In this document: piece after piece, positions 1-64,000 of the stretch
Numbering within the stretch: position 1 is the stretch's first letter
Layout: each line of letters begins with the position of its first letter
Assembly (NCBI GenBank): GCA_905178155.1
Contig: CAJINV010000001.1
Coordinates: 5,305,994-5,369,993 of the forward strand
DNA from: Amoebophrya sp. A120
Taxonomy: Eukaryota > Protista > Dinoflagellata
Direction: 5' to 3'
DNA: 64,000 bases
Position numbers and translations under genes: made by a program
The notes under the pieces: generated by a model
What the model was told of the DNA's origin: nothing
The model's input: only the letters and a program-made list of their open reading frames with translations
The model's database searches: none

Positions 1-148
1 GCCGTCCCTTTTGCGGCCGTGACAGAACCAGATTGGTTTTTTTTGATGTCGTACGGTTTTGAGCGTCCAATACATTGCTACCCGAAGACTCGATTGCTTT
101 TCGGGCAGAAGGTGGTTTTTCAGGCAAAAAATCTCATCATCAATTTCA

Positions 149-1380
149 TCACGATCTGGAAACATCCTTCAAAACCCTCTGGAAGTAGCGGAGTCGTTGT
201 TTACATGAACCGGCTGTCCACACTTTCGTGATCCCCCCCTTCTCCGCCCATCGCAACCCTCTTCTTGCGATCCTTCTCCGCGTCCATTAGCTCCCTGTGA
301 TAGTAGTGGTGATGTGGGTTATTTCCAAAAAATCCAGTTCATGTCGTTTTAATTCACCAATGAAGCAGAAGCATGTCGCTGTTCTGAATGAACGAACGAA
401 GAGATGCTACCGTAGTAGTACACAACAAAAACTCTCTACTACTCAACATGATCAAAAAAACATCTATACATGACGTAGAGGATGATAATTCCAACGGCCA
501 CGACCCCGAGCAAGCACTCGGCGTAAAACCAGAGATCGGTGCCCTCTTCCTCCACGGCCGCGGCAGTTGTGGAGGTGGTTTCTGTCGTTTTTGTGCCATT
601 GGTTGAATTCGTTGTATTTGTCGCGTCCTCGTCCGCGTCCTCGTCGTCTCCTAAGAAACCCGTTTGCAGCCCACTGCTTCGCTTCCGCGTCGTGGTTCTC
701 AGCGCATGTTGACCCCTTGTTTCAACCTCTGCTCTGCTCAAGTGACTTGTGGCTACAATCGGTCGGCGCGAAGAAGCATAGTTTTTTCGGTCGTGGAAGG
801 AAGAGCCCTGGGTACTAGAGGTTCTTGTTGGGTCTAGGTCGGACGACTGCGGTTCAACAGCCATAAGTTTTAACAGGGTGCCGTCCAGGGATTGCTGCTG
901 TTCGCCTTGTGCAGATTTTGCTGTTGAGGCTTTTCCGTTTTTTCCAAGCGCCGACGGTGCTGGTGACATCAATCTAGAGGAAGTACTATTCTCGCGATTG
1001 TGCAGTCCTTGTAGACCGGGATTGCTCGGTTGATGTTCTGCGGTCGCGGAAGCCAGACCTCGCCGCACAGCTTTTCTCGGGTGGTCGGCCCGCGCGGATT
1101 TTCGAACGGACACGGAGTCGTCGTTACTGGGCTGGGTTTCACGAAGGCCGCCGCTCCTGATTCGCAGCTTGGCCTCCCCTCCAGAAGCAGAAGCCGTTGC
1201 ATCTACGAGCTCATCTTGTGTTGCCACCTCCCCGGCGGCATCGAGCGAGGCAGCATCAGCAGTCCGCCTTTCTGGTTTCCGAAGCAATGCGAAGTCGGTG
1301 TCGAGCCCGGAAGCACACGGGGTCCAGAAAGCAGATGTCACCATTGAAGCGACGAAGAAGCTTGCATAGCGCGTCACCAT
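149..1380 (-). CDS. Hypothetical type-I membrane protein (signal peptide, S/T-rich ectodomain, one TM helix); model join(1380..443, 294..149)
   Basis: ORF 439..1404 has a hydrophobic N-terminus from ATG 1380 and a TM segment LWFYAECLLGVVAVGIIILYVMY. A GT-AG intron 442..295 extends it in frame (..DHVE|ELMDAEKDRKKRVAMGG..). The 3' end is uncertain. Confidence 0.55.
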
Positions 1381-2225
1381 GCAGAGGTTTTGGGCAAGAA
1401 ACACAAAACGCGATGGCCACGAGAAGGTTTTACCGCGTTGCGCAGTAGCATCGTGTTTTTGACGGAATTCTTAGCTTTGCAGATGAGTTTCGGTATTCAA
1501 TCATCGTTTTCGTCGTACAAATCCAACTAGTATTCTTTGGTCCGATAATTGCAGTAATTCTACAAACCAGCTCTTTTTTTCGTTCTCTTGAGTACCAAAA
1601 GTACCTACGCGATCTGAATCACAGAGCGTGCGAGACGAAGCGCTCTAACGAATTTGAAACGACTGCAGCGACATCAAAACCTCATCGAGATGCGATTCCA
1701 AAAACGATTGCGATCTGCGAACCCCAGTGTGTGGTCAGATATGAAAGTTCCATGCGTACGTACCTATCAAGCTCCGAGACTTTTCGTCCTTCTCGGAGGA
1801 GCACCACCCCCACCCCGTTCGTCCCTTTACTAACCCCAGCTACACAACAAACACAACTCCTGCTTGCAAATAAATTTGAAGCCACAAATTTGAAATTGCA
1901 ACACATCGTTGAAGACACGATGATTGCAATCGAATCTTCGTTCTCGCGTCGACAGTAGAGGTTGTACAAGCAGCCCTTTCAGCTTTTTTCGAAGTTAATA
2001 AACCAACCTTCAATAATTCAATTCTTTAAAAATTCATCTCCAGCACTGTTTCTTGCAACGGGGGTTCATCTCCGGATCTCGTTTTCAATAGCCCTTAGTG
2101 TATTTGTACTTAGTTCTACTCACGTCGGGGTTGCGGTGTAGTGCACAAGGTGGATTATTTTCGGTTCGCACGCTACCACGCTAAATACATTTTTGCTTTT
2201 CCGTGATCGACACCCGGTGCCTCCT

Positions 2226-2932
2226 TTACGCCTGCACCGAGAGGGACTTGAACAAGAGCACCGTCTCGCGTGTGTTCGCAATGTCGAAGAAGCAGACGTG
2301 ACCTACGTTTTGTTTTCCAGTTCCAATCACATCAGCGCCTGTCATGCTTCACTTTCATCTTCTACGTAAACAAAGTAAAGGACACAGTTTTTGATTTTTA
2401 TTTGATAGTCGCACTGCCATGGCAGGAAAAGAAACGCAAAAACAAGCTATCAGCAATTATACTAGCTTCATGCGTGATCGCGGCGGCGAAGCTCTTTCCG
2501 ACGACGGTTTGCCATGGTCCTTTCCCAGGCAATTCGTTGAAATCTTGATCCTCCCCGATCTTCGTCTTGATGTAGTTCCTGATAGTCAATAGTGCCAATC
2601 CGAGTTTTGAAAATTTTTCTCCCGAGATGAAACCAAGTCTCATGCAATTTGCGACAACATTGCCACTTTCCCTGACGACGATGAAATTCGTCCCTATACA
2701 TCACTCATGCGTAACAGCAGAAGGAACGACGGAAGTAAAGTGCAGCGAAAATAAGCAAAAATCAATACGCGATATCCTTCTCCATCTTGTGTTTTTCGAG
2801 GGCCTCCTTGAGAACGATCCGCACCTTGTCCCACAAATGATCTGGCAAGTCGTTCTGGCGAATGCGGCACTCCGGCACTCCCGCCATGGCGGCGGCGTGC
2901 GGGTCCACGACTTGCTCTTCCTCGTCGGACAT
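2226..2932 (-). CDS. Dynein light chain (LC8/type 1 family), 118 aa; join(2932..2769, 2578..2463, 2302..2226)
   Basis: Two GT-AG introns give MSDEEEQ..ALEKHKMEKDIANYIKTKI..GPWQTVVGKSFAAAITHEASHVCFFDI..VLLFKS, which carries the EKDIA.YIK, WxxVVGKSF and LLFKS motifs of the family. Exon lengths sum to 357 nt. Confidence 0.88.
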
Positions 2933-3444
2933 GTTGGTTGTGCTAGTTTCTTCGAGAAAAAACTAGAAGCGGTTCGTTCAACCTGTTGCCTCTAGTACTG
3001 AAAGGAAACAGAGCGGCTTGGTTTCAGAAAAATTAACACGCGTTAGTTCAAATTGGCACTTCAATAAAAAAGTTTTCGCGACCCATCTTTACGTGAGAAC
3101 GACCAACGACGAGCAAAAACAAAGATCAACTCAGCTCCTCTCATTGCTTCCTTGGCGCCTCGTACTTACTGCTGCTGTGCAGGTGCCTCACACTCTCAAC
3201 TAGTACTCTCGCTCATTATCTGTAAGCTTTAGCAAGCAAGAACGGAACAATAAATCTTGCGGCTCTGAATTCAATCAAATAGGACGAAGGACAAGCTCTC
3301 CCAGTTCTCTTGTTGAAGTTGAAAATTATCGTCCGGGTCACAATAATAAATTGTCGGCTTTGATGTTTGTCGCGAATGAATGCAGTGAAAGCACCACTTT
3401 TTTTGCTAGAAAAGTTATCTGATACAACATCATTCATTATCATT

Positions 3445-5347
3445 TCATAGCAGTGCACCAGGTCCGAAAACGACCTTCAAGTGCTCGTCGCGCAGGTTCT
3501 TCATCGCGATGGCATCTGGGGACCCACCATCTTTATAAAAGGCAAAGGTGTCTGGGTCTGGAAGAGTCATGCTGTTTCTGCATGACACAGGAGGTCTGCC
3601 ATGGAAGCTCTAGCATCACAGGTTTCGAGAAGCTTCCGCAATGCCGAACCCGCATGACAAATCCCCCATTTTGGTGACAGAAAGTGAGCAGCTTTTGCTA
3701 CCTATGCATGAGAGATTTTTGTGTGTTCCGAAATGCGCATCACAGGTTACATCCCTCCAGATCCAGACACTTTTGCATTTGATAATCTTGCTCCTCCAAC
3801 CATTTCGCGATGCAGCACAACACCTGGCAACTGTGGAAGCTGTATGGCTCCCGCCCCAGCACAACGTCCAGTGCACGTGACGCGGTGTTCACGGCCTCGT
3901 CGGCGAACCCTTCGGCATACAACGTTTTCGCGAAGTCCAAAAACACAAAGTAGCCCGCCGGGTCAGAAAACTTCTGAGGCGTTTCCTCTTCTTCTTCCGC
4001 ATCTCCATGAAGATGATCTCCGTCTGACTTAGTTCCGTCGTGTTCATCGTCGCTGGTACTTGACTGCTCCTTCAAAAGCGGTCCTTTAGAAGAAGTAGAC
4101 AATTTCTCCGGGCTCGAACAAGTCGTGGAAGAGCCGGGGCTAGCTGCGGAGGTTTCGTCTGAAAATTTTGCAGCCTGCTGCTGCTCCGCGGCGACGCAGC
4201 ACGAGCTTTGTTTTTCTTTTACTTCTTCCATATCCTGCAGTTCCGCCATGACCCCGAGCAGGCCGAAGCAGCTCTGGATTTTCTCGTAGTGGTCGTCGCC
4301 GCACGGGGCGGAAAGTTCCGTGTACGCCGCCTGAAACTCCTCCGCCTTCGGATGATCCAAAGCATCCGGTTTGCAACCGCTTTTGCGCAGCCGGTGCTGC
4401 GTCACTTCGATCTCCTGGCGCTTCTTGAAGTGACTACTGAGGTCGAGGTAGTTGTCCAGAATTTCTTCGCCCCTCCCAACTTTGCGAATCAAACGGTACT
4501 CTACGATGACCTTCTCGAGGAGCTCGGGCTGATCATGTGGCGGATCCTCAGAAGTTCTGCTTTCAGTTTTACCGGTGCTGGAAATTATCTTGCAGAAGCT
4601 GCGGGCCACATTCGGGGCCGTGAAGTTATGATTGATCAACGACGCGGTCGGCCACAGTCCTAGCACCGGTTCCGCTTCATCTCCGGTCTCTTCTTCACGC
4701 GACGCTTCAACATCACCGGTTCTTGCACTAGAGAGGCTGGTACTTCTACGAGAGGACGCTTCATCACCACTCCAGAAACTCTTGACCTGTTCAAGCGAAA
4801 GTTGGTGGTCCAGATATGCTGTCAGAGAGGTTGAATTTTCACCGTCAGAGGTCGGATTTATCTGCGAAGATCCACTTTTCTGTTTCTCCTCGATGGCTTC
4901 GATCTCTCGCGCGAATCTGCCAGCGCCGTTCCGCCATCTGCGTTTGTCGATTTCGCCACTCGAAATGCTGAGCAAATTGTCGGCCTGATGCCAGTTGTGG
5001 CTAATTTTTTCCTGGTGCCGGCCCTTCCCGACCGGGTGCAACGCCTCAAGCAAGGGACGCTTTTGCGAAATGACATCACCACCTTCACCAGTCCTTGCAC
5101 TGTCGCTCGAAGCAGGAGTAGTAGTAGAAGACGCGACTCGGTTCATGCTCTGCACCAGCTTTTCGTAGCTGGTCGCGTGTAGGAGCGTTGTTTCCGCAAG
5201 GACTAACGTTCCCACCTGCAGTTCCTGTTGCCCTTCGAGAAGATCTCGCTTGACAAACACTCCGCGCCCGCCGTCCTTGTCCAGCACATTGTCCCGCAGC
5301 TCCACTGCTGGGTGGAGCCAAAACCCGTCGTAGCTACCGGCAGGCAT
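3445..5347 (-). CDS. SET-domain (SMYD-like) lysine methyltransferase, about 548 aa; join(5347..3785, 3528..3445)
   Basis: Motifs GRGVFVKRDL..GTLVLAE, GLWPTASLINH..PN and GEEILDNY. Removing the 3534-3784 element plus one TSD continues the frame (..EEQD|GGSPDAIAMKNLRDEHLKVVFGPGALL*). Confidence 0.8.
3534..3784. mobile_element. MITE-like introner, family A copy 1 (251 bp)
   Basis: 29-bp TIR with 4 mismatches (3534-3562 / 3756-3784). 5-bp direct repeat ATCTT at 3529-3533 and 3785-3789. Similar to the copies at 12491 and 13466. Confidence 0.9.
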
Positions 5348-5892
5348 GACTAGTCTTAAGCAAGTGATGCTGCTTCTGCACTTCGGTACGAAGAAATAAA
5401 TCTAGTTTTGAACGGGTAACAGGTCTTCAGAAGGTTTTTTGAATCTAGATCTACTTCCTTTTACCAAGTACTGTCCCTGCTGTTTATTTTCAATAGCAAT
5501 ACAGAAACTAGATCGGAATCGGCAAAGCAAAAGCTGAAAATCCAAATCGCCATGTTCTGCTCGTCCAAAAATTCTTGCATCCGAAAAGTGAACCTCGTGC
5601 TCGTCCTTCTCCTTATCGTCGTTCGGATCAAGATAAACCGTCTCTTCAGGTACGAGATCGGGATCGCATCGAGAGATTTTTTTCTGTACTTTGCGTATGT
5701 TTCTCTAGTTTAAATATCTGATCGACACTTGCTGAAAATCGTAATCGGGGTGATCAGTAACGGTTGATCGTGTCTGTGACAACAAATAAGATCGGAAACA
5801 GGCGCATTTCTTTTCGAGCATTATTGCAGTTATTCCTTTTCCTGGAGTATTGCGTCGGATGCAGTGGCTAAGTAGTACCTATCTCCTTTGTG

Positions 5893-6908
5893 TCACGTCG
5901 TGTGTGGCTGTTTCTGTGGGAGCATTTTTTCTCCGACTGCTAGAGTTATCGTCAAAACACTGACGTTCAAGGCGATCACTACTGCCACGCGTATTATGCA
6001 ACTCACCTCGTCCAGGCGCGCCGTTGGGAGCACTAGCAACGCCTCGAGCATCCCGAGAAAGAGCTCCACCAGTAGCACCTGATGAGTGTGTTGATTCGGT
6101 TGAGTGTCAAAAATACAGGCGCAGGGCAGAAAGTAAAAAGGGGACACAACTTTATCAACCGACCTAGGCACGATGAACACGAACTGAATAAGTAAACTAA
6201 CTCCGGATGTTGAACAAACCAAGTTTAAATGAACTAGCAATAGCAACATGTTCATAGAACATCGCGAAGATCCTCATCATTTTACTAGTAAAATCTCAGC
6301 AAAGCTACGAAGCCAATACTCCTATCGTGACGCCGTTCAGCGCCTCGTCGAGTCGGAGGACGTAACTCTGGTTTTGCATCCAGTAGCCGTGGAACATCAG
6401 CATCGGCATGGTCAAGGCACCGAACGCGAGCAAGTAGTTGTTTCTCTTCATGGCGTTTTCGAAACTGAAAGCGCTGTTCGCGAAAAAGTACCGCGCTGCC
6501 TGCACGGGGAGGTACAGAAAAAGCAGAAACACCTCGGCCTCCACCCGGCCCGCTGGGTAGTCGAGCACCGCTTTTTTGTACAGCAGGAGTGTCAGTGTGG
6601 TGAAAAAGAAAAAGTAGCAAAAATAGCTGTTGCAGTACAGTAACAAGTGAAACTGGGCGAGGCATGCGACCGGCTTCGTTCCAGGAGACGTCGCCGTGTC
6701 GGCCGCACATGCAATCACGTCCGCATTCTTGCTGGACGCACTCATGGCTTCAGGTTCAGCGTCCTCGAAGTCGTCCGACTATAAAAACAGGTGACAGTCT
6801 ACTTCTCTTTGCGGCCGCCTATTCATCCACGTCGCCCTGATGAGAGCACGTGTCCGGACCAATAACGAAGGAAGAGCGAAGAAAAACGCCTGGATCGAGG
6901 CTGAGCAT
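5893..6908 (-). CDS. TMEM216/TMEM17/TMEM80-family ciliary transition-zone membrane protein
   Basis: Family pattern LLYCNSYF..LLYK..DYP..E..L..R..QSYVLRLD. GT-AG intron 6319..6079 joins ..VTIG|VLLVELFLGML.. in frame. The short first exon from ATG 6908 is tentative; ATG 6745 is an alternative start. Confidence 0.75.
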
Positions 6909-7598
6909 GATGATGATTGTGTAATTTTTTGAAAATTATTTCGGAAAAGTAGAAGCCTTCAAGCTCAGGACTGGTTTATACTTTATAGTAATTGGATTGT
7001 CATTAGTGGACCCCAAAGCTCTCATTCACTCCAGCGCAATTCAATTGTAATCTCTCAAACACATGACAGCTTTTGTGGGAATAGAAGCAACCGGGATTAG
7101 TGCACAAAAGAGAACATCAAGCTACACCAGCAGATCAATGGAGAGAAATACCCGGTCTGCGTCGATCCTGCGTGGGCACAAACGGCCTCATCTTTACCCG
7201 TAGACGTAGTATTCGAAAATACTCAAAAAAAAAATGGGGAAAAAAGACGTTCATTCATTCGTCGAATTTGAATCGCCCACCCTTGTCCACGACCAAGAAT
7301 TGTAGTGAAAAGTTTTCTGTCTACGTTTCCCGATCGCACTCCTTCACCTCCGAAACCACTCTCATGTAGATGAATAGAAGGAACTTTACATCGGATAGAT
7401 TCATTTTCATTTTTTCGAAGCAAACTTACCTCCTGAAAAATTACTTTGAAACAACAGGTGCATATGCTTTCTTTCCAAATCCTCCAACACCAACATTGGA
7501 GTATACTACATGAAACGGTGTAGTGGTCGCATTTACAACGAACAAGATTCTCATCCTCCTGCGCTCGATAGGTGCATATTACCTCCCTTCGTCACCCT

Positions 7599-9278
7599 TT
7601 ACACGTCCGCTGCCGCTGCGGCAACCACGCCCCGCTGGCCCGCATTTCGCTGTTCCTCACTGAGCAACTTCTGTGCGTCGGTGGTGACCGATGGACTACT
7701 CTCGTTTTCTTCTTCATCCAACATGTTGTTCCCTTTTCCTGGAATAATTTTTGGTGACAGCGTACTACCAATGGCAGAAGTACAACTACTCGTAGCTGTT
7801 GTAACAACATCGACTTCTGGTGTTCTCCTCGTTGTATCAATATGTCCTACTTCCACCGCGTTCTTGATCTTTTCCAGGATCGGCCAGGCTGGCCCGTCGC
7901 CCGCAAACACGACGTCGAAAGCCGCCTCGTACTGCGCCCGGAGCTCGTCCTCGTTGTAGTTCAACAAACCAAACTTCCAGCGCTTCACGAACTGCGGCGC
8001 GTCGCCCATCTGTGCGTCGCCTAGCGAGTCCCCGATGGAAATCGCGGTGTTCCTCTGCCCGATGGCGGCCCAAACCGCTTCGGGTACGGCCGGGTTCCTC
8101 TCACCGCTCTTCCAGAGTTGTTTGTTGTACATGTGCAGCAGAGGCGGCTTCACGGCTTTCAGCAACCCGCCGCGCGGGTTTGTTGTTCTTTCTGCTGTAT
8201 CGAACTCGAACTGGTTGCTCCAGATTACGTAGTCCGACCTCGCAATCCCGTTCTGCGACAACACTTCCTCGATGATGTTTCCGTAGCCCGCGGAGATGAT
8301 GACCAAGGGGATTTGTTTTTCCTTCAAAATCTTGATGAGCTCCGGCATCCCCGGGCGAATCTGCACCTTGTCCAAATTGTCCTGCACGATGCTGGGCAGG
8401 TCGCCTTCGCGAAAGTTGATCTGTTCGGCTATCTCCACGGTCGCGTCAATCGTTTTTTCGTACCACTCGATCATAAACGGGGTTTTCACCTCCTTGCTCA
8501 TGCTTGCGTCGTTCTCGATCGCGAAGTAGTGGTTGTGCGTCTTCAGGGCTGCGTCGTGGTACGAAGGGGGTAGTCGCGACCAGTGCTCGACCAGCTGGAC
8601 CGCGGTGAGGCCCTTTTGCTTCTCCAGCTGGCCGGTTTTGGGGTTTTGGACCGTGACAAACCGTGTACTTATCGTGGCGTCATAGTCACAGAAAACGACC
8701 ACATCCTTTGGGTCGATTTTGCCAAGATTGGGAGCACTATTTGGAAGCGCAGATGAAACTGGCTGTTTGCTCGGCGTAGTTATTTCATGCTGATCTTGCC
8801 TCGTCTCGCTGCTATCTGTAGTTCCATCCCGCTGCTGGGGGCTGTGGCCGACAAAACCAGCTGAGCCGGCTTGCTGTTTCTCCTCGCGGCCCATTGTATT
8901 TTTCTTTTTGCTGAACGAATCAGTTACTAGAGCAACTGCTTCCAAATCTGATAAAGAGGGTGTAATGGTATCTAGGTTTGTAGTATCTAGAGTCTCAGTA
9001 GCAGCTGTTGCTGCTTGCGCTGCACCGATAGGTTGCTGGTGCTTGCTTCTCAAAAAAGAGGTGGCTGGCGAGGGTTCTTGCTCTGATGTGGGGGATAATT
9101 TTACAAGTGGACCTGGTTCTGACGAAAATGAATTTAAGGCTTCTTCTAGGGTTGTGTGTTCTGGCAACTTCTTCTCTCGTTCCTCCAGACGGATACCAAT
9201 TACCGTGGAAGCTATGAAGACAGTGCAGAACTTAAGCAGCGCGACGTTATGGAGCAACGCGCGCACTACGGAATACAC
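7599..9278 (-). CDS. Pyrimidine/7-methyl-GMP 5'-nucleotidase (cN-III, UMPH-1, HAD family) with long N-terminal extension
   Basis: HAD motifs DYDATIS, IISAGYGNIIEEVL, WSNQFEFD and IGDSLGDAQM, plus MIEWY typical of cN-III. True start unresolved (ORF begins at GTG). Confidence 0.85.
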   Translation of the reverse strand: MYSVVRALLHNVALLKFCTVFIASTVIGIRLEEREKKLPEHTTLEEALNSFSSEPGPLVKLSPTSEQEPSPATSFLRSKHQQPIGAAQAATAATETLDTTNLDTITPSLSDLEAVALVTDSFSKKKNTMGREEKQQAGSAGFVGHSPQQRDGTTDSSETRQDQHEITTPSKQPVSSALPNSAPNLGKIDPKDVVVFCDYDATISTRFVTVQNPKTGQLEKQKGLTAVQLVEHWSRLPPSYHDAALKTHNHYFAIENDASMSKEVKTPFMIEWYEKTIDATVEIAEQINFREGDLPSIVQDNLDKVQIRPGMPELIKILKEKQIPLVIISAGYGNIIEEVLSQNGIARSDYVIWSNQFEFDTAERTTNPRGGLLKAVKPPLLHMYNKQLWKSGERNPAVPEAVWAAIGQRNTAISIGDSLGDAQMGDAPQFVKRWKFGLLNYNEDELRAQYEAAFDVVFAGDGPAWPILEKIKNAVEVGHIDTTRRTPEVDVVTTATSSCTSAIGSTLSPKIIPGKGNNMLDEEENESSPSVTTDAQKLLSEEQRNAGQRGVVAAAAADV

Positions 9279-9861
9279 GTATGGTGGAAATAAATGTGTT
9301 GAGTTTGCTTTTTTGTGATTGTGCTTCTCTATGTCTCATGGTGCGCAAATTCTTTTTAGACTGACACACCGTGTAGTAGTCTGATTAGAATGGTTGCGAT
9401 TGTAGTTGTAAATCCTAGCGCTTTTTGGCTCTGATTAACCCCCTGTTTGCATTTATTTTCCTCGTAAAATGGTGTCAACATCCCATTAGTATATAGATCG
9501 GACCAAACATGAGTAACCAAGCAGCAATTCCATATTTCCAGCCCCAGATCGATTTGCAGATCCGCTATTTCTTTCTGCTTTATCTTGTGCAAAAAATTTT
9601 AGATCGACACACTCTCATCATGAAAAAAAACGCAGTGACCGATCGAAAATTGTATTTGAGGTTTGCATGTAGTATATCATCGAACATGATAGCTCTGTTG
9701 ATCTTCCCACAAAATTCCATTTTCTCACTCGGAATTTTTTGTACTGCGAATCACGTGTAAGCATTTATCACGAAGTAGAAAATTCTGCTCTTCGCAGCTC
9801 ACCATGCATGCCAATTTGTATGTTGAAGAATCCGTGGCAGAACTTCTTTGATCGAGTGATG

Positions 9862-12800
9862 CTATGTGGTAGAAAAGCCATTCAAAAAGTCGAGGTTGGG
9901 AAAGGCCGGACTGGAGGCCTTGGCTCGACGGCGCTCCTCTCGTGCGAGGAAAAGCCGATCTTTTCGATCCGGAAGTGCTATTGGCGCCGCACCCGGTGGG
10001 CGGGCGGGCTGAAAACAAGCACTTTTGTCCTCTTCTTGCGCAATGTCGCCATGCAGTGGCCTACCCGTATAGCTGGTACTAGTATCCGCCGCGTTCGCAG
10101 AGACTCTACTCCCACCAGAAGCACCCCCGGCGCTGCCGAGGAGCTTGCTCCCCCTGCTGCCCCCCACCGGAAGAGGCTTCGGAACCGCAGCGGGCTGCGT
10201 TTGCTGCAGGTGCTGTTGCTGCTGGCCGCCCACGCGTGTACGGCTCGCACTGCGCTGCTGGTGTTGCTGCAGGAGCAGAGCAGCGGGAATCGGACGCTTC
10301 TGCTCCAGTGGGGACGACGCGGCGGCGACGCGGTTCTGCTCAAATTGATGTCCAAGCTTACTACCCGGCTTGGTATTTTGTGCCGGACTCCGTTGTCTCA
10401 TCTGTTGGCTACTTCGCGCGATGTTGTTCACAGACGCGTTGAGCCCGATCAGCTCGCTGCTGCTTCGCCGCAGGACGTTGGCACCCTGGCCCTTGCGCAG
10501 AAAGTTGGCGTGCACCGGCTGCGAGGGCGTCACCGTGCCCCCACCAGGGTCGCACTTGGATTTGGTTTTCCCCTCGGCGGGAGTGGGCGGCCCCGGCCCC
10601 GAAGCCGAACTGGAACTTCCTCCGTTTGAGATCTGCTCTACTGTGCCCGGTTGTGAAAAGGAGTTGCGCAAGTTCGCTGCACTCCGGTGGCAAGCCAGTA
10701 GCTTCGACTTCGATTTGTCCAGAGTCTGGGGCGGTGGCGCGGCCCCCTTTGAGCTTCGCCGAAAACTCGATGTGGCAAGATGATGAGCAGAGGGGTCAGT
10801 AGATGCAGGGTTAATATTATCTGCGCGTCCTGCGGTTTGCTTCACGATTCCCGCTTCTTGTTGTGCGGCAGGTCGTACGGTTGCTGCGGCTCCTACTGCG
10901 TTTGAACCAGTGTGTTGATCTCCCGTACTGGAGGAAAACGCTTGATGCGCTGTTAACAACCCAGCACTCAAACTGTCCTTTGTGCTGTTCCGGACATTCA
11001 TTTTTCCGCTGGCAGTAGAAGAAGTGGCTGCAGTAGTTGGTCTTACTCCTGGCAGGTTCGAACCGTGGCCACTTGGTGCAAGATCGGGCTTGACACTCGC
11101 GGGCCGCCCTGTAGAGTTACTAGAGGACGAGGATGACGACGGTGTTACAATAGTGGAAAAATTACCAGCACCACTTGCGCTTCCCACTCCCCCTACACTG
11201 GGGATCTTTGATGCAGCCCCATGCGAAGCTGTGCTTCCCAGCGAAAAAGACGCGTCGAGGTTCGTTTTGCCGCTTAACGCGACTTTGGTTGAAAAGTTCC
11301 AGGTTTTGTTCAAATTCTGCGAGGCCGCACTAAAATTCGCCGATCGCGTAGCCAGTGTGGGACTCTGACGAAGCGAGGTAAGACCGGAAGTACTAGATTT
11401 GCTCACGACCGAGGGGACCTGTGTGGGGCTTGAATTCGAAGCGCCGGAAGCGCTTGCCGCTGGTACTGCAGTTGGAGTAAGACCTGCAGTCGCAGCAGGG
11501 ACGGAAGTGGAAGTTGCGGTTTGGCTTGAACCTGATACAACCCCAGCAGGAGCAGCGGAAAGGTCAAGCGACACGCGACTCGACGTTCCGGTCGTTCGCG
11601 GTTTCGGCACAAACTTATTCGGAAGAAGACCGTTCGAAAAAGAGGCTGTCTATCCTGTGCAAAAGTATCGTACTCATCCCATTCATGCATTTACAAATTT
11701 CTTTCTCAAGTTAAATCCGTATTACAATATTTCTCATGGTGAGGAAATGTGTATTGCAATTGATACTAGTACGATACTTTTGCAATGCATACTGTCGCCA
11801 CCATACTCATTTTCGACGACACGTTGGCATTCGTTGACCGGGAGGATTGCGTTCGCTGCACCACGCGACTTACCAGGGCAGGCGCGGCCGGGTTGCTGGA
11901 GGAGGACGATGTTGTACTGCCGAACTGCATCGGGGGAGGAGCGGAGGACTGGGCGTGCACAGATGGTGCGGTAGAAGCAGCACCATTAACCGTACTACTT
12001 CCCGCATTGCTCTTTGATGGAAACTTTCGCAGGGTTGGTTTAAAGGCGTATGCGCCACTTGAAGAAGTTGATTTCTTGCTACTTGTTGCGGCATCAACGG
12101 GTCCAGGTGCTGCTGGTGTAGTAGTAGTTGTGCTCGATGCTATACCAGGAGCAGCTGCGGTAGATCTGCTTTCCGCCGATGCAGCGGCATCGAATGGCCT
12201 TTCCTGCGGAGCCGCTACAGAAGTACTCGTTGTCTTCGACGTGCCGGCAGTGACCACCTGAACCGGGCGATCGGCAGCGCGGGCCGAAGAACTTGCGCTG
12301 CCAGACCGAGACGGCGGTTGAGACGCGTGCGTTCCGCTACTTCGTGCGGGTTGCTGCGACGTCGTCGCTGTTTTCTCCTTACTGCTGGTGGGCGTGGTTT
12401 TTTTCCCGAACACATTCTCACAAATCGTCACGTGCTTTTTGTACGACACGGCGTTGAAACTGCGGGAGCAATTCGCGCACCGGAACAAGGTATCAAATGC
12501 AAAAATGTCTGGGTCTGGAAACTTGTGACGCTACGATGTGCATGATGAAAACACTTCCTAATGCAGTCCGGCATGACAAGTTCCCAAAACGTTTTCTCAT
12601 AGGCAATCCGCATGAGAAACTGCGTTTTTGCATGACAAAAGAGGCTGCGACTTTTGTTGGTTATGCAATACAGATTTTCATTTTCTAGGTATGGAAAGCT
12701 AGCATTACAAGTTCCAACCTTCCAGACCCAGACATTTTTACAATCCATACAAGGTGGGCTCGTTCTCTTCCGCGAGTAAGGTTTCCGCCTCCGCCTGAGC

Positions 12801-14505
12801 CGCAAGCTCGTGCGCTGTGAAAAGATTTAGACAAGAGAAGCATCCATGGACGTACAGCCTTGCTACTCAGACGCAGCGACTAGTGCTAAGATTCTTGAAT
12901 CTGCATTCTGTTGATTGAATTCAAAGAAAAGTGGTTCCATACCTCGTTCCGCGAGATTTTTGATGACTCGGTCATCCGCGAGGGTCGGCGTGCAAATGGT
13001 TGCGGCCTCCACTTCGTCGGGGATCCCAAAGGTTTCCACGAGGTCCTGTTGCGTCAACACGGAGCCTGGATCGTACTTCGGGGGCTTCTCGGGAAGAAAA
13101 GCAGGGGCTTGGCTGGTGTTCTTCTCTTCAACCACAACAACCTCGGGGCTGCTGCTGACCATGGACTGGGCGTCGAATTGGCCTGAGCGCGCGGCCTCGG
13201 ATCGCTGGTCGGACGAGGCCAGAAAATCGGTTGGTGACTTGCTCGTTGAGAAAAGTAGACTTGAACACAGCAGCGGTGACTGCAACTTCGGCTCCGGCAG
13301 CAGAGGGACCTCGGGCAAAAGTCTTCTCTCATGGTGCGACGTGCTCGTAGTTGGAATTGCTGCTTTGAAGGACCAAGGCGGCGCGTTGTCATTGCTACAA
13401 CTCCCGACGGCCGTCTTGCTCAGCGGAGGTTCGAGAAGCGTTTCCGGTGCTGCGGATCGGACCGATATCAAATGTAAAAATGTCTGGGTCTGGAAGATTC
13501 TGAGACTTGTCATGCATGTTTTGCATTGGCCGTGATGTCTGTGATGCATGCCCTAGCATCACAGATTTTTATTTTTTGAGGGCTTCGCGATGCCTATTCC
13601 GCATGACAAATTCCCTCTCCGCGTAGCGAAAATTGCATTCCCTTTGCTGCTCATGCAATACAGATTTTTTTGGAATCCAAATTCAGCAGCACAAGTTGCG
13701 GTCTTCCAGACCCAGACATTTTTGCATTTGATAACCGAGACAGCGCGCCGATTTACCAAGGGACTGATGCTATCCGGTGATGTTGTCTCCTCTGCCTTCG
13801 AAGAGGCGCCCTGGGAAAGCGTGCCATTGATGGTCCGCTCTGCGCTCCTTGCTTGCTCCGGTAAAGGCGCGGCGAGTAACTGAAAATCAATATCGAGGAA
13901 CGCCAATCAAAAAAACTATCTAGGGGACAGAGAGAGCAACAACTTAAGAACCTCGAGATCTCACTAAATTTTCTCAACCTTGTTACCCGCTTGTCCGGAT
14001 CCAGGCCTTTCGATCTTTCCATCGGCCCCGTGCTCGACGCGGAACCACTGCTGCCGATTTCCAGCGCAGAGGTCGACGCCGCGATTCGGCGATCGGGGTA
14101 GAAGAGCAATGGCTGCTCTTTCGTGCCGGTATAAGTATCTCCATTTGCGGCCACCGGTCCGGTCTGGTCCTCGTGCCTGCGGTTGAAGATCGTCGGCGGT
14201 TTTAATAGTTCATCCCGCCCGTTATCGCGCTCTTCGTCCAACCTCCCTGCGCGACCGAAGTGGAAAGACTGGCTGACGAGCGGCGCTTCGTCCGCCAAAG
14301 GAGGCCCCGCGTCAAAGCTCTGTTCTATCACGAAGGACCGGTCCATCTTGCGCGCGTCGAACTTGGGCCGCTTGGAGCGGAACACGTTCTTGCAGTTTTT
14401 CGCATGTTTCTCGAATGACTGCTGCACCAAAAAGGTTCGTTGACATGTGGGGCACTGAAACAGCCCCCGGCCGGTCGGCTCCCCTGGCGGGGGCGCGCGC
14501 ACCAT
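9862..14505 (-). CDS. C2HC zinc-finger protein (ZC2HC1/FAM164-like, two fingers, long S/T/A-rich disordered regions), about 1,241 aa; join(14505..13987, 13879..13734, 13460..12943, 12814..12750, 12485..11792, 11645..9862)
   Basis: Fingers CPTCQRTF..FEKHAKNCKNVFRSKRPKFD and CANCSRSF..YKKHVTICENVF. Two GT-AG introns (13986..13880, 12942..12815) plus three TIR elements join all pieces in frame (3726 nt). Confidence 0.8.
11651..11791. mobile_element. MITE-like introner, family B (141 bp)
   Basis: Perfect 17-bp IR TGCAAAAGTATCGTACT (11658-11674 / 11768-11784) inside TAT...ATA ends. 5-bp direct repeat CTGTC at 11646-11650 and 11792-11796. Removal fuses two ORFs in frame (..MVAT|ASFSNGLLPNKFVPKPR..). 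Confidence 0.88.
12491..12749. mobile_element. MITE-like introner, family A copy 2 (259 bp)
   Basis: 30-bp TIR with 4 mismatches (12491-12520 / 12720-12749). TSD CAAGG at 12486-12490 and 12750-12754. Removal gives ..ENEPTL|FRCANC.., leading into the second zinc finger. Confidence 0.92.
13466..13733. mobile_element. MITE-like introner, family A copy 3 (268 bp)
   Basis: 32-bp TIR TATCAAATG(T/C)AAAAATGTCTGGGTCTGGAAGA with 1 mismatch (13466-13497 / 13702-13733). TSD ACCGA at 13461-13465 and 13734-13738. Removal gives ..RRAVSV|RSAAPE.. in frame. Confidence 0.93.
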
Positions 14506-15081
14506 GATTTTTGGGTAGAAGTTAGCTCCTGCGTTGCGGGCGACGGGTGGTTAAGTACTTCATCGAAGCGCTTTCCTCGATCGCAACATTTTGTGTTGCA
14601 TGCTCAACAAGTCAGACGTGACGCTCACCTATCGTACACTAACGGGCTCAACAAAACGAACTTCATGAGAGTCGTAAGTTCAAAAAGCAAAAGTCTTCGA
14701 TAGGTACAACCATGTGGAGAGAGGACCGCCAACCGAAGGAAACACACGCACCATTTTGTAGACAGAGCTGCTACAGCTCAGTGTCAGTTCCAAAATTGAT
14801 TCTGCTCAAACAGCAACAGGACGTCTGGCGTTACCACACGAACGTATTGCCTGCCTATCCAAGAAAACTCTCTGCCGCACAGTGGCGACGTGGAAGAATG
14901 TGAACACTTAGTCACTTGTTCTCAGACGAAAAGCGCAAGGTCGTCCTCGTCGCTCTCCAACAGCGTTTGCAACTGCAGATGTACGAAGAGGACAACAAGA
15001 CATGGATACTCCCAGAAGTCAGTGTCAGTGTCAGTCGCAGAGCAGAGCAGTCGAGGAGCATAGGTCACACCCAAAAGTTTT

Positions 15082-17928
15082 TCAGTCCTCTGAAGATGAC
15101 GAAATAACGACAACTTCGTTTTCCTCACGAACAACATTGGTTTTCTTCACCGCAGGACCTCTTTCGGCCGTTCCTTCTTCGAAGGTGAGTCTCTTCTTTG
15201 TCGAACTCAGTACGTCCCGCGCAAACGTTTTTGCCGACCCCGTTTTTTCCGCAGCCGGTGTCAACAAGGTCGTATTGCCAGCCGTTTCCGGAGCGGCTCC
15301 AGCAGCGGCTCCGGCGATTCCCGTATGCAACTGCGACGAGGATGTTGCGGTAATTTTGCTACCTCGACCAGGAGGCGCTGTCGCTGTCGTGTTCTTCGCC
15401 GCAAAAGACGGAGCTAAGGAGCTCTTCGCCATGCCGCCGACCGGGTTCTTTCCCGGTATGTGCAGCCACTTGTCGAGGGAAAGGTGGCGGGCGACCTTCT
15501 TCTTTTCTGTTTTCTGTTGGCTAGTAGTGGATCCGCTGCTTGCTGCGTTTTGCTGCTGCGCTGCCCCGTCTGCACCTCCGTGTGATGCACTTCGCACAGG
15601 CTCGCTATTCGTCCCAGGTGGCAGAACGTCCGCTGATTCTCCAAAATCATCATCGTCCGCGACCAGCAAACTGCTCTTTCTGCTGAGCTTCCCGGAGCTT
15701 TTGGCTTTCGCTTTTGCGGACGTTTTCCTGGGCGTCTTCTTCGCCGCTGCGGATTTTGGCACATTCAGGTTGTCTAGCTCTTCCGCCCGACTTGGGTCGA
15801 ACCGGCGTACCAAAGACTTTCTTACCTCGATCCAACCACTGAACCCGAAGTCGACGCAGCACAGCCAATGTTCCCCGTCTTGTGTCTTCTTTTTCAGGTT
15901 CAGGCGGCCTGTCGGCGGACAAAGCCCGCAAAACGATTGTGAGTCCGCAGTGGTGCGTTGCTCTTGCTGCATCTTCAAGGCTTGTTGTGCAAGAAGTTCT
16001 TCCTGCTGCTTGCTCTTTGCGCTTTGCTCTTGCCTTTGCCGCATGATGCTAGTCAGGTGAAACGCATTTTTTGAATTGGCTGAGGGTGGAGGAAGCATCC
16101 CCGCCACTGGGACATCTTCTCTCGACGGTCGGGCCGCGATCGCGTCGCGGAAGTACTTTTCGGCGAGAACAGTCTTCAGCCCGTTGCTTGTTTTCTCCGC
16201 ATTCTGTGGCAGACAATCCTCCAGTAACTTCCTGTCCAGTGAAAACGCGCAGCCTTGCTCCGTCTTTCTTGCTACAATTTCGTCCACAATTCGCATCGCT
16301 ACTGCGTCTTTATTGAGTAGAGCGTCAGCGCCGCCGTCGAGCTTCGTGTACATGTCGAATGTTGTCACTATCTTGTGCCCCGCGTCACCTCCAGCGCACT
16401 CCGATAGTCTCTTCCGGAGCAGCTGCAGGCAGTCGCCCTCGTACACATTTCTGTTGTACTGCGTAGCCTCTTCGGACGCATGCAACCTCTTCCGGACCGA
16501 CTCCAGGTCCTCCGGCTCCGTCGGCTCTCCTTTTTTCTTTGCTGCGCGGTTTCTTTTCTTTACTTCCTTTTGTTGCTCTTTGACCTGCAGTTCGGAGATG
16601 CCGCGGCGAAGGTTTTGAATCAAGGCAAACGCCTTGGCTGGCCCCGTGCCGCTGGCACCTTCCCCGTCAAAGTCGGACCCGCTGAGCGCGGCCAGAAACG
16701 CGAGCTCGTAGCGATTTAAGCTGCCCGGACTGCTAATGTCGACCGTAATGGCACTTGTCGTCGTCGTCGTGCTTGGGGCAGACACGGCACAAACGCTTGA
16801 CGTTGCTGCATCGTTCGCACCTTCCAGCACACCTTCCTCGAAGTCGATTTTTCGCTTCTTTAGTGGCGACACTTCTTCGTCGCGGCCGTGGCTGCTCACC
16901 AGCGGTATCTGTTCTGCCGCTCCATTATTATTCCGCAGCTCCTCGCGTGCTCGCATCAGCCTTTCGAGCAGGGAATCGGTTCCGGAGTCAATAATTGGGC
17001 CAGTGGCCGACGCTGCTGCGGTGGAGCTAAAAGAGCGAGAGCTGGTACTCGGAAGAGTGGCTTTCGCTTCCCCGGGTGGTGGTACTGCAGACATGTTGTC
17101 TACATTTGCGCGGCAGAGGGAGCCTTTCTTGTTGGAAACTGGCGCCGGAGTGAAATTCACAGGCCTGCTGCTGCTGGCTGCCGACGTCGAGGAAGTACTT
17201 GCTGAAATTTTGGCTGTCTTCGGCGACCTTGGTTTCGCAATGATTGCATCCTTCAGCGCTGGCATCTGCACCAACTCGGCCGCCACTTCACTGGGCTTGT
17301 TCCTTGGTTGAAGCTTTTTCAGGAGAGTAAAAGCGCCGTAGAGCAGCGCGTCCCCATCGGGAGTGTCGACGAAGGACGCAACTCCCTTTTTCAGCAGGAC
17401 TGTCTGCAACGCGGCACACAGTGCCTCTGCCTCCCCAGGAGCTTCCAAAACATCCTGGCCGAACGCCCGGAACAGCGCAACGATATCGCTGTACAGGTCC
17501 TCGCTGAATCGCCTGCGGACCCGCGAAGGGTCCGATTTTTTTCCCCGGGGGACCTCTCTGCTGTCAAGAACGCCGATGACGCACTTGACGCCCAGCGTAA
17601 CGAGGCGGCAAAGTTTGCGAAAAATGGTCAAGATGACGAACTTGTCTTGCGCGTTACTGCCCCACTGGCGCTGCTGTTCCGCAAAACTTTCGCTCGCAAC
17701 GCGGGCACTTTCTGCAACAGCAGTCACACTACTTGCTGCGTTAGCGATCGTATTTCCACCGCCGAGGTTTGGCTGGTTGTGGAATATGAAGATTGCCTCC
17801 ACAATCCAGCGGGCGAGGTCGACAATCAGAATTTGGTCCTCCAAGAGCTCGGAAAGCCGCTGCCCCCCCTTCACGGGCCGGACAACGTCGTGGTCGTTCA
17901 GAAGTGGCCAAAGGCCCTTGACCGTCAT
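15082..17928 (-). CDS. GEN1: XPG/Rad2-family nuclease, most like GEN1 Holliday-junction resolvase (948 aa)
   Basis: N-terminal MTVKGLWPLL and ILIVDLARW; I-region EAPGEAEALCAAL..DGDALLYGA; H3TH segment ALSGSDF..GTGPAKA. Low-complexity insertions and a basic C-terminus. The subfamily call is tentative. Confidence 0.75.
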   Translation of the reverse strand: MTVKGLWPLLNDHDVVRPVKGGQRLSELLEDQILIVDLARWIVEAIFIFHNQPNLGGGNTIANAASSVTAVAESARVASESFAEQQRQWGSNAQDKFVILTIFRKLCRLVTLGVKCVIGVLDSREVPRGKKSDPSRVRRRFSEDLYSDIVALFRAFGQDVLEAPGEAEALCAALQTVLLKKGVASFVDTPDGDALLYGAFTLLKKLQPRNKPSEVAAELVQMPALKDAIIAKPRSPKTAKISASTSSTSAASSSRPVNFTPAPVSNKKGSLCRANVDNMSAVPPPGEAKATLPSTSSRSFSSTAAASATGPIIDSGTDSLLERLMRAREELRNNNGAAEQIPLVSSHGRDEEVSPLKKRKIDFEEGVLEGANDAATSSVCAVSAPSTTTTTSAITVDISSPGSLNRYELAFLAALSGSDFDGEGASGTGPAKAFALIQNLRRGISELQVKEQQKEVKKRNRAAKKKGEPTEPEDLESVRKRLHASEEATQYNRNVYEGDCLQLLRKRLSECAGGDAGHKIVTTFDMYTKLDGGADALLNKDAVAMRIVDEIVARKTEQGCAFSLDRKLLEDCLPQNAEKTSNGLKTVLAEKYFRDAIAARPSREDVPVAGMLPPPSANSKNAFHLTSIMRQRQEQSAKSKQQEELLAQQALKMQQEQRTTADSQSFCGLCPPTGRLNLKKKTQDGEHWLCCVDFGFSGWIEVRKSLVRRFDPSRAEELDNLNVPKSAAAKKTPRKTSAKAKAKSSGKLSRKSSLLVADDDDFGESADVLPPGTNSEPVRSASHGGADGAAQQQNAASSGSTTSQQKTEKKKVARHLSLDKWLHIPGKNPVGGMAKSSLAPSFAAKNTTATAPPGRGSKITATSSSQLHTGIAGAAAGAAPETAGNTTLLTPAAEKTGSAKTFARDVLSSTKKRLTFEEGTAERGPAVKKTNVVREENEVVVISSSSED

Positions 17929-19200
17929 AGTTCTGGAGGTTTTTGGGTGTTACTGTACAATTTATCAATTTTTTTCAGATTAATGAAAACCTCGAAATCG
18001 GTCTCGGCACGGCAAAACAGATTTGTGGTTCTGCTCTGGTAAAGTTCTGGGTGGACTACTCAAGGCGCCGAAAGTCAAGCTAGTAGTCCAGTGTTGTCGC
18101 TGACAGGGCTCTTCATCTAAAAGTTAATTTTTTGAGATCGCCAAGGATCTCGTGGAGTACTGCACGCGGTTCCTTCCTCAAAAACACAATAAATCAAAAT
18201 CACGCAGTGCAGCAGTTTCAGAATAAAACTGAACTCCTACAACAAATCTAAAAAGTTCAGTTTGGTGGTTCGCAAAGAAACAAGTTCAAACAAGAGGCGG
18301 GATGCTTATAGATATGGCCTGTTTGGCGACATTTTGCGGAGACGACATCTGCGCTGGTTTGCGAAACTTGCACGATTTTCTTCACGACCATTTGATTCCA
18401 AATTTGGTACCTCACGACTTGATCGTCTCGCACTCGAAAATTGCACGAAGAAAAGAAGCAAGTGTTAGCAAAAAACGACAGAGTGTTAGGGAAGAAAAAT
18501 GACAGCACAATCAGATCGACTTGGAACGGTCAGTTTTGGCACGACAGCGACAACGACAACAATGCTGAACGAAGCAAACAAACGCAGGGCACAACCTCTT
18601 ATCTAGCTGGACCTTTTGAACGATCTCTCGTAGTTGCAAAAAACTTCGTTCCATACTACCTTTCAAGATTCCAAAGCCCGCTGCTGCAAGAATTGAAATG
18701 CCGATGTGCTTCGCGTTATTCAATGCATCTTATGGTTGTTCATTATTTGCGCATGTTTCTTTTTCTGGCTCTACTCGGTCATCCGCGTTGCGTAAGGGCA
18801 GGGAAAAGGCTGCATAGGACAAAAAAAGAATCTTTGTAGCTAGGTCTTCAAAAAAGCATGAAATGGTGCAAAATATCATTGTCTGAGAGGATTCGCGAAA
18901 AAAACATCAATGCACGCTGCCAATTGCTGATAGCCTCGCGATTTTCGGTCGCCTAAAACATTTTCAGACAAGCCGATATTGGTTTATGACAAAATGATAG
19001 ACAGTCGCCTATGCTGCTCATTCGATTTGTGACAACGGAAAAATTACTTGCGTTTTCTGAATTAATTAATGCTCTCTACTAGGTAGTTGTGCTGCTGTGG
19101 ATAATAGTTGTTTGTGGTTCGAACAGTGTTAAAAGGAATGCAAACGTCCCGTCCTCTGTTCGCGTTCAAAAAAAAAAGTAGGGCCAGGCTCATCCGCACC

Positions 19201-20301
19201 CTACTGTCCACAGTGGGACGGCATCGACGCGAAACCCCCGGCTAGTGAGTTGGCAAAGGACATAGACGGCATGGAGGCCATGGAGGAAAAGGCAACCGAA
19301 GAAGCCGCTTGCGTGCTGGGCGTGCAAATGTCGTCTTTCCCGCCCTTCCCCACTAACTGCAGCTCCTCGGCTGTCGTGGTCAAGAGGAGTGGTCCGGGGG
19401 TGAAGACATTCCGATTCTCCTCTGGCCGGCTGGCCTCGGGTCTGCCACCCGCTGCCGTGGTTGCCTGGAAGTGATATGGGTGGAGATGCAGACCGAATCA
19501 GCGGAGAACCCTTTAAGCAAAAGAAAAACAGGCTGCTCATGCAGATGATGTCGAGAAAAACGATGAGGACGAACTGTCCATACCTGCCCTCTGTCCTGGT
19601 CAAACCTCGTGTCCACTGTCGGGTGCTGGTTTGTGTCGTAGGGTTGCTTGGCAAATATCCGGTTCATCGTGTCCATGGGATGTTGCGCCGGTCGTGCCAT
19701 GGCGTTTTCGTTTGTTGATGCACTTCTGGATGCTTCACCGAATGCAGAGGACGTTGAGGAACTCGCTTTGTCGTCGCGTATTCTCCCTATCACATACCGG
19801 TCCGCCTTCTCCTCGGTCTCTGCCATGGATCGTAGTGCCTCTGCGCCACCCTCGTTTCGCTGGCTGAACCTGAAGGGAGGGGATGGAAAAATATTTATCA
19901 TTTTCGTCCGCATCATGTTGCAAGTGCAACTAGGTTCGAATGAGATTTCTATCTCAGAAGTAGCATTGAGATCTCAAATTCCCCCCTTACCTCTTCAGAT
20001 CGTAGATTTTGTCGTTCACGACGAGCAGGTGATCCTGTTTCGCCACTTCTTCCTTGGTAAACGCCCTTTGCACGAGAAACCGGTCCTCGGTCGCGGGGCC
20101 GGACGTCAGGAGCATTTTGTTTCTAAAATCTGCTGTCGATTGAGAATCTGGACACCAACGGAAACTAGATTTGTGAAACGCGGACCACAGGAGCAGGATA
20201 CAGTTTTGCAATAGGAAAGGCAACGCTTTCTGCTCTCTTGCTACTCTGACGGCGATGCGTTTTTGTCCGCTCACTAAGTCAGCCAGCTGATCTCTCGTCA
20301 T
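19201..20301 (-). CDS. Protein with degenerate cytochrome b5-like domain and low-complexity tail; introns 19990..19870 and 19583..19465; start uncertain (ATG 20115 or 20301)
   Basis: Spliced sequence RAFTKEEVAKQDHLLVVNDKIYDLKRFSQRNEGGAEAL..RYVIGRI follows the b5 pattern. Both introns are GT-AG and in frame. Confidence 0.6.
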
Positions 20302-21333
20302 CCCGGTAGCGCACCCTCAGAGTTTCAATTTGATGGAGAGTTCATTTGCACTTATTTCCCCCAAGAAACAATCAGGAGTCACGAGTTTAGCGCAGCAACT
20401 AGACGCCACCTGACCTTTCAAGAACTTTCGAGGGAAAGACTGGGCGCGGGCAGGAGATGAGTCAAACGTTTTTCGCTTGCTTCTTCTGAGTCGATGGTGA
20501 GAATGAGTGTGAAGATCTGTAGGCATGCAGATCAAATTACCATGTAGATCTCATGACACGATGCAAATCCCACTCGAAATCCACGATCTGAAATCACATC
20601 ATGAGCGAAGAGCGATGGTACAGAGCGATGACGAAATGATGATGATGATGAACTTGTTCCTTTCCCCGAATGCAACAGTAACGTGGATGCTAGAACTTGT
20701 AGGTTGTCTACCGGCCTACGTGGTAGTTTTAGTGTTCTAACAAGATCAGAAATGTCGTTTCACAGATTGCGGCCAGAAACCGCATGATGAATGCGAGCGT
20801 GATATGAAAAAACATTCGTAAATTACCGAATCAAGTTTCTTGGAATACGAAGACCGCGAACGAAAAAGTTACAGTGACGGAGAAAGGTCTTCAGATGCTT
20901 CTAATGGTAATGGGCATACACATCATGTTGTGCCTGAAAGGACAGAAAAAAGTATATCTAGTTGAAAAAACAGTTCTACGTTACAGTGAGAAATTCTAAA
21001 CTTGCTGGTGCTCCGGTACCACGGGAGCAAATGTCATGGCCATTCTTCATCTATCAAGCACACAGTAACTGCGCACCAGCGAACTTGGTTCGTGACGGGC
21101 TAACTCTAGGTAAAAACGACCCGTGAAATGTTACGGAAACTGGAATATCAAAATAGTTTTATTTTCCAGCGTCCTAATAGAAAAAAACTGAAGCAAGTGC
21201 AAGACACTAAAACTTCAGCTCCATGCTCCAGGAGGTATACTTACTGCCGAGAAGCGCATACCCGGGGCCCTGTACGCGTGTTTCTTTGAACGCCGGTAGT
21301 TTGAAGATTGCTCCCTCGTCATCCCACTCAGCA

Positions 21334-24300
21334 CTACATGTGGTCGATGATCAGTTTGTTGACGACCATATCCGCCATCCTCTTCCCAAACTTTTGTATC
21401 ATCTCATCCGTCATTCTGTCGGCGTTTGCTGCGATCGCAGTGAACACGCGAAGCAAGTCGGCCCCCTGTGCTGCAGCATGAAAGGTTCCCTTGGACAGAT
21501 TCGCCAGTTGCGTTAGGCGATCCCTGCTAGCATCCTTACCGAAAGCGACGTAGTGAACACCATTGACAAATCCCAACTGGCGGGCTGCCTGGTTGGCATC
21601 GCTTTCGTCCGTATGATGATTAGCGCCGTCGCTCATGAAGACGACGAGGCTCTGGCAGCCTGTTCTTGAGTTTCGCTGCAAAATCTCACGGGCAGCATTC
21701 AAGCCGAGCGAAAAGCAAGTACCTCCTCCGCTACATGCTACCTGGGTCCGCATGGCCTGCGAGAGACGGCAAGCTTCGAAGTGCGTTTGGACCTGGTTGC
21801 TGAACGTGACAACGGACACCAAGTCTTGCAGTCCTTGGTTCGCGTTTCGCTTTTGCAAATACCCTTGATAGGCCTGCATGAGCTCTATCCATGGCGTGAC
21901 CCCAGTGTTCGGGTCTGGCCACGTCATGGAATGAGAAGCGTCTAGCACGAAGACAACGTGAAAGCGATCCGCCACCGCTGTGTCGAACATGTCCACGGCA
22001 GTCATTCTTCGCTCTCGATCCTCTTTGGTTTCGTACCACACTCGCATCGCGTCCTCCATCATTTTCGTTGCTTCCTTCTTCAGCCGACAGAAGAGAAACT
22101 CAATCTGCTTTTCTCGCATTCGCTGCATTATTGTTTCCATCCGGCGTCCTCTTTGATTGTGATTCAGGTGGTCATCATTGACACTGGCAGGGTGGAGCTC
22201 CTGCCCGTGGCCCGGGGCGTCCGTCACTAAGACCAGAAAGCGAATCTGAATGAATTGAAGTGAATTGGTTTTGTGTTTGATTATACTAGGGCGCCTTTCA
22301 CATGTAAACTTGCTCTCTCTCGTCTGGCTCTACCATGAGGCATTTCTTTCTTGCCAAAGCAATGCAGTCTTCATCTGGCTCTGTCAAAGTCAGTAACAGT
22401 AAGTGATCAACGACGGCGGCCGTAATTACCTTTGAGCTCCAGCTCAGCTTTTCCAGCGCAGTATGGAGTCCGCCGGCGACATCTTCTGGCTCATCTCCAC
22501 CGCCACTCGCGCGGAGGCCACGCACGCGTGTCTTGAACAGCTCGTGATCAGAAGTAAAGTCCAAAATAGTGCGGGGGGCTAAGTGGTCTTGGTCCCCGAA
22601 GTCCTTGTAAGGAACCACGGCAAGTTTCATTTCCATATCCAGACCCTCGTGCTTCTCCTTGATTTTGTCCACTACCTTCGTCCCGATGACTTCTGCCTGG
22701 GTCTTGACTGCTTCCATCCAGGGCGTCATTGACCCCGTTGTATCGAGGACAAAGCACAAATCAATCGTTATGACCGAAGGCGCATTTCCCCGAACCAATT
22801 TCGCTTCACGTTCCCCTCGCAGTTGGTCCAGGTACCCAGTAAAAACCTAATTCAGAAGTTTTTTTTTAAGTATCTCACCGGAGCCAGCTTAGTGGCATTG
22901 CAATATCTTAGTCTTGAACCCGAGGCCAGCAAGGCTGTACGCTCAGCATTCCACCAGAGACTGGGATTAATATGCATTCGCATCCAAATGCATCAAAACA
23001 TGTGACATCGAGATTTATCTGAAATTTCAATTCCGGGTCAATAAGTACTTTCTTTGTGTCGAAGTCGCGCCAGATGCCGTCCGTTGTGCTGTAACTGCCT
23101 TTGTTATCCAATTCGCGCCCCTGCCAGCTTGGATCCTCTGTCTTCGAATCCGCGGAAGCATCTGGATCCTGCGTATACAGTGTTTGCAAAGCTGCTGGTA
23201 ATTCGCTAGGCACAGTGGCCAGGACCCACTTCCCGTAGCACTTTTGCACGAACAAACGTTCAAGCCCGAGCCCGATACCTGTTCATTGCAAAATGATGTT
23301 TGTGCCACAAACATGATGCTTGTGGGATTTATCCTCATCTTCATCCGTCTATAGAAGCGATTCCATTGACCTAAAGCTACACTTATATGCGCATCATGAG
23401 AACAAATTATCAGCACACAGAATCATACCAACAACCTCCACGCCCTCGTCTTGCGCGCGCAGCAGTGCCTGGCTCAACTTCAAACCGCAGGACCCGTACC
23501 CATCAGTAAGCACAAACAGCTTCCGTGGAACCCGCAGGCTGACGCCAGCCGCGTCGAACAGGTCAACTGAAGCATCAATGGCGTTGGCATCAAGCGAAGC
23601 ACAATCTTGGTCAAAGCGCAGGTGGTGCAGGAAGGAGAACATCGCGGCACGATCCCAACTCTGGTCGAAGTTTTTCACGAGACGGAATTTCTCCCCAAAA
23701 ACCGCAATTGAAAAGGTGTCGAGCCGCATCTCCAGAAGTGCACCAATCAACATGGTGGCCGCCTCGATGACTGCGAATGAACCCGCGCCATCCATAGACT
23801 GCGACACATCGATGAGAATCGAGACCATGTACTTCGCCCGGCCGCCTGCGCTCTTGTTACTGAAGAACTTCTTGTCGTTGAAGTCCGTGGCGATCGCTCG
23901 CGCGAGCCCTTGCATGTGCAAAGTGGGCCCTTTTACGTCGCGCCGGTGCCGGGTGGACGTGTTCTCGGGCAGTATATCGGCCTCCAGTATTGTTTTCATT
24001 TGCTCCACTGGCTCGCGCAGCATGTGCATTGCCTGAGACCAGGACTCCCCCGCTTTGGCAAGGAGCTCGGGCACAGCGCTGCTCGAGCGTGCATAGAAAT
24101 CCATGGAATACTGCAGCATCTTCGCGGAATCCGTGGCTGTAGACGATCCACTAGAGCCCGTGCTTGAGGCAGTCAACATCCCACGCGCAGAATCGGCGAA
24201 CGGAATGGCAGCGCCCGGGGAACTCGCTTCGTACAGCAAAGTCACCTCGTCACTCTTCTTCTTGAGGGCATCCGCGAGATTGAGCTTGCCCAAAACACTC

Positions 24301-25320
24301 GGAAGCTCGCGCAGGAACGTCGAGCTATCGAAATCCGGAGTCTGTGTTTCGCAAAATTCCAGTTCGCTTTCCTTTTCCGTAGTGGCATCGGCTTCGGCTT
24401 CGTCTGTTTTGCTATTCGTCTTGCCCACCTTTTTGTTCCGGGGCCGCATCTCTTTCAGAATCTTGCTGAATACCTGTGCGCGAAATTGAATTTGTGCAGC
24501 GTCCTCAACGCACAAAAATTGATAAACGTTATTGCATTTCAGTTTCTCACTCCTTTCCCTTTGTAGGAGAGGAAGCTGAAAAATAAAAAAAGAGAAAGAC
24601 GTGATTAAATACTTTGATCATGTGATCGCCAAGCAGCTGGGGGAGCGCATCACTTTCATCGTGATCGAGAAACTTCGACAGAATTCCCACCCGCTTCATC
24701 ATTTCCTGGATCTCACTCATCTGCCCTGCCGTCTTCTTGTCCCGAATCGTCACAAACAACATGTGGACATTGTACTTCTCCCACAAGCCCGTCCAATTCT
24801 GCTCGTTGTGCAATTCCTGGGAAAGCCCGTCCGTAATCATCAGGCATACACGGTGTACATTGGAAGGCTTCTCTTTGCCGCCCCAAACTTTCTTGGTGAG
24901 CGCCCAGAGCCCGCTTGCAAGGTGACTGCTTTCATCGTAGCTGAACGACTCGAGAATGCGCTGGCCAACCAAGGCGCTGAACGACTCGTCGAAGTCTTTT
25001 AGAAGGCGCTGGTTCTTCTGGTTTCCAAGTCGCCCGACCGCAGTTCGGCACTCGAGCTTTCGTAGAGTTTCCTGTTCAAAAAAAATTTGATTCTTATTCT
25101 TTATCTGGTTTGCTCCTTTCAGCCGCTGGCAATTTATCGTCCATTCGGGCACACAATGTCAACAAGATATTGGTGGACGACAGAGTAAGAATGCATTAAG
25201 CGTTTATGACAACGTGAACGTACTTCCTTACCTGCAGCACGACGAAAGCCTCTGCGGCCTGGTTGGCGAATCTGATGAAGGACCCGGAATTATCGAGCAG
25301 CAGGAGCCACTCGAATTTCG
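21334..25320 (-). other. Four tandem vWA (MIDAS) domains at the C-terminus of the giant gene
   Basis: DxSxS-type motifs LLLLDNSGS (~25290), ILIDVSQS (~23805), CFVLDTTGS (~22740) and VFVLDASHS (~21935). Each is followed by a MITDG, VLTDG, LVTDA or FMSDG strand. Confidence 0.85.
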
Positions 25321-28300
25321 GGAGTTCGGCACCCGACTGCTGATACATCTCCTGGAATTGCTGCCGCGCCATGCTGTAGAGCCGCCGAGAGAACTTTCCC
25401 AAGGGTCCAGATTGCGCTAGCGCTTCGTAAGTGTATTTCTCCGTCTTTTCGCGTGCTGCCTGTAAACGCAGTACGTCCGGAATCTGGGCTGGGTTCTTTT
25501 CTCGAGTCGTTTTCTTCGCCTTCTTGTAGTACTCGCTGAAGTCCATTTTCTGTGCCTCCTTCTGCAGGCGCTCCCGTGACCAGTTCAAGTCCATGGCTTT
25601 CGAGTGGATTTTGTCCACGTCGGCATCCCGTGCGAGGTCATCATACGTACCAAGCTGCAAATCGTCCGACTCACCCATTCCGGCCACTGCAGCGGGAGGC
25701 GCGCCCGCAGCACCGCCGCGAGCACCACGCTTCATCTTTTTCTGGTTTGCCAGATTGTCTATCAAGCGCCGAAGATGGTTTGTGTCGCCTCCCGCACTCC
25801 GATGTTGAAGCTGCTGATTTGCACGATCACCAGGGTTTTCGGCGCCAGCGCGACGAGCGGCCGTCGCGCTGTCCCCAATATTGCCGTCATCGTCTTGAAA
25901 ATCGAACTCGAGTTTCATCCCTTTCACGACCGCACCGAGAGTGTTTCCCTCGGCTAGATCGAGTGCGTCGTTGCCGGCATCATGCGGCTGCTCCTGGAAA
26001 TCGATATCATCCTCGTCTGCGTCGCCACACTTGTAGTCATCCAGTTCTGCGAGATCGGCCAACTCAAACCCAGTGTGCAAACTGTCGGCGACGTGCTCGG
26101 TACCACGAGCCGTTTGCGGAGCAGCATCGAAGCCTGCTGCGGTGTTCTGCGCATCGCCCTGAGCGAAGACGGTTTCCTCACCATTCCAGCCCTTCTGCGT
26201 CAACGAGTCGCCGGCGACATACTGCAATGCCTCCTTCAGCTCGATGGAGAAGTGCTGACCAACTGCATCTTTCGTTGTAGGAAAAACGCGCAGGTTCTTC
26301 GTCAAACCGCTTTTCTTTTCACGCAGCATTCGAATCAGTGCCTCTTGCCCCCCGCCGCGCTGGAGCTGCGAAACAATTAGATCAAACAGGAAAATGACGT
26401 TGATACAGCACTGCACCATTTTCGCGGGCAGGAATTCGAGATCCACACCCGTGCGGGAAAGCTCACACGTCCGAAAAAACTTCTCGGAGCACACCTCAGG
26501 CAAAGACGTCAATGATGCGACGTGCTTCAGAATTGCCTCGATGCTCAAAATTTTTCCCGGACGTAGAGACAAATTCATGAGCGAGTCCGCGCCGTCAACC
26601 CCGAAGTCCTGTGCTATTGCAAGCAGCTTTTTTCCTAGGTCATCGACCTCGAGTGAGAGCCTGTCCTTCTCTTGAGCGGGGTTTTGAATGTTGTTGTCTT
26701 CTGGCTCGACGTCCGGCTCCATCGCCACACTATTCGCAGTGTCGTCTCGTGGGCCTGCTGCATCAGCCGTTCCAGCGTCCGCGGTCCCGCTGGCATCGTG
26801 CGCAGCCTCATCGTCAGGCTCCGGCTGCAACTGGTCCTGCGGTGATTGCTGTGCATTCCCCTCATCGTCCGCGCTCTGGGGCACGGCGTGGCCGTTTGAT
26901 GATCCGCCCAAGTCCGCATTGAGATTCATCAGAGCTTCGTCATCAGACGCGGCATCGTCAAAAGACCTGGCTGGAGTTATAGAGTCTTGCGTGATTTGCT
27001 CTGCTTGAAGGAGGTCTGAGAGATTTTTCTCGACGATGCTAGGATCGTGCACGAGGCTCTCAGCAGCCTGCTGCTCGTCCTTTTGTTCGCGGCATACCTG
27101 GTTGCCCATTTTGGCTGGTGAAAGTTTGTTCATTTCAGAGAAAGCCAACAGCCGTAGATACTGCGCAGTAACCTTGGCGAAGTTGCACTTGGCGCAGCAG
27201 CTGCAGATTGCGGCCTTCAGCCCGTGTACGACTTGACGCGGGAAACCATATGCTCTGGCCATGTTCACTACGCGCGCAAATTCGTCAATGTGCTCGAAGG
27301 CCGTAGAGAGGAAGTCGCCCTCGTCTGATGTTGCGCGCATTGCTTGGCCAAAGCTGCTCCCCAAGCGTAAGACCTCCTCCGCCACGAAGCTGCGAGAGAC
27401 CTGCGCCGGTCCCGAACTGCTAGACGCGAGGGCAGTCATTGCATCGCCTTCCTCAAGCACAGATTTTAGTATTTCCACAGTTTTTCCAGGCTCCGCGGCA
27501 CACTTATCAAAGAGCTCAACCCAGAACGCGGCGTGCTTCTGCGTTTCGCTTTCGGCTTCTGTAAAATCTTTCATGTTTGCAATTTTGCGCAAAACATTTA
27601 CGCCGTTGTCCGAATGGATAGCGGATTCCAATTCGTCCCAGATATCGTGTAGCTTTTTGTTGCTTTGATTGCGACTCACGGCAGCAAGTGTCACTTTAGC
27701 CAGTTTGAAGGAATCCAGGTCACCCAACCCATGATTGAAGGACTGTGCGAGGAAACGAAACGCGTTCCTTTTAGTCGTGTGGTCAACGAATGCGGAAACG
27801 CACTCGCACGAAGCGGCCAAAAGACGCTGACTAGGAACCTTGCCTCCTTCCCGAACTTCGCAAATCATGGCGGTCAGTGCCTCGTGCCGCGGCTTGAAAC
27901 TTTCGTGATCAGTGATTCCCGTCGCGACTTCCTTTAGAACCGTCACTGCTGCTAGCAATGCGTGTTTGTGCTTCTTTTGCGAGACAGAGCGACCAAAAAC
28001 CTTGATGGAAGTCACAATCGCGCCGACACTAGCCTCATTTCTGGTAAGATTGTACTTCTGCAGAATTTTTTCAACCTCGCTTTTCCGCTCGCTCCTGTCC
28101 GTGTAGTCTTGTAAAAACATAGCGCCAATTTCTTCATCTAGAATCTCAATGAAGGTGGTCCAAACGGCATCCTGAGCATCGCTCAGGCTTGTGCAGCAAT
28201 CCCGAAATCCGAATTCCAGAATCTGCTTGAACGCCTGGAGCATCTTGTCTGGTGTGCCCTGCTGATGGTGAGAGCACGGTAACCAATGTCCAAGAGCTTG

Positions 28301-31300
28301 GGCCGCCATAGCTCCACCTGACACAGTTGCTCCTTCAAAAATCTTGGCGATAATTCTTCGTGACGTCTGCAGCTGGTACTCCTTCGAACGCAGCGCATCC
28401 AGAATACTGCTCTGCACAGCCTGGTACTTCTCGTATTCCGCTCTCTCCAGATGTCGTTCCGCCCATTGACCGGTCATGGAAAGAAGCTCGGGGAATAGCT
28501 CCGCCACTGAGGATTCAAAAACCGTGCTTGCAAACGTCGACGCCTCATCATGTTGTGTGAGGCCAGCACCGCACCTCAGTAAACGCGCCACGGTCGACAT
28601 GCCTGGCTCTCCTCCAGAGCGAAACGTTTGTACAAGTTCATGGAGAAAAGTGAGATGCGTCTTCCAATCGGCGTTGACGGATGACCGGCATGTGTTAATG
28701 ATCTTTACCAGCGCCTCCAGAACGCGCTCACTCTCGGTGCGATCAGAACAGTGCGCGTCTTGCAGTTGCTGCAGAACCTCCAGAGCCGTTGCGGAGAAGA
28801 AGGACCGACCGACCTCAGAAGTTTCGACGCTCATCAACGATGCAAGCGCTTGCTGCACTAACTTGGACACGGTGCAGCGTTCGGTGATAGTCGTTCCTTC
28901 TGCTCCTATCCCAGCCTCCAAGATCTTGCAGAATCTGTCGAGGTTTTGTGGTCGAGCCCTATTGCTATCGCAGCCGATGCCTGCCAGGAGCGAGGTGCAT
29001 ATCCGGAGATTTTTCTCGCTGACTGTCGCGGGCCCGTTCTTGCTGTCTGCCAGCAAAAGGCGGTAGACCGACATCAACACATGGCTGCCTGGGCTTAGCT
29101 CTCCGGCCGGCGTCTCTAGCCAAACAAGCGCAGAAGCAATCGCATCTTCTTGAACAGCGTCAATCTTCTCAGTGAGCTCTCCTATCGCTGCGGTGTGATT
29201 TACAAACTCGCTCCCCTGGATAAAAGTAACGACAAGACGCCGCATGGAATCTGCGTCGGGTTGCGTATCCGGTTGCTCTTCTTTCGTCTTCGCGAGATCC
29301 TCCACGATGCACAACGGCATGGCAGCAGCACGTTCGTACGGATGTATTGGCGACGAAGTATTGGCATGGAAAACGACGGATGCATGGAGTCCTTTTGCAA
29401 AAAATCCCTCCAGAAGTTCAGAAGCGCTTGCTCGTCTCCGCACCCCCGCTGCAGCAACGTTCGTTGCTTCTGTGCTCAGCGCAATACCTGTGTTAATTTC
29501 CGGCCCCGCACACTCGGGAGCTACGTCAACAAGTATCGGAACTCGCACCACCCGGGGCACCGGCTGGCCTTCAGGAGAGAGGTCGTATTCGTTTGTGCAA
29601 CGCACAACTAGTGAGCTTACATGCAATCCCGGTGGCGGCGCGCCTTCTGGTTCGAATCGGACCTGCAACGTGGTAGGCTCGTGGAATCTCGCCTGCTCCA
29701 AAGTCATCACCAAGGGGTCGCTTGCTGTGGCTGTCGCTGCGCCGTTGCCGGCTCGCGTTACGATGCCCAATTTACAACCTTGTGGAACGTTATCGAAGCA
29801 CATCTCTACGTCGCCATCACAGTTCCCACTATTCTCGATGTTAATGGTTCGATACGCCAGCGGTGTTGTGGCCTTTATGCGCCCGAAGTTAAGGATCTTG
29901 CACTGGTCGGAAACTTTCAGCACCGGTTTTTTCGGATTGAAGCGGAATTCTACCGAAAGTGGCGCTTTCGGTTCTGGTTTGCATTGAAATTTGATCCGTC
30001 CAGTACACGGCTTTAGCGAGAAGGGAACGTATTCAAGCATCACCGTCTGACTCTTCTGCGCTTCGAGCTTCACAACCGGTGGCTGCATTCGAAATCTGCT
30101 CTGCTTGGCGGCGAGACCGATGATCGCATCGACGTACCCGCTATTTCTGAAAGTTACGTGCTTCTTGTTTGATACCAAATTTCCCGCAGGCGCGGTACTC
30201 GCATCCAGCGAAAAGATTGGTCCTGACGTCGAGTTTGCATAGCCATTTTGCGGATTCCTAATCGGCAGAACAGTGACATCCGGAACGCCAGTTCGGACCT
30301 CCAGCGTGAAGCAGCAATGCTCAGTGCCAAAGTGAACGGTCATCTCGACACGTTTGTGCTCTGCTCTGTAAGGGGAAATGCTCAACTCTGCCTGCCACGT
30401 CGAAAGGTCCCCAACTGCGCTCAGCTCCCCTTCGTTTCGATCGAGTTTGAATGTGCTTCTCAGGTCCCTGAGATCAACCCTTACTTTCACATCGACTTTT
30501 CCTCTATTCACTATTCGCAGGGTTCTGCGAGCCATGTCGTTGATCCGCATGTCTGGGAAGCGAATCACTTGTTTGTGCGCAAGGCGTGTCCGCTGGTTGC
30601 CGTTCTCTAGGAAGAACTTCAGTTTCGGCTTCACCACCTCCGCACGTATCGAGCGTGTGATGATATTGCTAGTCGATCCGACCGCTATTTTTAGTGTTGC
30701 CCTGACCGACTCCTCTTTTCCCATTCCTGGCAGCATTTTCAGTTCAAGCAGAGCCGAGCCAAGGGGATCGAGCAGTAATCGCGGCGGGTCCACTGACAGC
30801 TGCGAAAGGAAAGGTGAGTCCCGTTCTATTTCTGCACGAATCTGCAGTGGGCCATGCGTTTCGTTCTTCAGTCGAAAGTCTACCGTTTTCAGTCCCTCGA
30901 TTGACGCGATGCGGTTCTCGAAATCCACTGTGCCACCGGGTAGGTCCACGACAGAAACACTTGCATCTTCGAACGTGACCTTTCCAACAAGGATGCAGCG
31001 GTTGCGACCGTCTATGGCAAGGTCGAAAACAGCACTGTGGGGTCCCACGCCGACATTGTCGGAAACGAGATCGACGTGTACGATTCCAGACTCGCCAGGT
31101 CGGAGACCGGGAATATCAGACGGGCTCAGGACGAATGGCGCTGCAGCAGCTCCTCCTAGATTTTAAATAGAAGTGAAGATGCTTTACCAATCACTGCGCT
31201 AGCAGCAGGAGCCTCACAGAACTGCTGCGCCCATGCATAATTCACTCCGGAGAGGAAGAACCAAACAGCTGAAAAGAATGGCTACAAAAATCCAAACTAA

Positions 31301-34300
31301 AAATCAGGCAGATTGCATTTATACCTGCAGCGTGATTTGAGAGTGTAATGTCAACAGTCTCTTCGCTTTTATTTTCGACCCGAAGGTACTTCTGATCTAG
31401 AACTCCAACGCCGCGCGTCGCGTACCCGAAGTCAAAGCGATGCTCTTGCCAAGAAACGTTAACGCCATGCCCTGCTGATTGATTATCGACGAGCGTAAGA
31501 ACCACATAGCTCGGAGAAGTGGGAAAGTGCGCAAACAAGTTTCCAATCATCTTTGCTTCCCGGCAGTGCTCAATCTTGGAGATGTCTGGCCGACGTAATC
31601 CTCGCTGACTCAACGTTGCTAGCAATGTCAGCTGCTGTTTCTTGCGTGCAAGTATCGTCTTTAAGGGGCCCCGCATCGTATCGATCCGCCGCTTCGCGCC
31701 TCGCCCTGCTGGTAACCGCTTCTCCAGATCGTCGCAAAACTTCTCATACACGTCCCTTGTCACTTCGAAGTTGTCTAATTCGTGGCTGGTCTTGATAGAC
31801 TGCGCTTGCGCACGCAAGAGCAGGCTTCCAATCAAACACACATCCTCCACAAAAGACCAAAGCGCTGGCGCAACTTCTTCTTCGGCGATATGCAGCATCT
31901 CCTTGAAAAAGCGGAGCATGTCTGCACTCCAAACACGCTTGACGGACCGTGTAGGACATGGATCATCAGCAGGCGCCTCCACCGGAGATATCCCTTCGGA
32001 AAACGCGTTTTTCGCCAATTCAGATTCCGCGAGCTTACTGTTACAGATCTCTGTGATAGCTCTCTGCATGCGCTCCATCGCGCTTTCCTCATTACCTTGC
32101 CGAAGGGATTCAGCAATTTGATCGCCCTGCGCAGCAAGCATGCGATGCAGCTTTTTCAAATCCTTGCGATACTTCTCCATAGCCTTTGCGACGTCTCCCT
32201 TTTCATAGTCCTGAACATCACGGTCGTATTCCGTAGTTGGGTCCGCCGGTTTCCGTTCTTCGCTCTCTTTGGTCTTAATTTCGGACTGAATATGTCCTAA
32301 ATGTCTTTCGATGGCACTTCGGGCTCCTTTTTCCGCGGAGTACGATCGTGTTGCGTCTCCCAATTCATCGAGGCACTGCTCTAAACACGAGCACTCTGGA
32401 TTGAAGCCCACAAATTTTGTTTCTGCAGAAGGCAAGAAAGTGTACTCCACGGCATCGTCTCTATCCTGCCGGCTGAAACGCACTTCCGAGCTACCCCAAA
32501 AGGGACGCTGGAATCCCTTTTGAAATTTTGGCGCTTTGTAATACCACCACGCCGCCTGATCAGGTAGGTGGCAGTTCCCAACGAGAAGAACATACACGCC
32601 CTTGCAGGAAGGTCCCTCCAATTCTGAGAAGGGTATGGTGAAGTCGTAAATCCAATCTCCTCTAGCACTTCTTTCCACCGGGACGAGCTTTTCCCGCAAC
32701 AGCTTGCCTGCGTAAGGTTTTTTGTTCTGGTCCACCTCCATCTGCGAGATTATGACTCTATGTGCGTATCTGTTGTAGACACGACGATAGTTGTCATAAT
32801 CTTGATCGCTACTTCCGAGCGTGACTCGCACATTCGCGATTTTGTCCTTCGAACCTTCGGACACGTAGCGTTGCAAAAAAGCACGATGGTCAGCGTCGTC
32901 GGTGTGGACCGTACGAATCAAACTGAAGCACGTCAGGACCTCCGGTTCCTGCCCTGAAATTCTATTCGTCCCATGTTGTTGCGCAGCTTTATAAAGCCAA
33001 AAAAGTAACTCTTCGCACAGTCGCTCTTGGTTTTCTTCCAAGTCTGCGATTTGCTTCTTCACTCGTAAGAGCTCCTGCTCCTTTTTGTCGCGCTCGCTTT
33101 TCTTTGAAAAGAGGAAGTTTTTGATGCCGCTTAATAATGTGCTGAGCGAGCTTTTCCGGGATTCATGCCGACGCTTGATGAAGACCGTCGCTGCATCCTT
33201 ATGGCCCTGCTCTTTCTCGACAAAATTTTTGATACCAGCTTCCACCTGGGTGAGATGTCGCATGTTTAATGTTGTGAGCCTCACCGTGGAAGCGTCGTGC
33301 AATTGGGAACGAAGGAAATCCGTGATGCAAACGTTTTCCGCAAGGAGCAGGTCGGTGAGCACTACCTCGGCCTCCGTGTCAGCATGTTCGATTCCTCCTC
33401 GCAACAACTTGTCAATTTTCTCGCAGCACTGGTGCTGAAAGGCAAGCAAGGACGAAATCTTGCCGACATCTGCAGCAGCGTCAAAAACACCAACTAGTAC
33501 AGTGCAGATATTCTGCAGAACTGCGGTGGCAGCAGTCGCGATGAATTCGTATCTGTCCAGAGTCTCCGGCTGCAATCCATTTCTTCCACGAATCCCGCGA
33601 CGCAATGCAGGATTCAAATCGACCAGGTCCAAAAGTTGTTCCTCAAGCATGGCATCCGAGTCCCCCAGCAAATGTCGACGTGCGTTCCGTGTCGCGGTCA
33701 ACTCTGATGCTGTAGAAGTCACTCTTCGACTCGCTGCTGCTTTGAAAAACTCCTTCGCACAAATCTGTGAAATCTGCACGTTGTTTGCGGTAAAGGGCTG
33801 AAACTTTATGTCGGTCACATCATTGTCGAGCGCCTGTGCAAAGGAGTACGTGGCTGCAACTTGCTCGCAGTCCAGTTTTCCTCCCTCTACTCGTGATGCC
33901 GACTGCGGATCTGTCAACGCAAAAGCGGTAAAACTGTCAAGCAGGTCGGTGAACGGAATAGAGCCGCCGTCACCTCCTGCAGGCAGATTTAGCCGCTTCC
34001 GACCGCCGCGCTCCTCGCTGGTGCACTTTTGTAACTGAATGTAAAAGTGCTTCACCGCGTATGCCGTCGGCAAGAGCATGGAAGCTGAGCAAATGCGCTG
34101 CGCCACGAGGTGCGATAGAAAACACGGATTTGTTGCCTCGTCTCCCGCAATGTCGTTTGTAGGTAGTGCTGCGATTCCGGCGCTCCATGTCTGCAGCTGA
34201 GATTCTAGAGTGCGAAGGATCCGGTTCAGGTCCGCCGTCTTTTCCTCGCTTTCGAACCACAGTCCAACCACGTCAGCAACTTGTTCAAGGTCATCCCGCA

Positions 34301-37300
34301 CCGTTGCAAACACCGCGCGCTGCATCTGGTGATGTTCCGAAAAATACAGAGAAACCACGTGTACAACTTGAAGCGCGTAGGTGCGCAGAGACCGGAGCTG
34401 AGAACTGACTGAAGCGCTATCCTGTTTCTCGCGCAGCAAAACATCTATTCGCGGGACAACCTGAAGGAATTCTTTCACCGCGTTCTCGATTCTGGCTGCG
34501 TCCTCGGAGCTGAAGCTCCTCGTGCTGGAAAACAGATTTGTGGCAGTTCGGACGAAATCGGCCTGGAGGTTTTTGCACAAGTCTGCGAAGCTTCCACTTG
34601 CGATTAAGGACGACGATCTCTGCTGGCCTGCACCGACCGAACCAGATCGTCCTGGTAGAGATTCGCGTTGCGCCAAAAAACGGATCCGTTCTACAGCCCG
34701 TGAAGTCACATGGAGAAACAAGTCAACGCGGTCAATCACAAAGTGCACTGCCCGCCGCCAGGGGTCTTCGATCGAAAAAACGTTGAGTTTCTTCTCAATT
34801 GCGGTTTTTTCCTTGACCCATTTTCCGTTGATGACATCGAGAGATCGCAAAGCCTTGCTGCCTTTCCTGAGCTGGGACAAACCGCTGCTGATGGCGCCTA
34901 CGAGATCCATCAGGAGTTCCTTGGAGCCCGGCAAAGACCCTCCCAAACGCACAGGATCTGCGCCACCTTCGCAAGTTGCAAACGCAGATATCATATCAGA
35001 TAAGCAGACAACGAGACTATGCTCTATCTGCGACCGCCGAGCTGTACAGACCTTCCGCATAGTGTTGCCTTGTCCAGCCTTCGCTTCCACCAACTTAGTC
35101 TGAAACGCTTCTTTCTGCTTCTGTACCTCGGCTTTTTCCTCTTGCTTCTTCAGACCTTCTATCCTGTGGCGCTCAGCTCGTTGTCCCTCTTCATCCGCAA
35201 GACGATGCAGCCCGCCTTCCTGGTACTGAAACATGTCGTTGTTGCGTGCTTTCTCTAGTCGCGCAGCATCTTCAATCTGCTGCTGACAGTTTGAAATACA
35301 CTGGTCCGCATTCTTGATATCACTTTGCAGTTTGCTCACATTGCTGACGACTCTTTTGACTTCAAAATCATCTGTAGAAACGTTCGGCACGTGGTCCGCA
35401 ATATCGACGCTGCTCCCCGCACACAGCACTGAGGCTAGTCCAGCGGTCATCGACATCGCCAGAAAACACTGAAGATATGGAGAATCGTCCACCTTGCCCA
35501 GCCGCGCCGCATCAGTATGCTCTCGTGTACAAAAGGCCCAAAATTTGCAAGAATTCCGTAGGATCTGCTGTGATGCAAACGAGCTCTGTTCCCCGCTTAA
35601 AACAGGGCCTGACGCTTCCGTCCCAACGGTAAATTCCGAAAGTGTCCCGACCACACGTTTTGTCGACTGCATCTGCAATGTTACAACCTCGTCGTCGATG
35701 ATCCCTTCAACACCGCCAGCAAGAAGTCGCTGCACTTCTTCAGCGCGCACCACGATACGCTCATTGTCTGGGGAAAACAGCGCAACCACGTCTACAAGAC
35801 GAAAGAGCAGGGGCTGCAGCTCGAATCCGCATTCCTGTGCGTTAATCTTGTTTTGGTGCGCCACCTCAACGTTGCGTCGGCAATTTTCAAAGAGTTCTAG
35901 CGTTGAGTACAGGTTTAGCCACCGCATCTTGCTATCGCTGGAAACGCCAGCGCATCCGTTAGCTTGATCCAGAACGAAAAACTTTTTTGAAACTTCGGCG
36001 ATCAGGTTGTAATCGGTGGGCACGAAATCCTTGGAAACCTGCTTCACGAGCCGCGACTCGGATTCTTCGGAAATCCTGTATATCATTGCGGTGCGCTGCT
36101 TCACGTAGTTCAGTGCAAGCTCGGCTCGCAAGTCCTGGTAAGACCGAGACGGACCCATCGGAAGACTGTCAACTGAATCTTCGATCGCCTTCTTCACTTG
36201 CTCAATCTTTAGAACAAGCGCGTCTGGCACTTGGAGCAATGAAGCAAGCGATGCCATCGTCTCGAGGATTGTGAGCGGCTCCTCTGTTGCAGTGTCTCCG
36301 CTATTCGCCAGAGTGTCAGACTGTGCAAGAAGTTCCTGCCACCTCGACGTCGCGATATTCAATTGCAACAGGACATCGATTACTACGGGCAAATCCTGTC
36401 CTCGAACTGTGTATTGCTCGATGGTTGCGCTTTTTCCCAAGAGGTCCAGCTTGGCAAGTATGGCATCCTTGTGACGTGACTCCAGAGGCGTTTGCTCCGA
36501 ACACTGCGCCGCAACTGTGTTTTCCACACGCCGGAACTCATTCCATTCGGCTTCGGTGAAGTTACTCTCGACCCGGCGAAATAAGACATTCCCGCGGCGC
36601 AGATGTTTTTTGTAATCATCTAGACATCTCTGCGCCCGCTTTATCTCCAGCTGCCGGATCTTCATATGGTGCTTGAAGTCTGCGCCGGGTTTCAATCCTT
36701 CGGAATCCACGAGCCACTTGCGGACAGTATCTTGAAGGTCTCGCGAAACTGGATTACAATCACGAATTGCAGCGAGGAGCACTTGTAGCCGAGAAACCAG
36801 TTGCTGCTTGTCAGTCTCCTCTTTGGTCAGAATCTGGTTTTTTCCAGTTTTCTGGCGGACGGCATTCGGTGCGGTCTTTGTTCGTGTACCCTCGTCTTCC
36901 GAAGCCGGCAGCATGAGCGTATTCTCGCTCTCGTCGGAATCGCCAGACCCAGATCGCAAACGCCCAGCTTGGTTGTTGGCAAGTCGGAAAAGTGGCTCGA
37001 TTGCGTCGATGTCAAAAACTTCCGACAAGTCGTTCCTCGCCGCAACTGCGGCATCAATACCGAGATCTTCAAAAGCTTTGGCTAGTTGGCGATTTTTTTG
37101 ATTGAAGAAGTCTGCGGTGAAGCTCCAAGGGTCTCCCACAATCTCGACCCGGTCGTCGTCCGTCACTTTTACGAGTTTTGATAAACTATCGACGGCCAGC
37201 TGCACTGTGGCAAGCGCCTTTTGCTTTGCAGTTGCGTCTCCGGCTGAGAGACGAGCGAGGCCTAACTGCAATGCCCAATCGGCCACGAAACTCGTAAACT

Positions 37301-40300
37301 TTCTGTAACTAGTCAAGAAGGATCTACCAGCGTGCAATTCAGCATTTTGGTTTCCCGATTCCGTCCCGCCCACAATCTCGTGCTTGCCCAGAACCGGAAG
37401 AACCGCCTTAACGTGACCCTGACCCGCTTCTCGTTTCACGAGAGCAAAGTTGTTCTGGGCCTGCTTGCGAGTACAACGGGGTAGCCGATTCTGTAGCTCC
37501 CTCCGGATTAAAGTGTCACTTTCTTTGCAGTTGGAATTCAATAACACTTCCACGAGCTGCAACCGGGCTTCCTCGAATGCCTGCTGCTTCGCCGCGACGC
37601 TGCCTTCGCGGTAGTCGGATAAAAAGTTGCAATACGCGTCTTGCATCTTGGCAAAAGCAGTTATCAGCTGCCACGCATCGGCCTGCACGCGCATGAACTC
37701 GCCCACTGGCACTCTGCCCCCATGTTTGCTCGTACGCAGTTTCTCGTCTCGGAGGGGAATCAAAGTTTCGGAAAACTTCAGCTCGTCCACCGGGTCGTTT
37801 GCTTCGCAGACCAAACTGAAGATCGAGAGCGCACAAGACATTGCAGTGATGTCGCTTTCCGTTATCTTCGTGCGTGGATGTAGTTTCGGGCGGCAAGCCG
37901 TGAAACCGTGTACGGTGATCGGCCGCAGTGAAAATGCGGAAGCCGCATCGGATGCGTTGGCGCTTTTCTCCTTAAATGCAGCGGGTGGAAAATCTACGAG
38001 CAGGTCCTCGTTTGCGTCCAAGAAATTCTGCAAAAATGTATTGTGCTTGGACCTCTCGGCGTCGTCCTCTACGTCCGGCACGTAGTGCATCAAGTGAGCC
38101 TCCTCGGTGTGCGAATTATCGGAATAATCCGCCAGCAGGAAAGACAACGAGAAAAACTTGTGTGGCTTCGCTGCATCAAGGCGGCCCGTACCATCGAGAC
38201 AGAAAACGAAAAAGTAGTACTTCTTTCGTTGCTCGACATCGCTCGGTATTGCGGTTTCCAGCTTCAACCGGTTCGGAAAGACCACCTGCACTTCGAACTC
38301 TTTCCAGGGCAGGCAAAGTTCATCCAGAAACCCGAACGCTGCCCAGAGCCAGCTCAAAGGATGCCCCGCGACGTGCTTGCCATGGCTGCTCCAGTCAAAA
38401 TCTATGGCCGCGAGCGCTTCTCCAGAATTGTCACTGGAACGAGCGGAAAGAACTTTTTTCAGAAATGAGACGTGAACTTGCGCACCACGATACCGCACGG
38501 TCTCCAGCAGCTTCTTGAATTCATCTCCGCGCGAAATAGTAGCAAGCGACGTGCCGACTGTGTCGGATGCCACAAGAGCAACAGCATTGCAAGCAGTGGT
38601 GCGTGCCCGCGCTGGGGAGGGAAACTTTTGCTGCTGCTCAGCATCAAACATGTCGACATCGCTGTCTTCGGCTTCCGGCTGCGGGGGACTCAGCTCTGCA
38701 TCAACTTCCATAAATACTGGCGTATCGCTGTTTCCTACTTCTTTTTTTGCGTTCGACAGTGGATCCTTTGTCTCATTTTTCGGGCTGTCCTTGTGGTTTG
38801 GATGACGCAACCTCCGTCCCTTGATGGCGTCCTTGAGCTTGGTCAACTCCTCCGCGACACGCTGGCTGCACATTTGCTGGTCCCACATGCGAACCTCCTT
38901 CTCTGAAAACGATGTATCGGTGGACTGCACTTCCTCCCCCACGGCAAACGCAGCCTTCCACTTGAATCGCACGAAGTCCAGCGCTAGACGAAAGCGTGCC
39001 AAAGGCAGCGGAGGTGCCTCTTGTTCAGCAAGAGCGTTGGCAACCGTGGCGAGTGCCTTTTCGTTTTCGAGAACAGGTTGTGCGAGTACACGCTGCAAGA
39101 TTACAATCGCACTACGATTCTGGGCCGATTCGCATTCTTCCTGGAACTCTTGCTCGAACTGCCTCATTTCCTTGCGAGCCAAATCAGCAAAAAACTGACA
39201 TTTGTGGTCCAGCTCTCGAAACAGCCTCGCAATTTCTGTGAGCGCGTCATCGATCGCATCGCCATCCGGCATCATCGCCTTCCCGTCCCGCTTGAAAAAC
39301 TTCTGCAACGGCTGCAGCACGTGCTCATAAATGGTTTTCAGTTTTAGTGTCGCTCGTTGCACGAGACAAGAACGATCAGCAGCATCAACGTAGGAGGCAT
39401 CAGTGATGGCCTTCGACAGGACTCTGCCGGCGTTGACAAGTTCGTCTCCAACCAGAGGCTTGGCTCGTATTGCTTGCGACTGGCTGCACACACGAGATAT
39501 CAGATCAGCTGGAAGCACTTCCTTCGCGAGCTGCTCAACCTTCTGGATAATCGTCTTCAACGGCTCTCGGGCGTCGCCCAAAAGCATGTTTCGCAGTGCT
39601 TCCCATTGCTGCCTCGGCGATTCTCCCAAGTGCGCACACCGTGGCTCCATCAGTATTGCAAGCCAGCTGTCAATCACGTCGTAAAGCCTGCTCTTTCCAT
39701 CATTTTCGAGTTTTTCTGCGCCAAGTCCCATCACGCACCGAACAAAGATTGCACCGCAAAGAGCTTCAACTGCTGACATCGAGCGCTCGATTTCCCGTCT
39801 CTCCTCCGACCAAGCGTCTGCTTTGGAGCTATTGCTTCTCTTGGACGGAAAATCGTAGAAGTTCTTCTGCAGGTCGGGGCGGCTAAAAATGTTAACCAGC
39901 TCCTGCGACAGCATTTCCTGCTGATCTCCAGACTGCACTCCGAGGATGTAGTCCTGGACGAGCGCGTCAAGAACCGCCTTTGCGGGGGTCATTTCCAGTC
40001 CCTTGGCGTCCTGGAGCGCCTTTCGCACTGACGAAACTACACGCTCAAGCGTCCGACGGGAAAACTCGGCCTCTGTGACAGGCTTCACTTTGCCATCTTG
40101 CACCAGTCTCAACACGCGCAGGTGAAATTCTGCACACACAAGCGCCAGCTCGGACCCGCCGCTGATGTTTGCAAAGCTTTGCTCTACGGAGTCAAAAAAG
40201 TCTGTGCCCACTACTGGGCTGGACTTCAAGCGAATCGCGGACCGCGCTGCCGGTTTCTTCTTCGTGTCGAGAACCTGCAGCGCGGAACTCTCCAACGGCG

Positions 40301-43300
40301 ACACGTGAAGCATGATGAGCCGGTTCTGGAAAGCGCCGGACAACTTGTGCGATTGAACGCGGTAAGGGTTTTCGGTCATGAAAAGTCGAAAATCCGGGTG
40401 GATGCCGCCATTGGCTTTTGTTAGCTCTCCCTTGCCGTCAGCTACTTCGAACAGGTTCAGACTCGGCCGCTCCTCTACCAAGCTGTTGAGACGCTCGATA
40501 ATTTCTGGTGGCGCGCAGTTGATGTGCCGCAGAAAAACCCAGTCGCCGTTCCTGAGAGCCTGAACGAGCGGCGCTTCGACAAATTCGAAACCCATGGTCG
40601 AACTACTGGCAGCACCTTGCTCGCTGGAGTGATTCTGGTACCGGATCCATCGCTTGCGGTGTGCGTTTAGCTCGCGTATGAAATCTACGTTCTTTCGTCG
40701 CGTGCTCTCGGCAAGGTCCCCGGTCATCAGATTTGCCTGCACAAGATCGATGAAAAAATCCACGGCCTGAAGGAATACGTTCGCGAGTGCGGAGGATTTA
40801 AGGCGTTCCTGCCCTGCGTCCCGATCATTCCCGGCCTGCTGCATGTCGGACTCGGAATCGGAGCTGTATCCGTCCGACGGGTCGTCTTCTTCCTCAGCGA
40901 GCCGTTGTTTCTTTTTACGACGCCCATCACTTCCTGCGTCACTAGCTCTGCCGCTCGCTTGGTCGGCCTTGGTCCGTTTGTTGGCACACTGTACTTTACC
41001 TCTCACAGAGTCGTCGGGTTGCGGTGCATCTAGTAGGTCCCCCGCCTGCCCGCTATCACGGGACCCTGTCGACAACCGCGCGCGCTTTTTTGTGCGCTTT
41101 CCGAAGTCACTGTCGCTTCCTGCCGTCGATAGCAGGCGTTTCCTTCCAAGACCTGATTCCGGCTTCGGTGACAGGTCAGCATCGTCAGCCATATCCACAT
41201 CACGCATACAGCCAATTTCCTCGGCCTCGCAACTAGAATGAGCTGCGATACTGTCCACCTCGCGCTTGCATTTTCTTATTTCTGGTTCCAGGCGATCCAC
41301 AAACTGCTCCAGCTTTTTTCTCACTGCAGGCGCACTCCTCGGCGACAGAATGGGAACGCACGAGACCAGGACGTGTCGAATAATAGCGTCAAACAGAGTC
41401 GTGGTATTTGTGAATAGCTGCGGTGCTTCCTCACGGCGGTCAACGGGAAGCAGTTGCCCGATTACGTCGCCGATGTCCATACTCTGCGTCATGGGGACTT
41501 CCACTAAAGTATTTCCTGTAAGAGAAGCCAGTTCGCGCACCATTGAAGCTTTTCCCGCGGTCGCACCTTTCAGCAGCGCTGCTCGCCCGCTTTGACACGC
41601 CCCAGCAATTGCTTCCAAGTAATCGTCCACCTCGGGCACGTGCAAAAAGTCCTTTGCTACCATGGCACCTTCGGCATTCCGATCTGTTCCGTCCTTTTTC
41701 GGAAGATAGACGACTCCGACCTGCACGTAGTCCGGACTAGAGGAGTCGATTGTCGTAACGGTGACCTGCTTCTGCTGCTGGGAAGCTTTGCGCTTCTGCG
41801 CTGCGGTCTGCCGTGCGCGAGGTTCGGGAAAGTGTTCCTCTGCCAACGAAACAAGGCGGGCAAAATCTGGGCTATCGGGCGAATAGCGGTGCGCATAGAT
41901 CAGCTGCACAAATTTTCGCATACACCGCTGCCAAATGACGGCTGCAGCTTCCTCCTCGTAGAACGAGGCATGCTGGAGCAAATCAGTTGCGCACCCTTTT
42001 AGTACATCCCGCACTTTAATCAGATCACGCATGTTAAAACTTTGCGCCCCGATCTCTCGCGCATCAGCCAAATTCTGGACGCTGGCGTGAAACTTCATGA
42101 TTTGTGGGAGGTACTTTTGCATGATGGGACCCAATCCGGGCGGCAGCTCGTCGTAATACAATTTGCTCACAATTTCCCCTAGCTCCTCAGGCCCGTAGTC
42201 TTCTACGCTGACAGTAACGAAGAGGTTCTGAATAGAGCGCGACAGCTTATTTCTGTTTCCGCCAGTGGACACTGGATTCATCGTCGCGAAAATCACCGGC
42301 CGACGCAGGCGGTCGCCAAACGCAAGCACCTCATCCTTCCCAGGAATTCGAAAAAAACTGATTCCACGGTCAAAAAGAGGCGCAATCGCGTCCAGAACTT
42401 CGGGCGGCATCAAATTCATTTCGTCCAGGATAATCCAACGCCCCTGCTTTACGGCTCGCAGGAGCGCGCCATCGCGCCACCGAAAGACCCGACGCCCGCT
42501 GGAATCGCATTCCGGAACCGTGCTACCGAAAAGCTGCTCCAGGCTGGTGGATGCGGAGCAGTTGATGCGTTCGTGCTCATGTCCGCACAGTTTCGAAGCC
42601 TGCTTCGGGCACTCCGTCTTTCCCACACCGGGCGGTCCAACCAAAAGTTGCGGCGCCGGACTGTCCGACGAAAGACCGACAAAAATTCGCAAGAGGTTCC
42701 GCAAAAGTGTAGGTGTCGCACAACAGTAGAGGCGATCCAACATCTCGTAGCTCTTCGGGGATGAGGTGCTTGGGCTCGCCGCAAGTGGCATGGCGACGGA
42801 CCCATTGTAAGAGAACAACATGTGAGAGTCGTCGGAAAGAAAAAGATCTTTCAAGTCCTGGGGCACGGGTGGTGATGTGAAAACTGTTTCCTCGGCGCCG
42901 AGCCACTTCTTCGCAATTCTCTCCGCCGCTGCTGGTGTCAAACTATCGAAGATGAACGAGCGCGCAGCCATCAGCAGCTTCAAGTCTCGAACTTTCGCGG
43001 CTTCTTGCGACGTAGAGTTACTCAACCGCTGAGCGCAAAGAAAGTCAACGATTCGCAACATCGTGCGAAGGTCGAGAGGAAACGAAGAACATTCCTCGTC
43101 ACTCGCCACCAGCTCCTGCAGCTCTGCAAGCCTCCCCGCAAACCAATCTGCGTTTGCTGGTGAAAACACCTTGTCGCGACGGAGTTCCACCGCTGTGACA
43201 TCCTTAATGTCCTTCGGTTCGTATGCCGGCACGTGAATCTCGGTGAAGCGAGACAGTGTGGCTGGACTGAGCTTGAGTCGACTTGCATCGCCTGCTACGT

Positions 43301-46300
43301 GAGCAGTAGCGAAAACTTGAAAGGACTGGGGCACGCGAACGTTGCAGCTGCACTTCGCAGAAACATCTTCCGTAAGATTTAGCATGCGGTCTTCACACTC
43401 CAGCACCGGGTTGATCCGCTCGGTCACAGCTTGGCTCGGAAGATGAAAATCTTCCAGGCGCAAGGCAGTTCCTTGCTGCACAGCTTCGGTAACTGGTCCG
43501 TCGCGAAAGAGGAAAAGCATGTCGCCTGCAGACGCACCACCAAAGGCGGAATCACGGATGAGTTTGATGCGATCAAGCAGCAGATCACAGTGCTTATCAG
43601 TCGCAAGTTGCGTCAATGCCTTTAATAAAATATCCAGAGCTGCTAGCAAGTCCTGCTCCTCCTTGCTGTCAACCCGAAGTGCTGTCGAGGATGAGCTCGT
43701 TGGCTGCTGCGAATCTTCCGCTGCTCGCGACGAACCTTCTGGCTGCTTGTTGTTCTCGTTTGCTTGAGGCATCGACACATCACCTTCCACCTTTTTGACG
43801 TCGTTCTTTGCGGCCGGCATTTCTGCCTTCGCAGGGACTTTTTTGTTCTCCTGCGAGTCGGAGTCACTACTATACCCATCGCTGAAGTCCATGTCCTCAT
43901 CGTCTTTTAGCATCGATGCTGCCGGGGCGGCAGGAGCCTGGTCTTTTGGCGGCTCCCGTTCTTCACTTTTCACACTGACGACTTCCATCTCGTCGTCGAC
44001 GGAGAGAAAATCTAAATTACTGAGGAAGTCCGCGTCGTCGACATTGCCTGCTGGTGGCGCGTTCCCACTCGCTGTCCACATTTTCTCCACATCCTCTATT
44101 GTTGGATTTTCCTCGATGTCCAGCAGCGACGAGCTAGAGGACACTCCTGGGAGTGTCCGAAGAACATTTTGCTCTTCCTCTCGTAGGCGCTGGCGCTCCT
44201 GTTCTTTCGCCATGGGATCGTGGTCGACAAAAATGTAGCGGTAAGAAACGTCCTCGGCATCTTCGTCCTCTGCGCGAGCGGCTTCCTGCAAGGCTATCGC
44301 TATGCGCTCTTCCTCCTGTAGCAGTGCCTGCGCGAACTTGGAATACTTCTGGAGAGCCTGCTCACAATGTGCTTTCTGTTGCTTCCAACCACCGCCCCCG
44401 TCAGCGAAGGCCTCGCACCGCTTGATGATGCTAGTTGCTGTCCGTTCCACGTAAACCAGAGCGCTAGCCTTGCTCCACGGCGTAACCTGGCCCAGCAAGC
44501 CCGACGCTTCCGTTTCGGCGGTCAGGTGCACTGTGGGCAACGACGGCTGTCCCATGACGTCCGCAAAAGCTTGCAGAATCTCTGATTTGTGCCCTGTGGG
44601 GCCATATAGCAGCACGGGTTCGGAGTTCAAGCTTGCGAATGCGATGCGAGCAAAGGTTCGTTGGAAAACTTCCGGGGGCTCCTTCCCCTTCTGCCAGTGC
44701 CGCGAGCGATTCAGCTTCCCGCCCCGTATCTTAAATTCCACCTGACCGTCTTTTACACTAATTCCATCCGAGTTCTGCTCCAGCTTGATATTGCTTTGTG
44801 CGTTCTCCTTTTTGTCGGGCCCAGAAAACAACTTCTTGCCGAAAGCGCTGCGGAAGCTGTCTTTAATCGTCTCTAGCTGGAGCTGCCCGCTTTTTGTGGT
44901 GGTGGAAATTTTCTGCGAAAGAAGGAGATAGCCAACTTGCGGATTTAGCAAGAAGCTTGCGCTATTCTGCCCCGTCGTTGCGGCATCACGATCAATCCAC
45001 TTGATCAGGGCGCGGAGAGTGATTCGCGCAGTCTTGGACGTAGCGCGCGCATTCAGCTCGTGGTACAGTTTGGCCAAGTTTGTCGCGTCCTTCTTTGACA
45101 ACTTCAAATCCGGCCGCTTGGCGTACTGCCTCTTCAAAAGAATCTCCGCTAGCTCCGTTTCGGGAAAGTCAGGGACTTGGACCTCCAAAAAGCGACTGCG
45201 AATTGCCACCGGAAGCCGAGCACGCCCGGAATACGATGACGGATTCTGTGTGGCAAAGAAACGAAATCCTGGCGGCACGACGATGGTTCGGTAGCCCGGA
45301 ACATGGAACAATCGCTGCCCTTCGAGCACGGGCGCCAGCAGACTTAAAATACCGGGTGGGGCAAGGTTAATCTCATCCGCGAGAAACCACTTCCCATCTT
45401 CCAAGGCCCGCACCAGCGCGCCGCGCTGGTACTGCAGTCCGCGAGACCCGATTTGCATCCAGCAGCCCAAATAATCCTGCGCGGTGGTGCTGTCTGTATT
45501 GTTGACATGCTCCAAGCCGTGCATTCCCTCGGGGCGCCGCGCGGCTAGCGATTGAATTAGCGAGGTTTTTCCGACCGAAGCCGGTCCCTCCAGCAGAACA
45601 GGCTTTCCGATTTCGATGCTGCACAACACGGATGCCGCGAGGCTTCGGCGCGAGACCGTAAGTACATGCCGACTTCGTTCGGGTGCGTTTTTCTGTGCAG
45701 TGTTCGAAGTCGTAAGCGCGCTGACCAGGTCCAATTCTTCGGCTACTTGCTGCGTATCGTATTTCTGAATCTTCTTCGGAATTTTTGCAACCTCTAACAA
45801 ATTGCTTTTGCCGAGCATGTCCAAGACGCAGAACTGAAGAGCCTGAAAAAGCACTTTGTCCGGATCCTGATCGGGTAACTTGTTCCGCAACGACCAGTAG
45901 CAGTCAAGCAAACTGACGATCGTTCGGGTCGTGATCTTAGCTTCCGGGTTGCTATGCCGCGCTCTTCCGCTCAAAATCCAACTCCAGACACCCCAGCCTA
46001 CATTTACAACGGTCGTCAAATTCTTTGCTTCCTCCCCCGTGACAGCGACGGCCAGCAATTTCATCTCCGCCTTAAACGCTTTCTCCTCCGCTGCCATACC
46101 CTCTAGAGCCACAATTTGGAATCGATTTGCCATGGCCGGCGAAAGTTTCTGCTCCGCCGCGTGGCCGCCAGTTATGGTCGCGACGACTTGAAACGCCGGA
46201 GACACGGGCACCTCGTCTTGCCCTCCTTTCTCGGCGAGAAACAAGAACGGAGGCACTTCGAGCACCGGGTTCATCCGCTCCGCAACCGAAGCGTCACAAT

Positions 46301-49300
46301 CGTGTAAGTTGTCCAAACGAACCCAGCCCCCGTCCCGGGCGACGTTTGTCAGCTGCCCGTCGTTCCACTCGATCACAGTTCCTCCGCCGGCTGCGGGACT
46401 GAACTGACCAAACAAGGAACAGACTTCCGTTTCTGGTGTCAGGCAAATGCTGGTGATTGGTTTTCCCAGAAGAAGCGCTATGATGCGCACCAGCTCGCTG
46501 CAGCCAGATCCACTATCGCCCTTAATCATGATGGGCTGTTGCGGATTGCGCAAGCTCCGTAAGAACCCGGCCATGGCGGCAATGACGCGCGGCGACAACA
46601 TGAAGGGAACCTCGGCCCTGACGTGCTCAATATTCTGCTGCTCGGCTCGGAGCAAGAACGCTTGTTCCGCTGGACTGAAGGACTGTCTCTTTTCGGTCGA
46701 CTTGGAGGACCCCCGCTTTGTGGATGTGGCAGCAGAAGCGGTCTTCTCGATTGTAAAATTGTCTCTTGCAGCTTCGCAAAAAACTTTGTCTAAGACCAAT
46801 TTGCTTTCCGCGTGCCGAACTTTGGCTCGGTAAAATGCGCAACCAACGGAAAGAACTTCTTCTTCGGACTTCCGTGTTCGCTTCTCTGCCAGCCTCATCC
46901 ACTCTGAAAACCAACCTGCATCGATTCGGTAGACTCCGTAAATGTCGATGTGCGTCTGTGCCAGTAGTGCATCGCATGCTTTCTGGTGAACCTGCCAGTA
47001 TCGTTTCATCCACGGAGTCTCGCTGTGCTCCTGCGGCATAGTCGCTGGAGTGCGCGGTTGCGTGAATCCGCCGACGCGCAAATGCTGTGATGTCAAACTC
47101 CACTCCGTAGCACGCAGATCCGTTTCTGAAAATTCCTTGAAGACGTCCTGGATTGCAGCTTTCAGTGGCTCCTGCGGCACGCGGCCAGAGTAATGATACC
47201 AGGCTTCGGAAGCCAGCGCGCGACCCACCGCATCATCCCCACCGCGTTGCAGCGCGGCGAGCTCCGCACGCAAGTACGGCACCCAAGCATGTACTGTACG
47301 AAACGTAATATCTGCCAGGGGACTGCTCTGGCTCTGCGCGGCAACTGCACTGGTGCCCGCAAGGAGACTGCGCAGCTTGTCGTGGAACTTCACAACCAGA
47401 AGTGCAGCTTCGTTTCGCGATGCCTTCTGAAAAACTCCCAAAGTAGAACTGTTCACTGACAAGAGGCCAGAGACGACCTCCTGGAGGTCCGACGCAGGTA
47501 ATTCGAGAAATTCCACGACCCGAAAGTGTGCCAGAAACGCCGGCGATTGCTTTTCCCGCTTGCCCTTGTATTTTCCCGAGTTTGGATTCTGCGTAGCGAA
47601 CAAACGAAAATCTGGGTGCATTCGCAGGTGTTGGGCGAAATCGGACTTGGAGCTGCTAGGATCCCGAAGAGTGATATTCTTCTGATCAAGAGCGCTTTCC
47701 AACGTGTGCAAAATTTCAGCCGGTGCCAGATTCAGTTCGTCCAACATCAGCCACTTTCCCTCCGTGAACGCACAGACGAACGGGCCATGAATGAATTCCA
47801 TCGCGCCACTCCGGCCTAACACGAGCTTTCCGAAGAAGTCATCGTACTCAATAGACCCCGACATGTTCATTCGAACCAGGTCCTTACCCCCTACGCGGGC
47901 CGCTTCTTGCACCGTCGCAGTTTTCGCGACCCCGGTAGCCCCCTGCAAGAGAAGTGGAGCGGAATCACGGGCAGCTTGCTGGACGATCTTCACGTTGCGC
48001 ATGGTCGCCGGAGTTTGCACAAAGTGGTCCGATTTGCTCGCAGACACGTCTTTTCCACAGACCTCAGGCTTCAAGACAGCACGCGGGTCGCCGGCGTTCT
48101 TGCGCAGAAGGTTGCTTACTTCCACGAAGTGCTCGCGTAGAGACGGAATCGATACCGCCTCCCCCCGCTGACGAGACCGCACCTCGTCGAGGTAGAAGGA
48201 GTCATTGGCTAGTAGTACATTGCTGCTCGGAAGCGACGCCCGCGAATCGCTTTTTCCAGACACGCTTTCCGCGAGAATTTTTAGTTGCTCGAGTTCTTCT
48301 TCGCTGAAGTCGTACAAGAACGCCATGATGCGAATCGCGCGAAACTTGGTTCCGCGAAACCATTGATGAACCTCAGCCTCTTCCGGATTTGGAAGCATCA
48401 TTTCTATCCAGGTTGTGTCCAGACACCTGCACACATTTTTCAGGTTGGACCGGGAAGACTCGCCCCGCACAGATTCGATTTCGTTGCACACCATATCTAG
48501 CACAAGCCGTGCCGGTATTTCGTCGAGCGCCAAACACCTTGTCAAAAAATCTCGTGCAGGTCCATCCCTCGTTTCTGCATCGTCCACGGCATTGTCGGAA
48601 GTGTATAGGTACGCCAGCTGAAAAAGCAGCGGCAGGTAATCCACAGCTGTTTGTTCGTCCAAGCTTTCTTTGTGAGTGAAAAAAGACTTCTCTACTAGGC
48701 GTGACCGCATGCTTTGCATGGCTTCTTCTTTCTGCAGCTCCATGTCTAAGTCTTCGTCAGAAGTGGAGAAGGCATCGCGTCTGCTCAAAGAATGCAGTAT
48801 CAGGGTTGCAGCGCGGAATAGTATGAAGGACTGCTGACTCGGTTGTACAGCCAGCAACTTCGAAACAAAGTCGAAAAGCATTTTCTCAGAAACTTTTCCG
48901 GCATCCTGCCATTCGCACTTGCTCCAAAAATCGACTGGGAGTGCGGTGATGAAACGTGACACCACCTCTAGGACATCCTCGCACGGCGAGTCCTCCGTTG
49001 CGCACTTGAGCAAGAATTCGAGAATTCTGGGGTTTTGCTTGTGGTGGCAACCCCATCCCTTCAGCGCCTCAGGGCGCTTGGACACGACCTGAATAAGGTG
49101 CCACAATTCGCGATTCTTGCTTTCGGTCTTCTGCCCCACGTCGCACAGCAGAGTGAGAATGTCCAAATCGTAGACCAAAAAGAAGGTCAGAAACTTTTCC
49201 CAGCAGAGCGACAGCGGATCAGATAGCACAGAATTTTCATCGCCTGACTGCTCGCGTCCACCCGATACACCAACGGCGCCTGTTGGTTGTGGCTTCGTGG

Positions 49301-50945
49301 AGATCAAGAAGCCACGCAGCTTGTCCACGCAGGTCCTCAGCTTCCCCTGGAGCAGCTCCCGCTGCTCGCTGGCCAAGTCGTGTCCACTCGGCTGTCCCCC
49401 TGCGGCGCCGAGTTGCTCGCGCGAGTCTGCCGACCAAGTCGCGACAAACGCAAGCAATTTGCGAAGCGCTGTCTTGACCACGTCTCCTTCCTGCGTCCAG
49501 AAAGTTTTCTCTGACCCCTTCGACAAAGCTGCTGCATGCAAACAATGGAGGCAAAGAAACAGGATTAGGAGCGATCCAGAGGCTTCCGTGGGCGAAGTTT
49601 CCGCTGTGTCTTCCATCCGCCCACCCTGTACAGATTTATTTTTATGTTAATGCATGCAAAGCGCCGATGTTTTTTTTCAACTTTACCGCGGCTCCTTGAA
49701 TGCCAACTACATTTCACAATCAAACTCAAGGCCTAGAAGAAAGATTGCGACCTTTACCTGCTGCTGCACCAACTCGATGACGAGATCGAAACCCTGCTTG
49801 ACGCTTTCCTTGCAGCGCACCACGTCTGCCATTAGGTCCAGCAGCACCGCGCAGGTCGCCGCACCCAATGTCGAAGATGTTAACACCTGACGTTGAATTT
49901 CTAGGAGGCATTCGTCGCTGAGCAACGAATGCTTCTTGTGAACCATCTGCAAGAGCTGGGCCAAGCTTTGATCAGTGTTCGCCTCGTTCGATTTCTTGCA
50001 CACGGCTTGCACGAGGGCATGCAGCATCTGGGGATTCTTCTCATCTGCGGCGATGGGGAGCGAGAGCTGCGACGTTTGATGGTGCTGAAGTAAACTGGGC
50101 AAGTAGTACTCTGCTAAATTCAGAAGAAGACGCTCCCGTGCCTCGGATTCGGTTGACACCCGGCCGTCCTGCAGCACTGGAACGACCACATGATCGTCAA
50201 AAATCAAAGCAGCCCCAAACACTCGCTTGTCCTGCAACTGAGTGTCGCGAAGCCGGTGCGACCCGGCTATCGCCTCTTGCAACCAGTCGGAGTCCTCGCG
50301 TGAATTGCTTGAATTGGCGAGGACCTTTTCGCGAAATATTTTGGCATCCTCATCCTTTGTGCTGTCTCTAGCCTTCACTCTATCAAGCTTACTTGTGGTG
50401 AGAACCGCCCGAAACAATCGCTCCGCTGCCGCCCATTCGAGTTTGTCTGGACCGTACGAGCCGTCCTTGTCCTCTTCTGACGTTGTGGCACAGGTCAACT
50501 GCAGCAGCTCGAGAATCGCAACCACTTCGGAAGGTTGTCTGGCACGCTGGTCCTTGGTGCCCTTTCTGCCCTCCCGCGCGATAGGGAGCAGCTGGACCAG
50601 CTGACTTCGAAAGCGCGCAACGCGACCTAGTCGAAGCGCCGTCTGTGCCTTGGCGTCACCGCTTCCATATCCATGGTAGAACCAATGCAAAAAAAGGCAG
50701 TAATCCCAGGCAACTCCGCTCGATCCCACGCTGGCAAAGACTTCCTTCGCGAGCTCGAGCGAGAAGACCTTGCGGAAAATATGCTTCTCGTCTTTGCTGG
50801 TCAACTCCGCCCTAGCAATCGCTCTACCTCCGACAAACGCAGAAACCTCCTGGCTAAACCTTTTTTCTCTATCAAGGCTTTTCTCCTGCTTCCATTCCAC
50901 CAGAGACTTTTCAAGTGTCTCGATCGTGCAGCTTGAGCGGGCCAT
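21334..50945 (-). CDS. Giant midasin-like AAA+ / ASH-Ig / multi-vWA protein, about 9,505 aa; join(50945..49758, 49625..31325, 31155..25232, 25071..24613, 24473..23429, 23278..23007, 22846..22430, 22245..21334)
   Basis: Seven GT-AG introns connect eight consecutive ORFs, each in the correct phase. Exon total is 28,518 nt (9,506 codons). Several junctions complete vWA motifs (FVVLQ|ETLRKLE, EVVG|IGLG, WSSK|IRFLVLVTDAPGHG). Confidence 0.85.
29520..31450 (-). other. Tandem ASH/PapD-like Ig domains (about 5-6) within the giant gene
   Basis: Repeated F(D/N)FG..hxhxN(S/R)G pattern: FDFGYA..YLRVENKS, VDFEN..FRLKNET, IRFPD..LRIVNRG, HVTFRNSG, LNFGR..INIENSG. Beta-strand-like alternating hydrophobic residues. 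Confidence 0.6.
40310..47960 (-). other. Six tandem MoxR/midasin-type AAA+ modules within the giant gene
   Basis: Walker A sites GATGVAKT (~47930), GDSGSGCS (~46510), GPASVGKT (~45575), GPTGHKS (~44590), GPPGVGKT (~42625) and GATAGKAS (~41555). Midasin-type G.W..LDE.NL and FR.FAT.NP motifs. Confidence 0.9.
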
Positions 50946-51726
50946 TTTCAAAGCACCGCCTCGGTTCTTTCACCGCTCAATACCAGCAGTCCGCTTCTGG
51001 TTCCATTGTGTAATCAAAACAAAAATCGAGTACTGTATAGAGTCTTGTCAAAATGTACCGGTAAAAATTCATAAATCAACAAAAACCTTGCCGAATCCAA
51101 TAAATCGCATCTTCGAGTGCGCAGGCAGTGCACGCTGATGTCAGCACTCAGAATGCGTGCACAGCCTGCCTAGGTTTGATTCCTACTGGTGAAACAAATT
51201 GTATACTAAGCAGCCTTGCAGGTCGCCAATCTCGCCATCGTGTTCGTTGTAAAAACTAAAACTATTTCTGCAGAAGAGGGAAAGAAAATGAAATTTGCAG
51301 GAAGAAATAACAACCCGAGTAATGGAAAATGATACCGTCTAAGTAAAGCAAACGATGAAAAAACCGCACAAAGCCTGATCTTTTTTTAGAGAGATGCTTC
51401 ACAGATATCACGAATGGATCAATAGATCAGGAGCCGTCTTTTGACCAATCTGCGATCGCAGCAGTCTCGTCTACCGGAATCCAGTCTGCCGCCAGCAATA
51501 CGGCTTTCACGTTTCATGAATATATGCTTTTCGTTCTTTATTTGATTACGACTTGCTTCTCTCTTGCAGGTCTATCTCCCAACTCAACAAGTGCGGCCTC
51601 CAGTAGTCGTGACATGACTGCGGAATCTCGTCCAGATCAGTGTGGTCTAGACATCACACTCGCTTTCCAGCTGACTTCCACCTTCAGCGGATCCTGATTG
51701 TTGTCGAACGCACCAAACGTAGCACG

Positions 51727-51798
51727 GAGTGGCACGTCGGAGTAGAGAAGCCTCTATCAGCATAGAGTGGCACGTCGGAGTAGAGACGCCTCTATCAG
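51727..51798. repeat. Tandem duplication, period 38 bp, 2 copies
   Basis: GAGTGGCACGTCGGAGTAGAGA(A/C)GCCTCTATCAG at 51727 and 51765; one mismatch in 34 bp. Confidence 0.9.
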
Positions 51799-51852
51799 AA
51801 AACAACGCTGCATTGATAACTTCTCTCTGCGAATGGGGAACGAACATTTGTG

Positions 51853-51926
51853 TGCTCCCCCGTTGTTCGGGGATAGATACTATATTTGGGCGGGGATAGG
51901 TAGCATCATGCTCCCCCGTTGTCCGG
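51853..51926. repeat. 18-bp direct repeat, 56 bp apart
   Basis: TGCTCCCCCGTTGT(T/C)CGG at 51853 and 51909. Confidence 0.75.
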
Positions 51927-52262
51927 TGGGTAACAAGGAAATCGAAATACAGGGTAGGCTAAATAGCTTCCCTTGGTAATGGGAATCGAAACATGATGCA
52001 AGATAAATTTCCGAAATCAAAGAAGTATGACTATATTGTAAAGTAGAAATCCAAAACCCCTGCAAAACCGTGCAGAAGTCCTAGAGACTTTCTAACATGA
52101 AAGCGTTTTGCTATTACTAGCAAAAAATTTTTGGTTTCTAGAACTACAGCCAGAAAGGTTTCAATTCCTTCACTATGGCTTTTTTACCTCTAGCGAGGGC
52201 TACATACCTGCTTAGCACTTCGCTATTTCTTTCACAAATCCTTTTCAGCCGGCAGTACGCCG

Positions 52263-55200
52263 CTACTTCTTTCCGCCCTTGTTAATCGGGTAGAAACCTG
52301 GTGGTGGGCCCTTTCCGTTCGGATCACCATCGAACCAAAAGAAGCCGGGTGGGACAGCTTTGCCGCCTGGATCGCCCTTTTTCTGTGGGAGACCTTTTCC
52401 GCTGGGATCACCCTTATTCATCGGCGGGAGGCCTTTTTTTCCGCTGGGATCATCCTTATTCATCGGCGGGAGGCCTTTCAGATCACCCTTGTCCATCGGC
52501 GGTAGGCCGCCTTTCAGATCACCCTTGTTCATCGGCGGAAGGCCTTTGCCGCTAGGATCACCCTTGTCCATCGGTGGGAGGCCTTTTCCTTTTCCGCTCG
52601 GGTCCCCTTTCATCTGTGGATCGAAGCCTGGGGGCATTCCTTTCCCGCCTGGACCGCCTTTCACCGGAAACATCCCGGGTGGTGAGGGTCCTCCTTTTCC
52701 GCCACCAGGAAAACCGCCCTTCATCGGATCGAATCCCACCGCACCTCCCGGCGGCAGTCCCTTTCCGCCGAAGCCCGGAGGACCCCCCGCGCCCTTGTGC
52801 GACGGATCCAACCCCCCGTTCGCGGCCCCTTCGGCCGCCTGGTCGTGCAGCTCCTGCTCCTTCGCGAACTTCAGGAACACCTGCTCCAGCGTCGGCTCGC
52901 CCACCCCAAAGTCCTCGATGATTTTCAGCGGGTCCTGCACGCACCACTTGAACACCGAGGACAGGCGCAGCGACGATTTATTACCCTGCCCGCCCTTCGC
53001 CGCAGCACCCGCGCGGTCCACGTGCACGCCCAACCCCAGACACAGCCGCACGCGGGCAGAGGAGATCGGGGTCTTTTCCAGTACGTGGATCTCCCCCCGG
53101 GGAATTCCGATGTTGTAGGACATCAGGGAATCCACCAAAAACATCTCCACCGTCTCCACGGAAAGCTCGTCCTTTCCCGCCACGGGCGACGCGATCTTCT
53201 CGTCGACAGACCGCCGAAACTGCTGCGAAAACCGCTGCTGCGGCATCGCGGCCGTGTTGTCGAGGATGGTGGACTTACTCTTCTTCTTCTTAATAGGCCC
53301 AGCTGCATTTTTAGTACTGCGTGGACTCCCCTCGCCCTCCGGGCCGCGCTGGAGTTGTCCCTTCTCGGAAAGAATATTCGCGCCTGCGAGGACTACGTCT
53401 CCGGAAAGACCACCGTCCTCCATTTGCAGAAACTCGTCCTCTGTAAAGTCCGTATCCGAGACTTCGCCCTCCGGCCGCGCCTGCTTGCCTCCGTCCCCAC
53501 CGGCGATTGCACGCTGCGCGTCGGCCAGCGAGGCGCGCGGCGCCACGCACTCCTGCGTGAGCACGTGGCTGCGGGACTTCCGGGTCTGCTTGCCCAGGTT
53601 CAGCACCACCTCCAGGTGGTAGCCGTTGCCGTACACCTGCTTCAACCGCAGCGAGTCCCCCAGGCACTTGAGCCGGCCCGCGACCAAAATGCCGATGCGG
53701 TCCGCGGTAGCGTCGATCTCGCTCATGGAGTGGGAGATGGTCACGATGGTCTGTCCGGTCGGGCGGTTGATCAGCTTGTCCCACAGCGTGCGCTGCGCGC
53801 TGATGTCCACGCCCGCCGACATCTCATCCAGAAACACGATCGGGGGGTCCGTGATCATGGTCAGCGCGACCGACAACTTTCGCTTCATGCCGCCGCTGTA
53901 CTCCTTGGTCGGGCGGTCCGCGTCTTTCTCCGACAGGCCCACCTCCCGCAGGAACCGCGAGATCCGCTCCTCCCCTGCGTCGCTTCTCTGCCGAGCGCGC
54001 GCGGCTCCACCCGCTTCCACGTCCAAGGGCGACGGCCTATTGAGCGGTGCACCGCCTGGCGGTCCTGCCTCAACTACGTGGTCCGCCGTCTCCTCCGCGT
54101 AGAGCCCGGCGACCTGCGCGTAGATGCGAAGGTGGAGGCGGCCCGACACGTCGGGCCAAAGTTTGTCGAACTGCGGCGCCAGCCCCATGTGCTGCCGCGC
54201 GAGCTCGAAGCCGTCGTCCGCCGTGTTCTTGCCCAACCAGTGGATGCTGCCCAGGTTCGGCGGGCCGGTCTCGTCGTTCCCGCTCATCATGTTGAACAAC
54301 GTCGTTTTCCCCGCGCCGTTCGGCCCGAGGAGGCCAAAACACTCGCCGGGCTGGATCCCCAGCGTGACGCCCTTGCTGGCCCAGTGCGGCTTTCCGTCGG
54401 GGTTCACGAACTTCTTGTACACACCCTGTACGTCCACGGCGTCCCGGTCCCGCGGCCACCGCGCCTCCTCGGCCGCCACATCGGCGTCCTGCAGCGGCTC
54501 CGGCCGCGGCAGCTCCTCCCTTGCGGCGCCCGCCGCCGTTACGCGCCGGTGCGCCAGGCACTTCTCGAGGAGGAAGAACAGCAGGACCCAGAAGGAGAGC
54601 ACGTACACCGGCAGCCACACGCCCCCGAAGGCGGCCGAGCCGGGGGACCACACAGCGCTGCATTTTCCTCCGACTCCGGCACCCCACATCACCGCCAGCG
54701 GGCTGCCCTCCGGGACCGACCCCACGAAATAGTACGCGGCTGTGCCAAAGTGCTGCACGCTCTCTTCGGTGCCGGAAGTCGTAGAAGTTGTCTCGCCCGA
54801 CGACGACAACTGGTCTCCCTGCTCCGGCTCTGCTCCCCCGCCGACCTCGGCCGACGATGCCGTATCTTCATCCGGGTTGAGGGTCTTGAAAGTCACGACC
54901 CCGGAGGGGGGTGGCGCTTCATGATAATCCACAACTGCTTCCTTTGAGTTTGCAGTTGCGTTAGTTGTTGCACTGTCTGTGAGCAGTCCCCGATCGGCGT
55001 TTTGGGCGCCATGGCCACGTTGGAGAGTTTGCACGAACGACGTTGGGCTGGTCTCCAGGAATGAGGAGAACCCACACGTGTCGTAGAGTTGCTTCATAAA
55101 TTCTTGAGCCGGAGTTGTACTCTCTACGTCCTGATTAGTAACTGCTGCCCAGGCACTCTCCACAAAACCGGGGCCCTCCGACTCCGCCGACATCTGGTCC

Positions 55201-58200
55201 CAGTTCCGCGAGAAATACATTGTCAGGCATTGCGTACTCGGAGAGCCGGATCCGGCGTGGCTCGCGAGAGGCGCGAGGTGCAACGCGGTTCGCAGTTGCA
55301 ACAAAATGCGGAACGAGTTTTCCAGTGCGAGATGCGGAAACGCAAACGATGCCAGCCGGCCGAACCCCTTCAGAGCCGGCGACGACGGCAGGTCCTGGGA
55401 TCCTTCCTGCAAGTCCCAGAAAGCCTCAAGGCAGGATGGTGGGTGTTCCTTCAAGGTTGACTTTGCGGGATCCAGAGCTTCAAACCGATGCGGCGTGACG
55501 CCCGCCTCCCACCCTTCCAGCACAATCAACATTGCGAAGGCCAGACACACCACGCCGGTGTGCATCCTTGACCCCATGAACAGCCCCAGCGTGACCGGGA
55601 CCAGCACCGAAAGCAGAAGCCCGGGTAGCCACACGAGGAAAACAAAGGCAACCGAGAACCCTCCGCTCGCGAACCACCAGGAGCCGCCGGCAAAGAGGAA
55701 GGCGAGCAGAAAAAGAATCCAGTAGGGCAGGTACGGGAAGAGCAGGTAGGCAGAGATGGACCCGAAGTGGTACGCACCGCGCTGACATCCGTGATGCGTC
55801 AGATGCTGCAGGATTCCCTCGTCGCGCTCCTTCTGGTACTGCAAGAACGACCGTGACTGCAAGGGCCCGAACGCCTGCGCGATGAGAAAGAAGAAAAAAA
55901 GACTCCCGGGCCCGGGAGTCGAACCCGAGAAAATCAGTTTCGTTAGCCCGTCCTGCCCGAGGCTCAGCGAGCCCCCGTCCTGTGCATATGGATCCGACTC
56001 AGTGACCTTGAAGTGGAAGGCGAAAAACCAGAGGGTGGCGAGCACGAGGAGCGGGAAGACGTGGGACCCGTAGCTCGGAAGCGTTTCCGCGAGGAAGCGG
56101 AACTTGAAGACGCTGCTCGCCTGGTTGCCAAAGGTAAGGACCCGCGCACGCAAGGGCTGACGACTCAGTGCGCGGTCTCGCTCCTGCTGGGCCCGCTTGG
56201 CTGCGGGGTCCAACGCCGAGTCCGCCGCGTGCTCCTCGTCCTCTGCCTGTTCCCCAACAATCTGAAACACCTCCTCCATCGTCGTCTGCTCCACGGTAAC
56301 CGACAACGCGGGGAACTGCGCCTCCAGGGCGTCCAACAGTGCTGGAATGCGCACCACCGCAGCCCACGGCACCAGGTAGGCCCGGAAGTAGGCGCTGACG
56401 CGGCTGGCCTTCACCTGCACGTCCTCCGGTCGCGCCGTCGGGGCCGCAAACACAACGGCCGCGACGGCCCGCCGCACGTCCTGCTCCAGAATGCGCTGCG
56501 CCTCCTGCTCGGACACCGCGCCCTTGGTCACGCTGGCTTGGACCCAGAAGCCCAGGCCAAACTGGTGCTTCAGCTCCACGCTGCTACCGAGCGCGCGCAC
56601 CCGCCCAGCCGCCAGAATCACCTTCCGCTCGGCCAGCAAGTCCGCCTCCTCGAGGTAGTGCGTCGAGAAAACCACCGTCTTCCGCTCCTCGGATACCAGC
56701 TTCTTGAGCAACAGCCAGAAGTCGCGGCGCGTCTGCGGATCCATCCCGCTGGTCGGTTCGTCCATCAAAATCAGCGGCACCTCCTTGCCCAGCAGGGAGC
56801 ACAAAACCCACATGCGCCGCTTCTGGCCCCCCGACAGCTTCTCGCACAGCGTGTCGAGCTTCTCGTAGATGCCCAGCTCCCAGGCGTAGCGGTTCAAGCT
56901 TTCCGCGATTTCGGCCTCCGGGATGCCGCGCAGGTGCGCAAAATAGACGATGTGCTGCCGACAGGTGAAAGCGTCCCACATCGCATTGTGCTGGGGACAC
57001 AGCGTCACCTTGTGGCGAGCCGCCTCGGGCTGGTCCGCGACGCTGACCCCGTCGATGAAGATGTTGCCGCTCGTGCGCTGCAGCAACCCGGTGATTTGCC
57101 CCACCAGGGTCGTCTTCCCCGCCCCGTTGTGGCCGAGCAGACAGAAAATTTCGCCGCGATGCACGCTGAAGCTCACGTGGTTGTTCGCGAGCTTCCCGCC
57201 GAAACTCTTCGTGAGGTCGTCAATCCGGAGCACGTCGTCCGCGCCGACCCCTCCGGGAAAAGCTTGGTTGTTCTGCGGCAGGAGCGGCTGCTGCTGGTGC
57301 GCAAGAACAACTCCCGCCGGCGTGTTCGCCGCCCCCGCATTCGTCACCGCCGTGTCTCCTTGCTCCGCCTGGTCCTTGCACCAGAGGCGGTACCGCAGAA
57401 CCCCATACCAGAACAGGGCGTTCAGTAGGAGCGTCAAGTGGTCACAGATCACGAACAGCACGTACGCGCCATTGTTGGCCCCGAGGTCCGCGGCCCCGGC
57501 ATTGTCGGCGTACTGCTGAATCAGTTCGGGCCGCTCAAAGGACACCACCTTGCTCCCCTCCGCCCCGGCTCCCAAACGCGTCGAAATCCAGATCGGGCTC
57601 TCATCCGGACCAATCAGCGCATCTACGGGCGGGTGCGGATTGCTGGGGTCCCGCGCGCAGTAGTAAAGCGAGTGCGGCATCAAAAACGAATTCCAAAACG
57701 GCCGCCCCTGGGGAAGCTGCCAGTTCAGCAACCCGCTGCCCTCGTCGGCAACCGCTTTGGCTGCCGCGGCCGACGCTGGCGTTTCATGTTGTAACTGGCT
57801 GCTCCAACCTGGCGACGTCCCCCGGTGCCGCATGTCTTGCAAAACGCGGAGCAGCTGCGCGCCGCGTTCCATGATGCGCACGTAGCTGAAGCCGGGACAA
57901 ACCACGCCCGCGAGCATGTTCAGCGCCAGTGGCAGTCCCAGGAACGTGTTCGGGCACGTGCTTACGAGTCCGGGATCCTTAGCCACGATCATCTCCTCGA
58001 GCTTTTCCGTCGCCGCGGCACTATATTCTTTGGTGCCTACTATGTTTATTGCCTCGAGACTGAAGTTTTTCATGTCCTGTGCGAACGCCGTGGCCAAGAA
58101 GGACGCGCCCCGGTTTGGAAGGTAGAGCTCGCCAGTCACGTACAGACCGACACACACGGCACCGTTGAGAAATCCCACCAGGTGAACCGTCGGGCGGTAC

Positions 58201-58853
58201 ACCGTCTCTTTTTCGATCGAGACGGCCAGCGTCGAGCTGAGAAAAATCACGGCAACAATCACGGGCAGTGGGGCAAAGAACAGGGAAAGCACTTCGGGCC
58301 AGGCGTACAACCGCGTGAGCCCAGCGGTGGTCCCGTAGAACAGGATCAGTCGCAGCACGTGAACCAGCAACAGCGGAACAGCATAAATCAAACCGAAAAA
58401 AAACGCGTTCGCGAGCCAGTACGTGCCCCGTGGTAGCCCGTACAGCACCTGCACGTCGTACAATTTCGTGCCCGTTTCCTCGAAGACCAGATTCCCGAAC
58501 CCGGTAAACACGAACCACAGGGGCAGCAGAAACGCAAACCACGTCCGAAACGCCAGGTCCATTACAAGCATGTTGATCGGCATTGCTTGGTCCAGCCCGC
58601 GTCCGATTTCGGCCGCGTCTGTGTCAAAGCACAACGACCCGTAATCAGACCCCTCCGGCCGTACTGCAGGGCACTCGTAAGAGTTAGCGAGCTGTTTGCT
58701 AGCTTCACTTGCACCGCTGCTTGTGTACATCACGACCATCGAGATGATCATGATAACGACCAGGATGTACAAACCCAAAAACTGGCACCACCGCCCATTC
58801 CTCAGGTGAACGTCCGCGTTCTTGCCGAGAACTGTGCTAAACAAAGACGACAT
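52263..58853 (-). CDS. ABCA-subfamily full ABC transporter (2 TMD + 2 NBD), 2,196 aa, apparently intronless
   Basis: NBD1 GHNGAGKTT / LSGGQKRR / LMDEPTSG / STHYLEEAD. NBD2 GPNGAGKTT / YSGGMKRKL / FLDE. ABCA hallmarks TTMEEVF and PTLEQVFLKF. Two hydrophobic TM blocks. Confidence 0.95.
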   Translation of the reverse strand: MSSLFSTVLGKNADVHLRNGRWCQFLGLYILVVIMIISMVVMYTSSGASEASKQLANSYECPAVRPEGSDYGSLCFDTDAAEIGRGLDQAMPINMLVMDLAFRTWFAFLLPLWFVFTGFGNLVFEETGTKLYDVQVLYGLPRGTYWLANAFFFGLIYAVPLLLVHVLRLILFYGTTAGLTRLYAWPEVLSLFFAPLPVIVAVIFLSSTLAVSIEKETVYRPTVHLVGFLNGAVCVGLYVTGELYLPNRGASFLATAFAQDMKNFSLEAINIVGTKEYSAAATEKLEEMIVAKDPGLVSTCPNTFLGLPLALNMLAGVVCPGFSYVRIMERGAQLLRVLQDMRHRGTSPGWSSQLQHETPASAAAAKAVADEGSGLLNWQLPQGRPFWNSFLMPHSLYYCARDPSNPHPPVDALIGPDESPIWISTRLGAGAEGSKVVSFERPELIQQYADNAGAADLGANNGAYVLFVICDHLTLLLNALFWYGVLRYRLWCKDQAEQGDTAVTNAGAANTPAGVVLAHQQQPLLPQNNQAFPGGVGADDVLRIDDLTKSFGGKLANNHVSFSVHRGEIFCLLGHNGAGKTTLVGQITGLLQRTSGNIFIDGVSVADQPEAARHKVTLCPQHNAMWDAFTCRQHIVYFAHLRGIPEAEIAESLNRYAWELGIYEKLDTLCEKLSGGQKRRMWVLCSLLGKEVPLILMDEPTSGMDPQTRRDFWLLLKKLVSEERKTVVFSTHYLEEADLLAERKVILAAGRVRALGSSVELKHQFGLGFWVQASVTKGAVSEQEAQRILEQDVRRAVAAVVFAAPTARPEDVQVKASRVSAYFRAYLVPWAAVVRIPALLDALEAQFPALSVTVEQTTMEEVFQIVGEQAEDEEHAADSALDPAAKRAQQERDRALSRQPLRARVLTFGNQASSVFKFRFLAETLPSYGSHVFPLLVLATLWFFAFHFKVTESDPYAQDGGSLSLGQDGLTKLIFSGSTPGPGSLFFFFLIAQAFGPLQSRSFLQYQKERDEGILQHLTHHGCQRGAYHFGSISAYLLFPYLPYWILFLLAFLFAGGSWWFASGGFSVAFVFLVWLPGLLLSVLVPVTLGLFMGSRMHTGVVCLAFAMLIVLEGWEAGVTPHRFEALDPAKSTLKEHPPSCLEAFWDLQEGSQDLPSSPALKGFGRLASFAFPHLALENSFRILLQLRTALHLAPLASHAGSGSPSTQCLTMYFSRNWDQMSAESEGPGFVESAWAAVTNQDVESTTPAQEFMKQLYDTCGFSSFLETSPTSFVQTLQRGHGAQNADRGLLTDSATTNATANSKEAVVDYHEAPPPSGVVTFKTLNPDEDTASSAEVGGGAEPEQGDQLSSSGETTSTTSGTEESVQHFGTAAYYFVGSVPEGSPLAVMWGAGVGGKCSAVWSPGSAAFGGVWLPVYVLSFWVLLFFLLEKCLAHRRVTAAGAAREELPRPEPLQDADVAAEEARWPRDRDAVDVQGVYKKFVNPDGKPHWASKGVTLGIQPGECFGLLGPNGAGKTTLFNMMSGNDETGPPNLGSIHWLGKNTADDGFELARQHMGLAPQFDKLWPDVSGRLHLRIYAQVAGLYAEETADHVVEAGPPGGAPLNRPSPLDVEAGGAARARQRSDAGEERISRFLREVGLSEKDADRPTKEYSGGMKRKLSVALTMITDPPIVFLDEMSAGVDISAQRTLWDKLINRPTGQTIVTISHSMSEIDATADRIGILVAGRLKCLGDSLRLKQVYGNGYHLEVVLNLGKQTRKSRSHVLTQECVAPRASLADAQRAIAGGDGGKQARPEGEVSDTDFTEDEFLQMEDGGLSGDVVLAGANILSEKGQLQRGPEGEGSPRSTKNAAGPIKKKKSKSTILDNTAAMPQQRFSQQFRRSVDEKIASPVAGKDELSVETVEMFLVDSLMSYNIGIPRGEIHVLEKTPISSARVRLCLGLGVHVDRAGAAAKGGQGNKSSLRLSSVFKWCVQDPLKIIEDFGVGEPTLEQVFLKFAKEQELHDQAAEGAANGGLDPSHKGAGGPPGFGGKGLPPGGAVGFDPMKGGFPGGGKGGPSPPGMFPVKGGPGGKGMPPGFDPQMKGDPSGKGKGLPPMDKGDPSGKGLPPMNKGDLKGGLPPMDKGDLKGLPPMNKDDPSGKKGLPPMNKGDPSGKGLPQKKGDPGGKAVPPGFFWFDGDPNGKGPPPGFYPINKGGKK
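52290..52800 (-). repeat. Coding tandem repeat (K-G-D-P-S-G-K-G-L-P-P-M-N/D, 11-15 aa units) in the ABCA C-terminal tail
   Basis: About seven units of GDPSGKGLPPM(N/D)K / GDLKG(G)LPPM(N/D)K. DNA unit GATCACCCTT(G/A)(T/TC)CATCGG recurs across 52407-52575. Confidence 0.85.
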
Positions 58854-59670
58854 GATCCTCTCGTCGAAAGTGTCGATGCAGTAAAAATGTAGTAAACGAA
58901 TATCCTCCCGGAACCAAGGATAGGTACAAGCGAAAACAGGATTAGAAGTGGATGGAAGTTATTTCGAAGTAGCGAGTCTAAAAATGTTCTGTCCTCACTC
59001 GGAAAGAGTAAGGGAGACGATTCTCTACTGGGAGACGATGATTCTAAACACCAAAGAAAGGGCACGAGAGTTTAGGGTTCCTGAAAGTTTTGGATTTGGA
59101 TTTACTTTTCAACATCATTATCAATCTTCAAAATGGCAAGTCATGATGTTCCGCAGTCTTTGAAAAGAAGCACGAGATTCGCACGATACGACGACGGAGT
59201 TTCGCTACTACCAGCTAGGACGTATCACGAAGAATGAGTTACTGCTGTTGCAGTTCAAACGAGCACCACAACTATTTTTCCTACTTGCTACGACAAGAAA
59301 CCAGCACGACGGTGATGTTTCCACGAAAGAGAAAAGCCGTGCAGGACTTTCAGCACGAAGGAAACGGCATGATCGCGTACGAAGCAATTCCAAACGTCAT
59401 GGAGTCTTTATGTTTTTAGGTTTTGCTCCTGCTACTGATTCTGCGCAAGAGGAGCAGAATCCGTTTTGTCTCAAGAATGAAGTTGGAATCATGTTTCTCT
59501 TTCTGTTTTCATTTCACGAACTATGCGTGCAACATCGCATTCACTGCCAGTTCAGACCGATCGCGCCATTTTTGTGGACGCAAGACCAAAAGGAATTATC
59601 GCAGTCTTTCATTGAGCAGTTACAATAAGCTCGTTGAGTCCAACAAAAACTCATGACAGGCTGACAATGT

Positions 59671-59769
59671 TGTAAAAATGTCATGCATACCCGACGGACT
59701 GCACCACATCAAAAACCTTTGCACCGTCCGTCGCCGCAAGCAGCTTCGGGCGATGTAAAAATGTCATGC
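59671..59769. repeat. 16-bp perfect direct repeat TGTAAAAATGTCATGC, 83 bp apart, intergenic
   Basis: Copies at 59671-59686 and 59754-59769. Confidence 0.75.
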
Positions 59770-59908
59770 GCACAGCGACGTCAGCGGGCAAAATTTCCGA
59801 AGCTAAGTTTTCCGAATTGGCTCCCGACTTTTCCGGCCGGTCAGCAAAAGCAACGTCGTGTACTGCAGAAGTGAGGCCAGGAGGCGAGCCGCGTACTTAC
59901 GACGGGTT

Positions 59909-62058
59909 TCAGCCACAAAAGAGCAATGGCACAGCCAGCGCTCGTCCGAAAACAACGCCAAAGGATACGCCACAAACTACCCAGTCGTCGATTACGCCGA
60001 TGAATGCGAGCGAAAAAAGCACTTGCGCGACACTATGTTTATTTTTCGACGGGATTGAAATACGACGCTTTTTTCTACTGCCTCCCATCAAATGCAAAAA
60101 TGCCTTGAAAAATGAGAGCCAACATAGATGTACATCCATATCAATTGGACCAATTGCGGAAAGGCCGTGAAGTACTTACTTCTTCCATCCATACAGACCC
60201 CAGCAATCCAAACGTGACACCGTTTGTTGCAAATGCAATGCCCACACCAAGCATAGCGCTGATTCGGCGGATGCTGTAGTTGCATTTGCAAGGGCATCAC
60301 ATTGACATACGCACGAAAAAATTCTCGTCTCGGAGCAGCAACACTGGTTAAAAATAAAAAGCGATGAAAAAAATAAGACCCACACTGAGTAAAAGAAAAC
60401 GCAATGACTAGAGTGATGTGGAATACTAGCCCGGAACGTCGACAAGCTGCCCTTCTTTATCATAGACTGGGTGAAAGCGTCCGGCGCACAAGCGGCTGCG
60501 GTATGCAGGTGGGTGAAAAAAACGTGCTTCAACTCTGTCTCCTCGCAGCGCAACCGGAGCGGTTTCCAAATCTAAACCAAGTTCGCTCTCGACTTGTGGT
60601 CCTTTCCAACGACAGAACGTCATGGATGCTTCCGTAAAAAATCGCATAGGAACAACTCAATTGAGCGCCAAAACAGACAAAGACAGGCGAAACGCACTTT
60701 TTCCAATCTCGTACCCAGCGCAGAATTATGCCGACATAGAGAAAGTAGAGCCCCACACGAGCAAGACAGCAGTGGATTCGATGTCTCTTGAGCAGCAAGC
60801 TGCATGCGAAGAGCACCACGTCGGCAACCAGCGCCGTGCAGTACACGACGGCCCAAACACTGTCCCGCGTTGTCTCCTGCTCGCTTTTCGGCTTCCGTTC
60901 GTCCCAGGTGTTTGCCACAACAAAGCCCGCTACTGGAACCTGATCGCCGTTCCAGCTCTTTGATGTTGCCCCATACCCAGCAGTCTGGTGGTACATCAGT
61001 GGTTGCTGGTCATTCTGTCTCTGTCCCTGCAGTGCCGGCGCATGATTCGGATGATAGTGTGTCGCGTAGCCGTCAGGTCGAAGAGCGCTCTCCTGCGGAC
61101 CTGGCTCAAACATTCTTGAACCTCCTCCCTTCCAGACATCGCGCGGCGGAGGTGTCCTACTGCAAGGGCTCCGCTGCCCCGATGAATTATACCTTGTCGG
61201 GTAGAAGTTCTCCTTGTTACAACTCATTTCACAAGGACATCCTGCAGGACCCACATGCTGTGGCGCACCGCCAACTGCTGGATGCATTTTTTTGCTTTCT
61301 GGTTTTGTGGACTGAAAATGCGAACTGCTGGACCTTCTGTTCAACATATCTGCCGGCTCAACATGTTTCCTCCCATACTTGTGCGAGTGATAGGAGGGAG
61401 GCTGTGTACCATAACCGCTACCGCTTGATCCTCGACGATGTCGCTCATTAGTTGTGGGATGTTGATGCGCCGTACCACCAACACCACCAGTACCTACAGG
61501 CGTGACCGGCACGACCGGAGACCGCTGATGAGAGTGCTCCGAGGGGCAGCTTCCACGCGACTGATGGTTGTAGCAGGACACCACGACCGGATTCCGCGGT
61601 GAATACGGACTCAATATCTTCTGGTTGAAGGAGCTCGCGTTGGGATTTATCGAAATGTTGTTGAAGACGACAGGGTTCTCCTCTTGGTCCGTGCGTCTTC
61701 GTGGCAGGTCCAGTTGTCCGTTGCTGTAGTCCAACGGCGCAACAGCTCTCACTTGTAGTTCGGGTGCTCGTCCGGCTGCAGCCTGTACCACAACTTGCGG
61801 AGCTCGTTGTTGAGGACTGTGCACCATCATAGTAGTACTCGGATCATCGTTTCTTGATGCGACAGCCTGGGCGTGCGTTGCCCGGGCCGCGGATGGATTT
61901 TGCGCCGGGTGCCGTCCCTCCGCGGTCGTTGGCGGGCGGTAAAAGGCTTGCGTTTGCTGCAGCAGGGCCCGCGTCCGGTCGTCCACTGCGTCCTCAGGCT
62001 CCGCATCCGGTTCCACTTCCGGCTGGAACTCACCGTTGCTCCTGTTGATTCCTGACAT
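59909..62058 (-). CDS. Hypothetical multipass membrane protein with long disordered N-terminus; 3' exon structure only partly resolved
   Basis: ORF 60529..62115 (ATG 62058) ends in hydrophobic helices. Downstream pieces join through a GTAAGT..AG intron as ..GLYGWKN|VAQVLFSLAFIG..LAVPLLFCG*. The middle junctions were not resolved. Confidence 0.5.
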
Positions 62059-62856
62059 GATTGCTTCCAAATTGAGTGTGATGTTGTTCTTCAACGCTAA
62101 ATGCGATATTAGCACTAAAATCGCTAAGAACCTCCTTGGAGAAACTCACGACGCATACGTATTCGGAGCATCAAATTGAAATCTTCATCTTCGATAAACA
62201 TGCATCGGTATATAGAAGCGGAAAAACACCAGTACCTCGTGCAGATCTCCAAATGTGTTGGCTTCAAAAGGAAAAAATGAACTTGCTGTTCTTGTTGCAC
62301 AAAAAAGTGCCAATTTGAATTTGATCTCACATATGGAGAAAAATTAGCACGCGATCTTCAAGGTCACAAATTGACACTTGACAGGAACCAGCAAAGTTGC
62401 AAAGGAAAAAAAATCAGTAAGACCGGAACGCAATTCAAATTCTCAAACAGTCACAGAGAGAAAGCAAAAACGACCGAGGATCACGTCACAGATATTTTGT
62501 CACTTTGTCCGTTGTTGGAGAGCATCGTCTGCAAGAGGAGCTCCTCCGACACTACTCATGCAATGACGTCGACATTTTTCATACCGGGCTGCGTGTAGGC
62601 ACAGGTAGCAGTAAACTACCCTGAAAGTTATTTGCGTCAAACACAGTAAAAACTAAAATTAAAAAGCGTCGCTATTATCCACCGAGGCGCGACGTCTGCT
62701 TCATGTTGCAGCTTTTCACCAGCATAATTCCCTTGCGTTGTACCGCCCAGTGCTCATAGCGGTGTTCAAACTCTGTCTTCGATTCCGCAAAGAGAGGCCA
62801 AACTGAGAAGTGCGAACGCAAGGTGCAGCGGGTCTTCTCTGGCCTACATCGGCTCG

Positions 62857-64000
62857 TCAATAGTCTGGCGCGATGTCAGGCACTCCGGTTCGATGATCCT
62901 CCGATGACATGTACCTGAAAAGTTGTTTCGTATATCGTTCGCCGCACAGGTAGAGGTGCTCGCCCAAGGACGGTCATTTCTGTACAGCAGAGACTTGCGA
63001 AGAAGTACCTGCATCCCTAAAAGTTGACTAGCTCCTCCATCAGTCACGAGAATTTCATTGTACCACTCTGTGTATTTCCACATGTCGATCGTCGGTTCCC
63101 GGAAGTTTTTTTCTTCGAATTCGCACAGCTGCTCCATGAAACCCAAATTCGGCGTGATCGCCGCTCGCCGCGAACGCACCAGGAAAAAGGCGTCGTGCAG
63201 GGTGTAGTTTAGCTTGGCCATGAGGTACGAAATCACGACGGTGGCCGACCGGGAGACGCCGGCGCGGCAGTGCACAAAAACGCTCGGATATGGGGCCGAA
63301 AGAAAAACTCCTTCACATTTCTTATACGCAATGATTTTCCAGACATGGTGTGCGCAAGAGATTGTTTTTTGACAGAAACAATTATCTCAATCGTCCTCAA
63401 AAAGGTGGGGAACTAACACTCCGATGCATTTTCAGCAACCCAAACGTTTTGTGAAGTGGCTTTTTCCCTGCATACCTCCTCCTTCGACGTGAACGAGTGA
63501 ATGAAGTCATGCGCCTCCTCGAAGTACCTGATTGAGCCAAACAGCTTCCAACTCTTCAACACAAAAGCAAAACTTGAAGTTTCAACCTTCAGCACACGCA
63601 ACATGCATGACAATAAACCTCCAAAAATTCCAGTCATCAACACGGTTACTTTCTATGCGATAGGCATACCTCGCAACTACAGAAAAGTAATTTAAGTTTT
63701 AATACAGGTGTATGGGTTCCCGAGACTGGTCCTCGACATCGACGCGAAAGTATTTTATATCTGCCTGTTCCTCGGTGACCAAGAATTCCGTGTACGGACA
63801 GCAGCAGACCACCGCGACGATCTGGTACTGCCGCAAGACCTCGGGGTCACTTGCCGTTTCAATGGTCCCCAAATGCCAAATATAGCCGCCGGGGCGGAGG
63901 TAGTGAGGTCGTGGGCGTTTTCTTGCCGGCCGTCGCCTTGGCCGCGGCTTTGCTTTTTCTGGCCTCGCCATACCGCCGTGAGTAACGTTAGGCCTCACGG
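62857..64000 (-). CDS. Dual-specificity protein phosphatase (5' end at or beyond window edge); introns 63705..63528, 63475..63285 (or 63321), 63063..62915
   Basis: VHCRAGVSRSATVVISYLM, ITPNLGFMEQL, RVDVED (acid loop) and L|YFEEAHDFI. The last exon reads W|YMSSEDHRTGVPDIAPDY*. Confidence 0.9.

Follow-up and report, generated by a model that had tools for sequence, protein, structure and literature searches.

A 9,491-aa AAA–vWA protein of Amoebophrya sp. A120 from a probable sister family of midasin

In the window analysed here (that is, the whole 64,000-nucleotide stretch of Amoebophrya sp. A120 DNA), we describe a gene that probably belongs to a eukaryotic sister family of midasin (Rea1/Mdn1) still without a name, its product likely acting as a single-chain grip-and-pull remodeller on targets that are probably not pre-ribosomes.

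21334..50945, minus strand: whole gene, 8 exons, 7 GT-AG introns, 9,491-aa protein

The closest solved structures to its AAA region are those of Rea1/Mdn1 (E 2e-99), and the likeness to midasin extends to a chain of six clade-7 AAA modules whose order is shared and whose even members carry inserts, a long helical tail, an acidic linker and a C-terminal MIDAS vWA with a finger element. In a tree of 31 family and 9 Mdn1 rows, the family forms a clade separate from Mdn1 (support 100/100), and each family module is monophyletic and lies outside Mdn1 (0.95–1.0) when 13 prokaryotic/viral outgroup modules are included. Animals, streptophytes and stramenopiles are placed in the Mdn1 clade. The odd/even split of modules is the same in the family and in midasin (0.987 in one tree and 0.88 in the tree with outgroups). 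The original prediction of a self-contained AAA–vWA machine that is not the ribosome-biogenesis Mdn1 orthologue is thus borne out by six AAA and four vWA domains in one chain, the separate clade and the different catalytic pattern, as well as by the lack of an AAA2 insert and of any Pfam match to AAA_lid_5 or MDN1_4th in the protein; Pfam and our own profiles also agree with its domain set (six AAA, an ASH-like Ig array and four vWA).

An AAA ring with alternating catalytic sites

47960..50945, minus strand: N-terminal domain, ~950 aa, no Pfam match, split by intron 1 (49757-49626)
47484..47957, minus strand: AAA1 core, intact catalytic residues K964 and D1025-E1026, H1096 in place of its own Arg finger
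46083..46538, minus strand: AAA2 core, non-catalytic, with the Walker A Lys replaced by C1438 and the Walker B Glu by N1502
45150..45605, minus strand: AAA3 core, intact (K1749, D1813-E1814, R1874)
43209..44621, minus strand: AAA4 core, Walker B non-catalytic (E2454-D2455), R2522 retained, acidic insert of ~318 aa
42180..42653, minus strand: AAA5 core, Walker A/B intact (K2732, D2797-E2798), Arg finger lost (L2864)
40281..41579, minus strand: AAA6 core, non-catalytic (R3429-H3430), R3498 retained, insert of ~284 aa
39876..40202, minus strand: predicted AAA6 small (lid) domain, from a structure model and weak profile support

Pfam reports six AAA_5 stretches (E 3.9e-94), and our own profiles recover six modules. 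The alternating catalytic pattern (that is, AAA1, AAA3 and AAA5 only) is new here: over AAA1–6, the Walker B DE pair is present in 18, 0, 18, 0, 18 and 0 of 18 family proteins versus 1, 56, 56, 56, 56 and 1 of 56 midasins (12 of 68 midasin-type matches were without six complete modules and are left uncounted). Mdn1 is accordingly described, in the accessible text of PMC6920918 and PMC6286127, as catalytic at AAA2–AAA5 and non-catalytic at AAA1 and AAA6. In 37 further family proteins, which were labelled with the motif columns masked and some of which lie near training proteins (P0122, 87% to P0015), the corresponding counts are 31/32, 0/36, 34/35, 0/23, 21/22 and 0/17 for Walker B DE, and 28/32, 36/36, 31/35, 23/23, 0/22 and 17/17 for the Arg finger. 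Throughout the family, AAA2, AAA4 and AAA6 are without a catalytic Walker B and always retain the Arg finger facing the active neighbour (R1564 for AAA2 here). Given that Walker A residues are also lost in AAA2 and AAA6 of this gene and its Amoebophrya relative, nucleotide binding at the even sites is not universal.

The family departs from midasin in further respects. The AAA2 helix-2 insert is absent (gap of 7 aa here; family mean 10 versus Mdn1 mean 117 aa), whereas AAA4 carries an insert of ~300 aa in the family. The N-terminal domain is 2–3 times longer, with a family median of 735 aa before AAA1 versus 301 in Mdn1. The AAA6 lid, absent from Rea1 according to the accessible text of PMC6286127, is predicted to have been kept in the family, its profile matching 7/35 family versus 2/118 Mdn1 proteins (controls 0/30 and 0/104).

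A four-vWA head, an arm and an Ig array

24613..25324, minus strand: vWA1, MIDAS D8451/S8453/S8455 and D8552, spans intron 3 (25231-25072)
23166..24059, minus strand: finger element and vWA2, D8846/S8848/S8850 and D8948, spans intron 5 (23428-23279)
21994..22771, minus strand: vWA3 (Pfam VWA_4 type), D9084/T9086/S9088 and D9197, spans intron 7 (22429-22246)
21430..21969, minus strand: vWA4, D9290/S9292/S9294 and D9394
21337..21423, minus strand: C-terminal helix, invariant D9489

Intron 4 (24612-24474) lies upstream of the finger and vWA2, and intron 6 (23048-22847) upstream of vWA3. Three of the domains (vWA2, vWA3 and vWA4) score above Pfam cut-offs; vWA1 reaches only E 0.037 (exon-4 piece) and was recovered by profile. 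The first MIDAS motif is conserved in all four (11/11, 9/9, 9/9 and 7/7). As vWA2 and its finger align to residues 4447-4642 of S. pombe Mdn1 (E 1.4e-07), its sequence marks it as the counterpart of the Mdn1 MIDAS domain, the three other vWA domains being extras, of which vWA1 duplicates the midasin-type vWA but lacks a finger. vWA4 appears to sit inside vWA3, in the beta6-alpha7 loop, and we infer that the C-terminal helix is the last helix of vWA3.

31524..39866, minus strand: arm, ~2,800 aa, helical bundles in the model of the first ~340 aa, a part conserved across family members, remainder without a confident model
29465..31496, minus strand: Ig array, ~five ASH/PapD-like domains, Ig1 spans intron 2 (31324-31156)
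25655..29464, minus strand: helical region (probably helical ~720 aa, by eye), then low-complexity acidic linker (~550 aa; 17% D+E, 9% K+R)

The model of residues 3400–4300 is unreliable past about residue 4000. Structure comparison of the helical part of the arm returned generic bundle matches only (Z 10.3 or less), with no Rea1 linker among the matches listed, and Foldseek gave no match at E 0.001. Because profiles of the arm did not pick up the Rea1 linker (0/68 midasins), force transmission may differ from that in Rea1. In the Ig array, Cep192_D3 (34.7 bits) and HYDIN/VesB Ig (30.8 bits) exceed Pfam cut-offs, with ASH (26.8) just below, and five ASH-type Asn motifs are spaced by 104–121 aa. 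Among proteins of 3,480–5,000 aa, 0/3,860 candidates carried such an array, which is weak evidence.

A conserved but patchy family

The original prediction treated this gene as a one-off; it is instead one member of a conserved, patchy family that accounts for 42 of the 150 top-scoring 50%-identity clusters. The full layout (six AAA, helical arm, ~five ASH-like Ig and four vWA) recurs in green algae, bdelloid rotifers and other assemblies, and AAA-ring relatives, often paralogs, are also found in Amoebophrya, a chrysophyte and a thraustochytrid. In contrast to midasin, the family combines an Ig array and four vWA domains with a length of about 7,300–9,500 aa and a patchy, multi-copy occurrence: Rotaria sp. 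Silwood1 has four paralogs (53–81% identity) and Bryopsis three family proteins. Median AAA identity is 50% within the family versus 62% within Mdn1. None of 925 scored candidates was a vertebrate or insect family member, although their midasins appeared, at lower scores.

The R. magnacalcarata proteins of 7,920–7,976 aa are family members. A 7,479-aa Rotaria magnacalcarata gene, described in the accessible text of PMC7943196 as of unknown function and ~25% similar to midasin over ~1,000 residues, with no family or mechanism defined there, likely belongs as well, on comparison by description only. Several members are labelled 'Midasin' in UniRef, and rotifer, green algal and thraustochytrid entries that carry the name 'Midasin' or 'Dynein heavy chain' are mislabelled members of an unstudied family, for which three hydrolytic sites, one finger-bearing vWA and one nested vWA can be predicted.

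Three copies within 170 kb, one of them broken, occur in a GTDB record (G001). We rejected a bacterial origin for these, the stretch being eukaryote-like (GC ~0.50 versus 0.34–0.36 at five places, 2 to 6 Mb) with ORF cover of 0.62 versus 0.82–0.89 elsewhere and fragmented genes, and read the record as a chimeric assembly, not a bacterial carrier; MDN1_4th gave no match in it, and the control was likewise blank. Viral contigs yielded 0 matches with a single query and 4 single-AAA matches with an alignment. The nearest prokaryotic and viral matches are single AAA genes adjoining a vWA gene of 520–690 aa.

Comparison with other AAA machines

In dynein, AAA1 and AAA3 are active and AAA2 is non-hydrolysing, as is predicted for the present protein, which shares with the dynein heavy chain a concatenated six-AAA ring and, by prediction, the presence of an AAA6 small domain. 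The AAA1–3 model (pLDDT 75, pTM 0.79) also scores best against dynein rings (TM 0.55–0.57 at best, versus 0.46–0.48 for Rea1 rings), whereas identity to the model is 12–15% for dynein versus 18–20% for Rea1. Only weak dynein P-loop Pfam matches occur here, with none for tail, linker, stalk or microtubule-binding domains, and in contrast to the four vWA domains here, dynein is without vWA in the accessible text of PMC3495828. The same text holds dynein and midasin to be two descendants of one six-AAA ancestor. It is conceivable, though we consider it rather doubtful, that the family is a third ancient branch, as old as the LECA and lost from most model organisms, which would have kept the ancestral design (that is, an active AAA1, a complete sixth module and strict active/inactive alternation from a triplicated pair) in a motor of three strokes whose four-MIDAS head senses load and which takes apart assemblies of invaders or of the cytoskeleton. 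Such an additional, widespread lineage with another firing pattern would provide a natural test of the division of labour in single-chain AAA rings and would bear on what the six-AAA ancestor looked like.

Clade-7 AAA modules together with a MIDAS-bearing vWA and finger mark the protein as one that likely works like the MoxR–vWA remodellers. It shares the AAA clade and the vWA with finger with NorQ–NorD, CbbQ–CbbO and related pairs (NorQD has a finger-in-pore and a C-terminal latch, according to the accessible text of PMC13036017), but where those systems have a homohexamer and a separate partner, a single chain here holds both the specialised modules and four vWA domains. MoxR–vWA conflict systems have a third core component and variable effector domains (PMC7159879). 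Pfam found no effector domain in this protein or 4 relatives, in which long regions are without annotation. RNF213 (mysterin), likewise a giant protein with six AAA modules in one chain, functions in cell-autonomous defence. The likeness to it is one of analogy only, and the earlier suggestion of such a parallel finds no support in the sequence: the protein has no Pfam match to a RING/RZ E3 module at E 0.05, its closest solved structures are Rea1/Mdn1, and none of the 13 PDB chains matched by sequence to the AAA region is RNF213.

Proposed mechanism and cellular role

By analogy, the gene product is best read as a remodeller that grips and pulls in the manner of Rea1 and NorQD, on a target other than the ribosome. 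On homology to these systems, the six modules would close into a ring firing at three alternating sites, vWA2 would dock there and insert its finger into the pore, and MIDAS sites would bind acidic target residues through Mg2+; ATP-driven ring movement would then be passed along an arm of roughly 4,800 aa, such that the target is strained and then released. The four MIDAS sites may hold the target at several points. Placed just ahead of the last vWA3 helix, the putatively nested vWA4 could adjust how tightly vWA3 binds when under load, and where the protein acts or how far it reaches may depend on the Ig array.

Given the patchy spread of the family, its frequent multiple copies and its faster evolution compared with Mdn1, we tentatively place first a role in defence (that is, the intracellular breakdown of assemblies that stem from invaders or are marked as damaged), while giving it only about one chance in three. 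Against it, we saw neither effector, RING or toxin domains nor swapped domains among relatives, unlike in known MoxR–vWA conflict systems. Targeting by the ASH-like Ig array might alternatively point to a remodeller of centrosome, basal-body or axoneme assembly, which we regard as unlikely. The Cep192_D3 and HYDIN/VesB-like Ig matches above cut-off, found in a rotifer relative too (39.9 bits), are consistent with such a role, as are the dynein-like ring fold and the family's named carriers, which we take to be lineages with flagellated or ciliated stages. However, PapD/ASH-like Ig domains are also found outside cilia, multiple copies and fast evolution are unusual for core ciliary parts, and no vertebrate or insect family member appeared among the 925 scored candidates.

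Less probable still is that the gene is a midasin acting on ribosomes, as the nearest solved relatives, the collinear module order, the shared odd/even split, the Mdn1-type MIDAS of vWA2 and the UniRef labels might suggest. According to the accessible text of PMC6286127, Rea1 uses the AAA2 helix-2 insert (a pore plug) to bind Rix1 for recruitment to pre-60S particles, and this insert is missing here; so are catalytic AAA2 and AAA4, both needed by Mdn1 for growth (accessible text of PMC6920918 and PMC6286127). Several paralogs per genome and one broken copy also argue against this reading, as does the separate clade, whereas animals, streptophytes and stramenopiles fall with Mdn1.

Gene model and transcript evidence

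The gene is confirmed as real, encoding one polypeptide in eight exons (50945-49758, 49625-31325 (18,301 nt), 31155-25232, 25071-24613, 24473-23429, 23278-23049, 22846-22430 and 22245-21334, minus strand), with a CDS of 28,476 nt, 9,491 aa and a single terminal stop. Introns 1–7 measure 132, 169, 160, 139, 150, 202 and 184 nt, all (7/7) bounded by GT..AG, with GC of 0.37–0.43 versus 0.53–0.55 in exons. As 5–19 GTR..YAG pairs per junction keep the frame, an open join alone is little proof. Introns 2, 3, 4, 5, 6 and 7 are skipped exactly in contigs of runs X1 and X3 (6/7 junctions), two samples of one study whose RNA nature is a guess, no run being recorded as RNA. Intron 1 (49757-49626) lacks contig cover and is supported by homology: the Amoebophrya AT5.2 relative, whose alignment starts at residue 8, aligns across it with 22/51 identical columns before and 26/69 after. 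The joining of eight open reading frames through seven GT-AG introns, as originally predicted, therefore stands, six junctions by contigs and one by homology. No RNA-type cover was found for intron 1 and most of exon 2, and the raw RNA runs X9 and X10 placed 0 and 2 reads on the gene, too few to test it.

That neighbouring genes were fused in the model, the AAA and vWA parts being separate proteins as in bacterial MoxR–vWA pairs, is very improbable: although no single contig covers the full transcript, RNA-type reads cover the region beyond ~36,400 patchily or not at all and the AT5.2 record ends at about residue 6,000, exon 2 is one frame from AAA1 through Ig1, junctions 2–7 are observed spliced, and AAA, Ig and vWA stand in one protein in relatives P0008, P0011, P0084, P0086 and P0088 and within one open frame of 8,205–8,237 aa in those of G001.

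20518..21333, minus strand: probable 3' UTR, into which the spliced contig continues gap-free to 20518

One spliced contig of 5,210 nt extends from 26562 to 20518, skipping five introns, and contains all four vWA domains. As no contig covers the full transcript, internal poly-A or trans-splice sites are conceivable. A 37-nt form of intron 4, in frame and GT-AG, was set aside, as the contigs show the 139-nt form.

A single spliced gene

On the minus strand of the window, eight long frames between 50969 and 21334 are joined at GT-AG ends into one CDS (21334-50945) encoding a protein of 9,491 aa, with introns that are AT-richer than the exons. Each junction offers 5-19 plausible GTR..YAG pairs that preserve the frame, so the seven joins were checked against two sequencing runs, X1 and X3 (two samples from a single study, classed as RNA by a tool's guess). 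Introns 2-7 are skipped exactly in contigs from these runs, and a single 5,210-nt contig spans five introns and all four vWA domains. Intron 1 has no covering contig in these runs and its support rests on homology, as the relative from Amoebophrya sp. AT5.2 aligns across it. AAA1 and the C-terminus are connected step by step, through the exon 2 frame, junction 2, the exon 3 frame and then junctions 3-7, rather than by one molecule. These results bear out the original prediction that the eight frames form one CDS, and the giant gene is real. A 37-nt intron 4 was replaced by one of 139 nt, the only splice that the contigs show; the in-frame AG 37 nt past its donor (window 24576-24612) would, if used, add 34 aa.

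The predicted combination of six AAA modules, an ASH-like Ig array and four vWA domains in one polypeptide was recovered with Pfam and purpose-built profiles; the array is ASH/HYDIN-like, with five Asn motifs at even spacing. No transmembrane-like window exceeds 1.9 on the Kyte-Doolittle scale. A structure model of AAA1-3 (pLDDT 75, pTM 0.79) resembles the dynein and Rea1 rings, and Rea1/Mdn1 (that is, midasin) is closest by sequence among 13 PDB matches of the AAA region.

A sister family of midasin

Judged by sequence, the giant gene is a new form among the midasin/MoxR-vWA proteins but does not belong with the Mdn1 orthologues. In a tree rooted on Mdn1 (31 family and 9 Mdn1 rows, six near-duplicates excluded), a 100/100 branch splits the two. 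In a second tree (30 of 36 family and 30 of 163 Mdn1 proteins, with 13 prokaryotic or viral modules as outgroup and dynein left out), which resolves deep relations between modules poorly, each family module is monophyletic and lies outside the position-matched Mdn1 module. Walker B DE is present at AAA1-6 in 18, 0, 18, 0, 18 and 0 family proteins (n=18) versus 1, 56, 56, 56, 56 and 1 midasins (n=56), a difference without exceptions at even sites, and the family pattern recurs in 37 further proteins; Mdn1 requires AAA2-5 (PMC6920918; PMC6286127). The Arg finger is always kept in even family modules, and that of AAA5, which would point at inactive AAA4, is lost in all (kept in 0/18 and 0/22). 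The AAA2 insert, which in Rea1 plugs the pore and binds Rix1 (PMC6286127), is missing, and about 318 aa sits in AAA4 instead. A structure model predicts a lid after AAA6, with weak profile backing; Rea1 has none (PMC6286127). The branch, the catalytic pattern and the missing insert together uphold the earlier claim that the gene is not an Mdn1 orthologue.

Neither of the midasin lid families, PF17865 and PF21108, is found in the best 15 of 83 search matches (410-1,095 bits), and named midasins begin at 374 bits. Querying with the tail of the related protein P0008 returned 8 proteins among 2,121 candidates. AAA, Ig and all four vWA domains occur in single proteins (P0008, P0011, P0084 and P0088); P0086 has the same layout without vWA4, and P0007 joins AAA and Ig and stops after vWA1. 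The best 150 clusters at 50% identity comprise 42 family (37 new, 5 already seen) and 108 midasin-type clusters. Named carriers are Amoebophrya sp. AT5.2 (the nearest relative, 74% over AAA core columns), Mesostigma, Apatococcus, Bryopsis, Epipyxis, Hondaea, Rotaria and Adineta; the Amoebophrya, Mesostigma, Epipyxis, Hondaea and Adineta records stop short of the vWA head or went unchecked for it. In NCBI/UniRef, the family members P0112 (Hondaea), P0088 and P0007 carry the name 'Dynein heavy chain, cytoplasmic' or 'Midasin'. Members often come as paralogs: Rotaria sp. Silwood1 has four, at 53-81% identity, and Bryopsis three. One Bryopsis paralog (P0123, BSKO_02574) has lost Walker B DE at AAA1, 3 and 5 too and is possibly fully inactive.

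The GTDB record G001, titled Putridiphycobacter sp., contains three copies, one of them broken, in 170 kb of eukaryote-like sequence:

G001:C1:180001-440000 (L093-L105), also L106: family copies; GC about 0.50, low ORF cover, fragmented genes

The sampled rest of G001 has 34-36% GC versus about 0.50 here. A bacterial origin for these matches was dropped given the eukaryote-like surroundings, and G001 is likely a chimeric assembly. The remaining prokaryotic and viral matches are mostly lone AAA genes adjoining a vWA gene. In bacterial or viral contigs L003-L007 and L012-L014, a single MoxR-type AAA gene adjoins a 520-690-aa vWA gene with a midasin-type finger element.

A search of papers' main texts, few of them from subscription journals, found no description of the family or its catalytic pattern, though such proteins may appear in supplements. 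Passages of PMC7159879, PMC11573180 and PMC6431247 hold nothing on it. In passages of PMC3495828 and PMC2837639, dynein and midasin are the sole descendants given for the six-AAA ancestor, and PMC7943196 mentions, in rotifers, a gene of 7,479 aa whose function is unknown and which partly resembles midasin.

The vWA head and a possible mechanism

The first MIDAS motif and second Asp are invariant in all four vWA domains, where covered. The Mdn1 MIDAS region is matched by vWA2 plus the preceding element (the finger), and vWA1 is a duplicate of the midasin-type vWA. In P0086 and P0089, which lack vWA4, the last vWA3 strand leads straight into the same C-terminal helix, which makes vWA4 a likely insert in the vWA3 beta6-alpha7 loop; its absence from P0086 could be a gene-model skip. 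As this loop and helix shift between closed and open states in integrin I domains (PMC3840939), the analogy suggests that the vWA3 and vWA4 grips may be coupled. At the very end of the protein, the invariant D9489 brings to mind NorD, whose C-terminus latches onto the NorQ ring (PMC13036017).

From the modules, residues and conservation, which were observed directly, we infer a mechanism in which the six modules would close into a ring hydrolysing ATP at three alternating sites, vWA2 would dock with the finger in the pore, the grip on the target would depend on Mg2+, and the arm (about 4,800 aa between ring and head) would pass force, as in Rea1 (PMC11603028). This last step is the weakest, because nothing resembling the Rea1 linker could be detected in the arm. 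We consider such grip-and-pull action on a non-ribosomal target probable.

The cellular role may quite plausibly lie outside the readings that follow. Defence or damage clearance, the leading one among them, is put forward tentatively. In its favour, the family is patchily spread, has paralogs and one broken copy, and diverges faster than Mdn1 (median AAA identity 50% in the family vs 62% in Mdn1); against it, the architecture is fixed and Pfam showed no effector domain in this protein or four relatives. A role at cilia or centrosomes is improbable, and one in ribosome building, to which the module order and odd/even split common with Mdn1 would point, is very unlikely for a separate clade with no AAA2 insert and a catalytic pattern unlike that of Mdn1.

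Neighbouring genes

The following lie around the giant gene, all on the minus strand:

7599-9335, -, pyrimidine 5'-nucleotidase (UMPH-1)
9862-14550, -, several frames with zf-C2HC_2 fingers
15082-17949, -, XPG/GEN1-like nuclease (XPG_I E 1e-09)
52263-58958, -, ABCA-like transporter, 2,231-aa frame with two ABC domains; GC 0.60-0.65, markedly above its neighbours
62844-63386, -, dual-specificity phosphatase fragment

The zf-C2HC_2 frames are probably one spliced ZC2HC1-like gene, and X3 contig cover at the transporter starts from 51817.
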